Shown here: piece after piece, positions 1 to 64,000 of the stretch | How positions within the stretch are numbered: position 1 is the stretch's first letter | How the letters are laid out: every line of letters starts with the position of its first letter | NCBI GenBank assembly: GCA_977016875.1 | Contig: CDRNST010000143.1 | Location: 434,001 to 498,000 of the forward strand | DNA from: Pavona decussata | Taxonomy: Eukaryota | DNA: 64,000 nt | Direction of reading: 5' to 3' | The notes under the pieces: generated by a model | Databases searched by the model: none | What the model was told of the DNA's origin: nothing | The model's input: the letters and a program-made list of their open reading frames with translations, nothing else | Translations under genes and position numbers: made by a program

Positions 1-283
1 CAGTTGTGGGCTGATTTAAAATTCGATACAAGTCGCAGCGAGACTCCTCCAAAATTGCCTTCGGAATTTTAAGATTCCCGTGCCAGCGATAAGCGAGCTG
101 TCAGTTTCCATGGTTTTGCAGTTCACTAATTATGTTAAAATCTACTCGTGAGTACCTGCTCGAAAGTCGTTAATTATTCATTCGATGCCGAGAGAGTGCA
201 ATAAGACCGAAAACAGCGAAACGTTAATGGGAGCTGAATACTGAGCTAGGTGTTGGTAAGAATCTTTGGCATCATGGAAAAGT

Positions 284-323
284 ATGGGAGGCACTGAAAG
301 CTCCAACAAAACCATGTTTCAAG
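284..323 (+). CDS. KCNIP: KChIP alternative first coding exon A1 ([13 protein letters not shown]), N-myristoylation consensus
   Basis: ATG at 284, MGxxxS motif, phase-1 donor G|GTAAGG at 324. Joins in frame to the acceptor at 3328. Confidence 0.65.
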
Positions 324-3300
324 GTAAGGTTTGCGAAATGCGGCTGTAGCCGCAACATAAGTTTGCAAGTTTCATTGCTTACGCTTCAGGCGCACAGGAA
401 TTGTGTGGCGATTTTCCAAGACTTCGAGCAGTTTACTGTTACGGCGCAGTTTATTGCTGTTTCATTTTGAGACTGTGGCTCTTTGAAAAGTGACATTTTA
501 TAACCTAGGAACATCGAGCTAACTATATATGTACACATTTTAGTGAGGATTTCTCGAGGCTGAAGTGTTTTTTAAATCCTTCGGCTCATGAACTGTTTTT
601 TGACAGTTAGTTAATTGCCTTGGTTTTATACCTTATGAATAACAATAAAATTTTAACCCTCGGGTTCCTTGTAAATTCAACTCCCCAAGTTTGTCTCGTG
701 TCATAGTTTTCCACCATTGTTTAGGGATGGCCTTGCTGAAGGAAATTTAAACGATTCAATGGCGTTTGTTTTCAACAACAATATTGTAAAATTCTGATAT
801 CTAACAACTTCCGAGGAACGTTTATAATCACCTGTATGCAAATATAAATCTAGTACTCGACTAAAGTCATATTAAAGGTGACGGATAATTATGTCAAGGG
901 ATTTTTCATATAAATATATTTTTTAACAACATTCCGCTTGCGGGTAAATATGGCAATCTATCTAAAAAGGCTTGGTAGATCATCCTGATTCCTGCCGCTT
1001 CGACTTGAAACTTTGTCAACCTCTCCTTCGGGCAAATATATTTCTGATGCGATGCCTTTGCTTGCATGTATTAAAGAGATAACGAAAAAAAAGTCTGTGT
1101 TGGTCAAATATTTCGAAATTGAAATATATGCTATCTTCAGAATACTATTACTGTTAAACACCTTTTCAATTTTTGTTGAAGAATCCGCTCACTGCCGCTA
1201 TTTACGATTTGCTCTTATTGCAATGCCCTGGCCTCACAGCAAGCGAGCCTTTCAGAACAGCTGCAAGAGATAAAACCATGAATTTTATCTCAACTGACCA
1301 AACGAGAATGGTGGAAAATTAGAATACATGAAGAGATGAGTGAAATCCAAATCAAACCATCTCTGTAATGATGAAAGATCCTGCGGATTTCAAGACACCC
1401 TTGGACTCGCTCGATCCGCAGGTGAAACGACGGCTTGAGACACACAGTCATTATCATGATTCGATATTTGTTGAATTTCTAAAACGTCAGAAGACTCACC
1501 AGAGATTAGATCCCCAAGGCTCGAATCATGAGTTATTGCGTTTCGTGCTCGTTCCTAATTACACTTAAGGACGTTGCCTCACGATACAGAGGATTTTTAC
1601 GCTATTAATTTCATGACTCTGTCGAAAAAGCAGATTTTGGCAAGGGCTATTGAAATCCAAAAAGGAAATTGGGGATAACTACGCATTTTTCAGAGATAAG
1701 TCAAGCAACAAAAATTCTAAAAAGCTTTGAAATATAGAACAGCGTATGGTATTTTCCGTCCAAATTGAAGGTCTCTTATCTCTGAAAAATGCGTGGTTAA
1801 TCCCAGTTTTCATTTCTGCCAGATTCCAACAGCGCTCGCTAACATCTGCTTTTTCAGCGTAGTCATAAACAGCCTAAAAATACCCACGATCAAGTCGGCA
1901 ACGTTCTTAAGAAATTGGAGTTTCTCGGATCATCTCGAGATGCGCAGAACTTATGAAGCCACCTTCCTTAAATGCCTGTCAAGCCTGAACTTACGGACAG
2001 CGCCTCCGATCCGTATTGCGGACATTGTCCGGCTACAGATACCAAAATTTATATAGTGTCTCCGTAATACAAACACCCCATTATCCAGGCGTTAAAACGT
2101 TTATTTACTCTTCACTGTTCACTAGATTATTAAAACTGAACTGGGTCATTTGATTATGCAATTCCATATATATACTGGTTTGGTTGCCCAAGCTGCCATT
2201 GGTCAGCCATAAATATCCTATACACGTTCTCTTTAAATCAACCAGAGCTCACCATTTCTACAGAATACAGGGCGGTATTCCATGATTTCTCTATATACTC
2301 GTCGTATTCAGAGCGGTGTCTATGAATAAAGTGCGCCAAAACAGAAGAAAAGCGGGATATTTCGGGCGCTTTTTCCTTCGGCCAATCAGAATCTTGAAAT
2401 TATGTGGCATAGCACTCTCGAGACGCCGCGGTTGCCACGTCGATTAAAACTCCCTTGAACTGAAATGGCTTCAAATTTGTACGTTTTCGAACGAGAAAGT
2501 TCACTACTCTCGTCTTAAAAAAAAAAACATAGGAACAAAGAAGAAAAGTTAAGCTGATACAGCAAAGTTTACATCGTTCATCGCTTATAGGCAAAGCCGC
2601 ATTTTCTCTTGTCTGAGATCGCTGTGACTTTGTCCCTGCTGTATGTCCCTGATACACGTCCCTTAGATTTTGTTGCGATTTGCCGCTGTTAAATTATTGC
2701 TCGGTGAAATGTCCTTGCAACATGTCCACCCGTGTTCGGGCACCTGTAGCATTGTAGAGTGCAAAACAGTCGTTATTTTTCGTTGGTCTGCCATACGAAT
2801 GCCCGCGGTCTTCAAACAAAAGGTCAGGAGCGAGTGTACAAACTGAAAAAGTTTAATGGACGTGCATTTGTTGTTTTGGTTATTGAGCCTATCGTTTTTT
2901 TGACGTTCTCGTTGCCGTTGCTGTCGGCGTTGCTAAAGTTCCTATTCAGACAAGACGGACGGTGCAAAAGAATAAAAACCGCGGTTTTCAAAAGTTTTAA
3001 GGCCAGACCATCGTTTGAAGTCAATAGAAGGTATCATTTTCGATCGTTTTTAATCGTTTCCTTGTGTTGTGGACAGCGAACTGAATGAAAACGCATGTGG
3101 TGTTTTTAAAGATAGTCATTTACAAATGAATACAATCGAGAACGTATTTGTGGATGGTGCTTTAGTCAACCTGGAGAGTATACCTGCGATCTGTCAGCTG
3201 ACTAACAACAATATGCGGGGGGAGTTGACTTCAGTTCGTGCAACAGACGCCAAACTTTACATTGCAACCCCACTGAAATCTCCTTTCATCGTGCTTACAA

Positions 3301-6300
3301 CACTTTCAATTTCCTGGTTTCTCTACAGTAGCAAAACATTCTAGTTTATCAGTGCCCTCTGAAGAGGACAAGAGCATGTTACCAAACAAAAGCCCCACAC
3401 CAAGCAGGAAAAGTGACAGATCCGAGGGACAGCTATCCAAGTTTGCGCACCTCAAAGAAGTCGTCAGCGGTAAGGATATATGCATTGTACCTGTTCAATA
3501 ACGATTGTAAAAAGCTAATGAGGATGATTATTCAAAACGGGGATCACTAGATAAAGAGTGATTATCATTCTCTCAGTAAAGGTCTTGTTTTCATTCCTGC
3601 TATGTGTTCATTCACACCAAAGCAAACTTTATGGCGGGACCAGTTTAGACTTTCGATATCAATGAACAGCTTTTACGGGTTCATTGACTTTAAAGGTAGC
3701 AGGAGACAGCTAATCTGACCACAACTTACTACGGCAATAAAATAACAATATTTATGATATGTAATGCATGAAAGATAATGGTGATGATGACAATGGTGAC
3801 GAGTAACTGAAAAGGTGTAATATCTACAAAAGAGCAGCTCGTTGCAAAATGTAACAGTGACAGACGTTTTCTATAAATTTGAAGGCCAGTGACAACCTCG
3901 TTCCCGGGCGCTTTTCCCTTGTAAATTGCGAAAAGCACTGGGAATGACATTGGGCCAGTGAGGCCTTTGGAAACCCTATACAAACGATTTTGATTTCAAA
4001 GTTGGACAGAGGTTCTTTTCAGTTATTCCGCCTGCTGAAATAATCGTCCATGTAAACAGACCCTCACCCTTTATTGTAAGTTGTGCAAATTAAAAATAAA
4101 CGTTGATTTTTAATCAGTAATACTCCTTTCCCCTCTGGCATAGTATTGAAATTTACTATTGTGTTGTTGTTGGTTTACACTGCATACTTAAGTCTGCATC
4201 AAATCGGTAAGGCAGCGCCAGTTCCTCTTCAGCAATGAAAAAATCATTGCTGAAAAGAATGAGTCCATATGACACGCAGCTTATGCTCAGAAGAAGCNNN
4301 NNNNNNNNNNNNNNNNNNNNNNNNNNNNNNNNNNNNNNNNNNNNNNNNNNNNNNNNNNNNNNNNNNNNNNNNNNNNNNNNNNNNNNNNNNNNNNNNNNNN
4401 NNNNNNNNNNNNNNNNNNNNNNNNNNNNNNNNNNNNNNNNNNNNNNNNNNNNNNNNNNNNNNNNNNNNNNNNNNNNNNNNNNNNNNNNNNNNNNNNNNNN
4501 NNNNNNNNNNNNNNNNNNNNNNNNNNNNNNNNNNNNNNNNNNNNNNNNNNNNNNNNNNNNNNNNNNNNNNNNNNNNNNNNNNNNNNNNNNNNNNNNNNNN
4601 NNNNNNNNNNNNNNNNNNNNNNNNNNNNNNNNNNNNNNNNNNNNNNNNNNNNNNNNNNNNNNNNNNNNNNNNNNNNNNNNNNNNNNNNNNNNNNNNNNNN
4701 NNNNNNNNNNNNNNNNNNNNNNNNNNNNNNNNNNNNNNNNNNNNNNNNNNNNNNNNNNNNNNNNNNNNNNNNNNNNNNNNNNNNNNNNNNNNNNNNNNNN
4801 NNNNNNNNNNNNNNNNNNNNNNNNNNNNNNNNNNNNNNNNNNNNNNNNNNNNNNNNNNNNNNNNNNNNNNNNNNNNNNNNNNNNNNNNNNNNNNNNNNNN
4901 NNNNNNNNNNNNNNNNNNNNNNNNNNNNNNNNNNNNNNNNNNNNNNNNNNNNNNNNNNNNNNNNNNNNNNNNNNNNNNNNNNNNNNNNNNNNNNNNNNNN
5001 NNNNNNNNNNNNNNNNNNNNNNNNNNNNNNAAATTGCCAAATATTGGCCTGATAACAAAATTGCCATGTTGCCCTAGTGCCAGCCTTGAAATCAGTTTGG
5101 TTTCTTTAAGCACACATAATGCACGCCTCTTCAGCAAGAGAACTATCAGAAGTACCTGAGTATTGTTTATTGGTACCTTTGTTGTGTCGTCTCCAGGATT
5201 TAAAATGAATGAATGAATGAATGAATGAATGAATGAATGAATGAATGAATGAATGAATGAATGAATGAATGAATGAATGAATGAACTTTATTAATGTGTC
5301 AATAAAATATCTAGGAGAGGGTAAGCCTTCAGCTAATAGGGGACACCTAACTAAGTGTAACTAAGAATCTAGAAACTGTACAATGTATAAAAATTAAAAA
5401 AAGATTGAAAAATATACATATAACTATGTCTATTTAAAATATATCAAAACAGTGACAAAAGATCGAGGACAAAATAATATTGTAAACAGGAAGTCTAGGA
5501 ATTGCATATATGGCAGCCAGTGCAACCATCTTTTAAGAGGCTTGATAAATCACGCTTTCGTATAAATATTTTTATTTATTTATTTATTTATTTATTTACA
5601 GGTTAAAATTAACATAGGCCACTTTATTTTTATAGACCCAACATTCCCTCCATGTACAAAATACAATTTCGTCAGTCATACATTTTTCAAGACAGTTTTC
5701 TGTTTAGGTGCTTAGATTAATCAGCGAGAGAGAGCTGGTTCTCATTTGGCAAGGAGGTGCGCGCGTACGCGTGATCACCTGCGTGGGTCTTGCGTGTCGC
5801 GCATGCTGTTGTTGTTGTTGTTGAAAAACAATATGGCGGATTTAGTTTGCAGTATTTGTTTCCCGATTGTTTTTATGGACTTTCTTTTCTCAGAAGAGGA
5901 ACAAATTCTTTTCAAGGAGTCCGGAGAAGACGAATTTATCTTCATTCCAAGTTGTTGTGTTTTTCTTGGCGGAATTTGGTGAAAATCTGTCGGTATTTTG
6001 TAGAACACATTCCAAAGGATAACTCACCTTACCAGATTTAACCTATACACCGATTGCAGTTTGCATTTGTGGCTCAATGCGAGGCTAGCCCATCAAGAAA
6101 GACTAGGAAAAGATTTACGAGACAAATAAAATGCTTTATACTATATACTCACCGGCCGCCATTTTTGTAGTATAGTAGAAAAATACGCCATGTTCACCAT
6201 CGTTCAAATTCCCGCGCTTTCCGGCCCACGTTCCGCGCTGGAACGAGTGCACTCGGTTCTAGGTCTGGCCGGCCATTTCTGACAATTCATGGAAACGCAC

Positions 6301-9300
6301 GTTCAAATAACTACATTTGTAAAACTGGGCTTAACTAGGGAATACCTCACTCCTAAACCCGTATACCAGACAAGACGAGTGTGTCCCGTACGAGTTCTCG
6401 CGCGCTAAAATCAAATAATCAAGATGACTCAAATGAACACAAGTTGTCCAGCGGACTTTCCAAAACAGAATAGTGCCATGCGCGCTATCATCTTTGCGGT
6501 TTCACCTGTTAATATTTTCATTAACACAAAACTCGAACACTTTTGCTAAATTTCGCTCGCAAGCAGCTGGGAATGTCTTGAAACATGGGTCAAGATTTAG
6601 GCAAAACAAGCAGGCTTCTAAGTAAGAAGTCTATTAGTTTTGGAGGTTTTTTCCATGACAAAACTGAGTCACTGTTCTTGTGTGGTTTCAGGTATTCGCC
6701 GCAAAGGGGGAAGGCGAGGACAGCTTGAAACGAAGAACGATCTCGTGTCCTCTCCGGGTAAGCGAGTTTCCTTTATATCTCACCAAACGTCGGTTTACAC
6801 AGAGTATTTTATTCGGTCAAGTCAGGGCAAGATGCCGAGGTGAAGTGCAATATGAAAGGCTTTAAGGGCACTAGTCGTATTGATAAGCTTAATGCAAGCT
6901 TGCTTCTAATTTGGCTCTCTAGAAAGCATGTTTATTTAGACTTGAATACTAAGCCCCATGTTGTCTGTATTGTAAATCGGCTGGAAATGATATAAACGTA
7001 TATATTGTAGTGGTGTAAGAACTAAGTTCTTATTTTTACTTCATAAAATTGGTGATTTCTGTTACCTACATGTAGTCACTTGTTGTGAAGACGTTTGGAA
7101 TATCATGTAGGGTACCATTATAAACACATGTAGGCTGATGTAGCTAAAACAAAACACACTACACTGTAGGCTTAAGCTTAATACTTATGACTTAAGTTCT
7201 TGCATGTAAGCTTATTTTTGCTTTAAGACTTATGCACTTCTTGGAAGTTGAATGTACCCTTCAAGTTTGCACATTATACGCAAAACCTATTTAAAAAGTT
7301 TCCCAAACATTCAAATTTATAAGTGTATCAAATGTATTCAGTCCCATGTTTCATTTTGCAAAATGATGTCAAAGTAAACAACTCCACAGGCAGTTTCTTA
7401 ATAAAAGTAGCTTTCATTTGCATTTTGACACTAAGATATTTCAGCAGCCCGTGAAGATCGTGCATGTTAAGGGAGATACGCCTTTTGGAGGCAAGTCGTA
7501 ATCAGTTTTTTGACAATAGGGCAAACATGTCTTGGAAAGATTGAAATGCTACATGTATATCAAATGCTGAGATGTAAATGAATTTGAAGGATTTATACTG
7601 TACAAGTATTTGGAATGTGGAAAGTGTTAAGCCATGTTGTTAATTTTTCAATACATTTGTCTGTAAAACTGTTAGAAGCCCTAAAATGTATTGTTATTAG
7701 TACAATCCCTTATACTGTATTAAAGAAGAAGAAAAAGGTTATAGACTGTGGTAACTTATAATTCTATGATTTTTTGAGAATTCGAATTTAGTAAAAGTTA
7801 TTTGATAAAGAATAAATTTCATTTCATTTTATTTAGTGCCAATATTGTTTGTCTTGTTTCTTAAAATGATGGATTTTCTCAACAAAAACGTCTCTTAAAG
7901 TGATGCATTTAAGCTTTATACAATCTAAAGACCTTGTAAGTGAAGAATTGAAGGGATTGGAGCAGGAGAGGCATATACAGTAGTTAATGTGTATTTTAGG
8001 GCTTGAAATTGACCTACAGTGTAGAAGCTTATACAAGAATTTATTTATTTGCTTTTTTTTCCCAAAACCTGACTCCACAATGGTCTGTACGCAAGCAAGA
8101 CAGTATAATTTTCACTTGTCTGTTCTTTTAGCGTAAACAAAAGAAATCATCCAAGCATCAATTCCTCTTTTGGGTGAATTCCTTAAGTTGAAGCCTCCAG
8201 GTCAAAATCTTATAATGGAACAGGCTGTGTTTCTTACATGATACGTATATGTACATATAAACATGTATCCTGTCTGTATGCCAAACCAGAGCTGATTTGG
8301 AGCAAGTCAAATATCAAAACACATGTAAGGCGGAATAGAGATGAGGAAAAGTCAGAATAACAAGTTATTAGAAGTTTAGAAAGCAAAGAGGAGACTATTG
8401 AGAGACTTGGAGAATTTATGCATTTATATTGTGGCTAGTCCTACTTTTTAGTTATCAGTGATGTTTTAATGATAACCTTTTTTATTATCCAGCATACAGT
8501 ATCAAGGTCACATTTATTTTTATGACTTGTGCTTGATAAGATCAAAGAAATTAAAACAAAAGCAACACGAAGAACCAACCTTAGACATTACAAATACGTG
8601 TATATAGATCCTTGTCACATGTGTACTGTATGACTTGTTGTTTTAATCCGGCTGATAATGAATTTAGTGCTAATTAAACTGCATTCTCATCCACTGATAA
8701 TTAGAGAAATAAAGGATTCCATTGAAGTTATGCTAAATACATGTACATGTACAGTATTTACAGTAAAATATAACAATAATATTACAGTATATATTATATA
8801 TTATTTTTAAATATTATTTTCAGGGGGTTTTTGTGCTCAGGAGAATAAATTAAATATACCATAACATGTATCAGTTTTTTTGTATAATTTATAGTTGTTA
8901 GTAATCCTTGCTAAAACTAATTAAAAATTTTTCATAAGCATTATTTTCATATGTCCCTGTTCTGGCAAAGGGGAGATCAATTATTGTTATTATAAATTGC
9001 CTCTGTAAAATTATACTTTAAATTAAAATAATTTACATTTTCACATACAAAATGTACCTGTAAGTGTTACTACTTTCTATGTTTTCATCCATGTCAACTC
9101 TTACTGTACAAAAAAAATGTATTAGGAAAATGACATGTCATGTTTTGAATTCTGTTGTTATTTCGTAACTTTAATTTACCCCCCAAACTGCCAAACTGGA
9201 ATGCAGATAATCAAATATAATCCGACCTGTAAATTAAATTTTAATTCAAATTTCTGTTTCCTCTCTCACCTGTTAAATTCTTTAAAAAAAAAGTATGGAA

Positions 9301-11944
9301 ATCTTCAAACTAGTATCTAATATTTACTTGAGTTTGTAGATTTCCATATCGACCATTCCAGACCTGGAAAAAGTATGGAAAATAAATGTAACATCTGGAA
9401 CAAGTGCAAGAAAAATCTTGAAAACTCACCATACCTTGCCCCTGACATTACTATCTTGTGTGTGCTTTGACTCATAACTTACGTCTAGAAAAAGAAAATC
9501 ATAATGATCTGATTTTACAAAAATCTGTACATCCTTTTCACCTAAATTAATTTATTCATTTTATGCAGTTGGGGTTATTTGTAATAAGTGGTTTTCTCGT
9601 CATCCCTGAAGGTTGTATTTCCAATACCCTCATGATATTAAAGTGCCCCTAACCCTTCAATTTGTTTTCTTTTGATAGATTTCCATGTCTTTCGAGAACT
9701 CATTTTCAAAAAATTTTTTGAGAAATATTGAATCCTTTTTTTTTATGATCGCTAGAAGTGAAGGCAGTCTTCGCCTATCGTTCGCATTAGTCCCCCACTC
9801 GGCCAAATATAAAGCGTGACGTAAGAAAAGGACATTGGCAAAAATATCCGAAGATTTGCGGTAATGCTTCAATTGTAAACAGAGAAAATGGTTGAAAAAT
9901 GTGTGGGTTTTGGATGCAGCAACTCTTGAAATGTAGAGAAAGGAATCAGCATGCATAAGATTCCTGCTGAATCCTTCTGAATCCTTCTGGTGTCCTTTTC
10001 TTACGTCACAGCTAAGAAAGTGTCAAATATCGGACGCTTCTCATTGGCTCGTTCCTAATGAGCCCACGAGAAAAAAATTTGTCCAGCGGGGTTTAAAGCG
10101 CGCAAAAATTTAAAAATTTCAGTAACTTTTAGCGCTCGTAAAAAAAAAGGATTCAATATTTCTAAAAAAATTTTCGAAAATGAGTTCTTCACAGATATGG
10201 AAATCTACCAAAAGAAAACAAATTGAAGGGTTAGGGGCACTTTAACTATAAACCATCAAATGAAAAATGTAAATTTCTGAGAAAACATACATGTATTTTG
10301 ATTACTACTTCTGGCTCTTGGTGTTTAGTTTATCATCAATGCACGAAAAAACCCCTTTGCGCACATCAAATGTGTGGTCAAAGACTGTCAAAGGCCGCCT
10401 TTGATTACCTTTGATTCGAATCACAGGTGACAAAGGCCACATTTGATTCACCATGGATTCAAATTTGTTTCGAATCAAAGATATCAAATATTTGATCCAC
10501 CTTTGATGCGCGTCATAATCGGAGTCAAAGTTGTTTGATTTAAATTTGACACGCGTCAAAGGTAGAGTCAAAGTTGTTAATACATTTGAACTCACTTTTG
10601 ATTTGAGTCAAAGGTATATGCAAAGGCGTAAAATATTTGATGCGCATCAAATGTGTTGTCAAAAATGTTATTATATTTGACGTCATCTTTGATACAGATC
10701 AAAAAAAGAACAAATCCAATTTTTCGTGCAGTTATAAGCCCCAGATGTTGTGGCTATTTGGTTTTCTGAAATTGGCAATCCTTTGAGAGGTTTCTCCTTT
10801 TTAATATGACATACAGCCTGTACATGCACCAACTGTTAAATAGTTCTATAATAAAAATTATATAATTATGAGTGTTTGTCTAAATTTTTTTCTGCTTTGT
10901 CCAAAAGTCCCCTGTGCTATTACAAAGTCAGTTCTTTTTACAGTTTTATTAAACTATGATACAAAACACCAAGTAAACCTTTGTTTGTACTGTACCCAAC
11001 ACAAGGTACATGTACATCCATGTGCACAGAGTCTTCTCTTATTTCTGTACATGTATAAAGGTCTTTATTATTCCACTATTATGTCATTTCACCAAATAAG
11101 GTCAAGAGAACGTGCAAAATATGAGACCGTAATACACTGTAGTGTCCCGGTTTGACCGGTTTACAACAGAGCGAATACGGACGGAAAAGGCAGAAAAAAG
11201 GAGCAACAATGTCCGGACTGGACGAAGAATAGTTTTTGAAACGATGCAGACTCGAAAACAAGTTTCACTTGTCATTTATCTTTTCATTTTATCTAATCAA
11301 ATTAAAGACATTTAACTGGCTTTCTGTGTTGTTTACATCATTCGTACGCGCCATATACCGATGGACAGTTGATGCCGGGTGCATTTGAAAACTGTTACCA
11401 AAACAGAGAAGCCAAAATAACAAAATCTTTTTGTAGTGGAATAATAAATCTCTTATTCGATGGTTTTACATATAATACTCGCGGACATTTTGCTCATTGC
11501 TCGTATTTTTCCTCGCCCCTTCGGGGCTCGGAAAAATACTACACAACTCGCAAAATATCCGCGCGTATTATATGTAAAACCATCGAATAAGATATATGTA
11601 TACATCCTTACATTGCACATAAATTTACAGTATGTTGGCTATCCATACTGTTTGAAATAATGACGCATGTACAGTACAGTACAGTATCTTCTCTCATCAA
11701 CCTGTGCAATCATCCTGTGATCACTTACTTTTACAAATACCGAATGTTTCAACAGCCACCTATGGCCAACAAGCTTTTTCTTTTTATGCTCCGAAGCTCT
11801 GGAATAGTTTACCTATTCTATAAAGTACCGACCGGTAGTCTGAAACTTATCTTTTTTGTCATCATTTTTAACCTTACAGTAGTTATAATGTTTTTAGTCA
11901 TTATTGCAAGTGTGTTGAGATTTTTAAACTTGCAGACAAGGACT

Positions 11945-12028
<84 letters not shown>

Positions 12029-15000
12029 ATTATTTGTATTTTAAATGTTATAATAATTATTGCTATTATTGTCATAATGTGTTAAATTCTTTCGCATGCA
12101 TGCTTCAATGTAATTTATGCAGTTTCAATGTAGTTTATTATTCTGGAAAGGTGTCATAGCGTCAGTTGTAAGATGTAGGATCGTAGTCAACATCTCAAGT
12201 ATTAAAAGGCTTTTCCTCCGAGTCTACAACGTTTTCCTGTGCTGTTATAACAATTATGAAGTGAGTTTTTTCTTTATTTTTTTTCCCATCATTTTTTTAA
12301 CACAATTTTTTTTCTGGATAGTGTCAACTCTTGTAAGCAAGCATCATATAAATAAAATAAATTTTAGATACATGTACATGACAACGATGACGGGGATTGT
12401 ACATGTACTGTAATGATGATAATGATGATGATGATAATACAGTAATACTAAAAATAAATAATGTTTTATAACATGTTAGTGGAATTTAAACATAATTCAA
12501 ATGCAGTATCTATAGGTACATGTAGGGATTCTCCTATCACTTTTTGTTAACGTTTTTTTTTTTTTTTTTTCTCTTTTACATGTAGATCACAGCAGCCAGG
12601 AATCTAGTCTTCATTTTGGAGTCAGAGTTGAGGGTATTGATGAGCTAATGTTGAATACCAAATTTTCAAGACAGGAGTTACAAAGAATGTACAGAGGTTT
12701 TAAAAATGTAAGTACTGTACACCCTGAATGAAGTATTAAAATTAACAAAGCTACTGCTATAGCTATTGTAGTATTAGTGGTACAAATTGAGAAGCGAACA
12801 ATGTGGCCACTGATGTGCTGTTATCTCAAACTGAAGTTAGGTATATTTTATCTTGAAATTGATCTTGCCATCTTGATTTAGAAACATAATATTAATTATA
12901 ATAATATTGCTATTAATTGGACGGATGTGGAGATACATCTGGCAGGAGTTTAAGCTGTAGCTTTTTCATAACTTTTTAGGAATCACGAAGTATGACTATT
13001 TTACCTTGCATGTACACTGTACACATAGAAGTTACTTTGTAAATTAAATGTTGTTATGCGATAATTTATAAATCGTCCCATTGCAGTGTGCAGTGCATTA
13101 CAGTGTACATTTGCACCCTGTTGCACCTCGTTATACTGTACTTTACTTACATACATTTAACAATATTAACTTGTTCCTCAAAATAATGTACTTTTTTTAA
13201 ATCTGACTGTTTAACCTGGACCCCTCTTAGCTTCGCTACTATTAATATTTTGGGCTCTGTGTGTGTGTGCACTGACAAAGCTAAAGTTTAACATTTTTTA
13301 ACAAATAAGGCTACACAAATTATTTAAATGTACATGTAACTGTAAAGAAGGATCAAGGTTTCCCTTTAATATCATTGTTACATTATCAGGAATGTCCCAA
13401 TGGAACAGTTGACAAAGATACATTTAAGAAAATTTATGCCCAGTTTTTTCCTTATGGAGGTATGTCAGAAATGACCAGTACTAATTAATTTAAACTTAAC
13501 TGTAGTATTAATGACATTGTACAGTATGTAAAAAAATATATTTAACTTAAAAAGACTGACAGAAAAACATAAAATTGCATGATACCTGTAAAATCGATAT
13601 TATACATTCAAGCTTTTAAAAATCTTAATTCCCAATAAATTGTCAATTAATAATTTGAAACCCGAGCTCTGGTCTTCAACAGTGAAATGCATGTACATGT
13701 ACATTGTAGTATTCAGTGAAAATTAATTTTGAATTAATTGTTTATTAAAATTGATAACTTTTAACCTTGTTGTAAATGGCAAATGTTGTGCATAGATATA
13801 TACAGTAACATAGTATAATTGCTTTTTTTTTTTGTAGTTTATTTCCTCTCAAATAGTAAGTCATTCCTTGAATAATGATATATCCCAATTAAAAAAATGC
13901 CCCTTTTGAGCAGACTGTTTAAATCAACTTCACTGTACTGTTGTTACTGTAGAACTTGAATGTAACCACATACATGTACAGCTCAGATAAAAAAGCGTTG
14001 GCCCCAGTTGTTACTCAAGAAAATAATTATATGTAAAGGTGTAATGTCAGTAGAAATAAAAGTAGTCATTTCAAGTAACACTAAAGCTAAACTGATCAGA
14101 AACAAAAATTGTGGTAAAACCAGGATTTGAAAGCTGTATGTAGACAGGGTTTTGCTGAACTGGCCAAAATGCAGCATGTACAGTGTACTGCTGAGATTTG
14201 ATTTATATTGTTGTTGAAGTGCAAAATGTCATACAATGTAAAGTGTACAGCTGTAACATACTTTTTAAACATACATAAATTATACATAATAATCATGATT
14301 CATTTAATTTCTTTCTTGCTTCATGATAGACTCAAGTCTTTATGCAAATCATGTTTTCAATGTGTTTGACCAAGATAGAGATGGAAAAGTGTCATTTGAG
14401 GTATTTGATTTTTCTACGTGTATATGTTGTGGTTCAATTTTATCCTTGGTTTAATTTTTATTTCCCATTGTTTTAAACTCATTATCATACATTACTATAC
14501 CCCAAAACAAAGGGAAATAAAATTTAAACCAAGGATAAAATCGAACCACAACATATACATGTATTTACATGTACCAAACAATACTTACTGTATTCTTTCA
14601 AATTGCACAGAATGTTGCCTGATGGTAATAGCCAACAAGGCCATAGGCTGAGTGGGCTAAAATCAGGTGATACAGTGTATCTGCGAGATTGAGCTGGATA
14701 ATAATTATCCTGCTCAATCTTGCAGAATATCACAAAATTTTATTGTTTATGGCATTGAAATTACATGTAACACAGGATACGAAGTGCCCTGAATATTATT
14801 GCATCAAATATATGAGATTGGTAATGCTTTGTATGTTTGGGTATGGGGTTAGTTTCTAAAGAAACTGTGAAGCTACATTGGTTGGGGAGTGGAAACCAAT
14901 GTTTGGTTTAATCAATAGAGTTGATAAGGTAATGGGGCCACCAAAAAGAGATTTAAGAGCTGGCATTTTGAGAATGGCTCTTGGCTCTGAGGAAGTCTGG

Positions 15001-16187
15001 GCTAATGCTAGAAACATCAGCTCTCGAATCTCTTTCCGTTTTCCAAATTATCTTATCAACTCTGTTCACTTGATAAAACCGAACATTCTTTTGTATGTTA
15101 GGAACGTTTTGTCATCATGTACATCTTCATCCTCTTCGAAGTTAACAACTGTAATTGGCAATAAAAATGATAACAATATTACAAATTTCTTTACTGGTAC
15201 ATATACATGTAGATATTTCTGTCAATCTCTGACAGGTTGGAAAGGTAAATGGCAGGGCAAAAACACTGTCTGAATATAATTGGTATTTTGGGCCAGTAGT
15301 ACAGTGCATGTACATGTACATGTATATTGTATTGACATAATGTTGCATCATCCATAGGACTTTGTGACAGGTCTGTCAGTGTCTCTTTATGGCAGTAGAG
15401 AGGAGAAAGTGAAGTGGGCATTCCAGTTGTATGACTTGGATGGTGATGGCTGTATAACAAGAGAGGTGTGATGGCAGTTGTGACATTTCTTTGTTTTATT
15501 CTTCCCCTTTCCCTTCCCCTGTCCCACCATGTAAGCATTTTTCAGAGATAATTTAAAGGCAGCGATAATTATAAAAGCTTTAAAATACTTAACAATTTAT
15601 GGCATTTTGTTTTTCCAAATTGAAGCTTTATATTTCTGAATAAGTTTTGAATGGTTACTCCCAATTTTCATTTTGAACTCCAATAACACTAACTTGTCTT
15701 GCTAAGATCTTTCATAGTGATAAAACGCTACCTTTGAATTCCTAGGCACTGTCCTTAAACACCTCTAGCTAATGGGCTACAGACCTGTATTCCGAGATGT
15801 TCAGAACATAAAAATACATGCAGGGTTTAGTTGTCTCGTGAAAGCTGTTCATGGTCCCCTCAGTCACACCATACAAACTTGATAGTAGTTCATTTTAAAT
15901 ATTAAATGTTTTTTGACTCTGTAGGAGCTGGCCACAGTGGTGCATTCAGTTCACTGTATGATGGGACTTGACTCCCCGCATTCAACTGGTGAAGAAATGA
16001 CTGTTGAGGAACAAGTTGAGAGACTGTTTGTGGTAACGCAGTTGTTTGTGTTATTATTCATCAATGAAGTTTTACTCTGAAAAGTGTTTGTTCAAAACTG
16101 GACAAAAATTAGCAACAGTAATGCTGATAAGCTAATATTTGAGTGTCACACCGTACCGTCATTTGCCATATATTATCTTTATTATAA

Positions 16188-16232
<45 letters not shown>

Positions 16233-16345
16233 TATTGTTAAAAATAAATATTGCTCTCACACTGTATTTTAAGTAGCAAATTTACCAATAATGAAAAGCC
16301 ATTACTCCGCTGATACATGTAAGTGGGAAGCATTTATCTTTAAAT

Positions 16346-16400
<55 letters not shown>

Positions 16401-17452
16401 TAACAGTAAGGTTTAAAAATCGTACTTTTTAAAACCTTGGGGTAGCAGTTGTACCAAAGTGTACAGTAGTTACTATTGAGCATACATGTACATGAATCTC
16501 AACCAGTTTACATGTAAGTCCTACATGTACATGTAGCAATATCAGTATACAAGAAACATGTGCATTTAGAAGAACTGTGCGTGCACATCTTCATGTAAGA
16601 AATAAATCTTCGTTGGTAACTTGCCCCTTCTCTATTTTTGTTAGCTGATGGACAAAAACCAAGATGGTTTTATTTCAGAAGAGGAATTCTTAGAAGGCTG
16701 TGAGAAGGTAGGGACAATAGAAAGTGGCTGATAATTTTCAATTGCTGAAGTACATGTAGGTAGCAAAAGAATTCTTATAATACAGTTATATACAATGTAG
16801 ATTAGTCACGAAAATCATTGCGGCTTAGAAGATGTGTGGATAGAGCACAGAGTACATGTACAATGGCTGCATTTATCACCTGTCATGGATAGCACTGTTC
16901 TATAACATACAAAATGTAGAATTCATATTCAACCTGCAGTAGTCATCTTGTTAGACTGTGCTGCAAAAATGACATGACATACAGTCTGTAGAAAACACTA
17001 ACTGGTTTAATTATATTGTGTCAACATCACTTAACAATTATTTAAAACCCCTCTTAAGTGTACACGTATCTCTATTTTATGTCATAATACAAAAATAAAA
17101 ACTGCAAATAAAGAGAAGATTAAAAATGACCATTGTTTTTAATTGTGATTCGCATCGGTTTACTAATGACAAGGTAAAGGCAACTGCTACCTTTTTTGTC
17201 TACACTGTGTACTGTGGAGGGGCGCTTGAGGCATTTTTGATAAAACTAGACAATTACTTTTTTTTTTGAAAGTTTAAATTGAAATGTTCATAATAACTTC
17301 ATAGTTTTACATAGCTGTAGCTAAACATGCATGCTTTGGCATACATGCATTACACAAAAAGTAACTCCGTTAAAATTTCATTTTCGTTGTTAATTGCCTT
17401 TCAGGACGAGTCAATTAAACAGAGTTTGGCGATGTTTGACTCCGTTAGGTAA
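284..17452 (+). CDS. KCNIP: Kv channel-interacting protein (KChIP/calsenilin-like neuronal calcium sensor), multi-exon gene with alternative N-termini
   Basis: Core exons are all GT-AG and phase-consistent: 12586-12707 (..[28 protein letters not shown]), 13390-13459 ([23 protein letters not shown]), 14330-14400 (EF2 [12 protein letters not shown]), 15358-15465 ([18 protein letters not shown]), 15925-16032, 16645-16707 ([12 protein letters not shown]), 17405-17452 ([15 protein letters not shown]). The CPxG disabled EF1, Asp at EF2 position 12 and the C-terminal helix are KChIP-like. Phase-1 upstream exons: 284-323, 3329-3469, 6585-6621, 6692-6757. Core is high confidence; the 5' exons are moderate. 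Confidence 0.9.
1569..1967. mobile_element. TTAA-flanked non-autonomous DNA transposon (Kolobok-like MITE family)
   Basis: TTAA|GGACGTTGCCT ... GCCACCTTCC|TTAA. Related internal sequence (GCATTTTTCAGAGATAA, TCTCTGAAAAATGCG) recurs at about 15535-15757, 42200-42530 and 62440-62840. Confidence 0.65.
3329..3469 (+). CDS. KCNIP: KChIP exon A2 (141 nt, phase 1-1)
   Basis: Acceptor tttctctacag at 3328 and donor G|GTAAGG at 3470. Open frame [47 protein letters not shown] is compatible with both neighbouring exons. Confidence 0.65.
4298..5030. other. Assembly gap (N run); further gaps at 36491-36640, 37042-37450, 39785-40188
   Basis: Runs of n in the sequence. Confidence 1.
5206..5285. repeat. (GAAT)n microsatellite, probably the tail of a minus-strand LINE 3' fragment
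   Basis: About 20 perfect units followed by ctttatt (AATAAAG on the minus strand). Confidence 0.85.
5834..6020 (+). mobile_element. Possible relic of a PIF/Harbinger (HARBI1-like) transposase 5' end
   Basis: [27 protein letters not shown].. then, after a frameshift, [15 protein letters not shown] resembles the N-terminus of invertebrate HARBI1-like proteins from memory. No catalytic region present. Confidence 0.3.
6585..6757 (+). CDS. KCNIP: KChIP alternative first exon B (6585-6621, [12 protein letters not shown]) plus exon 6692-6757
   Basis: aaacATGG start and a 70-nt GTAAG..TTCAG intron (6622-6691). The second exon [21 protein letters not shown] ends G|GTAAGC in phase 1, matching core exon 12586. 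Confidence 0.6.
9642..10241 (+). mobile_element. Kolobok-type non-autonomous transposon with ~110 bp TIRs and a THAP-domain relic
   Basis: TTAA|AGTGCCCCTAACCCTTCAATTTG ... CAAATTGAAGGGTTAGGGGCACT|TTAA. Internal 9888-9971 reads [25 protein letters not shown]. Confidence 0.85.
10340..10730. mobile_element. MITE with 11-bp TIRs and many internal TTTGA/TCAAA motifs
   Basis: TGCACGAAAAA at 10340 and TTTTTCGTGCA ending at 10730; the interior is dense in TTTGA(T/C) and TCAAA in both orientations. Confidence 0.6.
11064..11592 (+). mobile_element. Non-autonomous element with asymmetric sub-terminal inverted repeats and a large terminal hairpin (Crypton/Helentron-like)
   Basis: TTTATTATTCCACTA (11064) is inverted at 11434-11448. 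Arms of about 43 bp at 11451-11493 and 11550-11592 enclose GCCCCTTCGGGGC. Confidence 0.65.
11951..12030. repeat. (ATT)n microsatellite
   Basis: About 25 units; explains the poly-Ile ORFs on both strands. Confidence 0.95.
12586..17452 (+). CDS. KCNIP: KChIP four-EF-hand core (7 exons: 122, 70, 71, 108, 108, 63, 48 nt)
   Basis: Spliced translation is continuous and matches the neuronal calcium sensor/KChIP fold motifs (YRGF, CPxG, three D-x-D/N-x-D-G loops). Confidence 0.95.
14421..14557. mobile_element. Short MITE with ~35 bp TIRs, TA-flanked
   Basis: TATATGTTGTGGTTCAATTTTATCCTTGGTTTAA ... TTAAACCAAGGATAAAATCGAACCACAACATATA. Confidence 0.8.
14838..15090. mobile_element. Penelope-like element terminal-repeat fragment with a decayed hammerhead-like motif
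   Basis: CTCTGAGGA..GGGCTAATGCTAGAAACATCAGCT and TATCAACTC..GATAAAACC. A related fragment (TTAGCCCTTCAGTCAGAGC..TTCGCTCTGAC; CACAGTTTCTTCAGAAACTA) lies at about 20525-20625. Confidence 0.5.
16188..16400. repeat. (ATT)n and (TTTA)n microsatellites
   Basis: (ATT)n at about 16188-16232 and (TTTA)n at about 16345-16400. Confidence 0.9.
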
Positions 17453-17810
17453 ACGGATAAAGCAACAACAAAGATGAAATTAACGTAAAATATAATCTAC
17501 TAGAATAACAAATGCTCTAAAAGAATAATACAATGTAAATGTTTGATTGTGGGTGTACAATATCGTTATTTAAAAAAAATTATCTCGCTACGATGTTTCC
17601 TCAATTAAGCTCCCTCGGTGAGGGGTCTTGTGTAACAATTGATACAAGTGTGAGTGCGGGGGGGGGGGGGGGGTGGGGGGGACGGGAGGGTGGCTTTACA
17701 GAGAGATCCAGGTTTTTTAGATTTTCGACAGTCCAAGTTGGTGTGTAGAGAGTTGCATGAAATTTATACGTGACAGATACATGCATTCCTCAAATGATAG
17801 CACTGGGAAG

Positions 17811-18231
17811 TAGAGCGGATTTCGATTGAGTGTCGAAGTAATCTCGCGTTTGCTTTGGTTTGCTTTACTATGCTCTGTGATTGGTTTGCAGATTAGGCGC
17901 CACATTCTCAGCCAATGAGTTACAAAGCAAAAGCAACTGTGTCTTGCTCGCACACGTTTTCCCGCGCTTAGCACCGGTTACATGTATTTGCTTCGGGATT
18001 CTGATTCGTTCGTTGCGCTTTTTACGGTTGTTGTGATCGACCATAATGATAACATTGGTTTTTGCCTTTACGACACTTAGCCTGCGAGAGCAGGAGACCT
18101 TTTCGGCTTTTGTTTCATCCGCCGATCGCGAGAGTCGACGCCTTTTTCGCGGGCTTTTACGGCGGGCGAAACAAACGCCAGGAAAGGCGTCTGTTCTCGC
18201 AGGCTATGCGGCACTCAAATGAAAACCGCCC
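17811..18231. mobile_element. MITE carrying a nested hairpin MITE (18079-18205)
   Basis: Outer ends AGAGCGGATTTCGATTGAGTGTCG / CGGCACTCAAATGAAAACCGCCC. Inner element T|AGCCTGCGAGAGCAG ... CTGTTCTCGCAGGCT|A. Confidence 0.7.
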
Positions 18232-18735
18232 AATTCTTCAAACGGCAAGTAACGCGATGAGATATGGAATAAAGCCAGTGTGTGCTAATCTATTTACATG
18301 TTAGTGAAAGAAAGATAGAAGGTGGTAGGGGACGGCTTATTTATTTTGCAGCCGCGGATGCTTTGTAAGAGGGAAGGGGCTAAACACAATAAACATTAGA
18401 AGCTTCAGTTGGTATGATCTTAAAAGTTGGGTAGAGAGATCTTTTTGTACAAACGCACCATAGACCCTTTTCGGTATAATTGTTCAAAGATTTTCAAGAT
18501 TCTTATTTAAATGGCAAAATGTTTCGAAACGTTTGCAAATCAAAAAAAGTGTTGCTCAATAGGGATATTAAAGTAGAAAGAAACATTAACATTAATGGCG
18601 TTTTTTTTCTCTATCGCCATTTTGTTTGTCCACATGTTGCCGTTGTGGTGATGCTCTTTTAAAATTTGCTGTATTCTGACAAAATAAGCTTTAAAATACA
18701 TATTTCTGTACACGAGGAGGCAAAACACAAAAAAC

Positions 18736-18966
18736 CAGGGCCCGGTTGTTCGAAAGCCGATTAACGCTAATCCACGATTAAAAATTAGCCGAGGTTTTCA
18801 TCTCAGTCATTAAATGTTTTTTTAAAGCTAATTTTAAGCTACTGGTAAAAAAAAACTGAGGAACAAAATCTTTTTGAAGAGTCTTCATTGATTAGTAATT
18901 AAACTCGAATCAAAGTTCACGTTAACTCAGGATTAGCTTAATTGGGCTTTAAACAACTGGGCCCAG
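18736..18966. mobile_element. Harbinger-like MITE; second copy at about 58280-58512
   Basis: GGGCCCGGTTGTTCGAAAGCCGATTAA ... TTAATTGGGCTTTAAACAACTGGGCCC. Shared interior (TTAAACTCGAATC, CAGGATTAGCTTAAT) with the copy in a ZNFX1 intron. Confidence 0.7.
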
Positions 18967-19089
18967 CGCAACTGGTAATCGTGACTGTTGCGAAAGTAGA
19001 CCTTTGTGTTATTAACTACCCCCCGAGTCTCTTCAGTTAGTATGATCATTATTGTAAGACCCGAGAACTCTGGTTTACAAGTCGAGCAC

Positions 19090-19288
19090 CTCTCTCCTCA
19101 GCAGAGCTCCTTCATAAAAAGGGCGGCGAAATCTCGGAAATGGGAAGAGAAACGGAAGCGTCCCCCCGCGCTCCTCGTTATTTTACTCTCTCCAGTCCCT
19201 TATTTGTCTCCGCTCGATTCCCGCGCTTCTCTTTATATCCTTATTTGTTTGCTCGAGTGCTAAACAGGCCTCTGTGGAGGAGAGAGAG
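19090..19288. mobile_element. MITE with 10-bp target-site duplication inserted in a minus-strand SINE head
   Basis: AGTCGAGCAC at 19080-19089 and 19289-19298 flank CTCTCTCCTC ... GAGGAGAGAG. Confidence 0.7.
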
Positions 19289-22200
19289 AGTCGAGCACCA
19301 TAACCACTAGATAGCCATGTTTGTACCCCGTTTAGTAAATAAATAAAAAATTTCCCAACTTATTCTATACATGTACAACCTTTCAAGGTATGATATTTGT
19401 TTGGTTGTTAGGTGAGTTCAGAGTCTAATTCAAAACCAATGTTGGTGCCAAATTTTTTGCAAACTGTTTACAGCTTGTAACAATGATACAGTGATAACAC
19501 CTCCGTGAAGGGTCATAAGCAACAACAGGAGGCATTATGTGTTTCCTTTTTAACGTCAGATATTTGCATCAACAGTTTAATTTGCTGTCTACTATAGATT
19601 ACGTACACAAAAAAAGTTTTAAGACTGAAGGTGATAGAGTCAGTCAGCCACAATTTTAAAACTGAAAGGGCGTATAGATATGAGTTAACAGGCGAGGCGG
19701 GTTTGATTGCATTTTATGGTGAAGACGGCTGTCTGAACAATTTTTTAGGGGAAAAATAGAATATGTACGCCACTATTAACTACTTGGGTACATGATTACT
19801 AGTATTTATTTGTAAGTTCAGTGACTTGATGTAAATATGCTGTGAACGTCGTACCTCAAAGTTAATGCGGCGAAAATGTATTTATTTATCACCCGCGGGG
19901 TCCGGAAATAACCTCGTTATTTATTGTGAAGGGAAGATATTATAATATTGAACGTTAAGACTTTTAACTCTTAAAGGCTCAGTGGGAAAGGTACATTTCG
20001 AAAAAATAAAAATAAATTACTTACAATGAAGTAGAAAGCTTTTTTTTTTTTTTTTTACCGAAATCTTCGGTCATGGAATAATTAAAATGACTTACGTCAT
20101 CCCCGAAATTTCCAAAACTTGCACGTTCTCGTTACTCGGAAACGAATAATTGTTTTATCAACAGAGTTGATAAACCTGAAAGCCCAAAAAGATAATAACC
20201 TTCAACTAAGCGCCCTCCCCATCCCCCTCCCAACAAAAGACATCATGATTTCTGTACTAGCCTATCGTGGAGTTTTGAGAGGATCGTCAGTTTTAGAAAC
20301 GGTAGTCAATAAACTTTTATATTGCTTATGGCTTGTTTATGTTAGCTTTTGCACTTTGTTTTTTCTTGCTGAAGCGAAATAAACTTGTTATCCCGTGTTT
20401 TGTTATTCTCTAAAAATGTCTTCGCTTGCTGAAAATGTTGGGAAAATAATAAGCGCCCACCCTCAGGGTCCAAAATTAAATAAGCGCCCAGGGCGGTTAA
20501 TCGAATAAATGCGGTATTCAAATTCAGTTAGCCCTTCAGTCAGAGCAGATTCGCTCTGACCAAACTGATTCGTTTCTACTCCCCCAAAAAAGGCAGCACC
20601 ACAGTTTCTTCAGAAACTATCCCCCTCATCCACTCGTTACGTACTCATATCTTGGCTCGAGACTTAGGTAATTTAACTTTTCTGTTTGCATCCTGCTGAT
20701 CCTGAAGAGCCACTTCAGGGGTACAAAAGCTTGCATAATTGAGCCAAGCAGCAGATGTTGCGAGTGAAACGACACAAGTAGACTGTTAAATTTTACCATA
20801 CTCAGTTTATGCTTGCAAGTCATAAGCCCCGGGTGCGCGTTTCTCGGAAGTCCAATAACTTACCGGGCCCGAAAACTATTTGATAAGGTCTATAAGGACA
20901 ATGTTCTTTAACAGATGTAATGGATCGCGAGAGCTCAATTTCGAATTCTATCTCTAATATTCGTTGTCACATGTTGGCAAGTTTAATTTGATTTAAAATT
21001 TTACAACAACCAGTTTGAAAACTGACTTGAAAATTACTCATCGCTCCGGATAAGTGGTCGGGACTGCAAGGAGGCTCCTGGCCTGTCGACACTCGTGCAG
21101 GAAATTTTAAAACAAAACGTTTGTTTCGTTACCCTGGGTGCCAGAGACTTTTCTAGCGCGGTTTCCGGTTTCTGTCAAGTCTTTATAGTACGGCAATGCA
21201 TGACCAATTCGTACTGGTCAATGTATGTTTTGCTAATATAATTTGTCACCTGCCCGGGCCGGATTTTAAATTTATACTGTTTTTTGGGACGTTCGGGCAG
21301 ATACAAAGAAAGATAACAAATGCAATGACAACCAAGGTATTAAAGTTTCGCGTGATTTGCATAGAGATTAGTTCTTTTGTGCCAAATGCTTACTATAAAC
21401 ATCAGTAACACTTTTCGATTATCACGCGGTTGGCCATATGAAAGTGGGGTTAACCCTTCAACAAACGTTTCCTTTGATTGATCAAAATCTCGCCACAGAT
21501 CCATGGCTCAACCGACGAAAATTATTTCAATACAATATTGTACCTTTGGAGGTTTTTAACAAGGCTGCAGAGCAAATTAAAATAACCTATCAATATGTAT
21601 ATTGAAAAGGTATCATTCGATATTCCTTTCTCGCGTGACAATATGATTGTAGCAAAAACACACAACGTCAATTTTCTGTACGCCCAATTGGTGCAAACAA
21701 CTTTTCAATATGCGTGTGTTCAAACGGCTCGACGCTTTACGGAGCTGTATTTACTTTTGAGTGACGTCGGTCTCTAATGTCTATTTCGCTTTGCTGACTA
21801 ATTGAAGAAATGAATTTGCTGATTCGCTTTCTTAAATCATTTCCAAGTACACCTGTTCCACGATATGGCCAAGGCACGATTTCTTTTTAATTTATATCGG
21901 GAATTCGTGTGAATATGGTTAAATGATATTGCTATTAAGTGATGTGGATCTTGCTTTGATGCCACTTCAAACAAACTTGTCAAATAAACAGTACATTGGG
22001 ATCTTCTGATTTACGACTGATATGCACGCACAGTCGAAATATTTAAGAATCTTCCAGGGCAGAAAATATTACTTTGAGGATTTAATGATGCAATTATTTT
22101 TCAAACACGAACGGGGAGGTACAATCTCTATTCATAACCAGACGGTATCGTTGTGGACTGATTTAAATATGTCAGTCACTATTCCAGCTCAATTTTTTTC

Positions 22201-22417
22201 GCTTGCATGTTATTGAAACAATGTTTAATTAGGCTGGTGTGAAATGCTGTTTATATTTCCCTGAAGACACAACGAGCGAGCTGTCCTTATAGCGAGCGAA
22301 TCTAAGACCCATTTCGCATGAGGCCGGCTGGTTTTGTAGACTGAATCAAGATTTGATCATTGGCGGTTTTCCAGCGGGGACAAAAATTGAGGAAAACCAA
22401 GGATTAACACGCTCACA

Positions 22418-25252
22418 ATGTTGCTCTGCGTGTTTGCATTTTGGATTCTAGTGACCACTTCGAACAAAGGCGAGTCAGCGAAAAGAAACCATTCTCAACA
22501 CTGCGCTAATCCAGGCCGGATTTCAAGCCTCCAAGGTGACTTGATACTTGGCGGATTTTTTCCCGTCCATATTATTAAGCCCACCGAAGGGACAAAGCAA
22601 GCGCACGATCTCAACCTGTACGGATTGAACTGGGTAGAGGCCATGTTGTTTACAATTCAAGAAATAAACCGCGATCATCTTTTATTACCACCCAATTTCA
22701 CCTTAGGTCACGACATAAGAGATTCCTGCAACAATGTCCCCGTAGCATTGAAAGCTGCGTTGGATTTTGTTCTCGACGCAGGCAACTCAAGCACTAGCAG
22801 CGGAAATAATAACAATGCCAACAACTGTTCTACTCGCTTTTGTAAATGTAAGGACAAACAGACCTTGATATCGGCCGTTATTGGAGCGGCCTCTTCACCG
22901 ATATCTATAAGCGTGGCAAATCTCTTAGGAGTCGACGACACCCCTCAGATTAGTTATTCATCCACGAGTGTCCTGCTAAGTGACAAGAAGGTTTATCGCT
23001 CGTTTTTCAGGACAATACCTTCCGATACATACCAAGCTCAAGCCCTGGCTGATTTGTTAAAGCATTTCGGCTGGAACTATGTGTCCATAGTTGCCTCTGA
23101 TAATGCGTACGGTCGCGCTGGCGTAGATTCTCTGCGGACCGAACTTAAAAAACGGGACATTTGCATTGCCTTGGAAAAGATTTTCAACCCTTCCCTCTCT
23201 CAAGAGGAGCTTCGACGAGTGATCGAATCTCTAAAGAATGAACAGCGAGCCAGGGTGATCATCTTATGGTGTGAAAGACCGAATGCCCTGGGTTTCTTGA
23301 ACGAGGCATCGCGTCAAAAGCTCAGTGGAAAAAGTTGGATCGGAACAGAGACCTGGGGCGACGCCTACCAGCTTAAAACGCTGGATGAAAACATTGTTGG
23401 AGGAATGCTCGGGGTATTGCCACTGTTGAAGAGGCACGCAGGTTATGAGGAACACTTAGGACGCTTACTGCCAAACAACACAGATTACAATCCCTGGATG
23501 TGGGAATTTTGGGAAAGCAGGTTTGGTTGCTTCATCTTTGACGCAGCAGAGAACCACACAGCATCCAGCCGCAAAATTCGAGAGGACGATTATTACGTTT
23601 ACACAACCAATCGACCAAATGTGACCATAATGTGCTCCAGAAACTTCTCCAAGCCAAGCGCAAACTTGCTGCCTCGCAACAAGTACACAAATGTTATGGA
23701 TGCGGTCTACGCGGTCGCCCATGCCGTGAATAATATCCTCAACTGCAGGGATGGACAAAGCTTCCTCCAGGGAGAAAAGTGTCCTACCGTGGTTGGCTCG
23801 TTTGTAAAACCAAGCGACATTGCGCAATTCTTAAAGAATGTGTCATTCGAGGGGAGATCTGGATCTCAAATCATGTTCGACGAGAATGGGGATCTCCGCT
23901 ATGGATCATACGCCATTAAAAATCTTCAACGATTCAACGAGAAGCAAATGGAGTTTGTGGAGATCGGCATGTGGAACGGCATTGATGGAAACCTCTCACT
24001 GAATAATTCCAAGCTTATCTGGAACGGGTGGACCAAAGAGAAACCCAAGTCAATCTGCGCCGAACCTTGTAATCCGGGACATTACCCCGTCAGGGGCAGT
24101 ATCGCTTGTTGCTGGAAATGCGTCATGTGTGAGAAAGGCTTTGTAAAAGCGACCTCTGGCAAAGGCACTTGCAGGAAATGCCAAGATGGGTTTGTATCAA
24201 ACACACAGCGAACGAACTGCGTGAAATTAAAATCTGATTACCTAGCGTGGGGAAATGGAGAGGGTATTAGCACTACGGTTCTCGCTGCCATTGGTTTAAT
24301 CATTTCAAGCTGGGTTCTGGCAGTTTTCTTCAAATATCGCGATACAGCTGTGGTTAAAGCGTCCAATCGCGAGCTCTCGTTCGTACATCTGGGATGTATC
24401 GTTGCAATCTTCGTGCTACCGTTCTTGATGATTGGGAAGCCGACAGAAGCTGGCTGCACAGTGCTTCCGCTGTTCTTCGGAATCCCCTTCACTCTCTGCA
24501 CTGCGGTCATGCTTTTAAAAACGGATCGACTCCTGCGCATATTTAAAGCCAGGTCTCGACTGACCGCCGGAAGCAGCTATCTCATCAGCAACAAAATGCA
24601 GGCCATCGTCGCGACTGTGATGACGCTAGTCCCCGTTACCTTGACAACAGTCTGGTTCATCATCCATGGGCCCGAAGTTACCGCTGAAGTTGACTACTCA
24701 AGGGAAGGCTGGCAGGTTCTCAGCTGTGGCGCATCCAACCAACTCCTAAACATTGTAATTCTAGGATACGTGCTGGTGTTAGCCCTGCTATGCACATATT
24801 TTGCTTTCAAGGCCAGAAAGCTCCCTGAAAACTTCAACGAAGCCAAGTTCATCTGCTTCGCCATGTTCGCATTCTGTGTTTTCTGGTTCAGTTTCTTCCC
24901 CGCGTACTACGACAGCAATGGGGCAACGCGCACCTTCGTGTTTTGCGTAGCGGTTCTCGGCTCGGGGTACGCCGTCCTGTGCATAATGTACGCCCCTAAG
25001 CTGCGCGTAATACTCTTTCACCCCGAGAACAACACCACAGAGGCTTTCAGAGCAACAACTATGGTGGCCATGAAGAAGGCTGGAGTGGTAATATCTTCCA
25101 ACAGTGCTACACCCCCTCGAATAACACCCGTCCCCTCCCCTGTACCTTCGAGGCGGAATTCTCCAGACATAGTCGTGGTGGATGAAGGGAGAACATCAGC
25201 AGTCGGTATCGGACGAAGGACTTTGCCGTCGCCTCGTTTAACCCATCGATAA
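22418..25252 (+). CDS. Class C GPCR (extracellular calcium-sensing receptor-like / mGluR-related amino-acid receptor), single coding exon, 944 aa
   Basis: Signal peptide; Venus-flytrap motifs GDLILGGFFPVH, IRDSC, PQISYSSTS, FFRTIPSD, GWNYV; cysteine-rich domain (SICAEPC..CCWKCVMC); 7TM with VVKASNRELS and KARKLPENFNEAK. Confidence 0.95.
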   Translation: MLLCVFAFWILVTTSNKGESAKRNHSQHCANPGRISSLQGDLILGGFFPVHIIKPTEGTKQAHDLNLYGLNWVEAMLFTIQEINRDHLLLPPNFTLGHDIRDSCNNVPVALKAALDFVLDAGNSSTSSGNNNNANNCSTRFCKCKDKQTLISAVIGAASSPISISVANLLGVDDTPQISYSSTSVLLSDKKVYRSFFRTIPSDTYQAQALADLLKHFGWNYVSIVASDNAYGRAGVDSLRTELKKRDICIALEKIFNPSLSQEELRRVIESLKNEQRARVIILWCERPNALGFLNEASRQKLSGKSWIGTETWGDAYQLKTLDENIVGGMLGVLPLLKRHAGYEEHLGRLLPNNTDYNPWMWEFWESRFGCFIFDAAENHTASSRKIREDDYYVYTTNRPNVTIMCSRNFSKPSANLLPRNKYTNVMDAVYAVAHAVNNILNCRDGQSFLQGEKCPTVVGSFVKPSDIAQFLKNVSFEGRSGSQIMFDENGDLRYGSYAIKNLQRFNEKQMEFVEIGMWNGIDGNLSLNNSKLIWNGWTKEKPKSICAEPCNPGHYPVRGSIACCWKCVMCEKGFVKATSGKGTCRKCQDGFVSNTQRTNCVKLKSDYLAWGNGEGISTTVLAAIGLIISSWVLAVFFKYRDTAVVKASNRELSFVHLGCIVAIFVLPFLMIGKPTEAGCTVLPLFFGIPFTLCTAVMLLKTDRLLRIFKARSRLTAGSSYLISNKMQAIVATVMTLVPVTLTTVWFIIHGPEVTAEVDYSREGWQVLSCGASNQLLNIVILGYVLVLALLCTYFAFKARKLPENFNEAKFICFAMFAFCVFWFSFFPAYYDSNGATRTFVFCVAVLGSGYAVLCIMYAPKLRVILFHPENNTTEAFRATTMVAMKKAGVVISSNSATPPRITPVPSPVPSRRNSPDIVVVDEGRTSAVGIGRRTLPSPRLTHR

Positions 25253-26850
25253 CTTTCTATAAACTCGATAAGCTTTTGGGTATTTTTTAACGTTTTCTTT
25301 CTTTAACGACTTTAACTGTGTGATAGCCACGATGGACGCAGCAACAACAACTTTTACAAAACCAAAGATTTTATAGGCAAACGAATGGCTCCACTTGTGT
25401 GTCTTTCATTTTGATGTGCTTCTTAATCTTTCTGTAAATAACTACAAAGTGAAATGGCCAAACGCAAGGTTTTCTGAAGATTATTAACACACGACAATGA
25501 AGTTTCCTCTTTCATTGTCTCTGAACTTGAACGCCTTAATTTCCTACGATTCCCTATCACTTCAGTGCTGAACGAGTTCGTATGGTCATAGTCTCCCACA
25601 CAGTTGTTCACACGACTCCCGTTTTAGGCTGGTTTACAGTTAAGTCTGATAAGCGCAAGCATGAGAGGACGTCGGCATGAGCAGGTGCAGTGGCTTTAAT
25701 CTTTGATCTCTCGTTCGTGGCGACAGCCTTAATAAGGCAGGCGCTGTTTCCTGTACTTGTTCTTTCGTTTTTCTTGATTGGATGCAACGATGAAAGCAGA
25801 AGCGCAAGCAGCACAAGGGTAAAGGAAAGATCTTCCTTTTTTGTGTTTATGCTTGCGTGAACCCTTGGTTTCTGAGTGAATGTAGTATTGCATCAGTTTT
25901 GCCTGATTAAAGCGGACTGAAAACCTAGGGTTCGAATTTCGGACCCTTGGTTTCTGAGTGAATACAGAACCATCATATCTGAAAGCAAGGGTCAGTTAGA
26001 ATCTTAATTCCTGGGGCACAAATTTAGCTATCCGCTGAAATCGAGAAACTTGCCATGCACAAAAATTACAAATTTTGTCTGTCCACCAGTTTTAAGAACT
26101 AGAACTAACAAGAATAAGTTAAAAAATTGCGTTCCTCAAAAATAGGAAAAACTAAGATATACTTTTAGTCTTGAAATTACACCAAAAACGTGAGATAACG
26201 TTACTTTTTAAGACACAATATGAACATTACGATATTTTACGACAAAATTATAGTTTTGTGCAGAATAATTCCGAAGAAAAAGGTCTATAATATATATTCT
26301 TGCGGAATTTTCGATTCTGGAAAAACTGAAAATAGTTTGGAAAGCGTTTTAAACATGCATCACCCCCGCTTATAGGTTGGTTTCGTCTTTTCATGCTTAT
26401 GCTTATGCCCTACGTGTAAGCTGGTGGCTTAGGGCGTTTTTCCTTGTTTAGAGTAGTCCGATAAATAAGTTGTAAAATGAAAATGGTTCAGTCATGCTAA
26501 TACATGTAAAAATTTAACTGTAAGTATTGAGAACTCAGTGATCATTTCCAATGTAAAACTATCAAAGAATCTGTTTGTTCCGTCCCATAAAGCCAAAAAA
26601 CGCCCAGTCTGGGCCCCGAGGGAGGATGGAGAGTGGGTTCAGAAGCTCGCCACCTGTGTAACCTCTGGTCGACCGAGTCACTTCCCATGCAACTTTAACA
26701 CCGCTCATGCTATGGCACCAAAACTTTAATACTTGGCATAGCTAAAGAGCAATGTCATCACCTCTCGAGAGGATTGCACAGTTGTTTTCTCCTTTCGTAA
26801 CTTGCTCCTCGCCAGAATCTCATGTTACTGCCGATTTAATTCAAGTATTT

Positions 26851-26991
26851 GGGTGCATTTTTTTGGGAGAATCCAAAAACGGATTTGTAATCTCAGATCA
26901 TTCGGATCATGGTGCATCATGATCATGATCATGGTCCGAATGATCTGAGATCACAAATCCGTTTTTGGATTCTCCCAAAAAAAAAGCACTC
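26851..26991. mobile_element. Near-perfect 140-bp fold-back (palindromic MITE)
   Basis: TTTTTGGGAGAATCCAAAAACGGATTTGTAATCTCAGATCATTCGGA pairs with TCCGAATGATCTGAGATCACAAATCCGTTTTTGGATTCTCCCAAAAA. Confidence 0.85.
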
Positions 26992-27943
26992 TTTTTGAAC
27001 TTCAAAGAGCTGGCGCCGCGAAACTGAACCAATGAGCGTCGAACTTTTATCCAATAAAACGTAAGCGCCTTGTTTCCATTAAACTTGGAATAAATCAGAA
27101 CTTAATAGCTGCAGTTGTAAAGAAAGTATGTGTACTGTAAGTTAAATTATAAACTCAACGGAATGTAGAACGCTTTTAATGTTAGATAGAGTTATAACAT
27201 TTTTTATCCACTTTCTTTGAAACGTAGGCTCAATTTTTAGAGAACATGTGTTTAAAGGGATACTGTACACCCCAAAACAACAGTTTAAATACAGAAAGCT
27301 TATGGTCTAAATAAAAGATATTATTAAAAATGGAGTTCGTTCTCCCTTTTTTTTTCCTATAAAAAATACGAAAAAATTCTCGTCATGGAATTCTAACTCG
27401 CACTTAGGCGAAAACCGGAAATGCCGTGGAAAGAACAACTCGCCAAACCTTTTTCAGCTATATTTCCCTGTATTTCCTTAGCAAGATTGGGTGATTGGCT
27501 TGGTATTAGAATTTCAAAATAAATGTATAGTTCGTGTTTTGTGGGAAAATCCTTAACGAGTGTTTATATAGGACAGTTTATAAATGGCACAACAAAACAT
27601 GGTGCTTTTTCTCTGTAAAATTCCCCTTGTTCAGACACTGGCGAGGTTAAACCAGGCCACTTCAGTCAGGAAAATAAGACAAGGAGCCAAACTCGCTCGT
27701 GTTTCCGACTCAACAAGAATCTTGTTCTGTGACAGTTTAGAATATTGCATTAAAGAAGAGAATCAGTGTGCTTTCAACAAACGCCATGTCAAGGAAACTT
27801 TTTATCCTTTTACAGGAAAAATAAAAACTTTAATCCCACTTTCGCATGTTAAAAGTAGGTTACTTATGCAGTTCAATTAGTTTTGAAACCCTCTCTGTCC
27901 CTGAAACCTTTGAGAAGCGTAAGTCCTCAGTACAATGTCAATA

Positions 27944-28040
27944 GGGGGCAGGGATGGCGCAGTGGTGAGAGCACTCGCCTCCCGCCAATTTCAGTAGTCC
28001 AGGTTCGATTCCTGGCGTTGACACGACATGTGGGTTCACT
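27944..28040 (+). mobile_element. tRNA-derived SINE head (truncated)
   Basis: Pol III A box TGGCGCAGTGG and B box GGTTCGATTCC. Corresponds to the longer copy at 32202. Confidence 0.8.
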
Positions 28041-28256
28041 ATTGGGGCGATAACAAACAACCTGGACGGCTGGAACGGGTTTGATCACGTACTAGATAGA
28101 AGTGAGTTTTTGATCCGTGAAAGAAATGGAGCGATCAACTGTAAACGACTGTCAGACGGTGGAGGTGTTCGAGGCGATTCAAATCTATCCCAGAAATCAC
28201 ATCATCCCAGAGTACCAAAGTAGCGCCAACTTGACATGTAACCAAGATTTGGTTAA

Positions 28257-29024
28257 GGTGGCCGAACACAGTTTTCAAGTATACCGGTGTTAGTAAACAT
28301 TAATTGAAAACTACATACTTCTGAGTACCCGAAATTAGCATGGTGCAAAATTAACAAAGAAGGAATAAATTTTGATACTTCTTGTTGAGCAAGGTGCCGT
28401 TGCCATGGCACCACAGCAAGCTATTAACCGTCCATAAATAAAGGTTTTCCTTAATTTTTAGAAAATGCACTCGTTAGATTTTTTCCATTTTTTGTATCCA
28501 GACAAACTCACAAAATACTGACATAGTGACGCTGCTTTCATGTAATTTTAACAGAGATCTCCTGTAAATGTTGGTTTTGCACTTTAATGTTTTTTGAACA
28601 CACCTTCTGTTAGATTTTGTTTTTTGTTTGTAGGCGAGTTACGCTTTTAGAGAACTACTGTTTTGTCAAATTTCACGAAATTCTAACGAGCGGTTCCTTA
28701 GAAAACAGTTCATTTCCATTAAAACAACCAGTCACAATTTTTTGATCAAATGCGCATGCGTGGCTTTCAATTAGATTTTCTCAGCAAAGATGAAAGTGTA
28801 CAAAAAGGCTTAGCTCTTCGTGAACTCACTTTTTTTGTTCGGCGATAAATGAAGAAGGATTCACAAACAAGAAACTGAGTTATTTTAAGAGCTAAACTTA
28901 CATTTGTGATTTATTTAGTATAAAATCGAGGGATCGATAGTATTTGCTTACCACAACCCTAGCGCGCGCTTAATAGCATCACTAACAGAATCTGTAAAGC
29001 GCGCGCAAACTGTGTTCGGCCACC
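28257..29024. mobile_element. Kolobok-type non-autonomous transposon (768 bp) with TTAA target duplication
   Basis: TTAA|GGTGGCCGAACACAGTTT ... AAACTGTGTTCGGCCACC|TTAA. The empty site with a single TTAA is seen in copy 2 at 33929-33932. Confidence 0.92.
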
Positions 29025-29132
29025 TTAAATAAAGGCCATGATGAATTTTACATGGCTTGTGATTACTTTGCCGTTTAAAAGTCAACACTATTTGACGTTG
29101 AGGAGATTTTGAAAGGTGCATGTTGTTAACAA

Positions 29133-29886
29133 TTCCAAGAAAAGCTGTCTGTTAACAAAAAATATTTCCTATTTCCGAGAAAAGCGGATGGAGACCAGTT
29201 CAGTCCGACACATGTTTTAGTACCGCAACATGTTTTAATCATCATCAGCTTTTAGTGTTTATATTTAGTTATGTAGTGTAATTTATCCACCAAAATACGA
29301 TGCAAAATAAATGTGAAAATACATCAGGCTTTGAGCGAGTTTGCAAAGGGATCTAATTAATCGCAGAGTAAACTTCCTCGAAATGGACAGACCGGAAGTC
29401 GTTGTAGACATTCCGAGAAAATCAGATTCGGAATTTTCTGATTGGTCAGTCTGCTCAAGTATGACTCAACTTTTAAAGTTTCTTTAATGCTTTCATATAC
29501 TCTCATTTCATCTTAAATTTGATTCTTTTCTTGAAGCAACCAGGATATTTTGGGATCTAATGACGGAAAATATGGTTATTTGCCGAATGAGGCTTCGCTC
29601 ATATTAACAGGTAAGTCAGACTGACAACGAAAATTTTTATCAGAACACAATGCAATCATACGACCATTCGGGGGGAACCAAATGATAATGTTGCTATCAT
29701 AAAACTTTTAGCTATCACTTGTACACTATGAATGGTTGCTTCCGATCATTTTCATAGACATTTATGTGAGTTTGGTTGATAAACGTTTTTGAAAGCTTAC
29801 AACTGTGACTTGTAGACAATTCTCGGAAGACGATCATCGAGTTAAGGCGTCGGAAATATGCATAAATGATGGATTTTTTCCTAGAA
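29133..29886. promoter_or_regulatory. Putative STAT-responsive promoter/enhancer: six GAS sites, ETS and CCAAT
   Basis: TTCNNNGAA at 29133, 29173, 29374, 29411, 29820, 29878; ACCGGAAGT at 29391; ATTGG at 29441; splice donor CAG|GTAAGT at 29611. Confidence 0.65.
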
Positions 29887-30455
29887 AGGTCACAGAGGGC
29901 CTATGGCTTGCTTGTTTCCCTCTTCTTAGCCATCGCCTTCTGTAGACTTATGCCTGGTGGACTCTAATCCTGTATTCTTACATGTAGCTCTTTTATTGGT
30001 TTAATAGGCGTTCAGTTCGATAAACAAGCAAGCAGCTGCAGGTTATTTTCAGCAGCTGATGGACCGTAATTTTCGAAACTGTGTTCTTTATTATGTCTTC
30101 CAAAGGACATCTAATGGATCCGATCGATAGGCTCGGCCAAATAACTGCTTGAACAGACTTACAAATCATCAGCGAAATTCAATTTCACTATCTTCGTAAT
30201 GCTGCGACAATTTTCAACTTTTCAATTTCTCTCGGGCACGAGAAAGGCCGGCTAATTAGCAGCTGGAAATTGTGAGGAAATAAGATTTCGTTTCCCAAAA
30301 GGTTACCCTATTTTAATAAATATTCAGCTAAACAACCGAACAGATCGCAAAGCTAACTTAAATGATCTCAGATGGCTAAATTAGACGATAAAAAAATTAA
30401 TTAATTTTATTCAAGAAGTACTTTTACTGCAGTGAATTGTATGCTTTCGAAACTA

Positions 30456-30556
30456 AGTTTCAAGTTTCAAGTTTCAAGTTCAAGTTTATTCAAAAATTCA
30501 AAAATTTAGCAAAAAAGAGAGACTGGCCCACAGTAGGTAGCGAGAGCTAATCTAGG
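30456..30556 (-). mobile_element. Short LINE 3'-end insertion with (AAACTTG)n tail
   Basis: (CAAGTTT)x4 followed by TTTATT; absent from duplicate copy 2. Confidence 0.5.
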
Positions 30557-32201
30557 GAAGTCAGACATGCAACTGTTAAACGATCTGGGGAAACAGAAAC
30601 AAAAAAACTAACGAGAAAACCAATTTTCTTTCACTGACCTTAATTTGCTCGTGGTGTTCCTGAAATTTGAGCTTCGATTACGTGTGTGCTTGTTTTACAA
30701 GGTACTTTGGAAAAACTACTCTCCAGTATTCTGCTTAAAGTGTTGCTCATATTTACCCGTTGTGTCAGGATTGTCTCGATGGCTCAGATTCTCGTGGCAG
30801 CGTAACGGTAGGACGAGCATTCATTCAAGTACTACTCATAGATTCTAAAGGGAAAAGGGCGACAGTTACAACAGTATCTCAGCCAATAATGTTGGAGAAT
30901 ACCTGCCCCTATCTTTTCTTTTCTCTAGCCATTTACAAGTTTATGGACAATGGAGTAGACTTGACAATGAATTGGCAAAGTGCCTTCATCGCTAGGTTGC
31001 AACTTCATAAAATCTGATTGTGTTGACAATCTGTGTGTACGGTCTGCATGATGCTCAAAGATTGCAATGAAAAAATCAACTTAAAGACAATTATATTGTA
31101 CGGCATTGAAAATGCAGGGCCAAAAGATAATGAAAAGTTTTTAATGTTCTGAATTGTTTCCTTGGCAACCGAAACTTAATCTTCCCCTTGGATTTGTTGG
31201 TGGATCTTTCATAAACTGAAATGTAGCATCAGCTAGCTATTAGTTCAAGAATTGCTTGTTATAAATTTCATGTACATGTATTCATACAACTCCTAGTCTT
31301 GATACAATCCTGAGTTAAAACCCTCTGTGCATGTATGGAAAGGAGTAAAAAGAAAAAGCAAAGTGAAAGAAACTTCTTTGCTCTGATTTAATTCATACGT
31401 AACACTGAAACAAAGACATTATCCAAAATGCAACACAATGTCGAAAATCTATATTCAATTTTGACCTGTTCAAGTGACTGACAAACTGACTGAATTGCTG
31501 ATTAACTGGTTAGCTTGCTGGCTGACTGACTGACAAAATATATGGCCTGCTCACTGGCTAAGTAACTGGCTGGCTGGGGAGCTACCCAGGTCTCCCCTTT
31601 TTTTATCTCCCCTTTTTCCGTCATGGGATTCGAACTCGCGCTAAGGCCGAAAACAGAAATGACGTAGAAAGAAGAACTCACCAAACCATTTGCAGCTACA
31701 TTTACCTGTATTTCTTTAGCAACTGATTGAGTGATTGGCTTGATGTTAAAATTACAAAATAAAAATGTATAGTTCGTATTTTGTTGGAAAATCCTTAACG
31801 AGTGTTTATACATGCATGGCAGTTTATGATATAAGGCACTACAAAACATGGTGCTTTTCCTCTGTACAATTCCCCTTGTTCAGAGATTGGCGATGTTAAA
31901 CCAGGCCATTTCAGTCAGGAAAAAAGGACAAGGGGCCAAACTCGCTCATGAATGTTCGCGGCTCAAAAAGATGCTTGTCGTGTGACAGTTTAGAATGTTG
32001 CTTAATTAAAGAGGAGAATCAGTGTGCTTTCAAAAAAAATTCATGTCGAGGAAACCTTTTATCCTTTTACAGGAAAAATAAAAACTTTAATAACAATTTC
32101 CCTTGTTAAAAGTAGGTTACTTCTGCAATGCTATTAGTTTTGAAACCATCTCTGTCCCTGAAACCTTTGAGATGCGCTTAGTCTTTGGTACAATGTCAAC
32201 A

Positions 32202-32838
32202 GGGGGCAGGGATGGAGCAGTAGTGAGAGCACTCGCCTCCCACCAATTTGGCCCGGGTTCGTTTCCGGCGTTGATGCGAAATGTCGGTTCATTTTGTTGT
32301 TAGTCCGAGGGTTTTTCTCCAGGTTTTTTCCAGTACGTTTTCCTCCCTTCACAAAATCCAACACACTTCCACATTCCAGTTAGACCCACAATGCACGGAC
32401 AGCTTTGAAACGAGTTCCTTAAAGGGGACTGAAGTATCACGAAAATTTGCTGTCATTTCAAAACCCCAAAATGTTTGAATGTCAGCAGAAACAACGAAAT
32501 AATTGTCAAGTTTGTGAAAAATTATCACCCCAGTGCAATAAAACCGTCGATTAGTGCCTCTTGCCAGAGACAGAGTAGGCCGGTATGGATTGAAACTTGA
32601 AAAATATTAGGCTAATGTTTTTCAAGTTTTGTTTCCAAATGCACCAGAACAGATCACGAGTTGTTTCTTTCAAGAACTGAGTTGATTTCAGTCCTCTCGT
32701 CATTCTAGAATTATTTGGCTGGTGATTGAAGGTCTTATTTCATCATTTTTAACAAAAGATATCAAAAACCCCATGATACTTCCCCGTTAAGACCTCTTTG
32801 GTGCTGCGTGGGTGAACAAATTACGTTTACGTTTTACA
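32202..32838 (+). mobile_element. tRNA-derived SINE interrupted by a TTAA-flanked MITE (32423-32786)
   Basis: A/B boxes at about 32213-32267 and tail GTGGGTGAACAAATTACGTTTACG. Insert TTAA|AGGGGACTGAAGTATCACG ... CATGATACTTCCCCG|TTAA. Confidence 0.75.
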
Positions 32839-34053
32839 TGCCCAGTACTTCGTAATGCGTTTGACTTGTGAGGGATGTAAAGTAATGGCTAACCATTTTT
32901 CCAAAAGCGTAGAGTAAGGTTATGGATAGAATTTTCCCAACGTCGCTGAAGGCGAGGTTGAAAATAATTGCTTGAAAAAAAAAGCAGAGATGAAAATAAT
33001 TACTATGTTTTGACTGAGGAAGAATCAATGTGTTAAATAATACTGAAGAAAGTTTTACAGCTATGTAAATGTCTGTTCAGGGGGAAGCTGAAAAGTGTAA
33101 AATTCGAGTTCTCTCTTGGTGAAATCCGAGCTTCGGGTAGGGTGACCCTTTTTCGTGGTTTTCTGCCGTTATATGGAATATTTCAAAAAAACTAACCTAA
33201 TATCTTTACTTACTTACCTAGGCCTTCAAACTGACATAGTATGCATGAGCGAAATCGAATTTTTGACCGTGACCACTTTTTTTTTTTCATTCTGTTCGAT
33301 GTATACTGACACTGATTCTTAATACTACATTCAGCTGAAGATGGTTGCTTAATTTCAAATATCAACGCTAGTTTTTCAGGGGGTTTTTTTTCTAACCCTA
33401 ACAGTGATCAGCCTTAAATTTATCCTTGTAACATTAATGCCTATTCAAATCCCTTTGGTCATGACAGTAAGGTTACAATCACGCAACATAAATTCTTTTG
33501 ATATTGGTTTTTGGTTTATATTTTCAACAGTGCTTTTATGAGAAAAGTATGGAGACAAGATAGGAGAATTTGGTCTTTCTTGTAACAGGTTAAAGAAATA
33601 ACTTAAAGCGGGTTTTCGTGGTTGGAATGTACTTAGAAACAAATTTTTCGTATTTTTCGTAGCCCTAACTTGGCATGTAACAAAGATTCCGTTAAAAGAA
33701 AAACCTTTGATCGATAAATTTTACATTTTACGACCCGGTTGACTGGAACGGCTTCGATCACTTACTAGATAGAAGTGGGTTTTTTTGATCCGTGAAAGCA
33801 ATGGAGCGATCAACTGTAAACTACTGTCACACAATATAAAGGCGTTCGAAGCGATTCAAATCTATCCCACAAACCACATCATCCCAGCGTACAACCCAGC
33901 CCTAACTTGGCATGTAACAAAAATTTGGTTAAATTAAGACCACGATGAATTTTACATGGCATGTGATTACTTTGCCGTTAAAAAGTCAATACTATTTGAC
34001 ATTGAGGAGATTTTAAAAGGTGCATGTTATAAATAATCCTGACACTTAAACTA

Positions 34054-34803
34054 TTCCAAGAAAAGCTGCCTGGTAACTAAAGAAATGTTCCTATTTCCGA
34101 GAAAAGCGGATGAAGACCAATTCAGTCCGAGACATGTTTTAGCACGTTCAACATGGTTCATCGTCATCAGCTTTTAGCGTTTATATTTAGTTATGTAGTG
34201 TAATTTATCCACCAAAATACGATGCAAAATAAATGTGAAAATACATCAGGCTTTGAGCGAGTTTGCAAAGGAATCTAATTAATCGCAGAGTAAACTTCCT
34301 CGAAATGGACAGACCGGAAGTCGATGTAGACATTCCGAGAAAATCAGATTTGGAATTTTCTGATTGGTCAGTCTGCTCAAGTATGACTCAACTATTAAAG
34401 TTTCTTTAATGCTTTCATATACTCTCATTTCATCTTAAATTTGATTCTTTTCTTGAAGCAACCAGGATATTTTGGGATCTAATGACGGAAAATATGGTTA
34501 TTTGCCGAATGAGGCTTCGCTCATATTAACAGGTAAGTCAGACTGACAACGAAAATTTTTATCAGAACACAATGCAATCATACGACCATTCGGGGGGAAC
34601 CAAATGATAATGTTGCTATCATAAAACTTTTAGCTATCACTTGTACACTATGAATGATTGCTTCCGATGATTTTCATAGAAATTTATGTGAGTTTGTTTG
34701 ATAAACGTTATTGAAAGCTAACAACTGTGACTTGTCCACAATTCTCGGAAGACGATCAACGAGTTAAGTCTTCGGAAATATGAATGATGGATTTTTCCTA
34801 GAA
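34054..34803. promoter_or_regulatory. Second copy of the putative STAT-responsive module
   Basis: TTCNNNGAA at 34054, 34095, 34296, 34333, 34742, 34795; ACCGGAAGT at 34313; donor GTAAGT at 34533. Confidence 0.65.
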
Positions 34804-36924
34804 AGGTCATAACTCAGAGGGCCTATAGCTTGCTTATCTCTCTCTACTTAGCCATTGTGGTCTGTAGACGAATGCCTGGTGGACTATAATTCTGTACATC
34901 TTAGCTCTTTTATTTATTTAATAAACATTCAGTTCGATAAACAAGCAAGCAGCTGCAGGTTATTTTCAACAGACCGTAGCTTTGTACACTGTGTTCTTTA
35001 TTATGTCTTCCAAAGGACATCTAATGGATCCGACGGATAGCCTCAACCAAATAACTGCTTGAACAGACCTATAAATCATCAGCGAAATTTAATTTCAAGC
35101 TAGGTTCGTAATGCTGGGCAATTTGGAACTTCAGTTCAATTTCGCTTGGGCACGAGAAAGGCCGGCTTATAATATCTTATTTTGGACGGGCAACAGCAGT
35201 TCCGAAATGTGAGGAATCCCAAAATGGTACGCTATTTAGAAAATATTCAGCTAAAACAACCGAACAGATTGCAAACCTAAGGCCCAATGAAACGATCTGG
35301 AAAAACAGAAGTAAACAAGCTAAATCAATTTTCTTAAATTTACCTAAATTTGCTCGTGGTGGTGCTCCTGAATTTTGAGCTTCGATAAAGTGAGTGTGTT
35401 TGTTTTACTAGGTACTATAGAAAAACTGCTCTCCAGTTCGTCTGCTTAAAGTGTTGCTAAAACTTACCCATTGTGTCGTGAACCTAATTTGAGTCTCGAT
35501 GGCTCAGAGTCTAATGGCAGGGTTACTTTAAGACGAGTATACATTTAAGTACGAGTATAAATTCTATAGGAAAAGGTATGACAATTGATACTAGTAACAG
35601 TATTTAAGCTTAGCCAACAGTCTTCGAAAATATCAGTCTCCTATGTTTTCTTTTCTCTACACGTTTACAAGTTTGTTGACAATGGATTAGACTTGACAAT
35701 GAATTGGCAAAGTACTTCTATAGATTGCAATGTTACAAAATCTGATTGTGTTGAGAATCTATGGGCACGATCAGCTCAAAGATTGCAATGAAGGAATCAA
35801 CTTGAAGACATTCAATCATTTTGCACGGCATTGAAAATTCCTCTGCAGAGCCAGAGGGTAGTGAACATTTCCACGGCAGCCAAAAGTTAAAAAACATCCC
35901 CTTGGAATTTTTGGTGGGTCTTTCATTAAGTGAAATGTTATTATTATTAGTTCAAAATTTCTTTGTTGTATTCCATGCATTCATATAACTCCTGATCTTC
36001 ATACAAACCTGAGTTCAAATCGTGTGTGCGTTCGTGGAGTGGAGTAAAGAGAAAACTAAAAAAACTTCTTTGCACTGATGCTGCTGGAAAAAAAGACATT
36101 ATGCATAATGCCATACAATGTCCAACATTGACCAATTTGAGGGATGTCTTTGTCCGCACAATTGGAATTTGTTATCGACCTGGGTTGTTATATTTAAAGA
36201 CGACTTACAAGGCTCAAACGGCAATGAAATTTTATTAACACACGTGGTAAGAATTGATAATAAGTAAAAAGGACAGGATCCCTTGATTGACCGACAAGCT
36301 AACTGACTGTCTGATGAACAGATAGATTCACTGACTGAGTGACTAACTTACTGACTGGCTTGCTAATAAACTGGCTAGCTTGCTGGCTGACTGGCAGAAT
36401 GATTGGTCTGCTGACTGGCTTACTAACTGGCTGGTTGTGGAGCTGACTAACTGACTAATTAAATAGTTTGCTGGTTGGTTTGCTGACTGCNNNNNNNNNN
36501 NNNNNNNNNNNNNNNNNNNNNNNNNNNNNNNNNNNNNNNNNNNNNNNNNNNNNNNNNNNNNNNNNNNNNNNNNNNNNNNNNNNNNNNNNNNNNNNNNNNN
36601 NNNNNNNNNNNNNNNNNNNNNNNNNNNNNNNNNNNNNNNNAGTTTCAGACTTACTGACTGACTGATGGACTGAGCAACTGAGTAATAAATCAAGAAAGTG
36701 TATGATAAGAAATGAATGAACTTAAAAAAGCTAAATGAGTATGATCAGTTGCCAAAACGTAGCCAGTAGAAATCAAAAAGTTCATTATCCTGTCTGTTTT
36801 TTGTTCTACAAAATCTGTAGATGCCTAACTAAGTTATTTTTTGTGCACACTGTATCCCTGTATGGCATCTCTTTTCTTATTAGACGTTTAAATCTTAATT
36901 TATTAGCTGGTGCTAACCAGGAAC

Positions 36925-37041
36925 TCTACCACTACAACCACAACCATCACTATTATCATCACTGTGTCTACCACTATATCTACCACTTCCAGTACCACTG
37001 GTACCATAACCACCACTTCCATCATTACCACTACGGCTACT
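36925..37041. repeat. Degenerate (ACC/ACT)n trinucleotide repeat
   Basis: Thr-rich/His-rich translation; runs into an N-gap. Confidence 0.7.
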
Positions 37042-37450
37042 NNNNNNNNNNNNNNNNNNNNNNNNNNNNNNNNNNNNNNNNNNNNNNNNNNNNNNNNNNN
37101 NNNNNNNNNNNNNNNNNNNNNNNNNNNNNNNNNNNNNNNNNNNNNNNNNNNNNNNNNNNNNNNNNNNNNNNNNNNNNNNNNNNNNNNNNNNNNNNNNNNN
37201 NNNNNNNNNNNNNNNNNNNNNNNNNNNNNNNNNNNNNNNNNNNNNNNNNNNNNNNNNNNNNNNNNNNNNNNNNNNNNNNNNNNNNNNNNNNNNNNNNNNN
37301 NNNNNNNNNNNNNNNNNNNNNNNNNNNNNNNNNNNNNNNNNNNNNNNNNNNNNNNNNNNNNNNNNNNNNNNNNNNNNNNNNNNNNNNNNNNNNNNNNNNN
37401 NNNNNNNNNNNNNNNNNNNNNNNNNNNNNNNNNNNNNNNNNNNNNNNNNN

Positions 37451-39699
37451 AAAGAAAAATTTTCAGAAAGAAAAAACAAAAGAACTCGATGAAATATCAT
37501 CAAATCCTGACAAATCATTGTTCTGGAGTTGTCTTAAATCGATAGATGATACAATCCCAACAAAAATCCTCCTTCAATACCAGAAGACAAATGGTTAGAA
37601 CACTTTCAATATTTACACTCCGACGAGCCAAAACCATCTACACATCAAGAAAAAATTTATAATGAGCTACAACAATTAGAAAAAGAAAAAGACCAACTTA
37701 ACTCCTTAGACAAAGTAATAACTCAACAGGAAATACGTCAAGCTGTGAAAAAATTAAAGAATAAGAAATCGCCCTTTTCCGACAGAATAAGGAACGAAAT
37801 GATCAAAGCGAGCCTTGAAACACTAATGCCTCTTTACATCAAACTTTTCAATCATATCCTAAAATCTGGAAAGATGCCAGATGTATGGTGCCAAGGCCTG
37901 ATAACCCCCATTTACAAATCTGGTGACAAGAATGATCCGACAAACTACAGGGGCATCTGTGTATCAAGTTGCCTCGGAAAACTGTTCTGCTCAATCTTAA
38001 ATCAACGTCTACACTCTTATTTAAAAGAAAACAAAATATTACATAACTCACAAATTGGCTTTCTGCCTGAAAACCGCACTGCAGACCATGTTTTTACTCT
38101 TCGAGCCCTGCTAGATAAATACGTTCACTATCACAAAGAAAGGGTCTATGCCTGTTTCGTAGATTTCCGCGAGGCTTTTGACTCCGTCTGGCACGTTGGT
38201 TTATTTTATAAGCTACTCGGTGCTGGCATTGGAGGACAATTTTACAATCTAATTAAAACTCTTTATTGTAATTCTTCCTGTTCTATAAGAATTGGAGACA
38301 ACAAAACACGATCTTTCTCGTACTCCAGGGGTGTCCGTCAAGGGTGTATTCTAAGTCCTCTGTTATTCAACTTTTATATTAACAATCTGCCATATTCATT
38401 TCAAAACGCGTTTTCTGATCCATTTGTCCTCCCAAATGGAAGGAAAATAAACTCATTTCTGTATGCTGATGATTTAATCATTCTGTCGAGATCCAAAACA
38501 GGATTGCAAAACTGTTTAAATACGCTATCTTCTTACTGCAAATCATGGATGCTAAAAATCAATCCTAAGAAGACGAAAGTAATGATCTTTCAGAAACGCT
38601 CAAAGAAATCCGTTGACATTAATTTTAAAATAGACACCGAACCTGTTGAAATTGTTCAGGAATACACTTATTTAGGAACTCGTTTAACCCCAACAGGAAA
38701 TTTCACTCTTGCGTTAGATCACTTAAAAGAAAAGGCCATGCACGCCTTCTCTAACATCCAAAAACACACACTCCTCAGTAAACTAACTCCCAACACAGCA
38801 TCTCAGATCTTCGACACGATGATATTCTCGATCTTAAGCTATAAAAGTGAGGTTTGGGGTATGTACACGAAGCAGGAGTTCAAAACATGGGATAATTCCC
38901 CATTAGAAAAAGTACATTTAAAGTTTTGCAAACGCTATTTGGAGGTAAAAAACAAAGCCTCTAACCTAGCATGTAGGGCTGAGTTAGGGCGATATCCATT
39001 ACTTATTGCAATAAACCAAAAAAGTATGAAATACTTTGTTTACCTAAACAATAAGGAGAATGACTCTATCGTTAAGCAATCTTTTCTGATGTCAAAACAT
39101 TTACACTCCATTAATAATTCCGGTTTTTACTCCAATTTTATGGGCATGTTAGAAAAATACTATTCATCTGATCTAAATCCTGAAAATTTTAGCAATGAGA
39201 CAATAAGGCAAATTGAAACTAATATGAAAAACAAGTATCTGCGTTTCTGGCAACACAACCTTGAACACTCAAGTTCTATAAGGTTTTCAAGAATGAATAC
39301 TCTTCGTCTAATTATTTAACTCATTTAAGAAATTTTCCTGATAGACGAAACCTAGTTAAGTTTAAATTAAGTAACCACAAACTCAGAATTGAAGCTGGTA
39401 GATATCAGAAAGATCATCTTCCTAGAGAGTTAAGATTATGTCAGTTGTGTCAATCAAATCAAGTGGAAAATGAAACTCATTTCTTGTTTCTCTGTAGTTG
39501 CTACTCTTTACAGAGGCAGACATTCTATGAAGACATAAGTAAAATGATACCTGATATTCAAACGAAATCGACATCAGACATTGTGAAACTACTGATGAAC
39601 TCTAAAGACTATAATGTAAACAAACTGGTTATTAAGTTTATTTTTTCATGTATGATTATACGTGACAGGCTATTATTGGATATTGATGATGTAACTTAG
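37451..39699 (+). mobile_element. Non-LTR retrotransposon (LINE, CR1/L2-group-like) ORF2 fragment: reverse transcriptase plus C-terminal Cys/His motif, frameshifted
   Basis: RT motifs NYRGI, SQIGF, FVDFREAFDSV, GVRQGCILSPLLF, LYADD, YTYLG; downstream CQLC..ENETHFLFLC. Frame changes near 37560 and 39270. Both ends abut N-gaps. Confidence 0.92.
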
Positions 39700-41999
39700 A
39701 ATTAATTATATATTGTTATGATACTTTACACTGTTTTGTTAGTAATTAGATTATATAAGCTTTTCAATACCGTAAATCTTGTGGNNNNNNNNNNNNNNNN
39801 NNNNNNNNNNNNNNNNNNNNNNNNNNNNNNNNNNNNNNNNNNNNNNNNNNNNNNNNNNNNNNNNNNNNNNNNNNNNNNNNNNNNNNNNNNNNNNNNNNNN
39901 NNNNNNNNNNNNNNNNNNNNNNNNNNNNNNNNNNNNNNNNNNNNNNNNNNNNNNNNNNNNNNNNNNNNNNNNNNNNNNNNNNNNNNNNNNNNNNNNNNNN
40001 NNNNNNNNNNNNNNNNNNNNNNNNNNNNNNNNNNNNNNNNNNNNNNNNNNNNNNNNNNNNNNNNNNNNNNNNNNNNNNNNNNNNNNNNNNNNNNNNNNNN
40101 NNNNNNNNNNNNNNNNNNNNNNNNNNNNNNNNNNNNNNNNNNNNNNNNNNNNNNNNNNNNNNNNNNNNNNNNNNNNNNNNNNNNNNNNACTACCGATTTT
40201 GTTTGTATTTTTGTTTGTTTGGTTTGTTAATCGAGAAGTTACTTTCCCAGGGACAATAAAAATCATTGCGTGGAGAAAACAAAATAAATAAAAAAATTGC
40301 CATTTAGCCATCGAGGATTATTTGAATTCATGGACAACTGAAGAGCTGGAGAAACTCGTATTTCTAATAATTATTATTTCGTTTGCATCAATGCAAGACT
40401 CAGTTTATTAGTGTGTTTAATCTATTGACATATTTCATTGTTGTTAAATGGTCAATTTCACTTCTTTTGAACGACTTGCGAGAAACCCACCCCAAGTAAA
40501 AATTAAAGTAATTGAAGTTTGCAATTCTCCAATCTCTTAGCAAAGCCGAGTCCACGACATCCAGACTTGGCGCGTGGGTCGGAAGCCAGGAATGCGTGCA
40601 GAACAAAGTTAGCTATGAAATCGTGTGTTTATCATCTAAGCATTCCCTGAATTTACTGGCCAAAGGAAACGTTGAAGCTGAAAGAGATGCTTATTTTATC
40701 CATGAACATGGACAAATTTTCTACACATAGGATGCTAGTTGATGGCCTAGTAAGGAAGCACTAGAGCAGCCGATTGTTCACTACGAATTAAACGCGAATC
40801 GGATTGGCTTAGTCGTCATTTATTTGTCTATAAACGGCAGAGCGTTTATGTCGAGGGACTATTAGCTATGAGCAGAGTTCAATAACGACTACCTGAGACA
40901 AACTCACAAAATGATTGGTTCCATAAGGGCGACGGAAAATTCATTGTTTCACATTTGTTTCTTAAAGCCGTTACTGCAAAAAGTAAATGACCTTTCATTC
41001 CAGCTTCGAATGTACGAGCAAAATCAAGTGGCGTTCAAACTGTTCCTTTTACAAAGTGCACGTTCCCTAAACAACTAGCTCAAAAGGAAGATAGAAAACA
41101 TGTGTTGCAAGTCCCTGAGCTGCAAGACAGGAAATCGCTACAACACTACAGTGACACGGAGCCGTCAATAGTAACTGAACTCTAAAACCGCAAACCTCTC
41201 TTGCCATCATAGCAAATCGCTAGTTAGCTATCTTGCAGGCTTGTATTTATTCTATCGGCAATAAATGTGAAAAATGAAAGGGAAAGAAGACGATTTTAAA
41301 ACAAGAAAAATAATTAAAGGACTAAAACTTCTCGTTGCGCCGATTCTGATCTCGTTCTGCGGTAAACAACACCGGTGGTTCCGTCCCGATGGTTTCGGTT
41401 GTTCCAGTCCGGTGGTTTCGTTCCAGCGTTACTGGTTTTAGCACATGCCCATTTACTCCGTAACATAAAATTTCTTCCACAAGTTTTTGTTCACCCCAAA
41501 ATTTTCTTACGACTAAAAGCCACTGAAAATTGGCATTTCGAATTTCTGAGCTCAACAAATCTGACATTTTGGGGACATTTTTGACAATCAAAATAAGCTA
41601 AGAGGAATACACGTACAAAATACAAAATCATATACAAATGCCAGGTGTGTTGTTAGCGTAAGAGTTGTATCCATACGGGTACATATTTTCGCTGGATGGA
41701 TCTAGACCGCCTCGCCAGATAGTGTCTCTACAGAGCTTTCAAATCGCGTGCTAAACCAAATATTGTTTGTGCTAGGTCATCCGGGTCATTTTCCGTATGA
41801 GCTCTGTTCGTTCATATAGAAATTCGGCCTGTCAAATACGTTGTAACCGTAACAGTAAGTCAAAGGGAATAAACTGTTTTGGCCTAGTATGAAAACGGCA
41901 ACATTGCTGATTCCGTGCTCTCTTTATGATACTTCAGGCGTAATGAAGTGTTTTCTATCCCGGTGGTATATTATCAACTTATTGTTTGCCTGGCGTATT

Positions 42000-42060
42000 T
42001 GACGTCAGCATTCCCAGAAAAACGACCGGAAGTTTGAATCATTGTTAATTTTTCCTAGAA
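42000..42060 (+). promoter_or_regulatory. Putative ZNFX1 proximal promoter (CRE-GAS-ETS-GAS)
   Basis: TGACGTCA 42000-42007, TTCCCAGAA 42011-42019, ACCGGAAGT 42025-42033, TTCCTAGAA 42052-42060, about 1.3 kb before the first coding exon acceptor. Confidence 0.6.
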
Positions 42061-43439
42061 TCACATTTAGTAGAAACCGTACAATTCTGATTTCTGATTA
42101 TCCCTGCTTGTGCCAACCCGTGAAAGTTTTTGGCTCTCAGTTAATTTCAGTTAAATGACTTGACTTTGTGAATGTGTGAAATAACAGGGGCCTCTTCTTG
42201 CTACTGCGCAATACGGTCTGCGCATCTCCGGCACTGGAGATTGCCTCCCGAATGAAGCAGTGTTTGTGCGTGGGTTATGAATATTCGGGAAAAGAAGATA
42301 TTAGCAAACGCTCAGATTAAAATCCAAAATGAACATTGGGGATACGCAGGCATTTCCCAAATATAATTAAGGTTGAATTTGGAAAAAAAAAATGCATGTC
42401 ATACGTTATCAGGCATTTTTAAGTTTTTAGAATTATTACTAATTAATTATCTCTAGTTTTCTTTGTCCATTTAGTAGCCCTTTCTAAGACCTATTTTCGC
42501 GCTGTCAAAAAGCACACAAAAATACCTACACCGTCGACTCTAAGCAAAATACTTTACATATTGGCTCCTCGGTTCCCAGATCGTTTGGAACTCTTTTAAA
42601 GACATATTTGTATATGCACATAAGACAGTTTAATCTTCTCTGATGCTAATTAGCTGAAAATTTAAGTTACAGAACGTTTTAGAGGACAGAATCTAATTCC
42701 AGAATTTACAAGCTCTTGTTTCAGTGTAGAAAAATGCTAAAGGAACTTTTTTCGCATTTTTAAAGCGATATTTTCCCGTTCGAAAAAGGAATTAGTGTTC
42801 CAGTGTTATGACATTCTGAGCTAGCATTTTGCAGAAGGAAACTTTAGATTTTCTTTAGCAAAAAAATCAAGATTTCTGAGGCCCTCCGAACAGATCTCCA
42901 CGCAAATGAACCGTTGCATGGGTGGCCCTGAAATAACTCGGAAAAGATGTGAACTACGAATGAATCATGTTCAATGCCTTGATAGGTCAGTAAGTAGAGG
43001 ACGCCATTATATTGGTATCGCAGAATCATGGATTCGAATCCGAACAAGCCAGAATATAAAATTGATTGATTTAACAACGTCATTGCATGTCATTGATACA
43101 GTAACTTGACTCTCTCAGTAAGTAACCACCAATATAATCTCCATTAAATCAATCATTTCAATGTAATCATTTCAAAGGAAAATGTTTGCAACCAAACACT
43201 TTTTTATTTGTGAATATTGTTTTCATTGATTATTTGCCACACTCTGTGTTTGGAATGTCTTCGTTTTTCCTACTGCTGAGTGGTTCCTTATAAAAGATTC
43301 AAGAAAGGTCTGTTATTGTTCGTAAATTAATTGCTTATGCATCCATTTCTCAGGGACATGGACCCTTCCCCTACCAAGAGATTTTCGGCTCTCTGCTGGT
43401 AAAAGAACAGACTGCGGCCGGAGACAGGTGCCCCAAAAG

Positions 43440-46400
43440 ATGCTTAAAGCTGACTCCAACGATTTGGCTGCTGATGATGAAAAAACGGCTCAAAGAAAAA
43501 GAACCCCAAGCTGTTCTTCAATTGACACAGGAACTCATAGACTTCAGGTTGGCGCTAACAGCCAATCAGACATGATGAAAGATGAATCATTACAAAATAA
43601 ACTACTTGATACTTCAGAGGAAAGTGGGGACCAAAAGGGGACTCGAAAACAAGGAGAAAGGCGTGCGCAAGAACTGAGACGTGAAAGGAAGAAGAGTTCT
43701 GTGGTGAACAACAACGACAACAGCAGACTGCCACAAAATGGTCTTCAAGATTATTCACCACGAATAGACAATAAAAGCAAAGATGGGACAGAAGTAAAAG
43801 GAAAAACACGACCAAAAAATAGAAGTGAAACAACGAAGAGTTTGGTCGTAGACATCAACAATAACGCACTAGGACAGAAGGTTAATGAAATACCAGGAAA
43901 AGAAGATAAGCAAGAAACGAAAAAACATTGTGAGCCGCGACACCCACAAAACAGACGTGATATCGACGCCAAGGACCGAGTAGCACCAAACAGCAGTGAA
44001 AAAAAGTTACCACAAAAGGGTTTACCTCAGTCCGCTGACATTGAGGTTCAAGATGAGTCTTCTGAGAAAGATGAAAGAAAACGAAGACGTCCAAGAAATA
44101 GAAATGCAAGAAAGAAAAGTGGGGCTGCAGATAACAGAACCGACAAGTCACTGCCACATACGGACAGTGCGACTGGAGAAAGAAAAGATGGGCAAGATGG
44201 TACTAAAAAGCAAGACCAAGAACGCCCAAAAAGTAGAAGTGAGACAACGAAAACTGGTGGCGTTACGAAGGACGCCAAAATAGCGCTGGATGACGCTACA
44301 GGGATAGAAACTGAAAGCCAAAATGAGACAAGAAATCTTGGACAAACACGTTCGCAAAGTGGAAGTGAGACAAGGGAGGGATTATTGATGCGAAATCGTG
44401 GCAAACGAAGTCCACAAAATAAAATAAAAGGAAAGGAAAGTGTGGTTGCAAACAACAGTGACAGCAAATTGTTAACAAAGATTGGTCTGACAGGAGATGA
44501 CAAAACGCAAGATGGGGCTAGAAAGCAGGAGGAAAGACACCCAAAATATAAAAATGACGTAAAGAAAACAAAGGAACATGTTGCAGTAAAGAGCAGTGAC
44601 AACACAGGTACATTGCCAAAAAACAATGGTGCGACAGGAAACGATGAAGGAAGACAAGAGAGAACAAAAAAACAGGATCAGAGACGCCAAGAAAATAAAA
44701 ATGACGTAAAGAAAACAGAGGAACATGTTGCAGTAAAGAGCAATGGCAACACATGCACATTGCCAAAAAACAATGGTGCGACAGGAAAAGATGAAGGAAG
44801 ACAAGAGAGAACAAGAAAACAGGATCAGAGACGCCAAGAAAATAAAAATGACGCAAAGAAAACAGACGAGCATGTTGCAGTAAAGAGCAATGACAACACT
44901 TTGACAAAAAACAATGGTGCGACAGGAAAAGATGAAGGAAGACAAGAGAGAACAAGAAAACAGGATCAGAGACGCCAAGAAAATAAAGATGACGTAAACA
45001 AAACAGAGGAACATGTTGCAGTAAAGAGCAATGACAACACTTTGACAAAAAACAATGGTGCGACAGGAAAAGATGAAGGAAGACAAGAGAGAACAAAAAA
45101 ACAGGATCAGAGACGCCAAGAAAATAAAAATGACGCAAAGAAAACAGAGGAACATGTTGCAGTAAAGAGCAATTACAACACATGCACATTGCCAAAAAAC
45201 AATGGTGCGACAGGAAAAGCTGAAGGAAGACAAGAGAGAACAAGAAAACAGGATCAGAGACGCCAAGAAAATAAAAATGACGCAAAGAAAACAGAGGGAC
45301 ATGTTTCAGTAAAGAGCAATGATAACACTTTGACAAAACATAGTGGTGCAACTTGGAAAGATGAACGAAGACAAGGTGACGTAGACAAAACGGAAGAACA
45401 TTTTCCTGGAAAGAACAGTGACAGCTCATTGGCACGGCAAAACAATGGTACGACAAGTAGAGATGAAGGAAGACAAGATGGAGCTGAAAAACAAGATCAA
45501 AAGCGACCAGAAAATAAAAATGACGTAAAGAAAACAAGGGAACACACATTTACAAAGAACCATGGTGCGACAGCAAAAGATGAAGGCAGACAAGAAAGAA
45601 CTAGAAAACAAGATCAAAGGCGACCACAAAATTTGAATGACGTAAAGAAAACAGAGAAGCATGTTGCAGTAAAGAGCAGTGACAACACATTGGCACGGAA
45701 AAACAATGGTACGACAAGTAAAGATGAAAAAAGACAAGAGAGGTCTAGAAAGCAAGATCAAAGGCCACAGGAACATGTCGCAGTAAACAGCAGTGACAAT
45801 TCATTGACACGAAAAAACGATGCTACGACTAGTAAAGATGAAGGAAGAAAAGATGGAACAGAAAATAAAAGTAAAGTAAAAGCAAGTTTTGCTGTAAACA
45901 ACAACACATTGCTGCAAAGGACTGCTGCAACAGAAAAAGCCGATGAAATGCATAGGAAGCAAGAGAGGGGTAAAAAAGGCTCGCAGACTAAAAGTGAGCT
46001 AAAGAAAGCAGAGGAAAGTGTTACTGTAAACAGCAGCAACACTACATTGTCAAAAACAGATGATGCAGGAGGAAAAGATGTAGGGAGACAGGATGGGTCG
46101 AGAGATAGAAAACAAGATACAAAGAACCCGCAAAACAAGAATGGAGTAAAGGAGAGTGTTCCTGTAAACAGCAACAATGCGGGACGGCTTCCAAAGAAAG
46201 GCGCAACAGGAAAAGATGAAGAAAGACACGATGGATCTAAAACACAAAATCAAAAGCGCCCACAAAACAAGAGTGAAGTAAAGAAAAGTGCTCCTGCAAA
46301 AAGCAAGAACACATTGCCACAGAAATGTGGTGCGGCAGGAAAAGATGACAAAAAGCAAGATGCGACTAAAGAAGAAGTTCAAAGACACCTCCGATATAGA

Positions 46401-49400
46401 AGTGAGACAGTAAAAACAGAAGAAAGTAATATTGTGAACAGCAGCAACACATTCCCACCAAAACATGGGTTGACAGGAAAAGATGACGAAATACAAGATG
46501 GGACGAAAAGACGAGATCGAAGGCGCCCGCAAAATGAAAAGGAACAGAAGAACAGTGTTCCTATAAAACGTAACACATTGCCACAAAAAGATGGTTTGGC
46601 AGGAGAAAATAATGAAACGCAAAACAAGACTGCAGACAAAGATCAGAGTCGCCCAGAGAAGAGAAGTCAAGCAATGAAAAGTGCTGTTGTGAACAGCAAT
46701 GGCAACGCGTTGCAGCAAAATGGTGTGCAGGGTGGTGCAACAGGAAAAGACAGTAGTAGAGAAGATGAGGCTTTTAAAAGAGAACAGATGCATGCGCCCA
46801 GTGGAAGTGAAACAAAGAAAAGCAATGAGAATGGCAATCAAGAACAAAGACACGCACAAAATGAGAGAGAGTTAGTCCAAACACGAACTGCCAAAAGGAA
46901 AAAAAAGAAAACTGTTCACAAAGACGATTTATGGACCAAGGCCATGGAAGATCTCTTGGACAAGAGTCCGGAGGAAATTGTCAATGGCTTGATCTCGGAA
47001 GATTTCCCTTCGCTTGGAAAGAAACAAAAGATGAAAGATGATGCGGTGATCGTTCTTATAAGACTTCTGGCAAAAGCTTGTCATTGTGAATCTGATATCG
47101 GTTTAGAGCAATTCTTTACCTCTTTACAATCATCCTGGATTCTCACTGCTAGACTTGGAGCGTTTCTCGACCAAGCAATCAGGAAGAAATCGAAAGACCC
47201 ACAAATCCAAAGACTGAATTTGGATACAATCAGAGACATAGTAACACTACTCACAGAAGTTTTCAACAGATTCCCGAATTCATGCTCCAATTCACTATTA
47301 GTCAAGTTGCATAAAGCTAGAATGGCTCTTGTAAACTCTGGAACGCAATTAGACGAAGGCGTCTCCTTTGCTCTTCAAGAACTAACAAGACTAAGGAAGG
47401 AAGACAATTCCGCAGGAAGAAAACAACAAAGGGGCAGATCTCCTAGAGTTGGTAGAGTATCAGTTCAGACTTGTTTAGCGTGTTTGTTTGTTTGTTTTTT
47501 GGCCTGTTGTCTGAAACCTTTCACCCTCACAGCCAAATGACCTCAAATAGTAAATGTTGAAGTGATGATTCTAGTTTAAGTCTAGATCTGGGAACGACAT
47601 GTTACGATGTCATCGTTTCAACTAAAGCCGCTCTTCAGCAGTACGTTCCTCTGGTGTTGTTTTCGCAAGAGCATTTACATTCAGATAACGTAATGATTTT
47701 TTGTCTTTTTCGTGAATCTAAGTTCAAAGGCGCTCAAACGATGCGTACATTTAAAAGCGAGAAGTTCGATGCTCATTCAATAATGCTGATTTCTCATGTC
47801 TTGTCAGGGATGATCACCGATGCAAAACAAGACCCTCCCGAGAATTTCCGCCAGTTGAGTGTGATTCCGACCCCTTGTGATATCACTGACGTCAGAAACC
47901 ATGACGAAGGACTCTTTCTCAGAAAGAACAAAGTCAAGGGGAAGTACTACAATGAGGAACATTATTTAGACGTCCAGTTTCGGCTTCTTCGCGAGGACTT
48001 CTTGAGGCCCCTTCGTGATGGCATCCAGCTGTTAATGGACATGCCTACCGCATATCCAAGAGATGATGATCGCTTAAAGGATGTTAGAATGTACGATAAT
48101 GTCAGGATATTGAGCCCGGTATATACATCCAATGGAGTCAGATACAAGGTCAAATTTGACGTTTCAACGTTTGCTGGAGTGCAATGGGAGAACAGTAAAA
48201 GGCTGACCTTTGGATCCCTACTGTGTTTGTCTAAGGACAATTTCAAGAGCTTTACCTTTGCCTCCGTCGCTGACAGAAAGTTGGAGAATGTTAGAAGGGT
48301 AAGGAAGAGAGTTACAGAAATATCTTTCTAACGCTTTTAACTGTTTGTTCCTTGCCAACTATCAAAATAGGATACAAACAAATAATTTAGCATAACCGGA
48401 GGATCAACCTATTCAACAAAGAAATTAGGTAAAAAGGTTAACATCAAGCTTGTTGGCTTGTGAGTTCGACATTTTTCCATGCATGCACTCCCAGAGAATC
48501 AAGTGTATCGATAATTAGACCGACCTTATATAGCCAGCTTTTAAACCATTACCATGCTGGCGATGACTGCTCATACTGCTACACTTGTCTAGCAACTGAT
48601 TCGAACGAGGTTAACATTTGATGTACCGGATCTCGCTTTGAAGAGAGTGCGTAGTCTCTTGGAGGAATTCGACAGCATATTGGTATGAGGTATATTCTTT
48701 GGTTCATCGCTCAGTTTTTTCCTTGTTATTTGCATTTTAGGGGCTGATTGAAGTCCGATTTGTTTCGCCTTCCAATGAAGCTCGACCAAGAACAGGGGAC
48801 ATATGCCAAATGGTTGAATCCATAGCGTTCTTTGAGGCTTACCGTCCAGTGCTGGAGGGGCTAAAAATGATGTCTGCCAGAGATTTCCCCTTCAAGGTAT
48901 AGACAGTTTTAAATACAAGGCTGAAATTGACATGGGGCTAGTATATTTAGGTTTCCCTTGATCTAAAAACAACAAAATCACGTTAAGACAAATAACGAAA
49001 CAATGTAGCGCAAACTGACTCTCGCAAGCGACCCTCTAAAATTTGGGAATTCGTACCTGGCTTAGTTCTTAGTTTAGAGCAAGTTATACTTTTATATTCA
49101 GATTCAATGCTCTCGTTAAAGACCTCCTTCTTTGGTCTCTAAGGTGAGAATTGAATATTTAGGTTTCATTTCAATATAGAAAATGAACTAAAATTTGTCC
49201 TATTTTTAAATTAGAGTTACATAGTGTATGTGAAGAGTGACGATGACGTCAATCCACCAGCCTATCTCAAAAAACATGATCAGCAAGTGGTATTCGACTT
49301 CACTCCTATAATGCCCGGCAAAGCTAAGGAAGAGACCCCCGCGAGGTGAGGAAAGCAGTATAGCCTATGTATTTATCTACAACCCCGCATCATTTCTCAC

Positions 49401-52400
49401 GCATAAGGGCTATTTCATTAGTGCGTGTTGCAAAACAAAATAAAAACAAAAGTAATCATTTTAACCCATTACAACAAAGGTAAGAACAACATAATCCGAA
49501 TCTTAGGGACTGCAAACGATTGCAAGTCATTTCAAAATGATTGGCCTGGTCGAGAAATAATTGCGTTTCTTTAGAAGGTGACAGAGCTTAGTAACGTTAA
49601 CCCAAAGGAAACGCGAAACGGCCTCCTATACTCGACTGAAAACCGCTCTAAATAAAGCCGAAATTGTAAAATTTCTACCATAAATAGTGCATCTGTGGTT
49701 TTTGTGACCCTTTCTAAACGCATACTGTTTTCAAAGTGTGTTGTTTTGAATTGGAAAAAAGGCTGTAATAGGTGGCTCCACCTTGACCCAGCAGTGCAAA
49801 TCGGAAAGATAAAACTTACTTATACGTTTCCAAAAGGGGAAAGGTGCGTACAGTATAGTAAACACCCGCATAAAGGAACAAGTGGATTAAGGACTTCCAA
49901 GCTGAAATTCGTCATTTTAGACACCTCTTATATAAGAACCTTGAAATAAATATATGAAGACTTATTCAGGCTGACCGTGAAAAAAATAGATTCTTAAATG
50001 TGGGTGTTTACTGAATTTGTTATAAATCAGTACTGCCTAAATTCCATTGCTTACTTACTTCTATTCGCCCAATGACAAATAGCCAGAATTACATTGTTGC
50101 AAAAGACCTATTGATACTACAGTTTCATACCTAATTTAATACCAATGAATAATTTGCCTTTATTAGGTTAAGTTGGACGTTTTCGGAAGAAGAGGATAAT
50201 CATTGCGACGCAGAGGTGTCAGGTAAGTTAATAAGAAAGATGCTCCTAACGCAACAGTATTTGAACCAAGTAACGTCAACTTTGATAACTTTGATTACGC
50301 GTACGACGTTGTCCAATTCAGGATTGCTGAGTTAAAAGGGAGAGGATATGAATCCTGAGGTGACCCAAAAGGCCCTCTGTTAGACCAGGAGCCCATTACC
50401 CGGAGAACAAACTCCTATAGACTCGTGTAACGGACCTATTTATCAGCTGGCAGCCCCCCCCCCCCCCCCCCCCTCACCCCATTCGACTAGCGAAGGCCCG
50501 TTTACAGCGCTGCTCTCTGAAAATCCTTTCGCTGCACGAGCGAACCCACTTTCTACGCAGGCTAAAGAGTAACCTGCGATGGACCAGGAAGTCCAGCATC
50601 TCACTGAGGGGCATCATGTCCGCTGAACGGATGGGGATTTATTTACCCGTGTTATGGAAATAGAAGTCGATAAATAACAGCAGTTAATGTAAAACACAAG
50701 CCCTCTACTTTCAATACAGAAACTAATGTGACAGTTTTGGACTTGGCTTCTTGGCCATCAGCAGAGGAACTGGAATTAGATGATTCACAATTCAAAGCCT
50801 TGCAATTGGCGTTGACCAAAGAGTTCGCAATCATTCAAGGACCACCGGGCACTGGAAAGACCTACATTGGACTAAAGGTATTTAACAAAAACTACGACCA
50901 ATACTAAGATTCAGTTCAGTTTAAGCACCTCAGTTTCTCAAGATATTTTTCAATCATTTTAAAAACTCAAACATATGATATGGTAAACGGCAACGTAACT
51001 GCAATCTTTAAACCTAAACTCTCAAAGTCAACCTAAAATTAGCTACTTTTGAGGAAGAAGTCTCAGTTGAAATATTTTCTTACCATAATAAAAATAATGA
51101 AAATAAAAATAGATGCAGACATCAAAAAAGGTTTTCGAAAAAGACATTTTTTCAAAGGAAGGAATTATCTTTATGATAAACCAGATGTCTTCGTGTAGTG
51201 TACAATCACGATCTAATTGTTAAATCAAACAAAAGAAATGTGTAGATTTCCAAAGGGGTGAAGTGTGGAGAAACGAATCGGAAAGTACTGAGTTTCGTGA
51301 TGGTAATGGTGATGTCTTTATATACAGCACATATTACATAGTCTCCTGGCTCCATCAGTTCTTGCATTGATCTCAAACACTCACCAAACCCACACTTGAT
51401 TGGAAAGACAGATGAAATCGGATATTACATTACAACGTTTTCTTCCTTATCCACCAACACAGATTGCCAAGATTCTACTACATAACCAAAACGCTTGGTC
51501 AGCAAACGGAAAGAGTGGTCCTATCCTCGTAGTTTGTTACACTAACCACGCCCTCGACCAGTTTCTGGAAGGAATCCTTGAAGATCATCCAGAGGGAATT
51601 ATTCGAGTCGGAGGAAGAAGCCAGAGCGAGAAAATACAAGAACTCAGCCTTTCTAAATTGAAAAAGGTGACTAAAAGCTCAACAGAATCTTTAAAATGGC
51701 ATGCCAGTAACAGCTATTTTAAATCGGTATAGTTGGTAATAATTAAACGCAGATTGACGGACGAAAATCGGTCCGGAATAATAAATAATCTTTAGTAGCG
51801 CTATAGATTTTTTTGAATCAGGCCGATTTTCACCTCAGGCTAAATCAATAGGTAGGAGGCAGTAGGAGGCAGAGGGTCGAGTGGTTAGGGCGCCGGACTT
51901 GAAATCCGGTGGTCCCGGGTTTAAGTCCCGCTCTGAGCGCTAACTGGAGTTGTTTCTCGGTAGCCCCAAGTTCAACTCCTCGGACGCGCTTGTAAATAGC
52001 CAGCTGGCCTGCCTCCTGCCAGTTTGGATTTCTAACCCATGTTACTTTCAATTTGCATTATTTCTTTATGAAGTTTTATGCTCGGCCCCACTAGCACTTG
52101 TGCTATAAACACTGCCGAGGGTAAATAAAGGTTATGTATGTATGTATCAAAGCAACGGTGAACGAAATCAACCGACGTGTCAATTAAAATTTATATGGGC
52201 TAATTTAAGGACTGGACCTACCATAACGGGGCTAGAAATCGGTACGTGTAAATAATTAGCCTTAAGACTACCACCTTGAGATTCTTTCACAGTTCTTTTC
52301 CAATTATTAATTCAAGGATTTTCGCTTTTTCTACAATTCGAAATAACAACAAACGCAGCCCGCATTGTGCATTAACTGTTCCGAAGAACCCATGGATAAT

Positions 52401-55400
52401 ATGTTATATTTCTTAGAACAACCAGACGTCTAAAAAGTTCCGAAAAGCCTTCGGTGAGATCAAGGGAGAAATGAATGACCTGTCAGAGTTTATTTACCAT
52501 CATGACGAAGTGCTCGAGAAACTTAAAAGAACGGTATTTCACGAAGATGAGCTTAGAGGGTACGCCACGAGCATGACATCGAAGCAGTATGATTCCCTAG
52601 TAAGAGGCTCAAACCGCGCGTCGGAGAAGAGAAGGGAATCTGTTATCCCACAATGGCTAGAGCTTCCTGTACTGCCAACCGACCCATACCAGGACGGTAA
52701 GATATTTTTTTACAGAGTAACCATTTCCGACAAACTAAGAGATCCTTCTGCTACAGCCTACAGCCTAAATCCGGGGGTAATTCTCGTTTTCTCGCTTTCT
52801 CAACCAATTAATTACAAGCCAAATAACCAAAACCAATAGTGACTTTTCTTTCTTTCTTTTTCTTTTTTATTAACTAACTACTGTCATTTACAGCTTTACA
52901 TATTGCGAATAACTAACAGATCACCTTTTCATAGGATAGAGAAAAACTGCCATATACATTAAACACTACAACACACTAAACAGTAGGCAAACAGTTTCTA
53001 GAAATTAATAACTAGATACCGGAAATTTACAAAGATTTTCCTAGAATTGCATCCCATCTTTTCCTGAAAGTTGCGAACTTCCTAAATTGTTTTGCTATAT
53101 TTTTCACGAAGACCACTAGATAGTGACATGCTGCCACGAGTTTTCCAACGCTTGGCTCAAATAACGCGTATCTTTTTTTGATTTTGATTAGCTCATTCTG
53201 TTATCTGCAGCTGCTCTGATTGATCAGTTTATTAACTCTGGGTTTAATTTTTACACGCTTCCTTAAAAACTGATCTCAGTCTAATTAGACCGAATTTATT
53301 AATTCCCAAGTTACCCCAGTCCTCATTTTACCCCACGTCTACAATCTGTATTTTGTTCTTTACCCCTGAGGTAAAAATAATACAAGTGCATTGTTTGTAC
53401 CCTGGTTGGTGTACAACCAAATGTTTTACCATATACAGTTGAAAATTTGAAGTATCATTCAATTGCCTTTCAATTTGGCTTTGCTATGCCATGTTAACGA
53501 TAACCTTAACTACTTTACAAACTGAGAGCCCAGTCTTAAATTTAGTTCTCTTTTTTTTTTTTCAGGTTTTGCTCAACCTCTTGCCATGTTTCCTTTCAAT
53601 GCTGAATGCCAGGGCTTGGAGTATTTTTCACAAGAACAGATAGCCATCCTATCGCCAAATGTCCGACCGGCACCTGGTCCTGATGGGCATTCAGGAGGAT
53701 CATTAAAACTGGAAGGGGAGTCCCATTCATTTATCGACATTCCAAACTTTTCCGGTGGCTGTGCAGATGCCGAAAGATCCATAACGTTGCTTGCATTTGT
53801 TTATCCTTTGGGTGGAAGTGGGCCAATCATAAGCTATCACATTGATGGGTTAGGTGTTCAGCTTGGCTATGAAAAATCCGACAGCGAAATGGGAGTACTG
53901 ACAGCTTCTTTCATTCAAAGAGATCTTATGGCACCAGCTAAACCACTGAGAGCGCCGGTGCTGGCAAATAATGAGTGGAACTTCGTCGGTGCTTCGTACG
54001 ATTCAAACTCTGGAGTAGCACGCCTGTGGCATAATGGTAATGAAGTAACTACTGACGATATCGGAAAAGGCCTTGAGCTGGCGACTCAGTTCCCTATCAG
54101 GTTAGGTGCCTTAGGGAGCTGCCGTCGTGAAAATATCTTTTCAGGTAGAATCTCGCATTTGCATATTTATGATGAAGCACTAACTGCTGAAAACATTCGT
54201 GCGGTGGGAGGAATTTCACAACAGATTGCAAAAGGTTGGTCTCCATTTTATCTGACCATTAAAGTTGAATGTTTTGATAATTACCTTTATTAAAAAAGTG
54301 TATAATAGTTTTTATTGAAAACGGAATCATTGTGTAATGCAATTCCAGGGATATGATTGACTTAGCGGCCATGGTGTATGGGTCACTTTAACATGCCCGT
54401 AAAAAGCGACTATTAAATTTTCTTCTGGTTGTTCTTGCAAAGTGAAATTAGCGTGATCTAGCAATATTTCTTGCTTGTTTTCAATAAAACAATTTTTCCA
54501 CTCACGCTTGTTGGATATAAGCGATGATTATAAAGTAAAGTACCCATGATAGAGATTCCTCTATGTATTATAAGAATAATTTATTTAGCATAAAGGACAA
54601 TACACCTGTATGTCTCGTTGTCATATTCAGAATCTAATCACATGCATTTGCTGTTGCAATAGAGTCATTTGGTTAAAATGGTAACCTTCTTTGAAAAACT
54701 TAACAGAGTTTTCTAAGATCTGCTGGGACATACCATCTGCCAATTAGTAGATATAAATTAAACTGGCGTAAAATGTAATCTAATGGACGGATAAAGGCCA
54801 GCCGCCATCGATCCAACGACTCAAGAATGCTAGGTCTTCGTTCCAACATAGGGCAATGACGAGCTTTGGTAGCCATTGTCAAAGTTTTAAAAGTTATAGA
54901 AGCCACTTAAAAATTGAAATTAAAAAAAATTGTCAAGAGAGGTTATGGTCATTCTCAAATAAGTTTATGCAATTGTCTTTCAAACCCAAGATGTTCAAGG
55001 TTTTAACGGGATTTGAGCCCATTTCGGTGCCATATCAACTCAACTAAGCTGTGAGCCTAATCTATTGGAAACAGGCGAATTGTGAGTTTATATACACGAA
55101 CGTGTAAGATAGTAACTATAATATTAAGCGAATGAAGGAACGAAATAAATATGTGATGAAAATGAAATTATGTTTCATAGAAACCAACAGCTTCAGCGAG
55201 GAACATTCAAATCTGGAAAAAGATGAAGAGATGGACGAAAGCAGCGACATAGAAGGTGAAAGAGGGGAAGAGACAGGAAATAACGGTCAGGGAGGGAAAT
55301 TCCCTGGTTTTACATTTGAAGCTGATGCCATGGAAGATCAAAGAATTCTAGAAATTGACGAAGTTGTCCTGTTTGAGTCCAGACCGTTGGGTGAAGTGAG

Positions 55401-58400
55401 CTCCGATGTTACTCCTAATGGTGCTGAGAGACGAGACCTCAGCGGCGGCTTTCAGTTCCAGAATGCTCACCGAATTAGACAAAAGATCAAACAAATCATT
55501 CGGAGAGAGCTCAAGAACGATGAGATGATGAGCAAGGACGAAGCTACCCAGGTAATTATATGAATGTACGATAACATTAAAAGTTGTAATCATACGCTGG
55601 AAAAAGTGCCTTAGCTTGTGGTAAATTATACCCTAAAAATAACTGCAGTTTTGTTTTCTTTAACTTTTGTTTCTTTTCATTTCAAAATTCATTCAGTCAA
55701 ACAATGACGACCAGAAGACCAAAAAAGGCAAGGAAGCACCGGCTTAGCAAATTTTGTCTGAATGGCCACACTTTATAGTAGGATTTCCCCCCTCTCCCCT
55801 CCCGAATAGAAATGCTTATGTGTTTTACAATGCTTAAATATGAGTTGCGATAAAGTCTGAAAAGAGTCTATTCTTCCAAAATCACCGATACGTAACTCCC
55901 GTTTAAGTAGCGCAAAGTGAATAGGAGCATGACCACTTCACTGCTATTTATTGGACAATTGTTAAAAACTCTATGGTGATCGTTATTTCAGGTTGAGGAC
56001 GTGTGGGAAGTTCATGACACAGCGGATCGCTGGCGCCTGTACCGCAGATGGGTGTATGATGCTCGTGAGAGCTGTTACCAAACTATCTTTCAGTTGCAAG
56101 AAATGTTTGATGACAAGGCAGATGAGCTTCAAGAACTAAGAAATAGGGAAGATTACGAGATCCTTAAAGACGCAGATGTAGTTGGGATGACCACTACAGG
56201 TAGAAGCAATGTTAAACCAGCTCAGCGTTAGAGTTACTAGCCCCAAAGTGCCGTGCTAACCTCTTTCAATCTAGTTACTTTATCGCCTGATACCCAAGTT
56301 GTGGAATCATCTGCCAGCCTCCCTCTGCTCTCCCTCCTATATCAACAAATTTATATCTCATTTAATTAAACTATGCCAATGCCCTAACTAACCCTTTTAA
56401 CAATTAACATGTGTCCTAAATACGGTGCTTCGTCCGCACAACATTTTAACTCCAAACATTTCCTGTTTTTGATTACGTTACTATAACGATTTGTAGGAAA
56501 ACTGTGTTTTGTTTTGTTTTGTTTTTTTATAGTCAGTAGTAATCACAAGTACTTAATAATCAATACAACCAGTATAGTGAGAATGTATCCTCTATTCTTC
56601 CTAGATTCTTCATAAGCCACGTGGATTAAATTTTCCATTAAATTATTGCTTTTAGGTGCTGCGAGGCATCGAAGTCTGTTGCAAGAGTTGCAACCAGTGA
56701 TTACTATTGTGGAGGAAGCCGCTGAAGTGTTTGAGGCACACACGGTTACCTCTTTAACTTCAGGATGCCAACACTTAATTCTGATCGGTGATCATCAACA
56801 ACTCCGTCCCAATCCCACAGTCTACGATCTCCAGAAAAATTACGCTTTGGACGTGTCGCTGTTCGAGAGAATGGTGACCAATGGACTACAATTTGAAAGG
56901 TTGTGCTTACAGCACCGAATGCGACCAGAAATCGCCAAGACGTTGGATCACATATATGTCAACCCAAGACTGCAAAATCACGATAAGGTGCTGAAGTTTG
57001 AAAAGGTTAAAGGCGTGGAACGAAATTTGTTTTTTGTGGACCATAGCAAGAAAGAGGTAATGACGTTTAACTTAACCATGCATCGCATTTACTGAGTTGA
57101 GTTGAGTTGAGTTGAGTTTAATTTTCAATTGTATTATATATATTTCCCTTGTCTAAACGCGTCTGTTACGAACACCTTGAAGTCCAAGTTTAATTTTGCC
57201 TAAACTCCCAAACGTGCAAATATTTCTTGAAACATTGTCACTAATTTGCAGTCAAACTGATTTAGCTAGATCGGCACTAATCACAAAAGAGTAAAATGTC
57301 CCCAGTAAAATCACCAAAGTTACCTACGGTGTAAAAGCCAGCCTACAATTTAGATTTACCTTTGTAGGACAGTGTCAAAGAAGGGAAAAGTAAAGCCAAT
57401 CTTCATGAAGCTAAATTCCTGACAGCCCTATGTCGCTACTTCATTCAGCAAGGTCAGTACAAGCAAGAACAGATTACAGTTCTAGCAGCGTATAGTGGAC
57501 AACTTGTCAACCTGAGGCGAGAGATGTCAAAAGACATGGAGTTTTTTGAGGGCGTGCGTGTCACTGCGATAGACAATTTTCAAGGAGAAGAAAATGAAAT
57601 CATCCTTCTATCGCTTGTTCGCAGCAAGAGGATTGGCTTTCTCAAGATCGCAAACAGAGTCTGCGTTGCGTTATCGCGAGCTCGAAAAGGCTTTTACATT
57701 ATCGGAAATGCCACGCTTTTGTCTGAACAGGACCCTGAGCTCTGGGGGAAAATCATCACAGATATGCGCGAACAAGGAAATCTGGGAACCCACTTAAAAC
57801 TTGTGTGTCAGAATCATCCCCAAAACTTCATTGAAGCATCGAGTGCAGATGATTTCGAGAACGCCCCAGAGGGAGGATGCAGTGAGCAATGCCAGTTCGG
57901 TATGCCTGACTGTGAACACATTTGTCAATCATTCTGTCATCCCATCGATATCGAACACAAAGAGGAATTCGCTTGCCAGATGCCATGCACTAGAAGGTGC
58001 GATAACGGTCATCAATGTCCCAAGATCTGTAGCGAAGACTGTGGCCCCTGTATGGTGAAAGTACCGAAGATCATTCCCGAATGTAAACACGAACAGGAGG
58101 TCCCTTGTTCTATGGATCCCTCTGAATTCAAGTGCAAGCAGATAGTAAAGAAAAAAGCTTTGCCTTGTGGTCATGTGAATAATGCCGAGTGTTCAATGGC
58201 TGCTGATGAAATCAAATGCAAGAAACCCTGTGGTTTGTTAGAGTGTGGCCACCCTTGTCAAGGTAAGAGTTAAAGACCACGACCCGGATGTTGCATAGCC
58301 GATTAACGGTAATCTATGATTAAAAGTTAACCGAGATTTTCAGCTTACTTGTTAAAATTTTTTTAAAATCTAATTTGAAGCTAATAATAAACAAAGGTCA

Positions 58401-61400
58401 AAATCAAACCTGATGGACATAAATCTTTTGAAAAATCTTTATTGTTTAGTAGTTAAACTCGAATCGTTAATCCAGGATTAGCTTAATCGGGCTTTGAACA
58501 ACTCGTCCCAGATAATAACGACATTAACCAGAGTTTATAGAGCAATAAGGATGGAGAAAGAGTGCGTGAAAGTTGGGAATTAGTCGGGGCTTAAGCTCCT
58601 GTTAACCCTCGATTAATTCAATTAATCTCGTTCTCAGTTGTTTATCCGGGCATTATTGTTGAATTGTTGAGTTCGGTTTATTTGTATACACTGTTTAATC
58701 GCGCTTGACGTCAAGAAATTGAGAAAAGGGCGCTGACTCTGCATTACTCCGTTGATTATATATAACTCTGGTGCAATGGTGTATTGGTTAGCGTGTCGGA
58801 CTTCCCGGTAGAAAGACGGAAGGAAACGGGTGCGTGGTTGGAGGCTGGTTCACTTCCGCATCAATTGCCTCCCGGGACAACATACCTTACTCAGCACAGT
58901 CCCCCTCCACCCACTTCAATAACTAGGTATCAGCAAACCCTTATTGAGGCTTAGCAAAATGTTGTCATGGGTAACCCTCCAATGGACTAGCATCCTATCC
59001 AGGGGGATCGAGTAGTAATGCTACTAATCGCCTCATGCTGCCTGAAATGCTAGTTTTACGCACCGATTTCGATGAATAACTATGTTGTTGAGTTAGAACG
59101 GACCAATATCCTTTGGGGTTATGCTAAACATAACTTAAAAGGTTTTTTTTTTCTGATTAACAGGCAATTGCAACCTTTGTCATCAAGGGCGTCTTCATCT
59201 GCCCTGTAATTTTCAGTGCAACCGCACTCTGTTTTGTGGTCACACTTGTAAAGACAAATGTGTCCGCCCTTGTCCGCCTTGTTCAGAAATGTGTGGGATC
59301 TGCAAACAGAACTGCGGAATTCCTTGGAATCGCCCACATCAGAAACGCCCAGAGTTTTCCTCAGAGCAATACAAGAGACAAAGGTGCGACAATCCTTGTC
59401 AAGAACAGCTTGGGCATTCTTGCATTGGAATTTTCGGAGAAGTTGGCCCTAATCTGTGTCGAGTTTGCAACGAAGACGCTGTTGAGTTCAGCGAGAGTGA
59501 GCGAGAAGCTAGGTTTGTAGAACTGGTGGACTGTCGTCATGTGTTTGAAGTGAAGACATTGGATCAGTGGATAGATGAATCTGCCGTTGAGGAAGGTGAA
59601 AATGAAATAAAACGGAGACAGTGCCCCGAGTGCAATACCCCAATTTTGCACATACACAGATACCAGGAAATCCTTTCCGATTTTAACGCTGTTAAACGTC
59701 GAATCCTCCTTTCCAACGTTGTAAGTCATGAGCAGGTAAAGAGAATTCTAGAGGAATTGAAAACATTTAGGGCAGAAGAAATGAAGGTACACGTTCAAAA
59801 CATAGAGCGATCTATCAACAGCAGTAGTTTGACCTCTCAACAAGTAAGCAAGTGTCAAAACCAAGTTACTTTTCTCAAATTCCTTGACCATCTGATCACA
59901 AAGTACAATCTCACAAGTGAAATGAATCAGAAGCTTTTTTGCAGTATAAATTTTCTTACAAAACGGATAATGGAAAGACGCCTTTGCTTTAGTGAACAAG
60001 AAGTCAAGGAATTTATGGACGAGCTTTCAAGAACAAAGCTCCTCGTCTGCTTGGAATGTTTAACGATTGCGCTAGAAGGCAAGGCCCTAACTCTCAAAAC
60101 AGAAGATGACAGGATTGTGAACTCTATAAGAAGAACTTTGGCGTCAGGAAAAGTAGTTGGTAAGTGCACTTTTAAGTTCTCAAAGAAACGTTTTGAAGTA
60201 AATCCTGGAGTCTTGGAGTCTGTTGCGGAGTTTGATTTTGGAGTGTTTTTGTCTGTTTTGAGTTCCCTGGCACATCTTGACATTATAACACACAAGTCAA
60301 GGGTAAAATTAAACGACATAATAACTTTATACTCAGTCCATTTTAATTTTAGCGTTTTATTAGGTTAACTTTTTTTTTCTTTGTTTTTCGTCTCGAAAAA
60401 AGAATGTTTATTTACTTTACAGCCACTTTTAAACGGTCTTAAACAGTATATGGATGAATCGTTTAGTGAATTATGATGTAATTTGTCATACAGTCGTTTT
60501 CAAGCAGTTTCATATAACAAAATTAAAATCTTTTAAAATGCATTTACCTCTTTTAGGTCAGCAGAAGATGGAAATGTTTATGGCTGATATCAACAGAATT
60601 AAGAGGCGGTACGGGTTCGTCAAGGAAGTGGAGCCGACTGACTCCAAGTCAGAGCTGAAACACATTGTCATGACAAAACACCTCGCTCAAGGACCCTGGT
60701 ACAAATGCAGCAAAGGTACTTCAAATCATGAAGCTTCAAACTAAAAGTTAAGCTAATGTGACAAGGCTCAGCGTTGAAGTGTATCTCTCTCATCTCCCAA
60801 GGCGTGATTTTAATTTGACTAAGAGCTCTACCTCTTTATACTACTAAACCGTCTATCAATAAGTCGTAGTCAAACTTTTTTTTAATAAGAATATGACAGT
60901 GACATGTTTCTAGATCTTCAGTGTTGTAGCAATAGCTTTCTCGAAAGGGTTAAATGACTAATTTGACCGTAGTTGTTCAAAAAGTGGATAACCAATTAAC
61001 AGTTATTTCGCAATGCCAAATCTCGTCATGAGGTCATTTCAGAGACAACCAACTCGAATGCACAAACTGAAATCACTCAAGGGAAATGTTCGCTTCTTAT
61101 GGCTTTCCGAATCTTTCACGCAGCTTTTGTTTGTCGCTGTTTTCTTTATAGACAAAAATCTACTCCAATGCAAAAAAAAGTATAGTACCAACCTCATTGC
61201 CCACCGTCTAATACTTGAATGAAATGAAAGCAGGTTCGCTGTCGTGACCAGCGTGCTCAACGATTTTAATGAATACACTCACTTATATTGAGTTTATCCG
61301 ATGACTTAAAAAATATCCATTGAGAAATTCTTTTCTGTCTTTTAACTGGGGGCAGTATTAACGATAGTGCCATAGAAAAATAATGTAAACGTTTCAAAAA

Positions 61401-63348
61401 ACATGAATTAAACTGTCTAACACTCATTCATAATGACGGCATAGAACGGTAAAAATGCATCCAAAACGCTGCCAACATATAAATATAAGATGTAAAACCT
61501 GCTCTATCACCACGATTTTTCCCACGCCATGAAGAATACAGCCAATCAAAGAGTTGGAAGGGCGTGGCGTGTTCCACATTCTAGAGAACTGTGTACATGA
61601 GTTTAAAAAAAATGCATTTCAACGTCTTTTCGAAATATCTTAAGACTTTCCTCGCAAACCTTTGTTATTCTTTGCCAGTCTTCGGAGTGGTTCATGAATG
61701 GTACGAAATGTTTGATTGACCTTTCACAACATGTAAGGAAATCAATTGTTCGGGAAATCTTCGGAAAATAGGAGGGAGTCTTCGGAACTCTGAATATTTC
61801 TGAAATATGTTTGCAAACTTTAAAGGACAAACTGCTCTTGTGTACACAGGAGTCTTATGAATCACTTTTGGGAGGCTTGATCATGAGTCACTTGTGGTAC
61901 GTTTCAATGAATAAGTATATCTCTTCAAAGCATAGCAATAACGAGTATTCATTTGCTCTTACTCTCATCGGACAGGTCACGTTTACTCCGCTGTTGAACG
62001 CGTTGAAGAAGGTTCTATCAAGTGTCCAGATTGTTTCGCGGCGAAAATTAGGATTCAATGGGCAAAAGCAGAGGTCAGTCGTGATAAAAGGGATGAATGT
62101 TGACATACTAACAATGTGTTTTGAAAGTGTCTAACCAATAACACAAAGTGGGCGCCAAATCAATATAAAATTAATTCCATAGAGAACAAACAGAAACCAA
62201 CTAAATTACATTATCACAGGAACCTTAACGCGGACCGGTTTGTGAGTTGTTAAGGTATCTAAAATTGTCACAGCTTAAATGTATCGTGAATGTGAAAGTC
62301 AAGACATTTTTCATGTTCAACTTTGTCGAGGATGATTAAGTAAATAATATTCGATAAAAAACTTAAAACTTACCAATTAAAATTTGTGCACTATAAGATC
62401 AGAATATGCTGAAGAGAGAAATCTGAATGTTTTTAAAAAGATGATGCCTCCTTATCTACAGAGGTGTTATTGCACAGTTTATGGCAATGTGGTCTCAACA
62501 AGGGCTCTTCAAACCCAAAAGAGAAAATTTGGGTAACCACGCATTTTTCAAAGGTAATTAAGCAACAATAATTTAAAAAAAAAATTGACATACAATGTTT
62601 TTCAAATTGAAGCTTAATTATCTCTGAAAAATGCGAGTTTACCCCGGCCCCAATTTCCTTCTTGCATTTCAACAGTCTTTGCTAGCTAAGAACTTCATTT
62701 CCCGCATAGTCAGAAGCCGCGCAAAAAAAATACCTTTGAAATACAGTAGGTACTATCCACAAGGAATCAGAGCCGGATTCTCGGACTATCCCAAGACTGA
62801 GAGAACTTATGTTCAGTAGCAAAAGGAGGCACCATCCTTCACGCCCAGGATTAAGAATTTAAGATCATAATGATAGCAATGATTGTTGCGGAAATTTTAA
62901 TTTAAGCTTTAAAAAGCTTCGCTTTTTATCTGTAATAAGTTAATAGTACCTTCCCATGGCGCTGTTATATCTCATGGCAAGAGCGCCAAGTGTTCGATCC
63001 AATGGTTGGTGATACCGAACATGACACTGATCTCTACTTTTGTGTTATTTGGTCGCACAAGACATACTACCCAAGATTGTCTCTATTCATTTACCCAGAT
63101 GAATAAATAGCTAGATACCACGAGGGAAACCCTACCAGGAAATTCAACGGCCGTTTTTTTTAGGAAAAGTGGATGTACTAGGAAACTAATCAAACTGGTT
63201 TTGCTTTTTTATTACCTAGGTTGTGCCCACTCGTAAACGACGACCTCAAAAGGTGCACGTGACCATAGCACGCAAACCCGCATTTTGCCCAGCTGGCGCC
63301 AGGAGAGGAAGAAGGCGAAGACAATTTAGCAGGAATCTCAACCAATAA
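43440..63348 (+). CDS. ZNFX1: NFX1-type zinc finger-containing protein 1-like SF1 (UPF1-like) RNA helicase, about 3170 aa, 17 coding exons
   Basis: Phase-consistent exons: 43440(ATG; acceptor 43353)-47451, 47808-48298, 48741-48896, 49215-49345, 50167-50222, 50681-50877, 51463-51726 (alt donor 51666), 52417-52696, 53566-54234, 55181-55551, 55992-56199, 56656-57056, 57368-58262, 59164-60159, 60557-60715, 61976-62073, 63220-63348. Sum 9513 nt, divisible by 3. Motifs: [26 protein letters not shown], Walker [24 protein letters not shown], Walker [43 protein letters not shown]1-type Cys/His fingers, RZ finger. The start codon, the weak acceptor at 50680 and the last exon are less certain. Confidence 0.92.
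44550..45370 (+). repeat. Coding tandem repeat of 141/147 bp (47/49 aa) in the ZNFX1 N-terminal exon
   Basis: Units start at about 44550, 44697, 44844, 44985, 45126 and 45273 (consensus [19 protein letters not shown](CT)[28 protein letters not shown]). Degenerate copies extend over about 43600-46850. Confidence 0.95.
51852..52147 (+). mobile_element. Full-length tRNA-derived SINE in a ZNFX1 intron
   Basis: Head GAGTGGTTAGGGCGCCGGACTTGAAATCCGGTGGTCCCGGGTTTAAGTCCC, body, AATAAA and (TATG)n tail. Confidence 0.8.
53566..54234 (+). CDS. LamG-like / concanavalin A-like jelly-roll domain exon inside ZNFX1 (669 nt, phase 1-1)
   Basis: Strong polypyrimidine acceptor and an uninterrupted frame. Motifs [50 protein letters not shown] are typical of Laminin_G_3-type domains. 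Donor GTTGGT is weak. Confidence 0.85.
58770..59045 (+). mobile_element. Degenerate tRNA-derived SINE
   Basis: A-box-like TGGTGTATTGGTTAGCGTGTCGGACT and 3' block TGGACTAGCATCCTATCCAGGGGG..TCGCCTCATGCT. Confidence 0.6.
60557..62073 (+). CDS. ZNFX1: ZNFX1 C-terminal exons encoding a degenerate RZ (RNF213-ZNFX1) finger
   Basis: Exon 60557-60715 ends GPWYKCSK-G (phase 1). Exon 61976-62073 continues [19 protein letters not shown]. Read-through gives a stop at 62101-62103. Confidence 0.75.
62436..62842. mobile_element. Copy of the Kolobok-like MITE family seen at 1569
   Basis: AAGATGATGCCTCC ... GGAGGCACCATCCTT ends; interior similar to 1620-1880. Confidence 0.6.
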
Positions 63349-64000
63349 TTATCAGTCTTCAAGTTAAACAGGAACCTCTACAACACAGACATTACTTGCA
63401 GTTTACTTGCCTCGGGGGATGAAATGTTTTACTACCGTGACCGCCATGTTGAAAGTAGGCGGACATGACGAACAAAAATTGTTTGTATTGTAGTTTAGAA
63501 TCAACTATCAAACAATTTCGGTGGGATTTACAAATTATTAATAACCTGAAAGCTTAGGTTAATATTATGCGGGGGAGTGAAAAATTATGCCGGTCAAATC
63601 CAAGGGATTCTTAAAGGCCTGCAGCCATATATAACCTTTTAATAGATGTTTGGTTTTTTATTTTCTGTTCAGGCACTGCCCTCAATTTTTTTAGTAGAAT
63701 CTTTTTCTTGTTTCTCCTTTGTACTTTCAGAATCTTTCAAAAATAGTTTCACACCATGTTTTCCTTCTTTGAAAATGGCGGACACGACCGTCATCCAGAT
63801 GTAACCAACGTAGACAACATTAAAGAAAAGTAGTAAAAATGGCACTTTCTGTTTTTCCAGATCATTTTAGAGAATTTATATAGCTGAGTATTTAGATCGC
63901 ACTAAATTTTTGCATTTTTGCGAACAAAACGAATCAGTTTTCTCGTGTCACGAAAGTTTGAGGGGGTATTTTATCAAAGAAAATTCTAGACCGTAAATGT

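Follow-up and report, generated by a model that had tools for sequence, protein, structure and literature searches.

Is the ZNFX1-like gene of this coral locus a working member of its family, and if so, what has become of its recognition and E3 parts? ZNFX1 is known as a conserved helicase and E3 ligase with an antiviral role. Only lately has its regulation been described: a plug in a variable insertion is auto-inhibitory, and the E3 has two sites. In the 64-kb window (the whole stretch of DNA analysed) we find on the plus strand a multi-exon gene, with its CDS at 43440-62103 (~9.5 kb coding), that encodes an SF1 helicase of the ZNFX1 family with a predicted length of ~3,180 residues. On balance, and with moderate confidence, we favor the reading that this is an expressed and constrained ZNFX1 paralogue, a defence RNA helicase that gained a LamG domain, whose E3 function is Miz-only or provided in trans and whose promoter is of an ETS/GAS type. 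The initial annotation described it as a domain-remodelled ZNFX1 paralogue, and a LamG exon, a repeat tail and loss of the RZ catalytic pair within a ZNFX1-family frame agree with that description. Features are listed in Table 1.

Table 1. Coordinates of the ZNFX1-like gene and of its upstream elements, with the basis for each
Feature	Position	Strand	Basis
Local tandem duplication	27580-36490	+	copies ~27580-31550 and 31829-36490, 77-98% identical
Distal module, copy 1 (TTCCTCGAA..GACCGGAAGT..TTCCGAGAA)	29374-29419	+	inside conserved block 29025-30389
Distal module, copy 2 (duplicate of copy 1)	34296-34341	+	duplication alignment
Proximal module: CRE-like TGACGTCA, GAS TTCCCAGAA, ETS ACCGGAAGT, GAS TTCCTAGAA	42000-42060	+	conserved
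Exon 1 part 1, disordered repeat N-terminal extension	43440-46922	+	ORF, repeat analysis
Exon 1 part 2, armadillo-type domain	46923-47456	+	predicted donor G/GTAGAG; intron-type indels after it
ZNFX1-domain (PF25396) exon	47807-48328	+	predicted acceptor ..TTGTCAG/GG; 48328 is the open-frame end
Helicase N-terminal exon	48741-48896	+	43% identical to intronless paralogue
Small exon ..VNPPAYLKK.. within open frame	49215-49346	+	coordinates are those of the frame, not exon limits
Walker A exon (GPPGTGKT)	50713-50880	+	profile match, alignment
Motif Ia exon	51451-51729	+	aligns to 716-802 of human ZNFX1 chain 9q9z_A
Coiled-coil exon of regulatory insertion	52415-52695	+	3' joint read-verified
LamG/ConA-like exon	53565-54232	+	in-frame splicing, phase 0 in, phase 2 out
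Acidic linker exon with conserved motif, candidate auto-inhibitory plug	55179-55548	+	cDNA, alignment
Helicase exon at insertion end	55989-56197	+	homology, cDNA
Motif II/III exon	56654-57054	+	profile, cDNA, alignment
RecA2 exon (motifs V, VI) and proximal NFX1-type zinc fingers	57366-58262	+	AAA_12 E 5.7e-27, cDNA
Eroded distal zinc fingers, Miz-like pattern, coiled coil	59164-60365	+	60365 is the open-frame end
RZ first half, exon ending ..GPWYKCSK+G	60433-60715	+	60433 is the open-frame start; donor G/GTACTT
Last exon, RZ second half and TGA stop	61976-62103	+	sequence alignment

Expression and coding constraint

The ORF at 43326-47537, which holds the ATG at 43440, is open over 1404 codons. 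Spliced transcripts of the gene are present as cDNA contigs in two studies; one contig of 5,270 nt (X1) carries five GT..AG joints, contigs of X5 carry GT..AG joints too, and the DNA run X16 has none. Read-verified splice joints span 52415-59164, and the remaining frame is predicted from homology, phase arithmetic and conservation.

Compared with the syntenic ortholog, dN/dS is 0.12-0.36 over the P-loop, helicase, LamG and ZNFX1-domain exons (P-loop exon 0.12, LamG 0.26, ZNFX1 domain 0.36), 0.54 on the exon at 52417 and 0.67 in the repeat N-terminal tail. With the tandem neighbor as reference it is 0.10-0.21 over the helicase and LamG exons. The exon at 52415-52695 is highly polymorphic, with an allelic N:S of 15:6. 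The initial annotation argued that the gene is not a pseudogene, and named a lack of expression or a dN/dS near 1 over the helicase as evidence that would count against its reading. Spliced RNA is seen, the ~9.5 kb frame is open and dN/dS is low on the exons named above, from which we conclude that this is not a pseudogene.

Domain order and the repeat N-terminus

The core of the protein follows human ZNFX1 (PDB 9q9z, 9eve), with which it shares the armadillo domain, the ZNFX1 domain, the UPF1-like SF1 motifs and a variable RecA1 insertion with a conserved acidic motif. Next come an NFX1-type stalk of zinc fingers that is intact in its proximal part, a Cys/His pattern like that of Miz domains, and a C-terminus of RZ type in which the zinc ligands are present. 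The armadillo domain matches 9eve_A, a human ZNFX1 fragment, at E 8.3e-5 over 150 residues and is 77% identical in the ortholog, while PF25396 matches at 48071-48298 with E 7.5e-27 (93.9 bits against a cut-off of 27). SF1 helicase motifs I, Ia, II, III, V and VI are all intact in the AAA_11 and AAA_12 profiles and in the alignment, and the helicase matches human chain 9q9z_A at E 6e-77. The protein would remain an ATP-driven RNA-binding helicase, presumably of antiviral or foreign-RNA defence.

The coral gene differs from human ZNFX1 in its LamG domain, placed in the insertion, and in a long repeat IDR at its N-terminus. This extension places 1,161 disordered residues, in open frame, between the ATG and the armadillo domain, in line with the ~1150-aa repetitive N-terminus first reported for the gene. 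It is rich in K, N, R, T, E and D, with 11% hydrophobic residues and a net charge of +74, and is built of degenerate 42-49-aa repeats. The extension is in frame with the armadillo domain and includes a tandem array of 147 bp x 5.6 (92% matches) at 44520-45328. In the ortholog the extension has 911 residues and the repeat array is more diverged. A charged tail of this length may promote RNA binding or condensate formation.

A LamG domain within the helicase insertion

The variable insertion starts after the motif Ia exon, which aligns to human chain 9q9z_A, and the LamG exon sits in this regulatory insertion of RecA1, ~50 residues upstream of the acidic motif. Its integration, already proposed from the first reading of the DNA, is supported by profile, fold and transcript. 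Laminin_G_3 matches the exon at E 2.5e-11 (44.4 bits against a cut-off of 27.6) and a Pentaxin profile also matches, at E 2.9e-6. An AlphaFold2 model (pLDDT 94.7) has 14 strands arranged as a ConA-like two-sheet jelly-roll, and Foldseek pairs this model with lectin-like jelly-roll subdomains at probability 1.0, TM 0.6-0.74 and 10-18% identity, a likeness at fold level only. The cDNA contigs of both studies join the exon in frame between helicase exons. Outside ZNFX1, the closest kin of this LamG sit in extracellular multi-lectin mosaic proteins that hold VWA, C-type lectin, F5/8C, pentraxin, tectonin, CUB and SUEL domains.

The acidic motif, EADLI..QR, is conserved among coral ZNFX1-like proteins and resembles positions 905-925 of human chain 9q9z_A, in an alignment that is not significant by itself. 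In human ZNFX1 the auto-inhibitory plug, given as residues 828-836, blocks the RNA groove (10.1101/2025.10.14.682297); the coral motif is a candidate for its counterpart. We propose that LamG would give the helicase a second recognition or regulatory surface, one that may act on the adjoining candidate plug.

Zinc fingers, RZ and the retained Miz-like pattern

The proximal NFX1-type zinc fingers are intact. In comparison with three paralogues, at least ~8 Cys ligands are gone from the distal fingers, which are also shortened by two deletions. This bears out the erosion originally described, and is a further difference from human ZNFX1. Among the paralogues the erosion is confined to the present copy, and its ortholog is partly eroded.

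In ZNFX1 the catalytic pair of the RZ is C1860 and H1881 (10.1101/2025.10.14.682297), and we mapped the coral RZ residues onto C1860/H1881/H1853 of that preprint. The first half of the RZ ends in WYKCSKG, as compared with WYKCPNGHIYAIGECGG..CPDC..IGGTKH for the RZ of intact paralogues: in the alignment Arg stands in place of the catalytic Cys and the His of IGGxxH is missing, with the zinc ligands kept. Set against the RZ module of RNF213 and ZNFX1, the coral gene keeps the CxxGH...CxxC zinc scaffold and the preceding helix but has neither the transthiolation Cys (RNF213 C4516 / ZNFX1 C1860) nor the His that works with it. PF20173 has no match on this RZ, whereas five paralogues score 62-90 bits. 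Between this gene and the ortholog, the exon at 60433-60715 shares 83% identity.

A Miz-like RING/U-box Cys/His pattern, CRVC..DCRH..CPEC, is retained and is conserved in four paralogues. The region has no profile or PDB sequence match, so that the call is made from the Cys/His pattern, and human F1575 and Q1623 could not be aligned to it. Since the Miz-like domain gives most of the in-vitro E3 activity of human ZNFX1 (10.1101/2025.10.14.682297), the coral protein, judged by its sequence, need not be E3-dead. The earlier claim of a catalytically dead RZ stands as far as the absent Cys and His are concerned; to call the protein E3-dead would be too strong. Ubiquitin output may instead be reduced to a one-step Miz-type transfer, or RZ-competent paralogues that join it in mixed polymers may supply this output in trans.

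GAS-ETS-GAS promoter modules

Three GAS-ETS-GAS modules of the TTCN3GAA type lie upstream of the gene, at 29374-29419, 34296-34341 and 42011-42060. All three modules counted in the initial annotation are thus present, but only two are independent, a duplicated distal block and the proximal module, because the two distal modules are copies of one tandem duplication. This duplication of 4.3-4.9 kb has only two copies in the genome and corresponds to a single-copy block at the ortholog locus (L016), where all six GAS-like sites of the distal block are kept. The block at 29025-30389 also holds ATTGG and a donor CAG/GTAAGT near 29609. As its whole 800 bp are conserved, conservation there is not site-specific; the GAS-like palindromes also overlap ETS/IRF-like cores, which makes site-specific conservation inseparable from that of the block. 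The proximal module begins 1.4 kb before the ATG. The ortholog conserves this module, and the tandem neighbor retains its three islands though the flanks have diverged.

Single GAS sites are mildly enriched in the window (40 vs 29 expected). Genome-wide, the composite GAS-ETS-GAS arrangement occurs 15 times against ~2.8 expected, and CCGGAAGT, the ETS core, is by itself not enriched. One further module lies upstream of the tandem neighbor, and others lie upstream of PARP14-like (Macro 1e-24, RRM_PARP14_3 6e-12) and RdRP (1e-36) genes, which were assigned to the modules at 4-8 kb downstream and without gene models. This common module suggests, at the level of sequence, a common defence regulon. 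Vertebrate GAS/ISRE promoters of ZNFX1 and PARP14 likewise have TTCN3GAA palindromes at the corresponding genes; the coral sites differ from those of vertebrate ISG promoters in flanking a central ETS CCGGAAGT core.

STAT is present in cnidarians, and no interferon system and no JAK are known in these animals. Six-frame searches of the genome with the STAT profiles PF02864 and PF01017 gave no match, probably because these domains are split by introns. Transcription would start from an ETS-centered promoter flanked by two GAS-type palindromes, for which STAT or another factor is the candidate binder. The composite module shared with PARP14-like and RdRP genes offers a way to probe antiviral co-regulation in interferon-less animals. 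A bolder proposal, which we advance tentatively and consider unlikely as a whole, is that a LamG lectin module of extracellular type was exon-shuffled into the auto-inhibitory insertion of a cytosolic helicase and gates the acidic plug there. Activation would then be a form of coincidence detection that depends on a second, non-nucleic-acid ligand, and the gene would belong with the PARP14-like and RdRP genes to an interferon-independent GAS-ETS-GAS regulon.

Paralogues and alternative readings

The ZNFX1 family comprises 11 loci in this genome, with fast-evolving and polymorphic recognition-type parts. The family being expanded and polymorphic, it is a candidate marker of coral antiviral or stress responses. 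Three LamG-ZNFX1 genes on one contig form a small coral-lineage clade. The tandem neighbor shares both the LamG and the dead RZ. The third copy (C143:1,035,367-1,057,816) has the same exon structure, LamG position (50% identical) and acidic motif, but differs in its intact RZ and distal fingers and in a short RGG-type N-terminus in place of the long repeat. The remodelled architecture is conserved in other assemblies (L008; L016/L034). A further, intronless clade belongs to the same family (it includes the NCBI 'NFX1-type zinc finger-containing protein 1-like' entries of Stylophora, Montipora and Oculina) and has four copies at C51:3.31-3.38 Mb, one of them frameshifted. At its C-terminus, which reads WKQCEHRQVYY..CRQC, the RZ catalytic pair is likewise missing, and the acidic EADLI..QR motif is present, but the clade is without LamG and introns and has a long intact zinc-finger array. 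Its helicase exon is 53-55% identical and it forms a separate clade with 100/100 support, which indicates that its RZ loss was an independent event.

These comparisons bear on the idea that the gene is a STAT-induced, sensor-only ZNFX1 that has lost its E3 output and signals via an intact executor, its LamG being an integrated decoy or sensor as in plant NLR-ID receptors. The idea draws on the missing RZ catalytic pair with its kept zinc ligands, on RZ-competent paralogues, one of them LamG-bearing on the same contig, on conserved and recurrent GAS-type sites, and on the finding that human ZNFX1 forms polymers and acts in trans as a ubiquitin ligase (10.1101/2025.10.14.682297). The NLR-ID likeness is a functional analogy only: a foreign recognition-type domain in an immune ATPase and tandem gene pairs are common to both, whereas the protein families are unrelated, the coral pair partner is no complementary executor and the decoy role is only putative. 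Being RZ-dead itself, the tandem neighbor cannot be an RZ executor, nor does LamG integration track RZ loss, the third LamG copy being RZ-intact and the RZ-less intronless clade having no LamG. With the Miz-like E3 pattern retained and STAT not detected in the profile searches described above, we judge this sensor-only account doubtful.

We regard as quite improbable a non-immune role like that of the C. elegans ZNFX-1, in which the gene would encode a germ-granule or small-RNA helicase that forms condensates through its IDR and the shared module would be the sign of an RNAi or genome-defence program rather than of one induced by pathogens. Nematode ZNFX-1 has a role in small-RNA inheritance, the long charged IDR here and the RGG-type IDR of the third copy would suit such a function, and an RdRP gene has the same promoter module. 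However, the PARP14-like genes that share the module fit innate immunity better, and immune genes typically show what is seen in this family, expansion together with recognition-type parts that evolve fast and are polymorphic.

It is highly improbable that the gene is a duplicate in slow decay under relaxed selection, with its dead RZ and a runaway repeat as signs of this, LamG a tolerated passenger and the GAS-like sites ordinary ETS-promoter sequence: the tail dN/dS, the allelic N:S and a distal finger erosion that is specific to one copy and progressing relative to the ortholog could reflect relaxed constraint rather than adaptation, and the lack of enrichment of CCGGAAGT itself fits, but against this stand the open frame and the low dN/dS of the exons for the helicase, LamG and ZNFX1 domain, a LamG that three paralogues share and that is also present in two or more further assemblies (L008; L016/L034), the spliced transcripts, and a composite module that is more frequent than expected and is preserved between paralogues whose flanks have diverged. 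In the reading we favor, that of a constrained defence helicase, the coral clade amounts to a set of natural variants, with LamG beside the candidate plug, the RZ catalytic pair present or absent, and one copy with a shortened finger stalk, from which the contribution of each part could be gauged.

Upstream retroelement and assembly gaps

Three assembly gaps (36491-36640, 37042-37450 and 39785-40188) lie at least 3.2 kb upstream of the ATG, outside the CDS. They fall in or beside a LINE-type retroelement with an RT ORF at 37550-39316 (RVT_1 E 3.3e-39). The LINE insertion has no counterpart in the ortholog, where 37042-41705 matches only ~360 bp, and is lineage-specific.

An intact and spliced reading frame for a ZNFX1-family helicase

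All searches were run exon by exon on the LamG-bearing ZNFX1-family gene (+ strand, CDS 43440-62103), here called the window copy. In stop-to-stop frames of the + strand the Pfam matches follow in the order ZNFX1 domain, N-terminal part of AAA_11 with Walker A, Laminin_G_3, C-terminal part of AAA_11 and AAA_12, and no disruption is seen in helicase motifs I, Ia, II, III, V and VI. The exon encoding RecA2 and the first zinc fingers matches human ZNFX1 (chain 9q9z_A) with an E value of 6e-77. Named proteins nearest to the ZNFX1-like proteins of the window belong to three stony corals, Oculina, Montipora and Stylophora, and some of the sequencing runs in which parts of the window occur carry the label coral metagenome. 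An intronless paralogue (L006, 2,653 aa) can be aligned to the window copy exon by exon.

Splice joints were sought by mapping reads to 52400-58300. One contig of 5,270 nt from cDNA run X1 and several contigs from X5, a cDNA run of a second study, contain the joints 52695/53565, 54232/55179, 55548/55989, 56197/56654 and 57054/57366, each with GT..AG, and continue past 58262/3 into the 59164 exon. None of the joints of this region was found in the DNA run X16, and phase arithmetic shows that the frame is kept at every joint. Exon 1 is predicted to end at G/GTAGAG near 47456 and exon 2 to start at ..TTGTCAG/GG near 47807; between these two points the alignment with the syntenic ortholog of another assembly (L016/L034) has indels that would break a reading frame, their lengths not being divisible by three. 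The remaining junctions outside the read-verified joints are likewise predicted. Summing the exons gives about 9.5 kb, in agreement with the reading frame initially annotated.

The start codon is at 43440 and the reading frame is untouched by the assembly gaps (Table). An interruption of the CDS by these gaps is ruled out by the listing of N runs and by the alignment with L016, where window segments 36943-37041 and 41706-42188 align only ~360 bp apart. The 4.7 kb between 37041 and 41706 is thus a lineage-specific insertion, and the true gap lengths bear only on the distance from the distal promoter modules to the gene. A further N run of 733 bases (4298-5030) lies outside the locus, and its Ns give rise to spurious long "ORFs" nearby.

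Coordinates of features (window positions unless a contig is named)
Feature	Location	Strand	Remark
GAS-ETS-GAS composite	29374		distal
GAS-ETS-GAS composite	34296		distal
GAS-ETS-GAS composite	42011		proximal
Composites 4-8 kb upstream of PARP14-like or RdRP ORFs	C408:120208, C408:174935, C320:132763, C129:1204347		L039, L042-L044; no gene models
N runs within the locus	36491-36640, 37042-37450, 39785-40188		in and beside LINE-type element
LINE-type element ORF	37550-39316		RVT_1 match 3.3e-39
Small exon	within 49215-49346	+	open frame
RZ split G/GT	60715/61976	+
Stop codon	62101-62103	+
Large arrays of single-exon Laminin_G_3 units	C180:885-947 kb, C70:89-188 kb, C78:2.81-2.84 Mb, C318:3.45-3.47 Mb, C266

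Constraint on the helicase and variation in its insertion

Compared with the ortholog (dS 0.20-0.28), dN/dS is 0.12 in the P-loop exon, 0.20-0.29 in the neighbouring helicase exons, 0.36 in the ZNFX1 domain and 0.44 in the armadillo part; compared with the tandem LamG-ZNFX1 neighbour downstream (dS about 1-1.6) it is 0.10-0.21. Spliced cDNA and these low helicase values are the opposite of the silent gene or the dN/dS near 1 that would have spoken against the initial annotation. The underlying observation is real, and the window copy is a functional-looking, remodelled ZNFX1.

Each helicase-core exon of the X1 cDNA differs from the window at only 1-2 nt, as opposed to 26 of 281 nt (9%) in exon 52415-52695, 22 of 668 in the LamG exon and 12 of 370 in the exon with the acidic motif; variation is thus far higher in the insertion region than in the core of the enzyme. 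In exon 52415-52695, 15 of the 21 listed changes are non-synonymous and eight alternative letters equal those of the ortholog, and both alleles at 52547-52661 are present in DNA run X16. The deep allelic divergence is local to 52415-55548, the helicase insertion, among contigs with near-identical helicase-core exons.

A repetitive N-terminal tail joined to the armadillo domain

From the ATG to the armadillo-side motif there are 1,161 residues rich in K, N, R, T, E and D (11% hydrophobic, net charge +74), composed of degenerate units of 42-49 residues and containing an array of 147 bp x 5.6 with 92% matches. Over the next 179 residues there is a match to 9eve_A, a fragment of human ZNFX1 (E 8.3e-5); we equate this fragment with the armadillo domain in the human cryo-EM preprint (10.1101/2025.10.14.682297). 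The repeat thus shares one open frame with genuine ZNFX1 sequence, which bears out the repetitive N-terminus proposed earlier. In the first exon of the ortholog the same motif is preceded by 911 residues, with a more diverged array (4.7 copies at 72%). Where the repeat can be aligned, its dN/dS is 0.67, a sign of weak constraint that fits a disordered region still changing in length. A homologue search with the armadillo part, which covered proteins of up to 2,457 aa, returned only one ortholog ORF.

A LamG domain within the RecA1 insertion, close to an acidic motif

The LamG exon (53565-54232) matches the Laminin_G_3 profile with 44 bits and is predicted to fold into a 14-strand jelly roll (pLDDT 94.7); its dN/dS relative to the ortholog is 0.26. 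A Foldseek search with the model found fold-level relatives only, namely lectin-like jelly-roll domains with 10-18% identity. In the alignment with the human chain, the exon in front of LamG covers positions 716-802 and the exon behind the insert region falls on the part that closes the insertion. This places LamG within the variable regulatory insertion of RecA1, termed 1B/1C in human ZNFX1 (10.1101/2025.10.14.682297).

In the human protein this insertion holds a short, highly acidic and conserved "plug" helix that blocks the RNA groove (10.1101/2025.10.14.682297). A conserved acidic motif stands ~50 residues after LamG, with comparable motifs in the ortholog and in the third LamG copy (C143:1,035,367-1,057,816). 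The motif reads (E/R/K)EADLIxxQR in the intronless clade and in named coral proteins and IEIAEEADLIQADRVIEEEE in the human chain, an alignment that alone is not significant; we infer from these sequences a putative counterpart of the human plug helix. PDB sequence searches with the C-terminal, acidic and coiled-coil exons gave no matches, so neither the Miz domain nor the plug could be placed on human ZNFX1.

In the intron after the LamG exon, contig depth at 54173-54566 is thousands-fold above that of the flanks in all four runs, with many partial joints, which points to a high-copy dispersed repeat. The corresponding intron of the ortholog holds a Tc5/pogo-type DDE transposase ORF (L034:11472-12737, - strand), and there is none at that place in the window.

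Origin and spread of the LamG domain

Three ZNFX1 paralogues carry LamG, and all of them lie on contig C143: the window copy, the neighbour 8 kb downstream (63% LamG identity to the window copy) and the third copy at 1.035-1.058 Mb (50%). The same exon order is present in two other public assemblies (L008 and L016/L034). Genome-wide we found >125 LamG_3 exons, mostly in tandem arrays, with 30-42% identity to the ZNFX1 LamG. Its nearest non-ZNFX1 relatives in a library of 1.8 billion proteins are large mosaics, 35-38% identical, that pair LamG_3 with VWA, C-type lectin, Sushi, F5/8-C, pentraxin, WSC, tectonin, CUB, SUEL-lectin and EGF domains. These are extracellular proteins of the pattern-recognition type, and exon shuffling out of such a mosaic gene would be the simplest origin of the LamG. 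A representative-library search with the LamG exon surfaced no annotated full-length LamG-ZNFX1 protein; ZNFX1 helicase sequence was absent from its best 150 proteins, and only ORF-fragment orthologs surfaced.

The 5' part of the third LamG copy (L033/L030, C143:1,035,367-1,044,400) encodes an RGG-repeat N-terminus, GGGGGRGRGRGRGGGRGGRG, and an intron of this copy holds a 1,107-aa ORF that is probably a mobile element.

Eroded zinc fingers and repeated loss of the RZ catalytic pair

We aligned the exon from 59166 with its counterparts in the tandem neighbour, the third LamG copy and the intronless paralogue. The window copy alone has two deletions in the zinc fingers, of 6 and 9 residues, and only there is the CNWQCPHHNCTKPCGEPCNRPRC of the aligned paralogues replaced. 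The ortholog is intermediate in this erosion, which is therefore progressive. Past the zinc fingers a Miz-like pattern is kept in all four sequences.

RZ motif regexes gave no match in the window, the neighbour or the intronless copy, and the C-terminal exons were then read directly. Five paralogues have an intact RZ (WYKCPxGHIYAIGECGGAM..CPxC..IGGxxH), as opposed to W(Y/F)KCSKGHVYSA(V/A)ER(V/I)E..CP(D/H)C without IGGxxH in the window copy and neighbour. In the human RZ, H1853 is a zinc ligand, C1860 is catalytic and H1881 is its partner (10.1101/2025.10.14.682297), and by this spacing both coral copies keep the zinc ligands and have lost the catalytic pair. The catalytically dead RZ of the initial annotation is upheld as far as the pair is concerned, but a loss of all E3 function is not established, as the Miz-like pattern is kept. 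The human Miz domain alone supports most in-vitro auto-ubiquitylation, and in cells both sites are needed, with trans-ubiquitylation in polymers (10.1101/2025.10.14.682297). On these grounds the window copy may keep one-step E3 activity or lean on partners.

The 602-Mb genome has eleven ZNFX1-domain loci, five of them with a PF20173 match. Helicase exon identity to the window copy is 78% in the neighbour, 73% in the third LamG copy, 63-67% in the other RZ-intact copies and 53-55% in the intronless RZ-less copies. Exon trees pair the window copy with the neighbour (97/92 and 89/86) and place the intronless clade in a separate group with Stylophora, Oculina and Montipora proteins (100/100), without resolving where the third LamG copy belongs. 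A single RZ loss common to the window copy and the intronless clade is ruled out by these identities and trees. Instead, RZ was inactivated at least twice and the gain of LamG was uncoupled from it, contrary to the proposal that an integrated domain tracks RZ loss.

Four intronless ZNFX1-like genes, with ORFs of ~2,600 aa and without LamG or catalytic RZ, are clustered at C51:3,312,000-3,381,000; one of them (3376928-3379535) is split in two frames (1134 + 1520 aa) by a frameshift or an assembly error. A ZNFX1-like helicase of Oculina patagonica (P0223, LOC144651630 isoform X2, 3,037 aa) is annotated with the glycosyltransferase-type domains PF00534, PF20706, PF13692 and PF20694; it is either a further variant with an integrated domain or the product of a gene model that was fused.

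A shared GAS-ETS-GAS promoter module

TTCN3GAA occurs 40 times in the window against 29 +/- 5 expected, only a mild excess. We defined a composite as TTCN3GAA-(4-30)-CCGGAAGT-(4-30)-TTCN3GAA. The three GAS/ETS modules first annotated are all present, but the two distal ones are copies, one in each half of a local 4.3-4.9 kb duplication found nowhere else in the genome. With just two local copies, a dispersed transposon is ruled out for the distal module. The proximal module lies 1.4 kb upstream of the ATG and adjoins TGACGTCA. Genome-wide there are 15 composites (about 10 after collapsing paralogous copies) against ~2.8 expected under independence, based on 12,405 CCGGAAGT sites, of which 211 have an upstream and 162 a downstream GAS. 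A fourth copy of the module, at C143:499548, is upstream of the neighbour.

A three-way alignment shows conservation of the two GAS islands and the ETS island between them, but not of the flanks. The distal block is ~90% conserved overall; in the ortholog it is single-copy and keeps six of six GAS-like sites, and the proximal module is kept too. Its CCGGAAGT, ATTGG and donor CAG/GTAAGT make the distal block look like a promoter and first exon. Downstream of other composites are three PARP14-like loci (Macro 1.1e-24, RRM_PARP14_3 5.9e-12 and weak PARP14 KH matches) and, downstream of another, a eukaryotic RdRP (1.3e-36). Going by the vertebrate and insect consensus, the GAS-type sites are candidates for STAT binding. 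No STAT domain turned up in searches of this genome, probably because introns split these domains.

A STAT-induced sensor working with an executor paralogue, as suggested initially, has partial support: the features behind it are observed, but the neighbour also has a dead RZ and LamG and RZ are uncoupled. In the literature on ZNFX1 in cnidarians or corals we found nothing on domain architecture or induction. The points of most interest are the lectin-type domain beside a candidate auto-inhibitory plug, the LamG paralogues that form a natural series with and without an intact RZ, and the GAS-ETS-GAS module that is shared.

Both duplication copies contain a tRNA-like stretch, GGGATGGCGCAGTGGTGAGAGCACTCGCC (27922-27991 and 32180-32249), possibly a tRNA-derived SINE. 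A single-exon class C GPCR is encoded at 22391-25249 on the + strand (ANF_receptor 3e-72, NCD3G, 7tm_3 2e-65), and a class C GPCR is also syntenic upstream of the ZNFX1-like gene at the ortholog locus L016.

What the first reader, a model, noticed from the sequence alone, without database searches (positions are those of the whole stretch)
29133..29886. Dense STAT (GAS) site cluster, all six sites preserved in both duplicate copies
Seen: six TTCNNNGAA sites in about 750 bp (my rough base-composition estimate is about one per 3 kb). All six are identical in copy 2 (34054-34803) although four of them lie outside the homogenised core, amid substitutions and indels. The centre is GAS-ETS(ACCGGAAGT)-GAS-GGAATTTTCT-CCAAT(reverse), followed by a perfect CAG|GTAAGT donor. 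No downstream coding exon is visible in either copy. Inference: duplicated immune-inducible promoters or enhancers, either alternative ZNFX1 promoters, orphans of lost paralogues, or lncRNA promoters.
Basis: partly seen in the sequence, partly recalled or inferred. Interest (0 to 1): 0.7.

Follow-up and report, generated by a model that had tools for sequence, protein, structure and literature searches.

The report
Conserved STAT-site promoter of coral ZNFX1
Two tandem copies of the promoter and non-coding first exon of a stony-coral antiviral gene (ZNFX1) carry six STAT-type DNA sites that are the best-conserved elements of this region in four other coral assemblies and in a neighbouring sister gene, which makes them a strong but still unproven candidate for STAT control of an antiviral gene in an animal without interferon.

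Summary
Six TTCNNNGAA sites lie at 29133-29886, and all six recur in copy 2, four of them outside a 478-bp homogenised core.

The module is not a transposon: the genome holds two near copies and one diverged paralogous copy. It is a transcribed promoter with a non-coding leader exon. RNA-type contigs from two studies end exactly at the predicted donor and continue for 726 and 1320 nt elsewhere. They cannot tell copy 1 from copy 2.

The strongest evidence is comparative:
- The same module lies 4-7 kb upstream of the orthologous ZNFX1 gene in four other coral assemblies, as a single copy, and upstream of the next ZNFX1 paralogue.
- Overall identity falls to 45-60%, yet of 783 gapped hexamers in copy 1 only five survive in all five comparison sequences. 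These are five of the six GAS sites; the sixth survives in four.
- The central GAS-ETS-GAS unit keeps a 37-bp spacing in all five species.
- All 11 ZNFX1 paralogues in this genome have close GAS pairs upstream.
- The genome shows a STAT gene.

Not shown: STAT binding, inducibility and the splice acceptor. The first ZNFX1 coding exon is likely on synteny and circumstantial evidence.

Earlier notes of this scan report similar GAS promoters on other DNA of this genome.

The parts
27381..31583 (+). Copy 1 of the tandem segmental duplication
   Evidence: Self-BLAST and MAFFT alignment with copy 2. The flanks evolve faster than those of copy 2.
31619..36444 (+). Copy 2 of the tandem duplication. It carries an insertion of about 1.4 kb of repeat-derived DNA at about 32300-33730.
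   Evidence: Its flanks are 90-91% identical to the single copy of related assembly spA, closer than to copy 1.
29257..29734 (+). Homogenised core of copy 1: proximal promoter, leader exon and the first 124 nt of the intron
   Evidence: 4 differences in 478 bp against 34179-34656, with flanks at 86-88%. It includes intron sequence, so gene conversion is more likely than selection.
34179..34656 (+). Homogenised core of copy 2
29133..29181 (.). Distal GAS pair of copy 1 (TTCCAAGAA at 29133, TTCCGAGAA at 29173)
   Evidence: Site 29173 is kept in all five comparison sequences and site 29133 in four. The block GAGAAAAGCGGAT is identical in copy 2, spB and paralogue L015, and partly changed in spA, spC and spD.
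29374..29419 (+). Central GAS-ETS-GAS unit of copy 1 (TTCCTCGAA, ACCGGAAGT, TTCCGAGAA)
   Evidence: Only 12 such composites occur in 602 Mb and the control pattern gives 0. The 37-bp GAS-to-GAS spacing is kept in five species.
29440..29460 (+). Reverse CCAAT box (GATTGG) and the conserved CTCAAGTA block; likely transcription start region
   Evidence: Conserved in spA, spB and L015. In spD only the CCAAT box is kept; in spC the CCAAT box is mutated and CTCAAGTA is not recognisable. The start site itself is not mapped, because contigs cannot show it.
29482..29610 (+). Non-coding leader exon (minimum extent seen in RNA contigs). The donor GT is at 29611-29612.
   Evidence: Contig X4 record 17 lies on 29482-29611 and then has 726 nt elsewhere. 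Stops occur in all frames and no ATG-initiated frame crosses the donor. GGTAAGT is invariant in six sequences.
29820..29886 (.). Intronic GAS pair of copy 1 (TTCTCGGAA, TTCCTAGAA), +210 and +268 nt from the donor
   Evidence: Both are kept in all five comparison sequences, with changed spacers.
34054..34803 (.). The same six GAS sites in copy 2 (34054, 34095, 34296, 34333, 34742, 34795), a seventh at 34673, and ETS at 34313-34321
   Evidence: The seventh site is shared with spA.
34414..34532 (+). Leader exon of copy 2 (minimum extent). The donor GT is at 34533-34534.
   Evidence: X2 record 16 (1420 nt) and X5 record 32 end here. The covered part is identical to copy 1, so the copy of origin is not resolved.
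42003..42060 (+). Second, non-homologous module: CRE (TGACGTCA), GAS, ACCGGAAGT, GAS, 1.3 kb upstream of the large exon
   Evidence: Conserved in spA and spB, but not recognisable in spC or spD. Its role is unresolved: proximal promoter or intronic enhancer.
43354..47540 (+). First large ZNFX1 exon. The acceptor AG is at 43352-43353, the ATG at 43440, and the end of the open frame at 47540. It is the candidate splice partner of the leader exon.
   Evidence: The link is circumstantial only (corrected). Orthologous large ORFs follow the module in spA-spD.

Best explanation
The region is the promoter and non-coding first exon of the ZNFX1 gene in this window.

Anatomy. A core promoter is built from an ETS site, a reverse CCAAT box and an initiator-like block. 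Three pairs of TTC-N3-GAA palindromes surround it: a distal pair, a central pair that brackets the ETS site at a fixed 37 bp, and a pair in the first intron.

Proposed mechanism. The palindromes are binding sites for the coral's STAT protein. Activated STAT dimers bind the pairs and, with ETS and NF-Y-type factors at the start site, raise transcription of an antiviral RNA helicase and ubiquitin ligase gene. This resembles GAS-driven interferon-stimulated genes in vertebrates, but in an animal without interferon.

Duplication. In this species the whole cassette was duplicated in tandem, giving two alternative first exons. A recent gene conversion homogenised 478 bp across the promoter, exon and intron start.

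Shown here:
- transcription and donor use of at least one copy;
- the duplication and the conversion tract;
- orthology and paralogy of the module;
- strong purifying selection on the TTC and GAA half-sites with a free spacer;
- presence of a STAT gene.

Inferred:
- STAT is the binding factor;
- the promoter is inducible;
- the leader exon splices to the ZNFX1 coding exons;
- both copies are active.
For: Transcription.
- Contigs from three RNA-type runs of two studies end at the donor, and two of them continue for 726 and 1320 nt elsewhere.
- The module has two copies in 602 Mb.

Paralogue.
- It aligns with the module 6 kb upstream of the next ZNFX1 paralogue at only 53-55% identity.
- Five of six GAS sites keep their position while the spacers change. 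Half-site positions are 32/36 identical, against 48% elsewhere.

Orthologues.
- Loci in four other coral assemblies have one copy, 4-7 kb upstream of the large ZNFX1 ORF, in conserved synteny. spA also has the GPCR neighbour.
- Across copy 1, copy 2, spA and spB, 36/36 half-site positions are conserved against 75% elsewhere, p=4e-5.
- Across six sequences, the only five gapped hexamers of 783 kept in all are GAS sites.

Specificity.
- The composite GAS-ETS-GAS occurs 12 times in the genome and 0 times in the control. Four of the 12 lie in this 36-kb ZNFX1 tandem.
- All nine other ZNFX1 paralogues have a close GAS pair within 10 kb upstream: 10 pairs in 90 kb, 0 in 120 kb of background, and one per 78 kb genome-wide.
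- The enrichment is specific to N3 spacing: 39 sites, against 2-8 for N0-N7. This count is partly ascertained.

STAT and literature.
- Collinear STAT_alpha and STAT_bind exon hits lie on C8.
- ZNFX1 identity: PF25396.
- STAT and ETS motifs are enriched in poly(I:C)-induced Nematostella promoters (PMC8476169).
Against: - No binding, accessibility or induction data exist for this locus.
- In Nematostella, knock-down of the single STAT did not reduce induction by 2'3'-cGAMP (PMC8713801), so STAT control of cnidarian antiviral genes is unproven.
- The acceptor was not seen. Protein searches for transcript contigs carrying the ZNFX1 N-terminus found nothing.
- The contigs do not cover the one exon difference between the copies, so activity of both copies is not shown.
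- The runs are only guessed to be RNA. The splice-like breaks argue that they are.
- In the most distant species the alignment is partly anchored by the motifs themselves. The collinear spacings give independent support.
- The ETS G is changed in spB, and the CCAAT box is mutated in spC.
Confidence: 0.62

Rival explanations
1. The TTC-N3-GAA palindromes are functional but are bound by a factor other than STAT, for example a BCL6-like zinc-finger repressor or a cnidarian-specific dimeric factor. The promoter would then not be under STAT control.
For: Only the sequence is known. Vertebrate BCL6 recognises overlapping TTCCT(A/C)GAA sites (own knowledge). nvSTAT knock-down had no effect on the cGAMP response in Nematostella. 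The pair spacings of 29-62 bp are wider than the usual STAT tetramer spacing (own knowledge).
Against: Strict N3 specificity with a free spacer and conserved TTC/GAA is the classical STAT dimer signature. The preferred form TTCYNRGAA matches STAT5-type sites. A STAT gene is present.
Confidence: 0.2
2. The module drives a non-coding or other transcript rather than ZNFX1. The leader exon would splice to exons that are not part of the ZNFX1 coding gene.
For: The acceptor was not observed. A separate GAS-ETS-GAS module at 42011-42060 sits closer to the large exon and could be its own promoter. No N-terminal ZNFX1 product from transcript contigs was found.
Against: - In five species the module is the only conserved promoter-like element upstream of the same gene, with no other Pfam-bearing gene between.
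- The homologous module precedes the paralogue, whose first coding exon starts with an ATG right after its acceptor.
- The next exon starts with G, as both candidate ZNFX1 acceptors do.
- The 1420-nt contig would end within 2 nt of the start of the second run of repeated 31-mers in the large exon (first long one) if spliced to 43354.
Confidence: 0.13
3. The cluster is a chance accumulation of a common 6-of-9 motif in neutral duplicated DNA, and its identity between the copies comes from duplication and gene conversion.
For: The motif is frequent, one per 2.35 kb. A six-site cluster is expected tens of times per genome. Two of the six sites lie in the converted tract.
Against: Positional retention in four other species and in a paralogue at 45-60% overall identity; the sites are the best-conserved gapped hexamers of the module; the four-way test gives p=4e-5.
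Confidence: 0.02
4. The module is part of a transposable element or an assembly artefact, such as two haplotypes placed in tandem.
For: Assembly gaps and a LINE reverse-transcriptase ORF lie just downstream. Repeat-derived pieces flank the module.
Against: There are only two near copies in the genome. The copies differ by 12-19% with large indels in the flanks, whereas true haplotigs of spA differ by about 1%. The position is syntenic in relatives.
Confidence: 0.03

Closest known systems
Vertebrate GAS (gamma-activated sequence) elements in interferon-stimulated gene promoters such as IRF1, GBP and FCGR1; vertebrate ZNFX1 is itself interferon-inducible (own knowledge)
   Same: TTC-N3-GAA palindromes close to the start site and in the first intron of an antiviral gene. 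They co-occur with an ETS site, as in the FCGR1 GAS plus PU.1 arrangement. The half-sites are constrained and the spacer is free.
   Different: The animal has no interferon, and an upstream cytokine and kinase are unknown. A JAK-specific domain search found nothing, but that search is uninformative. There are six sites in three pairs with a fixed 37-bp GAS-ETS-GAS unit. No binding or induction data exist.
Clusters of STAT92E sites in Drosophila target genes such as Socs36E (own knowledge)
   Same: An invertebrate with a single STAT, and clustered TTCNNNGAA sites in promoter and intron.
   Different: The Drosophila clusters have been validated by reporters and ChIP. This one rests on conservation only.
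STAT, IRF, NF-kB and ETS motif enrichment in promoters of poly(I:C)-induced genes of Nematostella vectensis (PMC8476169)
   Same: A cnidarian antiviral programme with STAT-type and ETS-type motifs in the promoter, first exon and first intron.
   Different: That paper reports statistical enrichment with vertebrate matrices across many genes. Here a single locus is resolved site by site across species.
Tandem promoter plus leader-exon cassettes noted earlier by this scan upstream of a coral sacsin-like gene (s1-497898, s1-480637; not checked here)
   Same: Duplicated promoter and non-coding first-exon cassettes with conserved GAS sites upstream of a large stress or immune gene in the same genome.
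   Different: A different gene, three copies, and an E-box partner instead of ETS and CCAAT.

Membership tests
STAT-responsive (GAS-type) cis-regulatory module | TTC-N3-GAA palindromes, specifically with N3 spacing | tested here: met
   Copy 1 has six sites and copy 2 seven. In 12 ZNFX1 promoter modules, N3 occurs 39 times against 2-8 for N0-N7; the background is flat.
STAT-responsive (GAS-type) cis-regulatory module | Sites under purifying selection, with half-sites fixed and the spacer free | tested here: met
   36/36 half-site positions are conserved in the four-way alignment, against 75% elsewhere. Five of the six sites are the only gapped hexamers kept in all five comparison sequences.
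STAT-responsive (GAS-type) cis-regulatory module | The organism encodes a STAT with a DNA-binding domain | tested here: met
   Three collinear exon-level hits lie on the + strand of C8: STAT_alpha at 3616274-3616402, and STAT_bind at 3618126-3618185 and 3620373-3620489. Each is below the Pfam cut-off on its own; their order and co-location make the case.
STAT-responsive (GAS-type) cis-regulatory module | STAT occupies the sites, and transcription depends on STAT and on a stimulus | not testable with these tools
   No ChIP, ATAC or challenge data could be examined. Nematostella STAT knock-down had no effect on the cGAMP response (PMC8713801).
RNA polymerase II promoter with a non-coding first exon | Transcribed, with use of the canonical GT donor | tested here: met
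   Contigs of 856 and 1420 nt align up to 29611 and 34533 and then continue elsewhere. A third, 120-nt contig ends there.
RNA polymerase II promoter with a non-coding first exon | Mapped transcription start site | not testable with these tools
   Only contigs were available. Their 5' ends (29482, 34414, 34434) give the minimum extent of the exon.
RNA polymerase II promoter with a non-coding first exon | The first exon is joined to the downstream ZNFX1 coding exons | tested here: inconclusive
   The acceptor lies outside the stretch that was laid. The support is synteny, paralogue structure, the shared G, and a contig-length coincidence with a repeat boundary.
High-copy transposable element | Many dispersed copies in the genome | tested here: not met
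   Two matches in 602 Mb, and a syntenic single copy in relatives.
Tandem segmental duplication with a gene-conversion tract | Diverged flanks around a near-identical block with sharp borders that is not limited to functional sequence | tested here: met
   The core is 99.2% identical over 478 bp, including 124 nt of intron. The flanks are 86-88% identical, and the copy 2 flanks are closer to spA than to copy 1.

The most novel reading that the evidence does not exclude
Coral ZNFX1 genes are direct STAT targets through an ancient, rigid cis-regulatory grammar: three GAS pairs, one of which brackets an ETS site at exactly 37 bp. This grammar has been kept across coral lineages and across gene duplications. 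If so, the wiring of STAT to antiviral effector genes predates interferon, and this locus offers a defined, mutable enhancer with which to find the unknown cnidarian signal that activates STAT.
Probability: 0.45. Interest if true: 0.75.

Novelty: new member of a known kind. Interest (0 to 1): 0.62.

Why it matters
How animals without interferon switch on interferon-stimulated-type antiviral genes is an open question. In cnidarians the evidence for STAT involvement is limited to motif enrichment and one negative knock-down.

This locus gives a site-resolved, evolutionarily validated set of STAT-type elements in front of a bona fide antiviral sensor gene. It has a measurable leader exon and natural variants: two copies here, one copy in relatives. 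That makes the hypothesis directly testable with reporter, binding and challenge experiments.

It also adds to a growing list of GAS-wired gene families noted by this scan in the same coral, which suggests a regulon.

Tried and rejected
Transcript contigs carrying the ZNFX1 N-terminus.
- Word-index protein searches with the first 400 aa and the first 213 aa of the large exon found nothing.
- Exact look-ups of the two predicted partial products found nothing.

Other searches.
- STAT_bind at the default threshold gave nothing. It only became informative at a loose threshold combined with the STAT_alpha hits.
- The JAK-specific domain PF17887 gave no match, which is uninformative for an intron-rich genome.
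- Rfam gave nothing over 27000-43500.
- Literature searches for coral or cnidarian ZNFX1 with STAT found no site-level description.

Genes beside the other eight GAS-ETS-GAS composites (C1, C28, C76, C129, C320, C408).
- The 1.5-kb flanks already held contain no informative ORF.

Readings rejected.
- The kB-like GGAATTTTCT is conserved only among the close species, not in spC, spD or the paralogue, so I do not count it as a footprint.
- I first read as showing that both donors are used. I withdrew that, because the covered exon part is identical in the two copies.

Step left out.

Full report
OBSERVATION

The identical 9-mers recur at 34054, 34095, 34296, 34333, 34742 and 34795, and copy 2 has a seventh site at 34673.

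The centre reads GAS, then ACCGGAAGT, then GAS, then GGAATTTTCT, then GATTGG, followed by CAG|GTAAGT. By my count the exon ends at 29610 and 34532, and the intron GT starts at 29611 and 34533.

The window as a whole has 40 sites against 29.3 expected from shuffles. In 120 kb of randomly chosen genome the density is one per 2353 bp, with no preference for N3 over N2 or N4 spacing.

As a pure cluster statistic the finding is only nominally unusual. At least six sites in 754 bp arose in 1 of 300 Markov simulations of the window, so tens of such clusters would be expected by chance in 602 Mb. Density alone therefore proves nothing.

THE DUPLICATION

Self-comparison shows a tandem segmental duplication, copy 1 at 27381-31583 and copy 2 at 31619-36444.
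- Within it, 29257-29734 against 34179-34656 differs at 4 of 478 positions (99.2%).
- The flanks are 86-88% identical over aligned positions and carry many indels.
- The near-identical tract covers about 190 bp of promoter, the exon, and 124 nt of intron without a single change. A recent gene conversion explains that better than selection.
- Four GAS sites lie outside the tract. Perfect identity of four flank 9-mers has p of about 0.012, and retention of the half-sites p of about 0.04, given the flanks' own divergence.

The module is not a high-copy element: a 976-nt query finds exactly these two places in the genome. Rfam finds nothing in 27000-43500.

TRANSCRIPTION

Nine listed runs hold part or all of the 486-nt core, none on record as RNA. 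Five of them, runs guessed to be RNA, hold small shares of 0.09-0.16 of the sampled words, as expected if only the exon is present. I laid four of these on 29000-34999, with these results:
- An 856-nt contig lies on 29482-29611 and then has 726 nt elsewhere.
- A 1420-nt contig lies on 34434-34533 and then has 1320 nt elsewhere.
- A 120-nt contig from a second study lies on 34414-34533.

Unique DNA around the exon has no coverage. A break exactly at a canonical donor, with long continuation, is what spliced RNA gives. So the exon and its donor are real.

Three cautions apply:
- The covered part of the exon is identical in the two copies. The only exon difference, 29472 T against 34394 A, is not covered. 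The data therefore show that at least one copy is active, not both.
- Contigs cannot give the transcription start.
- The alignments run one base (G) past the exon end, so the next exon begins with G.

The exon has stops in all frames, and no ATG-initiated frame runs through the donor. It is a non-coding leader.

WHAT GENE IT SERVES

Downstream lies a ZNFX1 gene:
- PF25396 in the exon at 47654-48331;
- the helicase AAA_11 and AAA_12 domains;
- a LamG-like exon.

It is preceded by a 4.1-kb repetitive exon with its acceptor at 43353 and its ATG at 43440. A LINE reverse-transcriptase ORF and three assembly gaps lie between copy 2 and that exon.

The next gene on the contig is another ZNFX1 paralogue (L015; PF25396). 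About 6 kb upstream of its first coding exon lies a module that aligns with copies 1 and 2. That module has the same order of elements:
- a GAS pair;
- GAS, then ACCGGAAGT, then GAS;
- GATTGGTC;
- CTCAAGTA;
- an exon ending in GGTAAGT;
- an intronic GAS pair.

The paralogue's first coding exon begins with an ATG two bases after its acceptor. The homologous exon of the window gene does the same, with GG then ATG at 47808-47812. The ancestral structure is therefore a non-coding leader spliced onto an exon that starts with the ATG.

Both candidate acceptors in the window, 43354 (GGACAT) and 47808 (GGATG), start with G, as the contigs require.

One more circumstantial point:
- If the 1420-nt contig is spliced to 43354, it ends at 44673-44674.
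- That is within two bases of where the second run of repeated 31-mers in the large exon (the first long one, 34 words) begins (first word 44643-44673); a two-word run at 44610-44611 precedes it.
- Only 12 such runs exist in 4.2 kb, and a k=31 assembly would be expected to break there.

I regard splicing to the ZNFX1 exons as likely (about 0.75) but not shown. Attempts to recover transcript contigs through their protein products failed.

COMPARATIVE EVIDENCE

This is the core of the case.

How the orthologues were found. A protein search with the ZNFX1-domain exon found close relatives in other assemblies. Fetching their contigs gave orthologous loci in four of them:
- spA: L040 and L042, plus a haplotig L043;
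- spB: L041;
- spC: L045;
- spD: L046.

Each has a large ORF, the ZNFX1-domain exon and a LamG exon in the same order. spA also has the class C GPCR that lies upstream in the window. I do not know the species names.

Copy number and position. Each has a single copy of the module, 4-7 kb upstream of the large ORF, with no Pfam-bearing gene between. The duplication is therefore specific to the window's lineage, or was lost elsewhere. In the flanks copy 2 is closer to spA (90-91%) than to copy 1 (86-88%), and copy 1 has the longer branch.

Retention of the sites. Identity to copy 1 is 88% (spA), 83% (spB), 60% (spC) and 45% (spD), and 53% for the paralogue. All six sites are nonetheless present at collinear positions in all four species, and five of six in the paralogue, with the three spacer bases changing freely.

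Start-to-start spacings in bp, from the site positions:

| Sequence | Sites 1-2 | Sites 2-3 | Sites 3-4 | Sites 4-5 | Sites 5-6 |
|---|---|---|---|---|---|
| Window | 40 | 201 | 37 | 409 | 58 |
| spA | 41 | 201 | 37 | 408 | 53 |
| spB | 42 | 205 | 37 | 405 | 60 |
| spC | 31 | 200 | 37 | 411 | 62 |
| spD | 29 | 183 | 37 | 420 | 57 |
| Paralogue | site 1 half lost | 168 | 38 | 420 | 43 |

Two tests:
- Among copy 1, copy 2, spA and spB, 36 of 36 half-site positions are invariant against 75% of other positions (p=4e-5).
- I asked, for every position of copy 1, whether its own 3+N3+3 gapped hexamer recurs within three alignment columns in the other five sequences. Of 783 positions only five are kept in all five, and they are five of the six GAS sites. 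The sixth is kept in four.

The most distant alignments are partly anchored by these very motifs. The conserved spacings do not depend on the alignment.

Other elements. Also kept are CGGAA of the ETS site (the following G is changed in spB), the CCAAT box (mutated in spC) and GGTAAGT. The kB-like GGAATTTTCT is kept only among the close species.

SPECIFICITY IN THE GENOME

- The composite TTCNNNGAA-N(3-15)-CCGGAAGT-N(5-25)-TTCNNNGAA occurs 12 times in 602 Mb, and its reversed control occurs 0 times.
- Four of the 12 lie within 36 kb here: copy 1, copy 2, a non-homologous module at 42011-42060, and the paralogue's module.
- The genome has 11 ZNFX1 paralogues.
- In the 10 kb upstream of each of the other nine there is at least one pair of sites 9-60 bp apart. 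Most sit next to CCAAT boxes and ahead of an exon-like stretch, in several cases with a visible donor.
- That makes 10 pairs in 90 kb, against none in 120 kb of background.
- Genome-wide such pairs (gap 10-40) occur once per 78 kb: 7693, against 5141 for the control.
- In the 12 promoter modules, N3 spacing occurs 39 times against 2-8 for every other spacing from 0 to 7. This count is partly ascertained, because nine modules were centred on N3 pairs.

THE FACTOR

TTC-N3-GAA with fixed half-sites and a free spacer is the classical STAT dimer site (established knowledge for vertebrate STATs and Drosophila STAT92E). The commonest forms here (TTCTCAGAA, TTCCTAGAA, TTCCGAGAA) fit TTCYNRGAA.

The genome shows three collinear exon-level hits to STAT_alpha and STAT_bind within 4.2 kb on one strand of contig C8. 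Each is below threshold alone, but together they are convincing.

From the literature:
- Nematostella has a single STAT and no interferon, and STAT knock-down did not blunt the response to 2'3'-cGAMP (PMC8713801).
- STAT, IRF, NF-kB and ETS motifs are enriched in promoters, first exons and first introns of poly(I:C)-induced Nematostella genes (PMC8476169).

STAT control is therefore a reasonable but unproven assignment. A different dimeric factor remains possible.

VERDICT

The region is the conserved promoter and leader exon of a coral ZNFX1 gene, duplicated in tandem in this species and partly homogenised by gene conversion. Its six STAT-type sites are the most strongly conserved elements of the module.

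It is a new, well-resolved member of a known kind, the GAS-bearing promoter of an antiviral gene, in an animal without interferon.

Earlier notes of this scan describe similar GAS promoters at other ZNFX1 copies and at other gene families in this genome. I tested the ZNFX1 part myself and did not test the rest.

Noticed in passing
window 42003-42060: A second module, not homologous to the first: TGACGTCA (CRE), then TTCCCAGAA, ACCGGAAGT and TTCCTAGAA, 1.3 kb upstream of the acceptor of the large ZNFX1 exon. The CRE, the first GAS and the ETS site are conserved in spA and spB; the second GAS is lost in spA. It is not recognisable in spC or spD. It could be a proximal promoter or an intronic enhancer.
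   Followed up: partly
L012:1501-1537, L013:1501-1537, L014 (minus strand) = G000:C320:132763, C408:120208, C408:174935: Three related promoters carry GAS-ETS-GAS. In L012 and L013 an ISRE-like GAAGTGAAACT and TATAAAT follow; all three then have a short exon with a GGTAAGT donor. This is an ISG-like GAS+ISRE arrangement. The genes they serve could not be fetched.
   Followed up: partly
window 47808-47812 and L015:7899-7903: In both tandem ZNFX1 paralogues the ZNFX1-domain exon starts with an ATG two bases after its acceptor. The window gene could therefore also make an isoform that skips the 4.1-kb repetitive exon and starts at 47810.
   Followed up: no
window 29570-29610: The motif AAAATATGG in the leader exon, an upstream ATG about 40 nt before the donor, is kept in all five species (AAAATGTGG in the paralogue). 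The short ORFs it opens differ, so it may be a conserved uATG or a DNA or RNA element.
   Followed up: no
window 32200-32800 and 33400-33600: These stretches inside copy 2's extra 1.4 kb are covered by hundreds of RNA-type contigs at summed depths above 10,000, with many variants. They are fragments of highly expressed, high-copy repeats.
   Followed up: no
window 37745-39319: A 524-aa ORF with a reverse-transcriptase domain (RVT_1), bracketed by assembly gaps. It is absent from the orthologous interval in spA and spB, so it is a lineage-specific LINE insertion in the putative first intron.
   Followed up: partly
window 22418-25252: An intronless class C GPCR (ANF_receptor, NCD3G, 7tm_3; 944 aa). 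It is 95% identical at the DNA level and syntenic in spA.
   Followed up: partly
G000:C8:3616274-3620489 (+): A candidate STAT gene of this coral: exon-level matches to STAT_alpha and to two parts of STAT_bind, in the right order.
   Followed up: partly
G000:C1:607948-607987 and C1:619472-619533: Two related GAS-ETS-GAS modules lie 11.5 kb apart on contig C1. The second is followed by a further GAS and ATTGG. This looks like another duplicated promoter of this type.
   Followed up: no

Follow-up and report, generated by a model that had tools for sequence, protein, structure and literature searches.

A laminin G-like exon in the regulatory insertion of a stony-coral ZNFX1-type helicase

Introduction

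The conserved antiviral protein ZNFX1 is both a helicase and an E3 ligase, and its autoinhibition by the plug helix of insertion 1C was described only in 2025–2026. In the human protein, insertion 1C covers residues 688–978 and consists of an all-helical stalk, a 1Z motif and disordered loops, reported to be without a structural homologue; the plug helix blocks the RNA groove, and the domain maps include no LamG-type domain (PMC13710534; bioRxiv 10.1101/2025.10.14.682297). The plug, or blocking, helix has been placed at residues 828–836 (bioRxiv 10.1101/2025.10.14.682297). A folded domain inside an RNA helicase is known from the DEAD-box protein DDX1, which carries a SPRY domain in RecA1, with its motifs about 240 residues apart, and in which this domain is a proposed interaction platform (PMC4555926). 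Our literature search found no paper joining ZNFX1 with laminin G and none on the architecture of cnidarian ZNFX1. Here, we describe a coral gene of the ZNFX1 type in which an exon for a LamG domain lies within insertion 1C.

Results

A ZNFX1-Type Host Gene

The window, i.e., the whole stretch of DNA analyzed, is 64,000 nt long, and all coordinates are window positions. The host gene is an intact ZNFX1 type, with the ZNFX1 domain PF25396, AAA_11 and AAA_12 matches and helicase motifs I, Ia and II. PF25396 is located at 47654–48331, upstream of the helicase core (E 7e-27, 94 bits against a cut-off of 27), and the Pfam matches to AAA_11 and AAA_12 fall in the flanking exons. The UPF1-like SF1 core is present, with a string of 15 residues (letters not shown) and EEAAE:

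50839..50862, plus strand: motif I (Walker A), GPPGTGKT, from the translation
51538..51558, plus strand: motif Ia, YTNHALD, from the translation and an AAA_11 match
56712..56726, plus strand: motif II, the deviant Walker B EEAAE, from the translation; the human counterpart is EE1007AA

The exon with motif Ia aligns with an intronless paralogue over 51448–51675, and a cysteine-rich exon at 57524–58273 aligns with the repeated finger region of the same paralogue. A paralogue from the same genome matches the ZNFX1 structure PDB 9q9z with an E value of 3.5e-139.

A Phase 1-1 Exon Upstream of the Plug Motif

Between motifs Ia and II, the gene contains the following parts of insertion 1C:

52471..52696, plus strand: "pre" exon, the N-terminal part of insertion 1C, ending in a string of 17 residues (letters not shown); 52471 is the ORF start
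53566..54234, plus strand: LamG/ConA-like (Laminin_G_3) exon of 669 nt, phase 1-1, from the translation, Pfam and AF2
55181..55317, plus strand: start of the "post" exon, an acidic linker of 45 residues (13 D/E vs. 3 K/R) leading from LamG to the plug motif
55318..55344, plus strand: EADAMEDQR, counterpart of the plug motif, from the alignment to PDB 9q9z_A
56001..56201, plus strand: C-terminal stalk exon of insertion 1C, with a string of 16 residues (letters not shown); the limits are the ORF start and the end of a tblastn alignment, not splice sites

Direct reading of the sequence gave an upstream donor CAG GAC G/gtaag at 52696, an exon acceptor tttttttcag/GT at 53566 and a downstream acceptor tttcatag/AA at 55181, the last being the sole phase-compatible AG among the three nearest considered. 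The donor of the exon itself, AAA G/gttggt at 54234, has the canonical GT but is weaker than the consensus, with T at +3 and G at +4. All four sites are of phase 1, and the predicted skip of the exon is in frame, G and AA joining into a Glu codon. The stretch 53568–54233 translates into 222 codons without a stop. On the two sides of the insert, we found PQWLE at 52648–52662 and EADAMEDQR at 55318–55344. An earlier note on this DNA had described a 669-nt exon with phase-1 introns on both sides, placed between motif Ia and EEAAE and flanked by QWL and EAD..R; the splice sites, the open frame and the motif coordinates bear out both parts of that description.

The "pre" and "post" exons alone gave no match to the solved ZNFX1 chain, and the plug was therefore mapped through the intronless paralogue, using an alignment to PDB 9q9z_A with an offset of 87 fixed by the EE of the Walker B motif. 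In this alignment, EADAMEDQR corresponds to human EADLIQADR, residues 828–836. The LamG domain is thus located in insertion 1C, in the flexible, acidic tether just N-terminal of the plug motif. By analogy with the aligned human residues, the coral motif may form a helix and plug the RNA groove. The site within insertion 1C, 45 acidic-linker residues upstream of the plug motif, is new here.

An Intact LamG/ConA-Like Fold

The exon matches Pfam Laminin_G_3 (PF13385) over profile positions 16–150 of 151, with an E value of 1.7e-11 and 45 bits against a cut-off of 27.6. The AF2 model of the domain (pLDDT 91.8, pTM 0.90) shows a ConA/LamG jelly roll of 14 strands, and with the profile match above the cut-off this upholds the intact LamG-like jelly roll claimed from the sequence before. 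By way of the model, the best fold match was carbohydrate-binding domain 4 of AbnA (5hon_B; Z 20.9, rmsd 2.6, 190 residues), followed by lectin-like jelly rolls (Z about 19), PTX3 (16.9), CBM40 (16) and the LG domains of laminin and neurexin (about 13); pentraxins and LG domains were matched at Z 13–17. Foldseek matched the fold with a probability of 1.00. All 23 invariant fold positions of the family are kept, and the alignment has no invariant cysteine. The domain is a disulfide-independent beta-sandwich of the ConA/LamG type.

Two other readings of the domain were rejected. Pentraxins carry the signature HxCx(S/T)Wx(S/T); the match to Pentaxin (PF00354) is partial (profile positions 82–166 of 194, 27.8 bits), the signature is missing and the corresponding strand reads ITLLAFVYP. 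Clostridial neurotoxins filled the Foldseek list, through the lectin-like N-terminal half of their receptor-binding domains, and these matches, at 10–18% identity, reflect the generic ConA fold and not a relationship to the toxins.

Conservation and Selection in Coral ZNFX1 Genes

Three loci on the contig, the window copy and its paralogues B and C, have the exon at the same position and with the same phases, and in B and C the exons follow in the order of the window copy, i.e., motif Ia, "pre", LamG, "post", stalk and motif II. The same arrangement was found in seven loci of other coral assemblies: L026, L027/28 (Pseudodiploria strigosa, SRR32085965), L029, L034, L036, L038 and L039. The plug motif downstream of LamG is kept in every LamG-bearing locus, and the "pre" exon is conserved in paralogues B and C and in L026, L027, L029 and L036. 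An open frame of 222 codons, a domain match above the Pfam cut-off and nine further loci with the exon at the same position of the gene are far beyond what chance would give.

Between the paralogues, LamG showed pN of 0.25–0.35 against pS of 0.66–0.80, similar to the helicase exons. The dN/dS ratio ranged from 0.11 to 0.37 overall: it was 0.11 between paralogue C and L036 (dN 0.08, dS 0.76) and 0.27–0.37 among close relatives. In comparison with L038, identity is 93.4% for the exon, with one indel of 3 nt, and 85.6% and 90.6% for the introns, with 32–38 gap columns; for L039, the values are 90.4% for the exon and 79.5% for the upstream intron, the sole intron compared. Exon indels among close relatives are all multiples of 3 nt. 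At E ≤ 1e-40, exons of this type with intact frames formed 105 clusters at 90% identity; one related copy, P0010, is frameshifted. Judged by these sequence comparisons, 53566–54234 is a coding exon maintained by selection in a stony-coral ZNFX1 subfamily.

The LamG-type domain is absent from the intronless and C263 paralogues, and PF13385 was not found in the 120 best coral ZNFX1-like homologues retrieved with the helicase region of the intronless paralogue. Together with the human domain maps, these support the earlier statement that canonical ZNFX1 has no LamG domain.

Probable Origin by Exon Shuffling

The LamG family comprises at least 126 exons of class 1-1, and its members co-occur with EGF, C-type lectin, CUB, F5/8C, REJ/PLAT, WSC and tectonin domains. 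The phase pattern recurred in five loci of other species and in the non-ZNFX1 copies L004, L007, L010 and L020. Both the exon class and the presence of relatives in extracellular mosaic proteins agree with the earlier view of the module as one of the extracellular-shuffling type. The ZNFX1-embedded copies form one clade (support 98/95) inside this family, and this fits a single capture of a class 1-1 LamG exon into a phase-1 intron by exon shuffling. The clade is about 40% identical to the nearest non-ZNFX1 copies, L005 and L008, whose flanking ORFs had no Pfam match.

Splice Sites and Public Sequences

The donor of the LamG exon is strong in paralogues B and C and in L039 (GTGAGT, GTAATT and GTAGGT) and weak in L038, where it is GTTGGT as in the window copy. 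All searches of public sequences were run exon by exon. No spliced product with the exon was found among 99 short relatives in public protein collections, which are ORF calls on genomic DNA and all run into intron-like sequence on both sides. In a representative library, the only high-identity matches to the exon were short genomic ORF calls, and among the 150 best of 1377 matches no close relative of the LamG domain occurred in a long annotated protein; the exon may therefore be missing from annotated models, or the subfamily from the annotated species. Long library matches were multi-LamG proteins, bacterial proteins or PKD-like proteins, all unrelated, and were rejected as orthologues. As a query, the conserved end of the first exon retrieved one ORF call only.

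Discussion

We consider it probable that the LamG exon, captured once and maintained since, adds a further binding surface to the 1C tether beside the plug. The putative surface could be one for glycans or other non-RNA ligands, for a partner protein or for self-association, and its occupancy may tune the autoinhibition, assembly or localization of the helicase, since the domain is tethered to the plug and located in the stretch of 1C through which human ZNFX1 makes polymer contacts. The domain might act as a sensor, a gate, an assembly module or a decoy. As the flanking introns are of one phase and allow in-frame skipping, isoforms with and without LamG are possible. The placement before the plug motif hints at a second, non-RNA input to a ZNFX1-type sensor. 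In a more specific form, for which we see only a slim chance, a non-RNA ligand on LamG would move or free the acidic plug and gate the helicase and its assembly besides RNA; the ligand would be a cytosol-exposed glycan or glycoconjugate, or a viral or symbiont protein. If true, this would be a ligand-gated SF1 helicase made by exon shuffling.

A regulated cassette exon, mostly skipped and included in some tissues or states such as immune challenge, would leave canonical ZNFX1 as the default product and make the LamG-bearing protein a minor isoform. The phase symmetry, the weak GTTGGT donor of the window copy and L038, and the lack of an exon-bearing spliced product among the public protein matches examined are in its favor, but the donors of B, C and L039 are strong, and purifying selection equals that on the helicase exons, which implies that the LamG-included form is used. 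We regard predominant skipping as possible though rather unlikely; it is compatible with an added binding surface, not opposed to it. If the exon is rarely included, its significance drops to that of an alternative isoform.

Alternatively, the domain could mimic an extracellular LamG protein bound by a pathogen or symbiont and report effectors inside the cell, as integrated decoys do in plant NLRs. It derives from a family that occurs in mosaic proteins of the extracellular kind, its host helicase is of the immune type and dN/dS is higher between close relatives (0.27–0.37) than over long distances. On the other hand, there is no known effector or paired executor, and at about 40% identity to the nearest non-ZNFX1 copies close mimicry is gone, making such a role improbable.

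That a nested gene or another transcript owns the exon is very improbable: prokaryote-style callers do give a stand-alone ORF from an internal Met (MFPFN), but no Met lies close to the start of the domain in paralogue C or its orthologues, the limits of conservation coincide exactly with the splice sites, a signal peptide or second exon is absent nearby, and all ten loci have the exon on one strand, in one phase and at one place between the same two helicase exons across dS > 1. A functionless insert, newly exonized or decaying, has the frameshifted relative P0010 on its side and next to no probability, and neutral decay across relatives, raised before as a possible refutation, is excluded, as both are contradicted by dN/dS of 0.11–0.37, frames intact in 105 clusters, an exon conserved above its introns with 3n indels only, and the 23 of 23 fold positions kept.

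With a maintained, once-captured LamG exon as the preferred reading, this coral lineage holds a selected, folded domain of the recognition type 45 residues from the plug and amounts to a natural experiment on the re-engineering of 1C. It is a concrete and testable case of an extracellular-type module in a cytosolic immune sensor, adds to the evidence for domain shuffling as a route by which innate immunity diversifies in cnidarians, and defines a gene subfamily that coral immunologists can follow in infection, bleaching and symbiosis data.

The coral exon resembles class 1-1 LamG and pentraxin-like extracellular modules in that each exon encodes one domain and is bounded by phase-1 introns. 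It differs in having entered a helicase that is presumably cytosolic and shows no sign of secretion, and in that the captured lineage is monophyletic and lacks an invariant cysteine. Galectins are cytosolic lectins in which a ConA-like beta-sandwich serves as a recognition module in the reducing cytosol; the coral domain resembles them in this fold, and any sugar binding by it is putative. With the integrated domains of plant NLRs, it has in common that a foreign domain sits within an immune-type sensor whose gene family is expanded and fast-evolving. The likeness is one of analogy only, as the scaffold is an SF1 helicase/E3 and not NB-ARC-LRR, and the coral domain has no known effector, decoy relation or paired helper.

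Like DDX1, the coral gene encodes an RNA helicase with a beta-sandwich domain, a putative interaction module, inserted into RecA1. DDX1, however, belongs to SF2 and has its insert between motifs I and Ia, whereas the coral gene is of SF1 with the insert between Ia and II, inside a preexisting regulatory insertion and adjoining an autoinhibitory element; the DDX1 insert has the SPRY fold in place of Laminin_G_3 and is ancient and universal in eukaryotes. With human ZNFX1 (PDB 9q9z), the coral gene shares the ZNFX1 domain, the UPF1-like SF1 core with its 15-residue string and deviant EEAA Walker B, the very large insertion 1C between Ia and II, the acidic plug motif EAD..(Q/A)(D/Q)R on flexible tethers and, putatively, the cysteine-rich arm of NF-X1 fingers. 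What sets the coral subfamily apart is the LamG beta-sandwich of 222 residues in the pre-plug tether.

A LamG exon in the helicase core of a ZNFX1-type gene

The exons around the LamG exon all belong, on the + strand, to one ZNFX1-type gene, in which the ZNFX1 domain, the helicase core motifs and the plug motif were present when these family features were tested. Pieces of AAA_11 and AAA_12 follow the ZNFX1 domain (Pfam), a cysteine-rich exon for the fingers matches the repeated fingers of a paralogue, and one paralogue has named homologues in Oculina, Montipora, Stylophora and Porites, which places the genome among the stony corals. The LamG exon lies between motif Ia and the deviant Walker B, within the helicase core as the earlier note had placed it.

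Features of the window gene (splice sites read directly)
47654-48331, +, ZNFX1 domain PF25396 (Pfam)
50839-50862, +, motif I, GPPGTGKT (translation)
51538-51558, +, motif Ia, YTNHALD (translation)
52696, +, end of the upstream exon, ...CAG GAC G, then gtaag
53566, +, start of the LamG exon, GT TTT GCT, after a long pyrimidine tract and cag
54234, +, end of the LamG exon, ...GCA AAA G, then gttggt
55181, +, start of the next exon, after tttcatag
55318-55344, +, plug motif, 45 residues past the end of the LamG domain
56712-56726, +, deviant Walker B, EEAAE (translation)

The observation at 53566-54234 holds: on re-reading, the splice sites, phases and frame were as the earlier note had described them, with 222 codons and no stop in the translation of 53568-54233. 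All four splice sites around the exon are in phase 1; a direct junction of 52696 with 55181 would thus also keep the frame, and the suggested skipped isoform is possible on phase grounds. The donor at 54235 is canonical yet weak, with T at +3 and G at +4. This donor varies among copies, being GTTGGT in the window (54235-54240) and in the closely related locus L038 of another coral assembly (about 4743), GTAGGT in a second such locus, L039 (about 4677), and GTGAGT/GTAATT in paralogues B and C, and exon inclusion may thus differ from copy to copy.

Fold of the encoded domain

The 222-codon peptide matched Laminin_G_3 in Pfam (E 1.7e-11, 45 bits, cut-off 27.6) and, partially only, Pentaxin; as the pentraxin signature is absent, the domain is not classed as a pentraxin. 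An AlphaFold2 model built from 16 family members (mean pLDDT 91.8, pTM 0.90, 14 strands) bears out the proposed LamG-like, ConA-type fold. An all-against-representatives structure search returned the matches listed below and Foldseek gave the same picture; the matches, at 10-20% identity, show a generic ConA-fold likeness.

Structural matches of the model
Carbohydrate-binding domain 4 of arabinanase AbnA, Z 20.9, rmsd 2.6 over 190 residues
Clostridial receptor-binding domains, lectin-like jelly rolls, Z about 17-20
PTX3, Z 16.9
CBM40 sialic-acid modules, Z about 16
Laminin, neurexin and agrin LG domains, Z about 13

The family alignment contains 23 invariant positions, all retained in the ZNFX1 copies. 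None is a cysteine, and the fold is thus independent of disulfides and able to form in the cytosol.

Copies in this genome and in other corals

We searched for copies of the exon in the 602-Mb assembly, where the window is C143:434001-498000. The two closest are on the same contig, at 512608-513279 (62% identity) and 1047742-1048389 (50%), each with canonical phase 1 acceptors and donors and a ZNFX1 motif-II exon 3-4 kb downstream. The paralogue survey that the earlier note had called for thus finds the exon, in the same order and phase, in two further ZNFX1 genes of the contig: with the window exons mapped, all three genes share the order Ia, pre, LamG, post, stalk, motif II, fingers, where pre, post and stalk are the exons before and after the LamG exon and that of the C-terminal stalk of insertion 1C. 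The same arrangement was found in other assemblies at L026 (ENA ERZ25067548), L027/L028 (SRR32085965/6, from Pseudodiploria strigosa; PMC12616652), L029, L034, L036, L038 and L039. Phase was read in L026, L027, L029, L034 and L036, and all five are 1-1; in L038 and L039 the splice sites are kept.

In the intron after the LamG exon, L039 carries a Tc5/pogo-type DDE transposase ORF (5472-6737, - strand; PF03221, PF03184) without counterpart in the window, the alignment skipping from L039 position 4952 to 6954. Just 5' of the motif Ia exon, L026:1218-3935 contains ORFs with integrase (rve)/chromodomain, phospholipase A2-like and Pox_VLTF3-like Pfam matches, probably intronic mobile-element insertions.

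Selection on the exon

That the exon is an independent nested gene is very unlikely, since paralogue C has no Met near the start of the domain. No annotated full-length model with the LamG domain was found among database proteins, which may reflect the length-limited search or exon-skipping models.

Neutral decay across relatives, which the earlier note had named as the outcome that would count against its reading, is excluded by dN/dS (0.11-0.37), by exon conservation above that of introns and by intact frames. Among the three paralogues, pairwise pS was 0.66-0.80 (saturated) and pN 0.25-0.35, the ratio of about 0.19 being the same as in the helicase exon at 57524. Paralogue C and its orthologue L036 gave dN 0.08 and dS 0.76 (ratio 0.11), with flanking introns beyond alignment. 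Among the window copy, L038 and L039, dN/dS was 0.27-0.37. Between the window and L038, the exon is 93.4% identical with one 3-nt indel, against 85.6% and 90.6% and 32-38 gap columns in the flanking introns; between the window and L039, it is 90.4% identical without gaps, against 79.5% in the upstream intron, the only one compared. At E <= 1e-40, a search restricted to short proteins gave 105 clusters of exons of this type whose frames are intact; conservation in these is bounded by the splice sites, and their tails resemble intron read-through. The library protein P0010 (188 aa, ENA contig of 922 kb) has a related copy whose frame shifts after NGNEVAALSIG, through pseudogenisation or an error of assembly.

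Probable origin by exon shuffling

The genome contains at least 126 copies of this exon type, about 600 nt each, many of them in tandem, head-to-tail, 1.3-1.5 kb apart. These arrays (L004, L007 and L009-L020 in this genome, G000) represent giant multi-LamG genes or else dense clusters of genes, and their copies are phase 1-1 where read.

LamG exon arrays
C180:885835-947628 and 1299650-1301914
C70:89765-188793
C318:3452277-3466948
C78:2815901-2840178

Outside ZNFX1 genes, the captured exon has its nearest relatives at L008 (C72:2385198) and L005 (C90:569733). Relatives in the public library are parts of mosaic proteins of extracellular architecture, with EGF, C-type lectin, CUB, F5/8C, SUEL lectin, tectonin, WSC, PLAT and REJ domains. 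In a maximum-likelihood tree that also included 13 other genomic copies, the eight copies known to be embedded in ZNFX1 grouped together (UFboot 98, SH-aLRT 95), with C-type orthologues apart from A-type (window copy) and B-type ones, a pattern that fits a single capture followed by gene duplication and speciation. With the phase 1-1 family, the extracellular mosaic relatives and the single ZNFX1 clade, capture by shuffling of an extracellular module, as had been proposed, is well supported.

Position next to the plug motif

In human ZNFX1, the unusually large insertion 1C of the first RecA lobe (residues 688-978) carries, on flexible loops, a short, very acidic helix (828-836) that occupies the RNA groove as a plug and gives way to RNA; in ZNFX1 filaments, 1C is also a site of homophilic contact (PMC13710534; bioRxiv 10.1101/2025.10.14.682297). 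We aligned an intronless paralogue from the coral with the solved structure (chain 9q9z_A) and applied a numbering offset of 87 from the Walker B EE, at which human residues 828-836 read EADLIQADR; the 'EAD..R' landmark of the earlier note is this plug motif. Every LamG-bearing gene keeps the motif in the exon that follows the LamG exon, with similar sequences in L026, L027, L034 and L036. As it follows the LamG domain of the window gene by 45 residues (13 acidic, 3 basic) within 1C, the domain is, judging by sequence, set into the tether on the N-terminal side of the autoinhibitory plug. In the orthologue of another coral, at L026:8369-10060, an open frame of more than 500 residues, mostly glutamate, directly precedes the plug motif; it resembles an acidic tether expanded to an extreme, as judged from the open frame.

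From its position, the LamG domain would add a putative binding surface to the helicase, the occupancy of which could affect plug docking, 1C-mediated assembly or localisation; sensor, decoy and gate are all candidate roles.

In this genome, the remaining ZNFX1 paralogues lack the domain. In the intronless ZNFX1 genes on C51, the corresponding place is taken by about 440 residues of low complexity without a Pfam match, and PF13385 was not listed for any of the 120 top-ranking coral homologues of the intronless gene. A paralogue on C263 (L040:6858-9515; C263:233358-236015) reads as a single open frame that begins where motif Ia ends and runs across the zinc fingers, with a short 1C of about 270 residues and neither intron nor LamG; C263 has three genes of this kind. 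The coral ZNFX1-like protein P0153 (3434 aa, ENA) has about 1200 residues without Pfam match between AAA_11 (516-707) and AAA_12 (1937-2119). The length of 1C is hypervariable among coral paralogues, at about 270, 440 and 1200 residues.

Comparison with known systems

Our full-text search found no paper joining ZNFX1 with a laminin G domain and none describing cnidarian ZNFX1 architecture. The interest of the insertion comes mainly from its site beside the plug helix. Whereas every described ZNFX1 is without a folded beta-sandwich in 1C, the window gene has one. The parallel with plant NLR integrated domains is an analogy. The nearest functional precedent for a domain inserted in a helicase RecA1 is DDX1, in which a SPRY domain, thought to be an interaction platform, splits RecA1 between motifs I and Ia (PMC4555926), although helicase superfamily, insertion site and fold all differ from those of the window gene.

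Follow-up and report, generated by a model that had tools for sequence, protein, structure and literature searches.

The window analysed here, a stretch of 64,000 nucleotides from a contig of the coral Pavona decussata, contains on its forward strand a multi-exon gene encoding a ZNFX1-family helicase. The ZNFX1 domain (PF25396) and the Pfam AAA_12 domain match this gene at 7e-27 and 2.6e-16, respectively. Reading of the sequence located helicase motif I (Walker A, GPPGTGKT; 50839-50862), motifs II and III (IVEEAAEV at 56706 and GDHQQL at 56787; 56706-56804), and motifs V and VI (FQGEE at 57578 and VALSRA at 57665; 57578-57682, with the AAA_12 match), which agrees with a preliminary description of this DNA that reported the helicase motifs as intact. 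NFX1-type fingers are found at 57524-58270 and 59164-59400. The possession of PF25396, SF1 motifs I-VI and NFX1-type fingers is shared with human ZNFX1, whereas a LamG insertion in the helicase, a giant repeat N-terminus and an Arg-rich terminal exon set the coral protein apart from it.

Exon 59164-60159 (forward strand; acceptor CAG/GC, donor G/GTAAGT) encodes the last NFX1-type fingers, a putative Z-RING/Miz-like core at about 59457-59663 (forward strand; C-x2-C ... C-x-H ... C-P-x-C), and a helical linker. A RING-like C-x-H/C-P-x-C core ahead of a helical linker is also present in human ZNFX1, where this second E3 element, termed Miz or Z-RING, binds the E2 (two 2025 preprints) and includes F1575, the linchpin Q1623 and one zinc site. 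In our alignment the Cys/His ligands and a Phe of the core are conserved, and an Asn occupies the presumed linchpin position. When the 359-aa exon, the relative P0016 and a 12-sequence profile were searched against the PDB, no match to ZNFX1 was obtained, and therefore F1575 and Q1623 were placed by residue arithmetic rather than by alignment. Weak Pfam matches to the RING-H2 family zf-rbx1 and to the MIZ family zf-Nse were obtained within this exon (E 0.009-0.04). The core is its most constrained stretch, with ω from 0.14 to 0.43, the lowest value being that against the tandem paralogue B, while the exon overall gives 0.44-0.69 among close orthologues. The AlphaFold2 model of the stretch, built from a 27-row alignment, was poor (pLDDT 53.4), and Foldseek retrieved nothing from the PDB with it at E ≤0.001; almost all of the top 50 sub-threshold matches (E 0.1 or worse) are RING or U-box domains, which is suggestive only. 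Position, ligand pattern, weak Pfam matches and conservation thus point to a putative Z-RING/Miz domain. Directly upstream of it, the last NFX1-type finger (59400-59456) has lost three of its six ligands, all Cys, in the window copy, and this eroded segment evolves with ω of approximately 1.

The RZ finger is divided between two exons of the forward strand. Exon 60557-60715 encodes the pre-RZ helix and the GPWYKC motif with the first zinc ligand, and ends at the donor G/GTACTT, as read from the sequence and its translation. Exon 61976-62073, preceded by the acceptor ACAG, completes the split Gly codon and adds 32 RZ-derived residues, including the His ligand, an acidic loop and the CPDC motif. 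Once joined, the two exons read GPWYKCSK, the junction Gly and the remainder of the finger, and the spliced peptide given in the preliminary description is an exact match to this reading. Residues were mapped on the human ZNFX1 numbering of 10.1101/2025.10.14.682297, where the zinc ligands are C1849, H1853, C1869 and C1872, and the catalytic residues C1860 and H1881. All four ligands, whose retention had been claimed, could be assigned to coordinates: Cys 60706-60708, His 61978-61980 (C+4), Cys 62023-62025 and Cys 62032-62034. The catalytic-Cys position (C+11) is occupied by Arg (61999-62001) and the distal-His position (last Cys +9) by Trp (62059-62061). The IGGxxH motif with its general-base His is absent from the window finger, which reads KIRIQW instead, so that the replacement of the catalytic Cys by Arg and the missing IGGxxH, both previously proposed, are borne out. 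Ligand spacing and an Ile 14 residues before the first ligand, the counterpart of the ubiquitin-contacting I1835, are as in human ZNFX1, while the acidic loop between the His ligand and CPDC is one residue shorter than in canonical fingers. In effect, the coral protein is a natural counterpart of the engineered human C1860A/H1881N mutants. Rescue by frameshift was considered and rejected, as by-eye translation of the other two frames after CPDC gives KLGFNGQK or reaches a stop, with no IGGxxH.

Because an intron splits the finger, profile and fold tests were run exon by exon, and additionally on the naturally spliced relatives P0016 and P0017. Neither window exon, each searched singly, matched the Pfam ZnF_RZ-type profile (PF20173, cut-off 27 bits). 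P0016 scored only 16.4 bits (profile positions 4-39) and P0017 gave no match, whereas canonical copies score 62-88 bits. The finger can be compared with that of RNF213 (ligands C4505/H4509/C4525/C4528, catalytic C4516/H4537), which is an essential ligase site whose activity is abolished by C4516S: the zinc-knuckle scaffold is homologous, but the coral finger has neither catalytic residue and falls below the Pfam threshold. The canonical pattern against which it was first judged, C-x3-H-x4-G[DE]CG-x7-C-x2-C-x3-IGG-x2-H, describes three of the five canonical RZ exons in this genome but not the other two, one with GGCGE and the other, paralogue C, with ITECGG.

Paralogue C (contig C143, 1.047-1.058 Mb) is the informative comparison for the origin of the finger. 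It shares with the window gene the LamG exon, the exon structure, and a phase-1 intron at the identical position, interrupting the Gly codon that precedes the His ligand. The shared intron position and phase, together with the clade placement given below, support descent of the window finger from a canonical RZ finger. Unlike the window gene, paralogue C has ITECGG...IGGMNH and matches PF20173 with 62 bits; its RZ exon is the last one and ends at the stop. Since LamG is also present in this canonical copy, its gain preceded the loss of the RZ site.

The 3' end of the gene differs from that first proposed, which placed it at 62103. The RZ exon ends at 62073 with the donor GAG/GTCAGT (62073/62074), and a GT donor is present at the equivalent position in the orthologues and in paralogue B (GTTAGC in L027 and GTCAGT in the other four of these five). 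Intron 62074-63219 (forward strand), whose first 30 bases (62074-62103) would read through as the tail VSRDKRDEC and a stop, leads to the terminal coding exon 63220-63348 (forward strand), which is entered in phase 0 at an AG acceptor with a polypyrimidine tract, and encodes a 42-residue Arg-rich tail followed by TAA. In both P0016 and P0017 the Glu that closes the RZ exon is followed by a tail homologous to this exon; tblastn aligns it with the tail of P0016 (E 3e-4), and it is also conserved in L025 and L026. Hence, the stop codon at 62101-62103 most likely lies in intron sequence that was read as coding. These comparisons indicate that the ancestral terminal RZ exon was shortened by a donor site and that a new Arg-rich tail exon was added. 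P0016 has an unspliced genomic counterpart in P0010.

What had been described as a quirk of a single paralogue proved to be the fixed state of an old subfamily. The stripped finger also occurs in the tandem neighbour, paralogue B, at orthologous or paralogous loci of seven other assemblies, and in the two spliced, transcript-derived proteins P0016 and P0017. Among the 11 genes compared, all retain the four ligands, none has Cys at +11, and none has IGGxxH; the segment equivalent to IGGxxH is variable, His-free and the least conserved part of the finger. A hydrophobic residue (I/V/L) is kept at -14 in 10 of the 11 and in all canonical copies. Exon 60557-60715 is 86-98% conserved, with identical splice sites, in three orthologous loci (ω 0.11-0.33), and dN/dS for the penultimate and RZ exons in deep pairs is 0.17-0.31. 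In a tree built on the upstream exon all 11 genes fall on one side of a 97/97 branch, requiring one change. As judged from these alignments and this tree, the stripped state arose once, within the LamG-containing ZNFX1 lineage, and is older than the tandem duplication of A and B; purifying selection has preserved it in many species.

The preliminary description called the protein E3-dead, which overstates the case, since a putative second E3 element is retained and its core is constrained against the tandem paralogue. Subfamily-wide conservation of the stripped state over such a time suggests that these are probably one-route rather than dead ligases. The reading that we consider reasonably probable as a whole is that of a ZNFX1 unable to perform transthiolation and acting by its RING alone, with the RZ remnant serving as a zinc knuckle plus ubiquitin-binding helix. 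In the remodelling of the finger the N-terminal helix and the C, H, C-x2-C ligands were kept, the GECGG loop gave way to an acidic loop with Arg in place of the Cys, and IGGxxH was lost. The finger would no longer take ubiquitin, and therefore no E2-to-E3 transthiolation would occur; the E2 would be recruited through the Z-RING/Miz-like domain, as in a one-step RING-type ligase. In human ZNFX1 the Z-RING route leads to K63 chains, aggregation and RNA entrapment, and the RZ route to K48 chains and turnover (2025 preprints). By analogy with human C1860A, a mutant that is stabilised (2025 preprints), output may be shifted toward the allosteric K63/aggregation route, and removal of the RZ-driven K48 self-turnover route may yield a longer-lived RNA-entrapping ZNFX1. 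The RZ remnant may bind ubiquitin, as the human Ile1835 helix does (2025 preprint), and the Arg-rich tail could be an extra nucleic-acid-binding or localisation element.

The main competitor, which we regard as rather unlikely, is that the protein is fully E3-dead, still competent for ATPase activity and RNA binding, and assembles together with active copies of ZNFX1 as a sensor, a scaffold or a dominant regulator. It would be in keeping with the loss of both catalytic RZ residues, with the near-neutral erosion of the zinc finger beside the Z-RING in the window copy, and with the canonical RZ paralogues available as partners in the same genome. Moreover, in human cells either single E3 mutant of ZNFX1 retains only very low autoubiquitylation (2025 preprint), and because of this a RING-only route, as preferred here, may be weak in vivo. 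Against complete inactivity stand the retained ligands and conserved Phe of the Z-RING, whose core is under purifying selection, and three observations made elsewhere: full-length human C1860A/S is still active in vitro and partly antiviral (2025 preprints); the Miz domain is active without RZ (2025 preprint), and removal of RZ raises activity above that of full-length C1860A (2025 preprints); and C. elegans ZNFX-1 naturally has no RZ at all, reliance on Miz having been proposed for it (10.1101/2025.10.14.682297). The coral protein likewise belongs to the ZNFX1 helicases and lacks a functional RZ ligase site, but it differs from the nematode protein, described as RZ-less, in that the zinc-binding half and the helix before it are present and conserved, implying that they still have some role other than catalysis.

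That the RZ remnant is still catalytic by another nucleophile or mechanism, for example through a different Cys or by activating E2~Ub directly, is very unlikely. The domain is conserved, a Cys of P0016 lies two residues before the canonical position, and the window tail holds one Cys; yet neither Cys is conserved, as the orthologues have no Cys in the loop and carry Ser in place of the tail Cys, and the region of the former general-base His is the one that varies most. We find it hardly credible that the gene is a decaying or pseudogenised duplicate and its finger neutral wreckage. The lost catalytic residues, the three Cys missing from one NFX1 finger and the ω of the large C-terminal exon would fit such decay, but an open reading frame and intact splice sites were seen in every exon examined, the ligands do not vary among the 11 genes across deep divergence and duplication, the helix/WYKC exon is strongly constrained, and the relatives are transcribed and spliced. 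A gene-model artefact, in which the true transcript takes a canonical RZ exon elsewhere, has a practically negligible probability: although the junctions were assigned by homology with spliced relatives, the transcripts of those relatives have exactly these junctions; a whole-genome PF20173 scan, in which 10 exons reached 25 bits and nine of these exceeded the cut-off, found no RZ exon on the window contig nearer than about 561 kb, and that one is part of paralogue C, which has an upstream exon of its own; and there are no N runs in the 3' end of the gene or in the next 8 kb past the window, nearly 10 kb beyond the RZ exon. The alternative exon with GxCG and IGGxxH that the preliminary description named as its refutation is thus not found in or near the gene, and this hypothesis was rejected.

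Paralogues often lose catalytic residues, and the coral subfamily is not a new kind of system, as RZ-less ZNFX-1 is already known in nematodes; we found no published description of a stripped-RZ ZNFX1 subfamily. The split between the RZ and Z-RING/Miz ubiquitin routes of ZNFX1 was recognised only in 2025, and so far the two have been separated only through engineered or patient mutations. A selected subfamily that has lost the RZ dyad and kept the zinc scaffold, the helix and the putative Z-RING offers a natural test of the purpose of each route, and bears on a possible non-catalytic job of the RZ scaffold. Returning to the preferred RING-only reading, we tentatively picture a conserved, natural separation-of-function ZNFX1 of corals, in which the RZ would be a noncatalytic zinc knuckle and ubiquitin reader with an acidic loop, coupled to the new Arg-rich tail, the only output would be RNA-driven and RING-type (K63-like), the self-destruct branch would be missing, and the protein would act as a persistent RNA-entrapment sensor beside canonical two-route paralogues of the same genome. 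The succession of LamG gain, RZ decay and new tail exon also illustrates how coral immune-gene families diversify by tandem duplication and domain remodelling.

On the forward strand, from about 43.4 kb, the window, C143:434001-498000, carries a multi-exon ZNFX1-family gene with a 1370-codon open frame containing charged repeats, a ZNFX1 domain (PF25396, 7e-27), a LamG exon and exons matching the AAA_11 and AAA_12 helicase families (Pfam). Helicase motifs I, II, III, V and VI were all found, which bears out the preliminary description of an intact helicase. The 3' exons, on the same strand, begin with 59164-60159, which encodes a RING-like core as well as NFX1-type fingers and a helical linker. 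The next, 60557-60715, ends in ...[11 protein letters not shown] before a G/GT donor; exon 61976-62073 opens after an AG and encodes (G)[32 protein letters not shown] before GTCAGT; and the last, 63220-63348, supplies an Arg-rich tail of 42 residues, closed by TAA. The RZ finger was numbered after human ZNFX1, with its RNF213 equivalents; the human protein has zinc ligands C1849, H1853, C1869 and C1872, nucleophile C1860 and base H1881 (10.1101/2025.10.14.682297). All four ligands are kept in the window finger, with Arg at the catalytic-Cys site (residue 11 after the first ligand) and Trp at the distal-His site, and residue mapping found no IGG in the RZ exon. Because these mapped residues agree with the peptide and assignment first reported, both are correct.

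That a canonical RZ exon might lie downstream of the window, as the preliminary description had suggested checking, found no support in a six-frame scan of the whole 602-Mb genome with PF20173 (Pfam ZnF_RZ-type), which placed no RZ exon inside the window, or downstream of it nearer than about 561 kb; canonical exons were found on contigs C51 and C263 (three) and at C143:1,057,703, on the window's own contig, and partial exons lie on C10 and C58. The 3' end of the gene and the next 8 kb read past the window are free of N runs. The exon at C143:1,057,703 belongs to a LamG-containing paralogue, C, which has its own upstream exon and whose finger has an intron matching that of the window gene exactly in position and phase, in the Gly codon that precedes the His ligand. 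The RZ exon of paralogue C alone scores 62 bits against PF20173 and the equivalent window exon gives no match, a fair exon-for-exon control for this score. Window exons were scored singly; to score a joined finger we turned to P0016 and P0017, relatives already spliced in their Logan assemblies, which cover three runs from two sequencing projects. Both read directly across both splice junctions, and P0010, the unspliced genomic counterpart of P0016, enters the intron at the same point. P0016 scored only 16.4 bits, over profile positions 4-39, and P0017 had no match to the profile.

In these two relatives a basic tail continues after the ...E that ends the RZ exon, and tblastn located its homologue at window 63220-63348 and at corresponding positions in the orthologous loci; the window exon is preceded by a polypyrimidine tract and a phase-0 AG acceptor. 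The GT donor after the last RZ-exon codon is common to the orthologues and the tandem paralogue, as GAG/GTCAGT in four of five and as GTTAGC in locus L027. Given this conserved donor, after 62073, and the tail-exon homology in spliced relatives, the stop at 62103, previously taken as the gene end, is most likely intron read-through. The tail exon does not rescue the finger, since the IGGxxH position falls inside exon 61976-62073. The RZ exon is terminal in paralogue C, so the degenerate lineage has truncated this exon and recruited a new last one. The Arg-rich tail exon ([16 protein letters not shown]) is conserved between the window (63220-63348) and two genomic loci (L025:10835-10960 and L026:11213-11332), where it stands in place of the canonical RZ C-terminal tail (…EMDGA.Y.AWS…), and may serve in RNA binding or localisation. 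The Arg-rich motif of L027 is out of frame with the conserved acceptor.

The same stripped finger occurs in the tandem paralogue B, 26 kb downstream. A word search with the upstream exon returned 22 relatives, and for seven of these both finger exons were located in genomic loci drawn from a further seven ENA assemblies. Across the 11 stripped-finger genes, whose upstream exons share 42-93% identity, GPW[YF]xC, H-V-Y and C-x2-C are invariant, bar Ala for Pro in one, and none has Cys at the catalytic site or IGGxxH. Where the catalytic loop once was, the sequence is acidic and of varying length, and the segment after CxxC is the least conserved part; a hydrophobic residue 14 positions before the first ligand (that of the ubiquitin-contacting human I1835) is present in 10 of the 11 and in all canonical copies. 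In an IQ-TREE tree of the upstream exon alone, a 97/97 branch sets all 11 apart from the canonical copies, with a single state change, and the A-type and B-type subclades are each found again in several assemblies. Since paralogue C combines LamG with a canonical RZ finger, LamG gain came first, followed by RZ decay and then A/B duplication. Nei-Gojobori dN/dS is 0.17-0.31 for the two finger exons together (deeper pairs), 0.11-0.33 for the helix/WYKC exon and, with small counts, 0.32-0.50 for the RZ exon; at the most distant orthologous locus, alignment is left only as islands around exons. The finger exons are maintained sequence, not wreckage. Paralogue B (C143:512626-521432, about 15-23 kb past the window end) also has a LamG exon and a Z-RING exon, the latter 50% identical and with one TAA within the match, and A/B pairs recur on single contigs of other assemblies (P0003 with P0020, P0004 with P0015).

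The preliminary description concluded that the protein is E3-dead, and two 2025 preprints weigh against this by showing a second E3 element in human ZNFX1. Randow and Modis report that C1860S/A ZNFX1 at full length keeps E3 activity in vitro, owing to a Miz-type U-box/RING hybrid at residues 1566-1632, and that activity is gone only once F1575A or Q1623A is added (10.1101/2025.10.14.682297). Virdee and colleagues name the same element Z-RING and describe it as the one E2 docking site that feeds two routes, an allosteric Z-RING route leading to K63 chains, aggregation and RNA entrapment, and an RZ route leading to K48 chains and turnover; their C1860A protein is stabilised and restricts virus about half as well. 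The putative Z-RING equivalent in the window (about 59457-59663) keeps C-x-H and C-P-x-C and a Phe common to every family member, has Asn where the linchpin is presumed to lie, matches RING-H2 and MIZ in Pfam weakly, and yields a fold model of poor quality. No other part of its exon is as constrained, its dN/dS being 0.14 against paralogue B and 0.37-0.43 against two of three orthologues, the third giving 1.5 on seven substitutions. Complete loss of ligase activity would still fit the near inactivity of single E3 mutants of ZNFX1 in human cells (10.1101/2025.10.14.682297), as well as the window copy's loss of three ligands from the NFX1 finger adjoining the putative Z-RING, in a segment evolving near neutrally. 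This finger, the last before the core (59400-59456), has lost three of six Cys/His ligands through a 2-codon deletion, a Cys-to-Phe and a Cys-to-Gly change, at a dN/dS of about 1 among A-type orthologues; orthologue P0002 has all six and P0001 has lost one. Because of the activity in the preprints and the retained, constrained Z-RING candidate, we favour a transthiolation-dead but RING-competent ligase. In such a ligase the RZ remnant would persist as a zinc knuckle with a helix that binds ubiquitin, and from the putative Z-RING we infer that the protein may be active, K63-biased and ubiquitin-binding.

Full-text literature searches on the RZ finger or domain, ZNFX1 and coral turned up no account of an RZ finger stripped of its catalytic residues. 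The nearest known case is C. elegans ZNFX-1, from which RZ is wholly missing (10.1101/2025.10.14.682297), whereas the coral finger keeps its zinc ligands. The stripped finger is solidly real and moderately surprising, and, with the ZNFX1 mechanism now being worked out, these genes are useful as a natural separation-of-function allele.

Elsewhere in this genome, four tandem, apparently intron-poor ZNFX1-like genes (C51:3318816-3383450, L018-L021; open frames of 1520-2669 aa) have no PF20173 match nearby and are possibly family members that lack RZ. Six-frame matches to the LamG exon number at least 125 across the genome, and contigs C70, C180, C318 and C78 carry many of them in dense tandem arrays; this large family of lectin-fold exons could plausibly have supplied the ZNFX1 insert. 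The partial RZ matches at C10:128000, C10:241659, C58:1394250, C58:1475391 and C58:1581687 (L006-L010) begin at profile position 24 (QCG/KCS...CPxC...[IL]GG..H/Y), are split by an intron at a different place, and possibly lie in RNF213-like genes; one shows Tyr at the distal-His position, and in one the match opens with a TAG stop.
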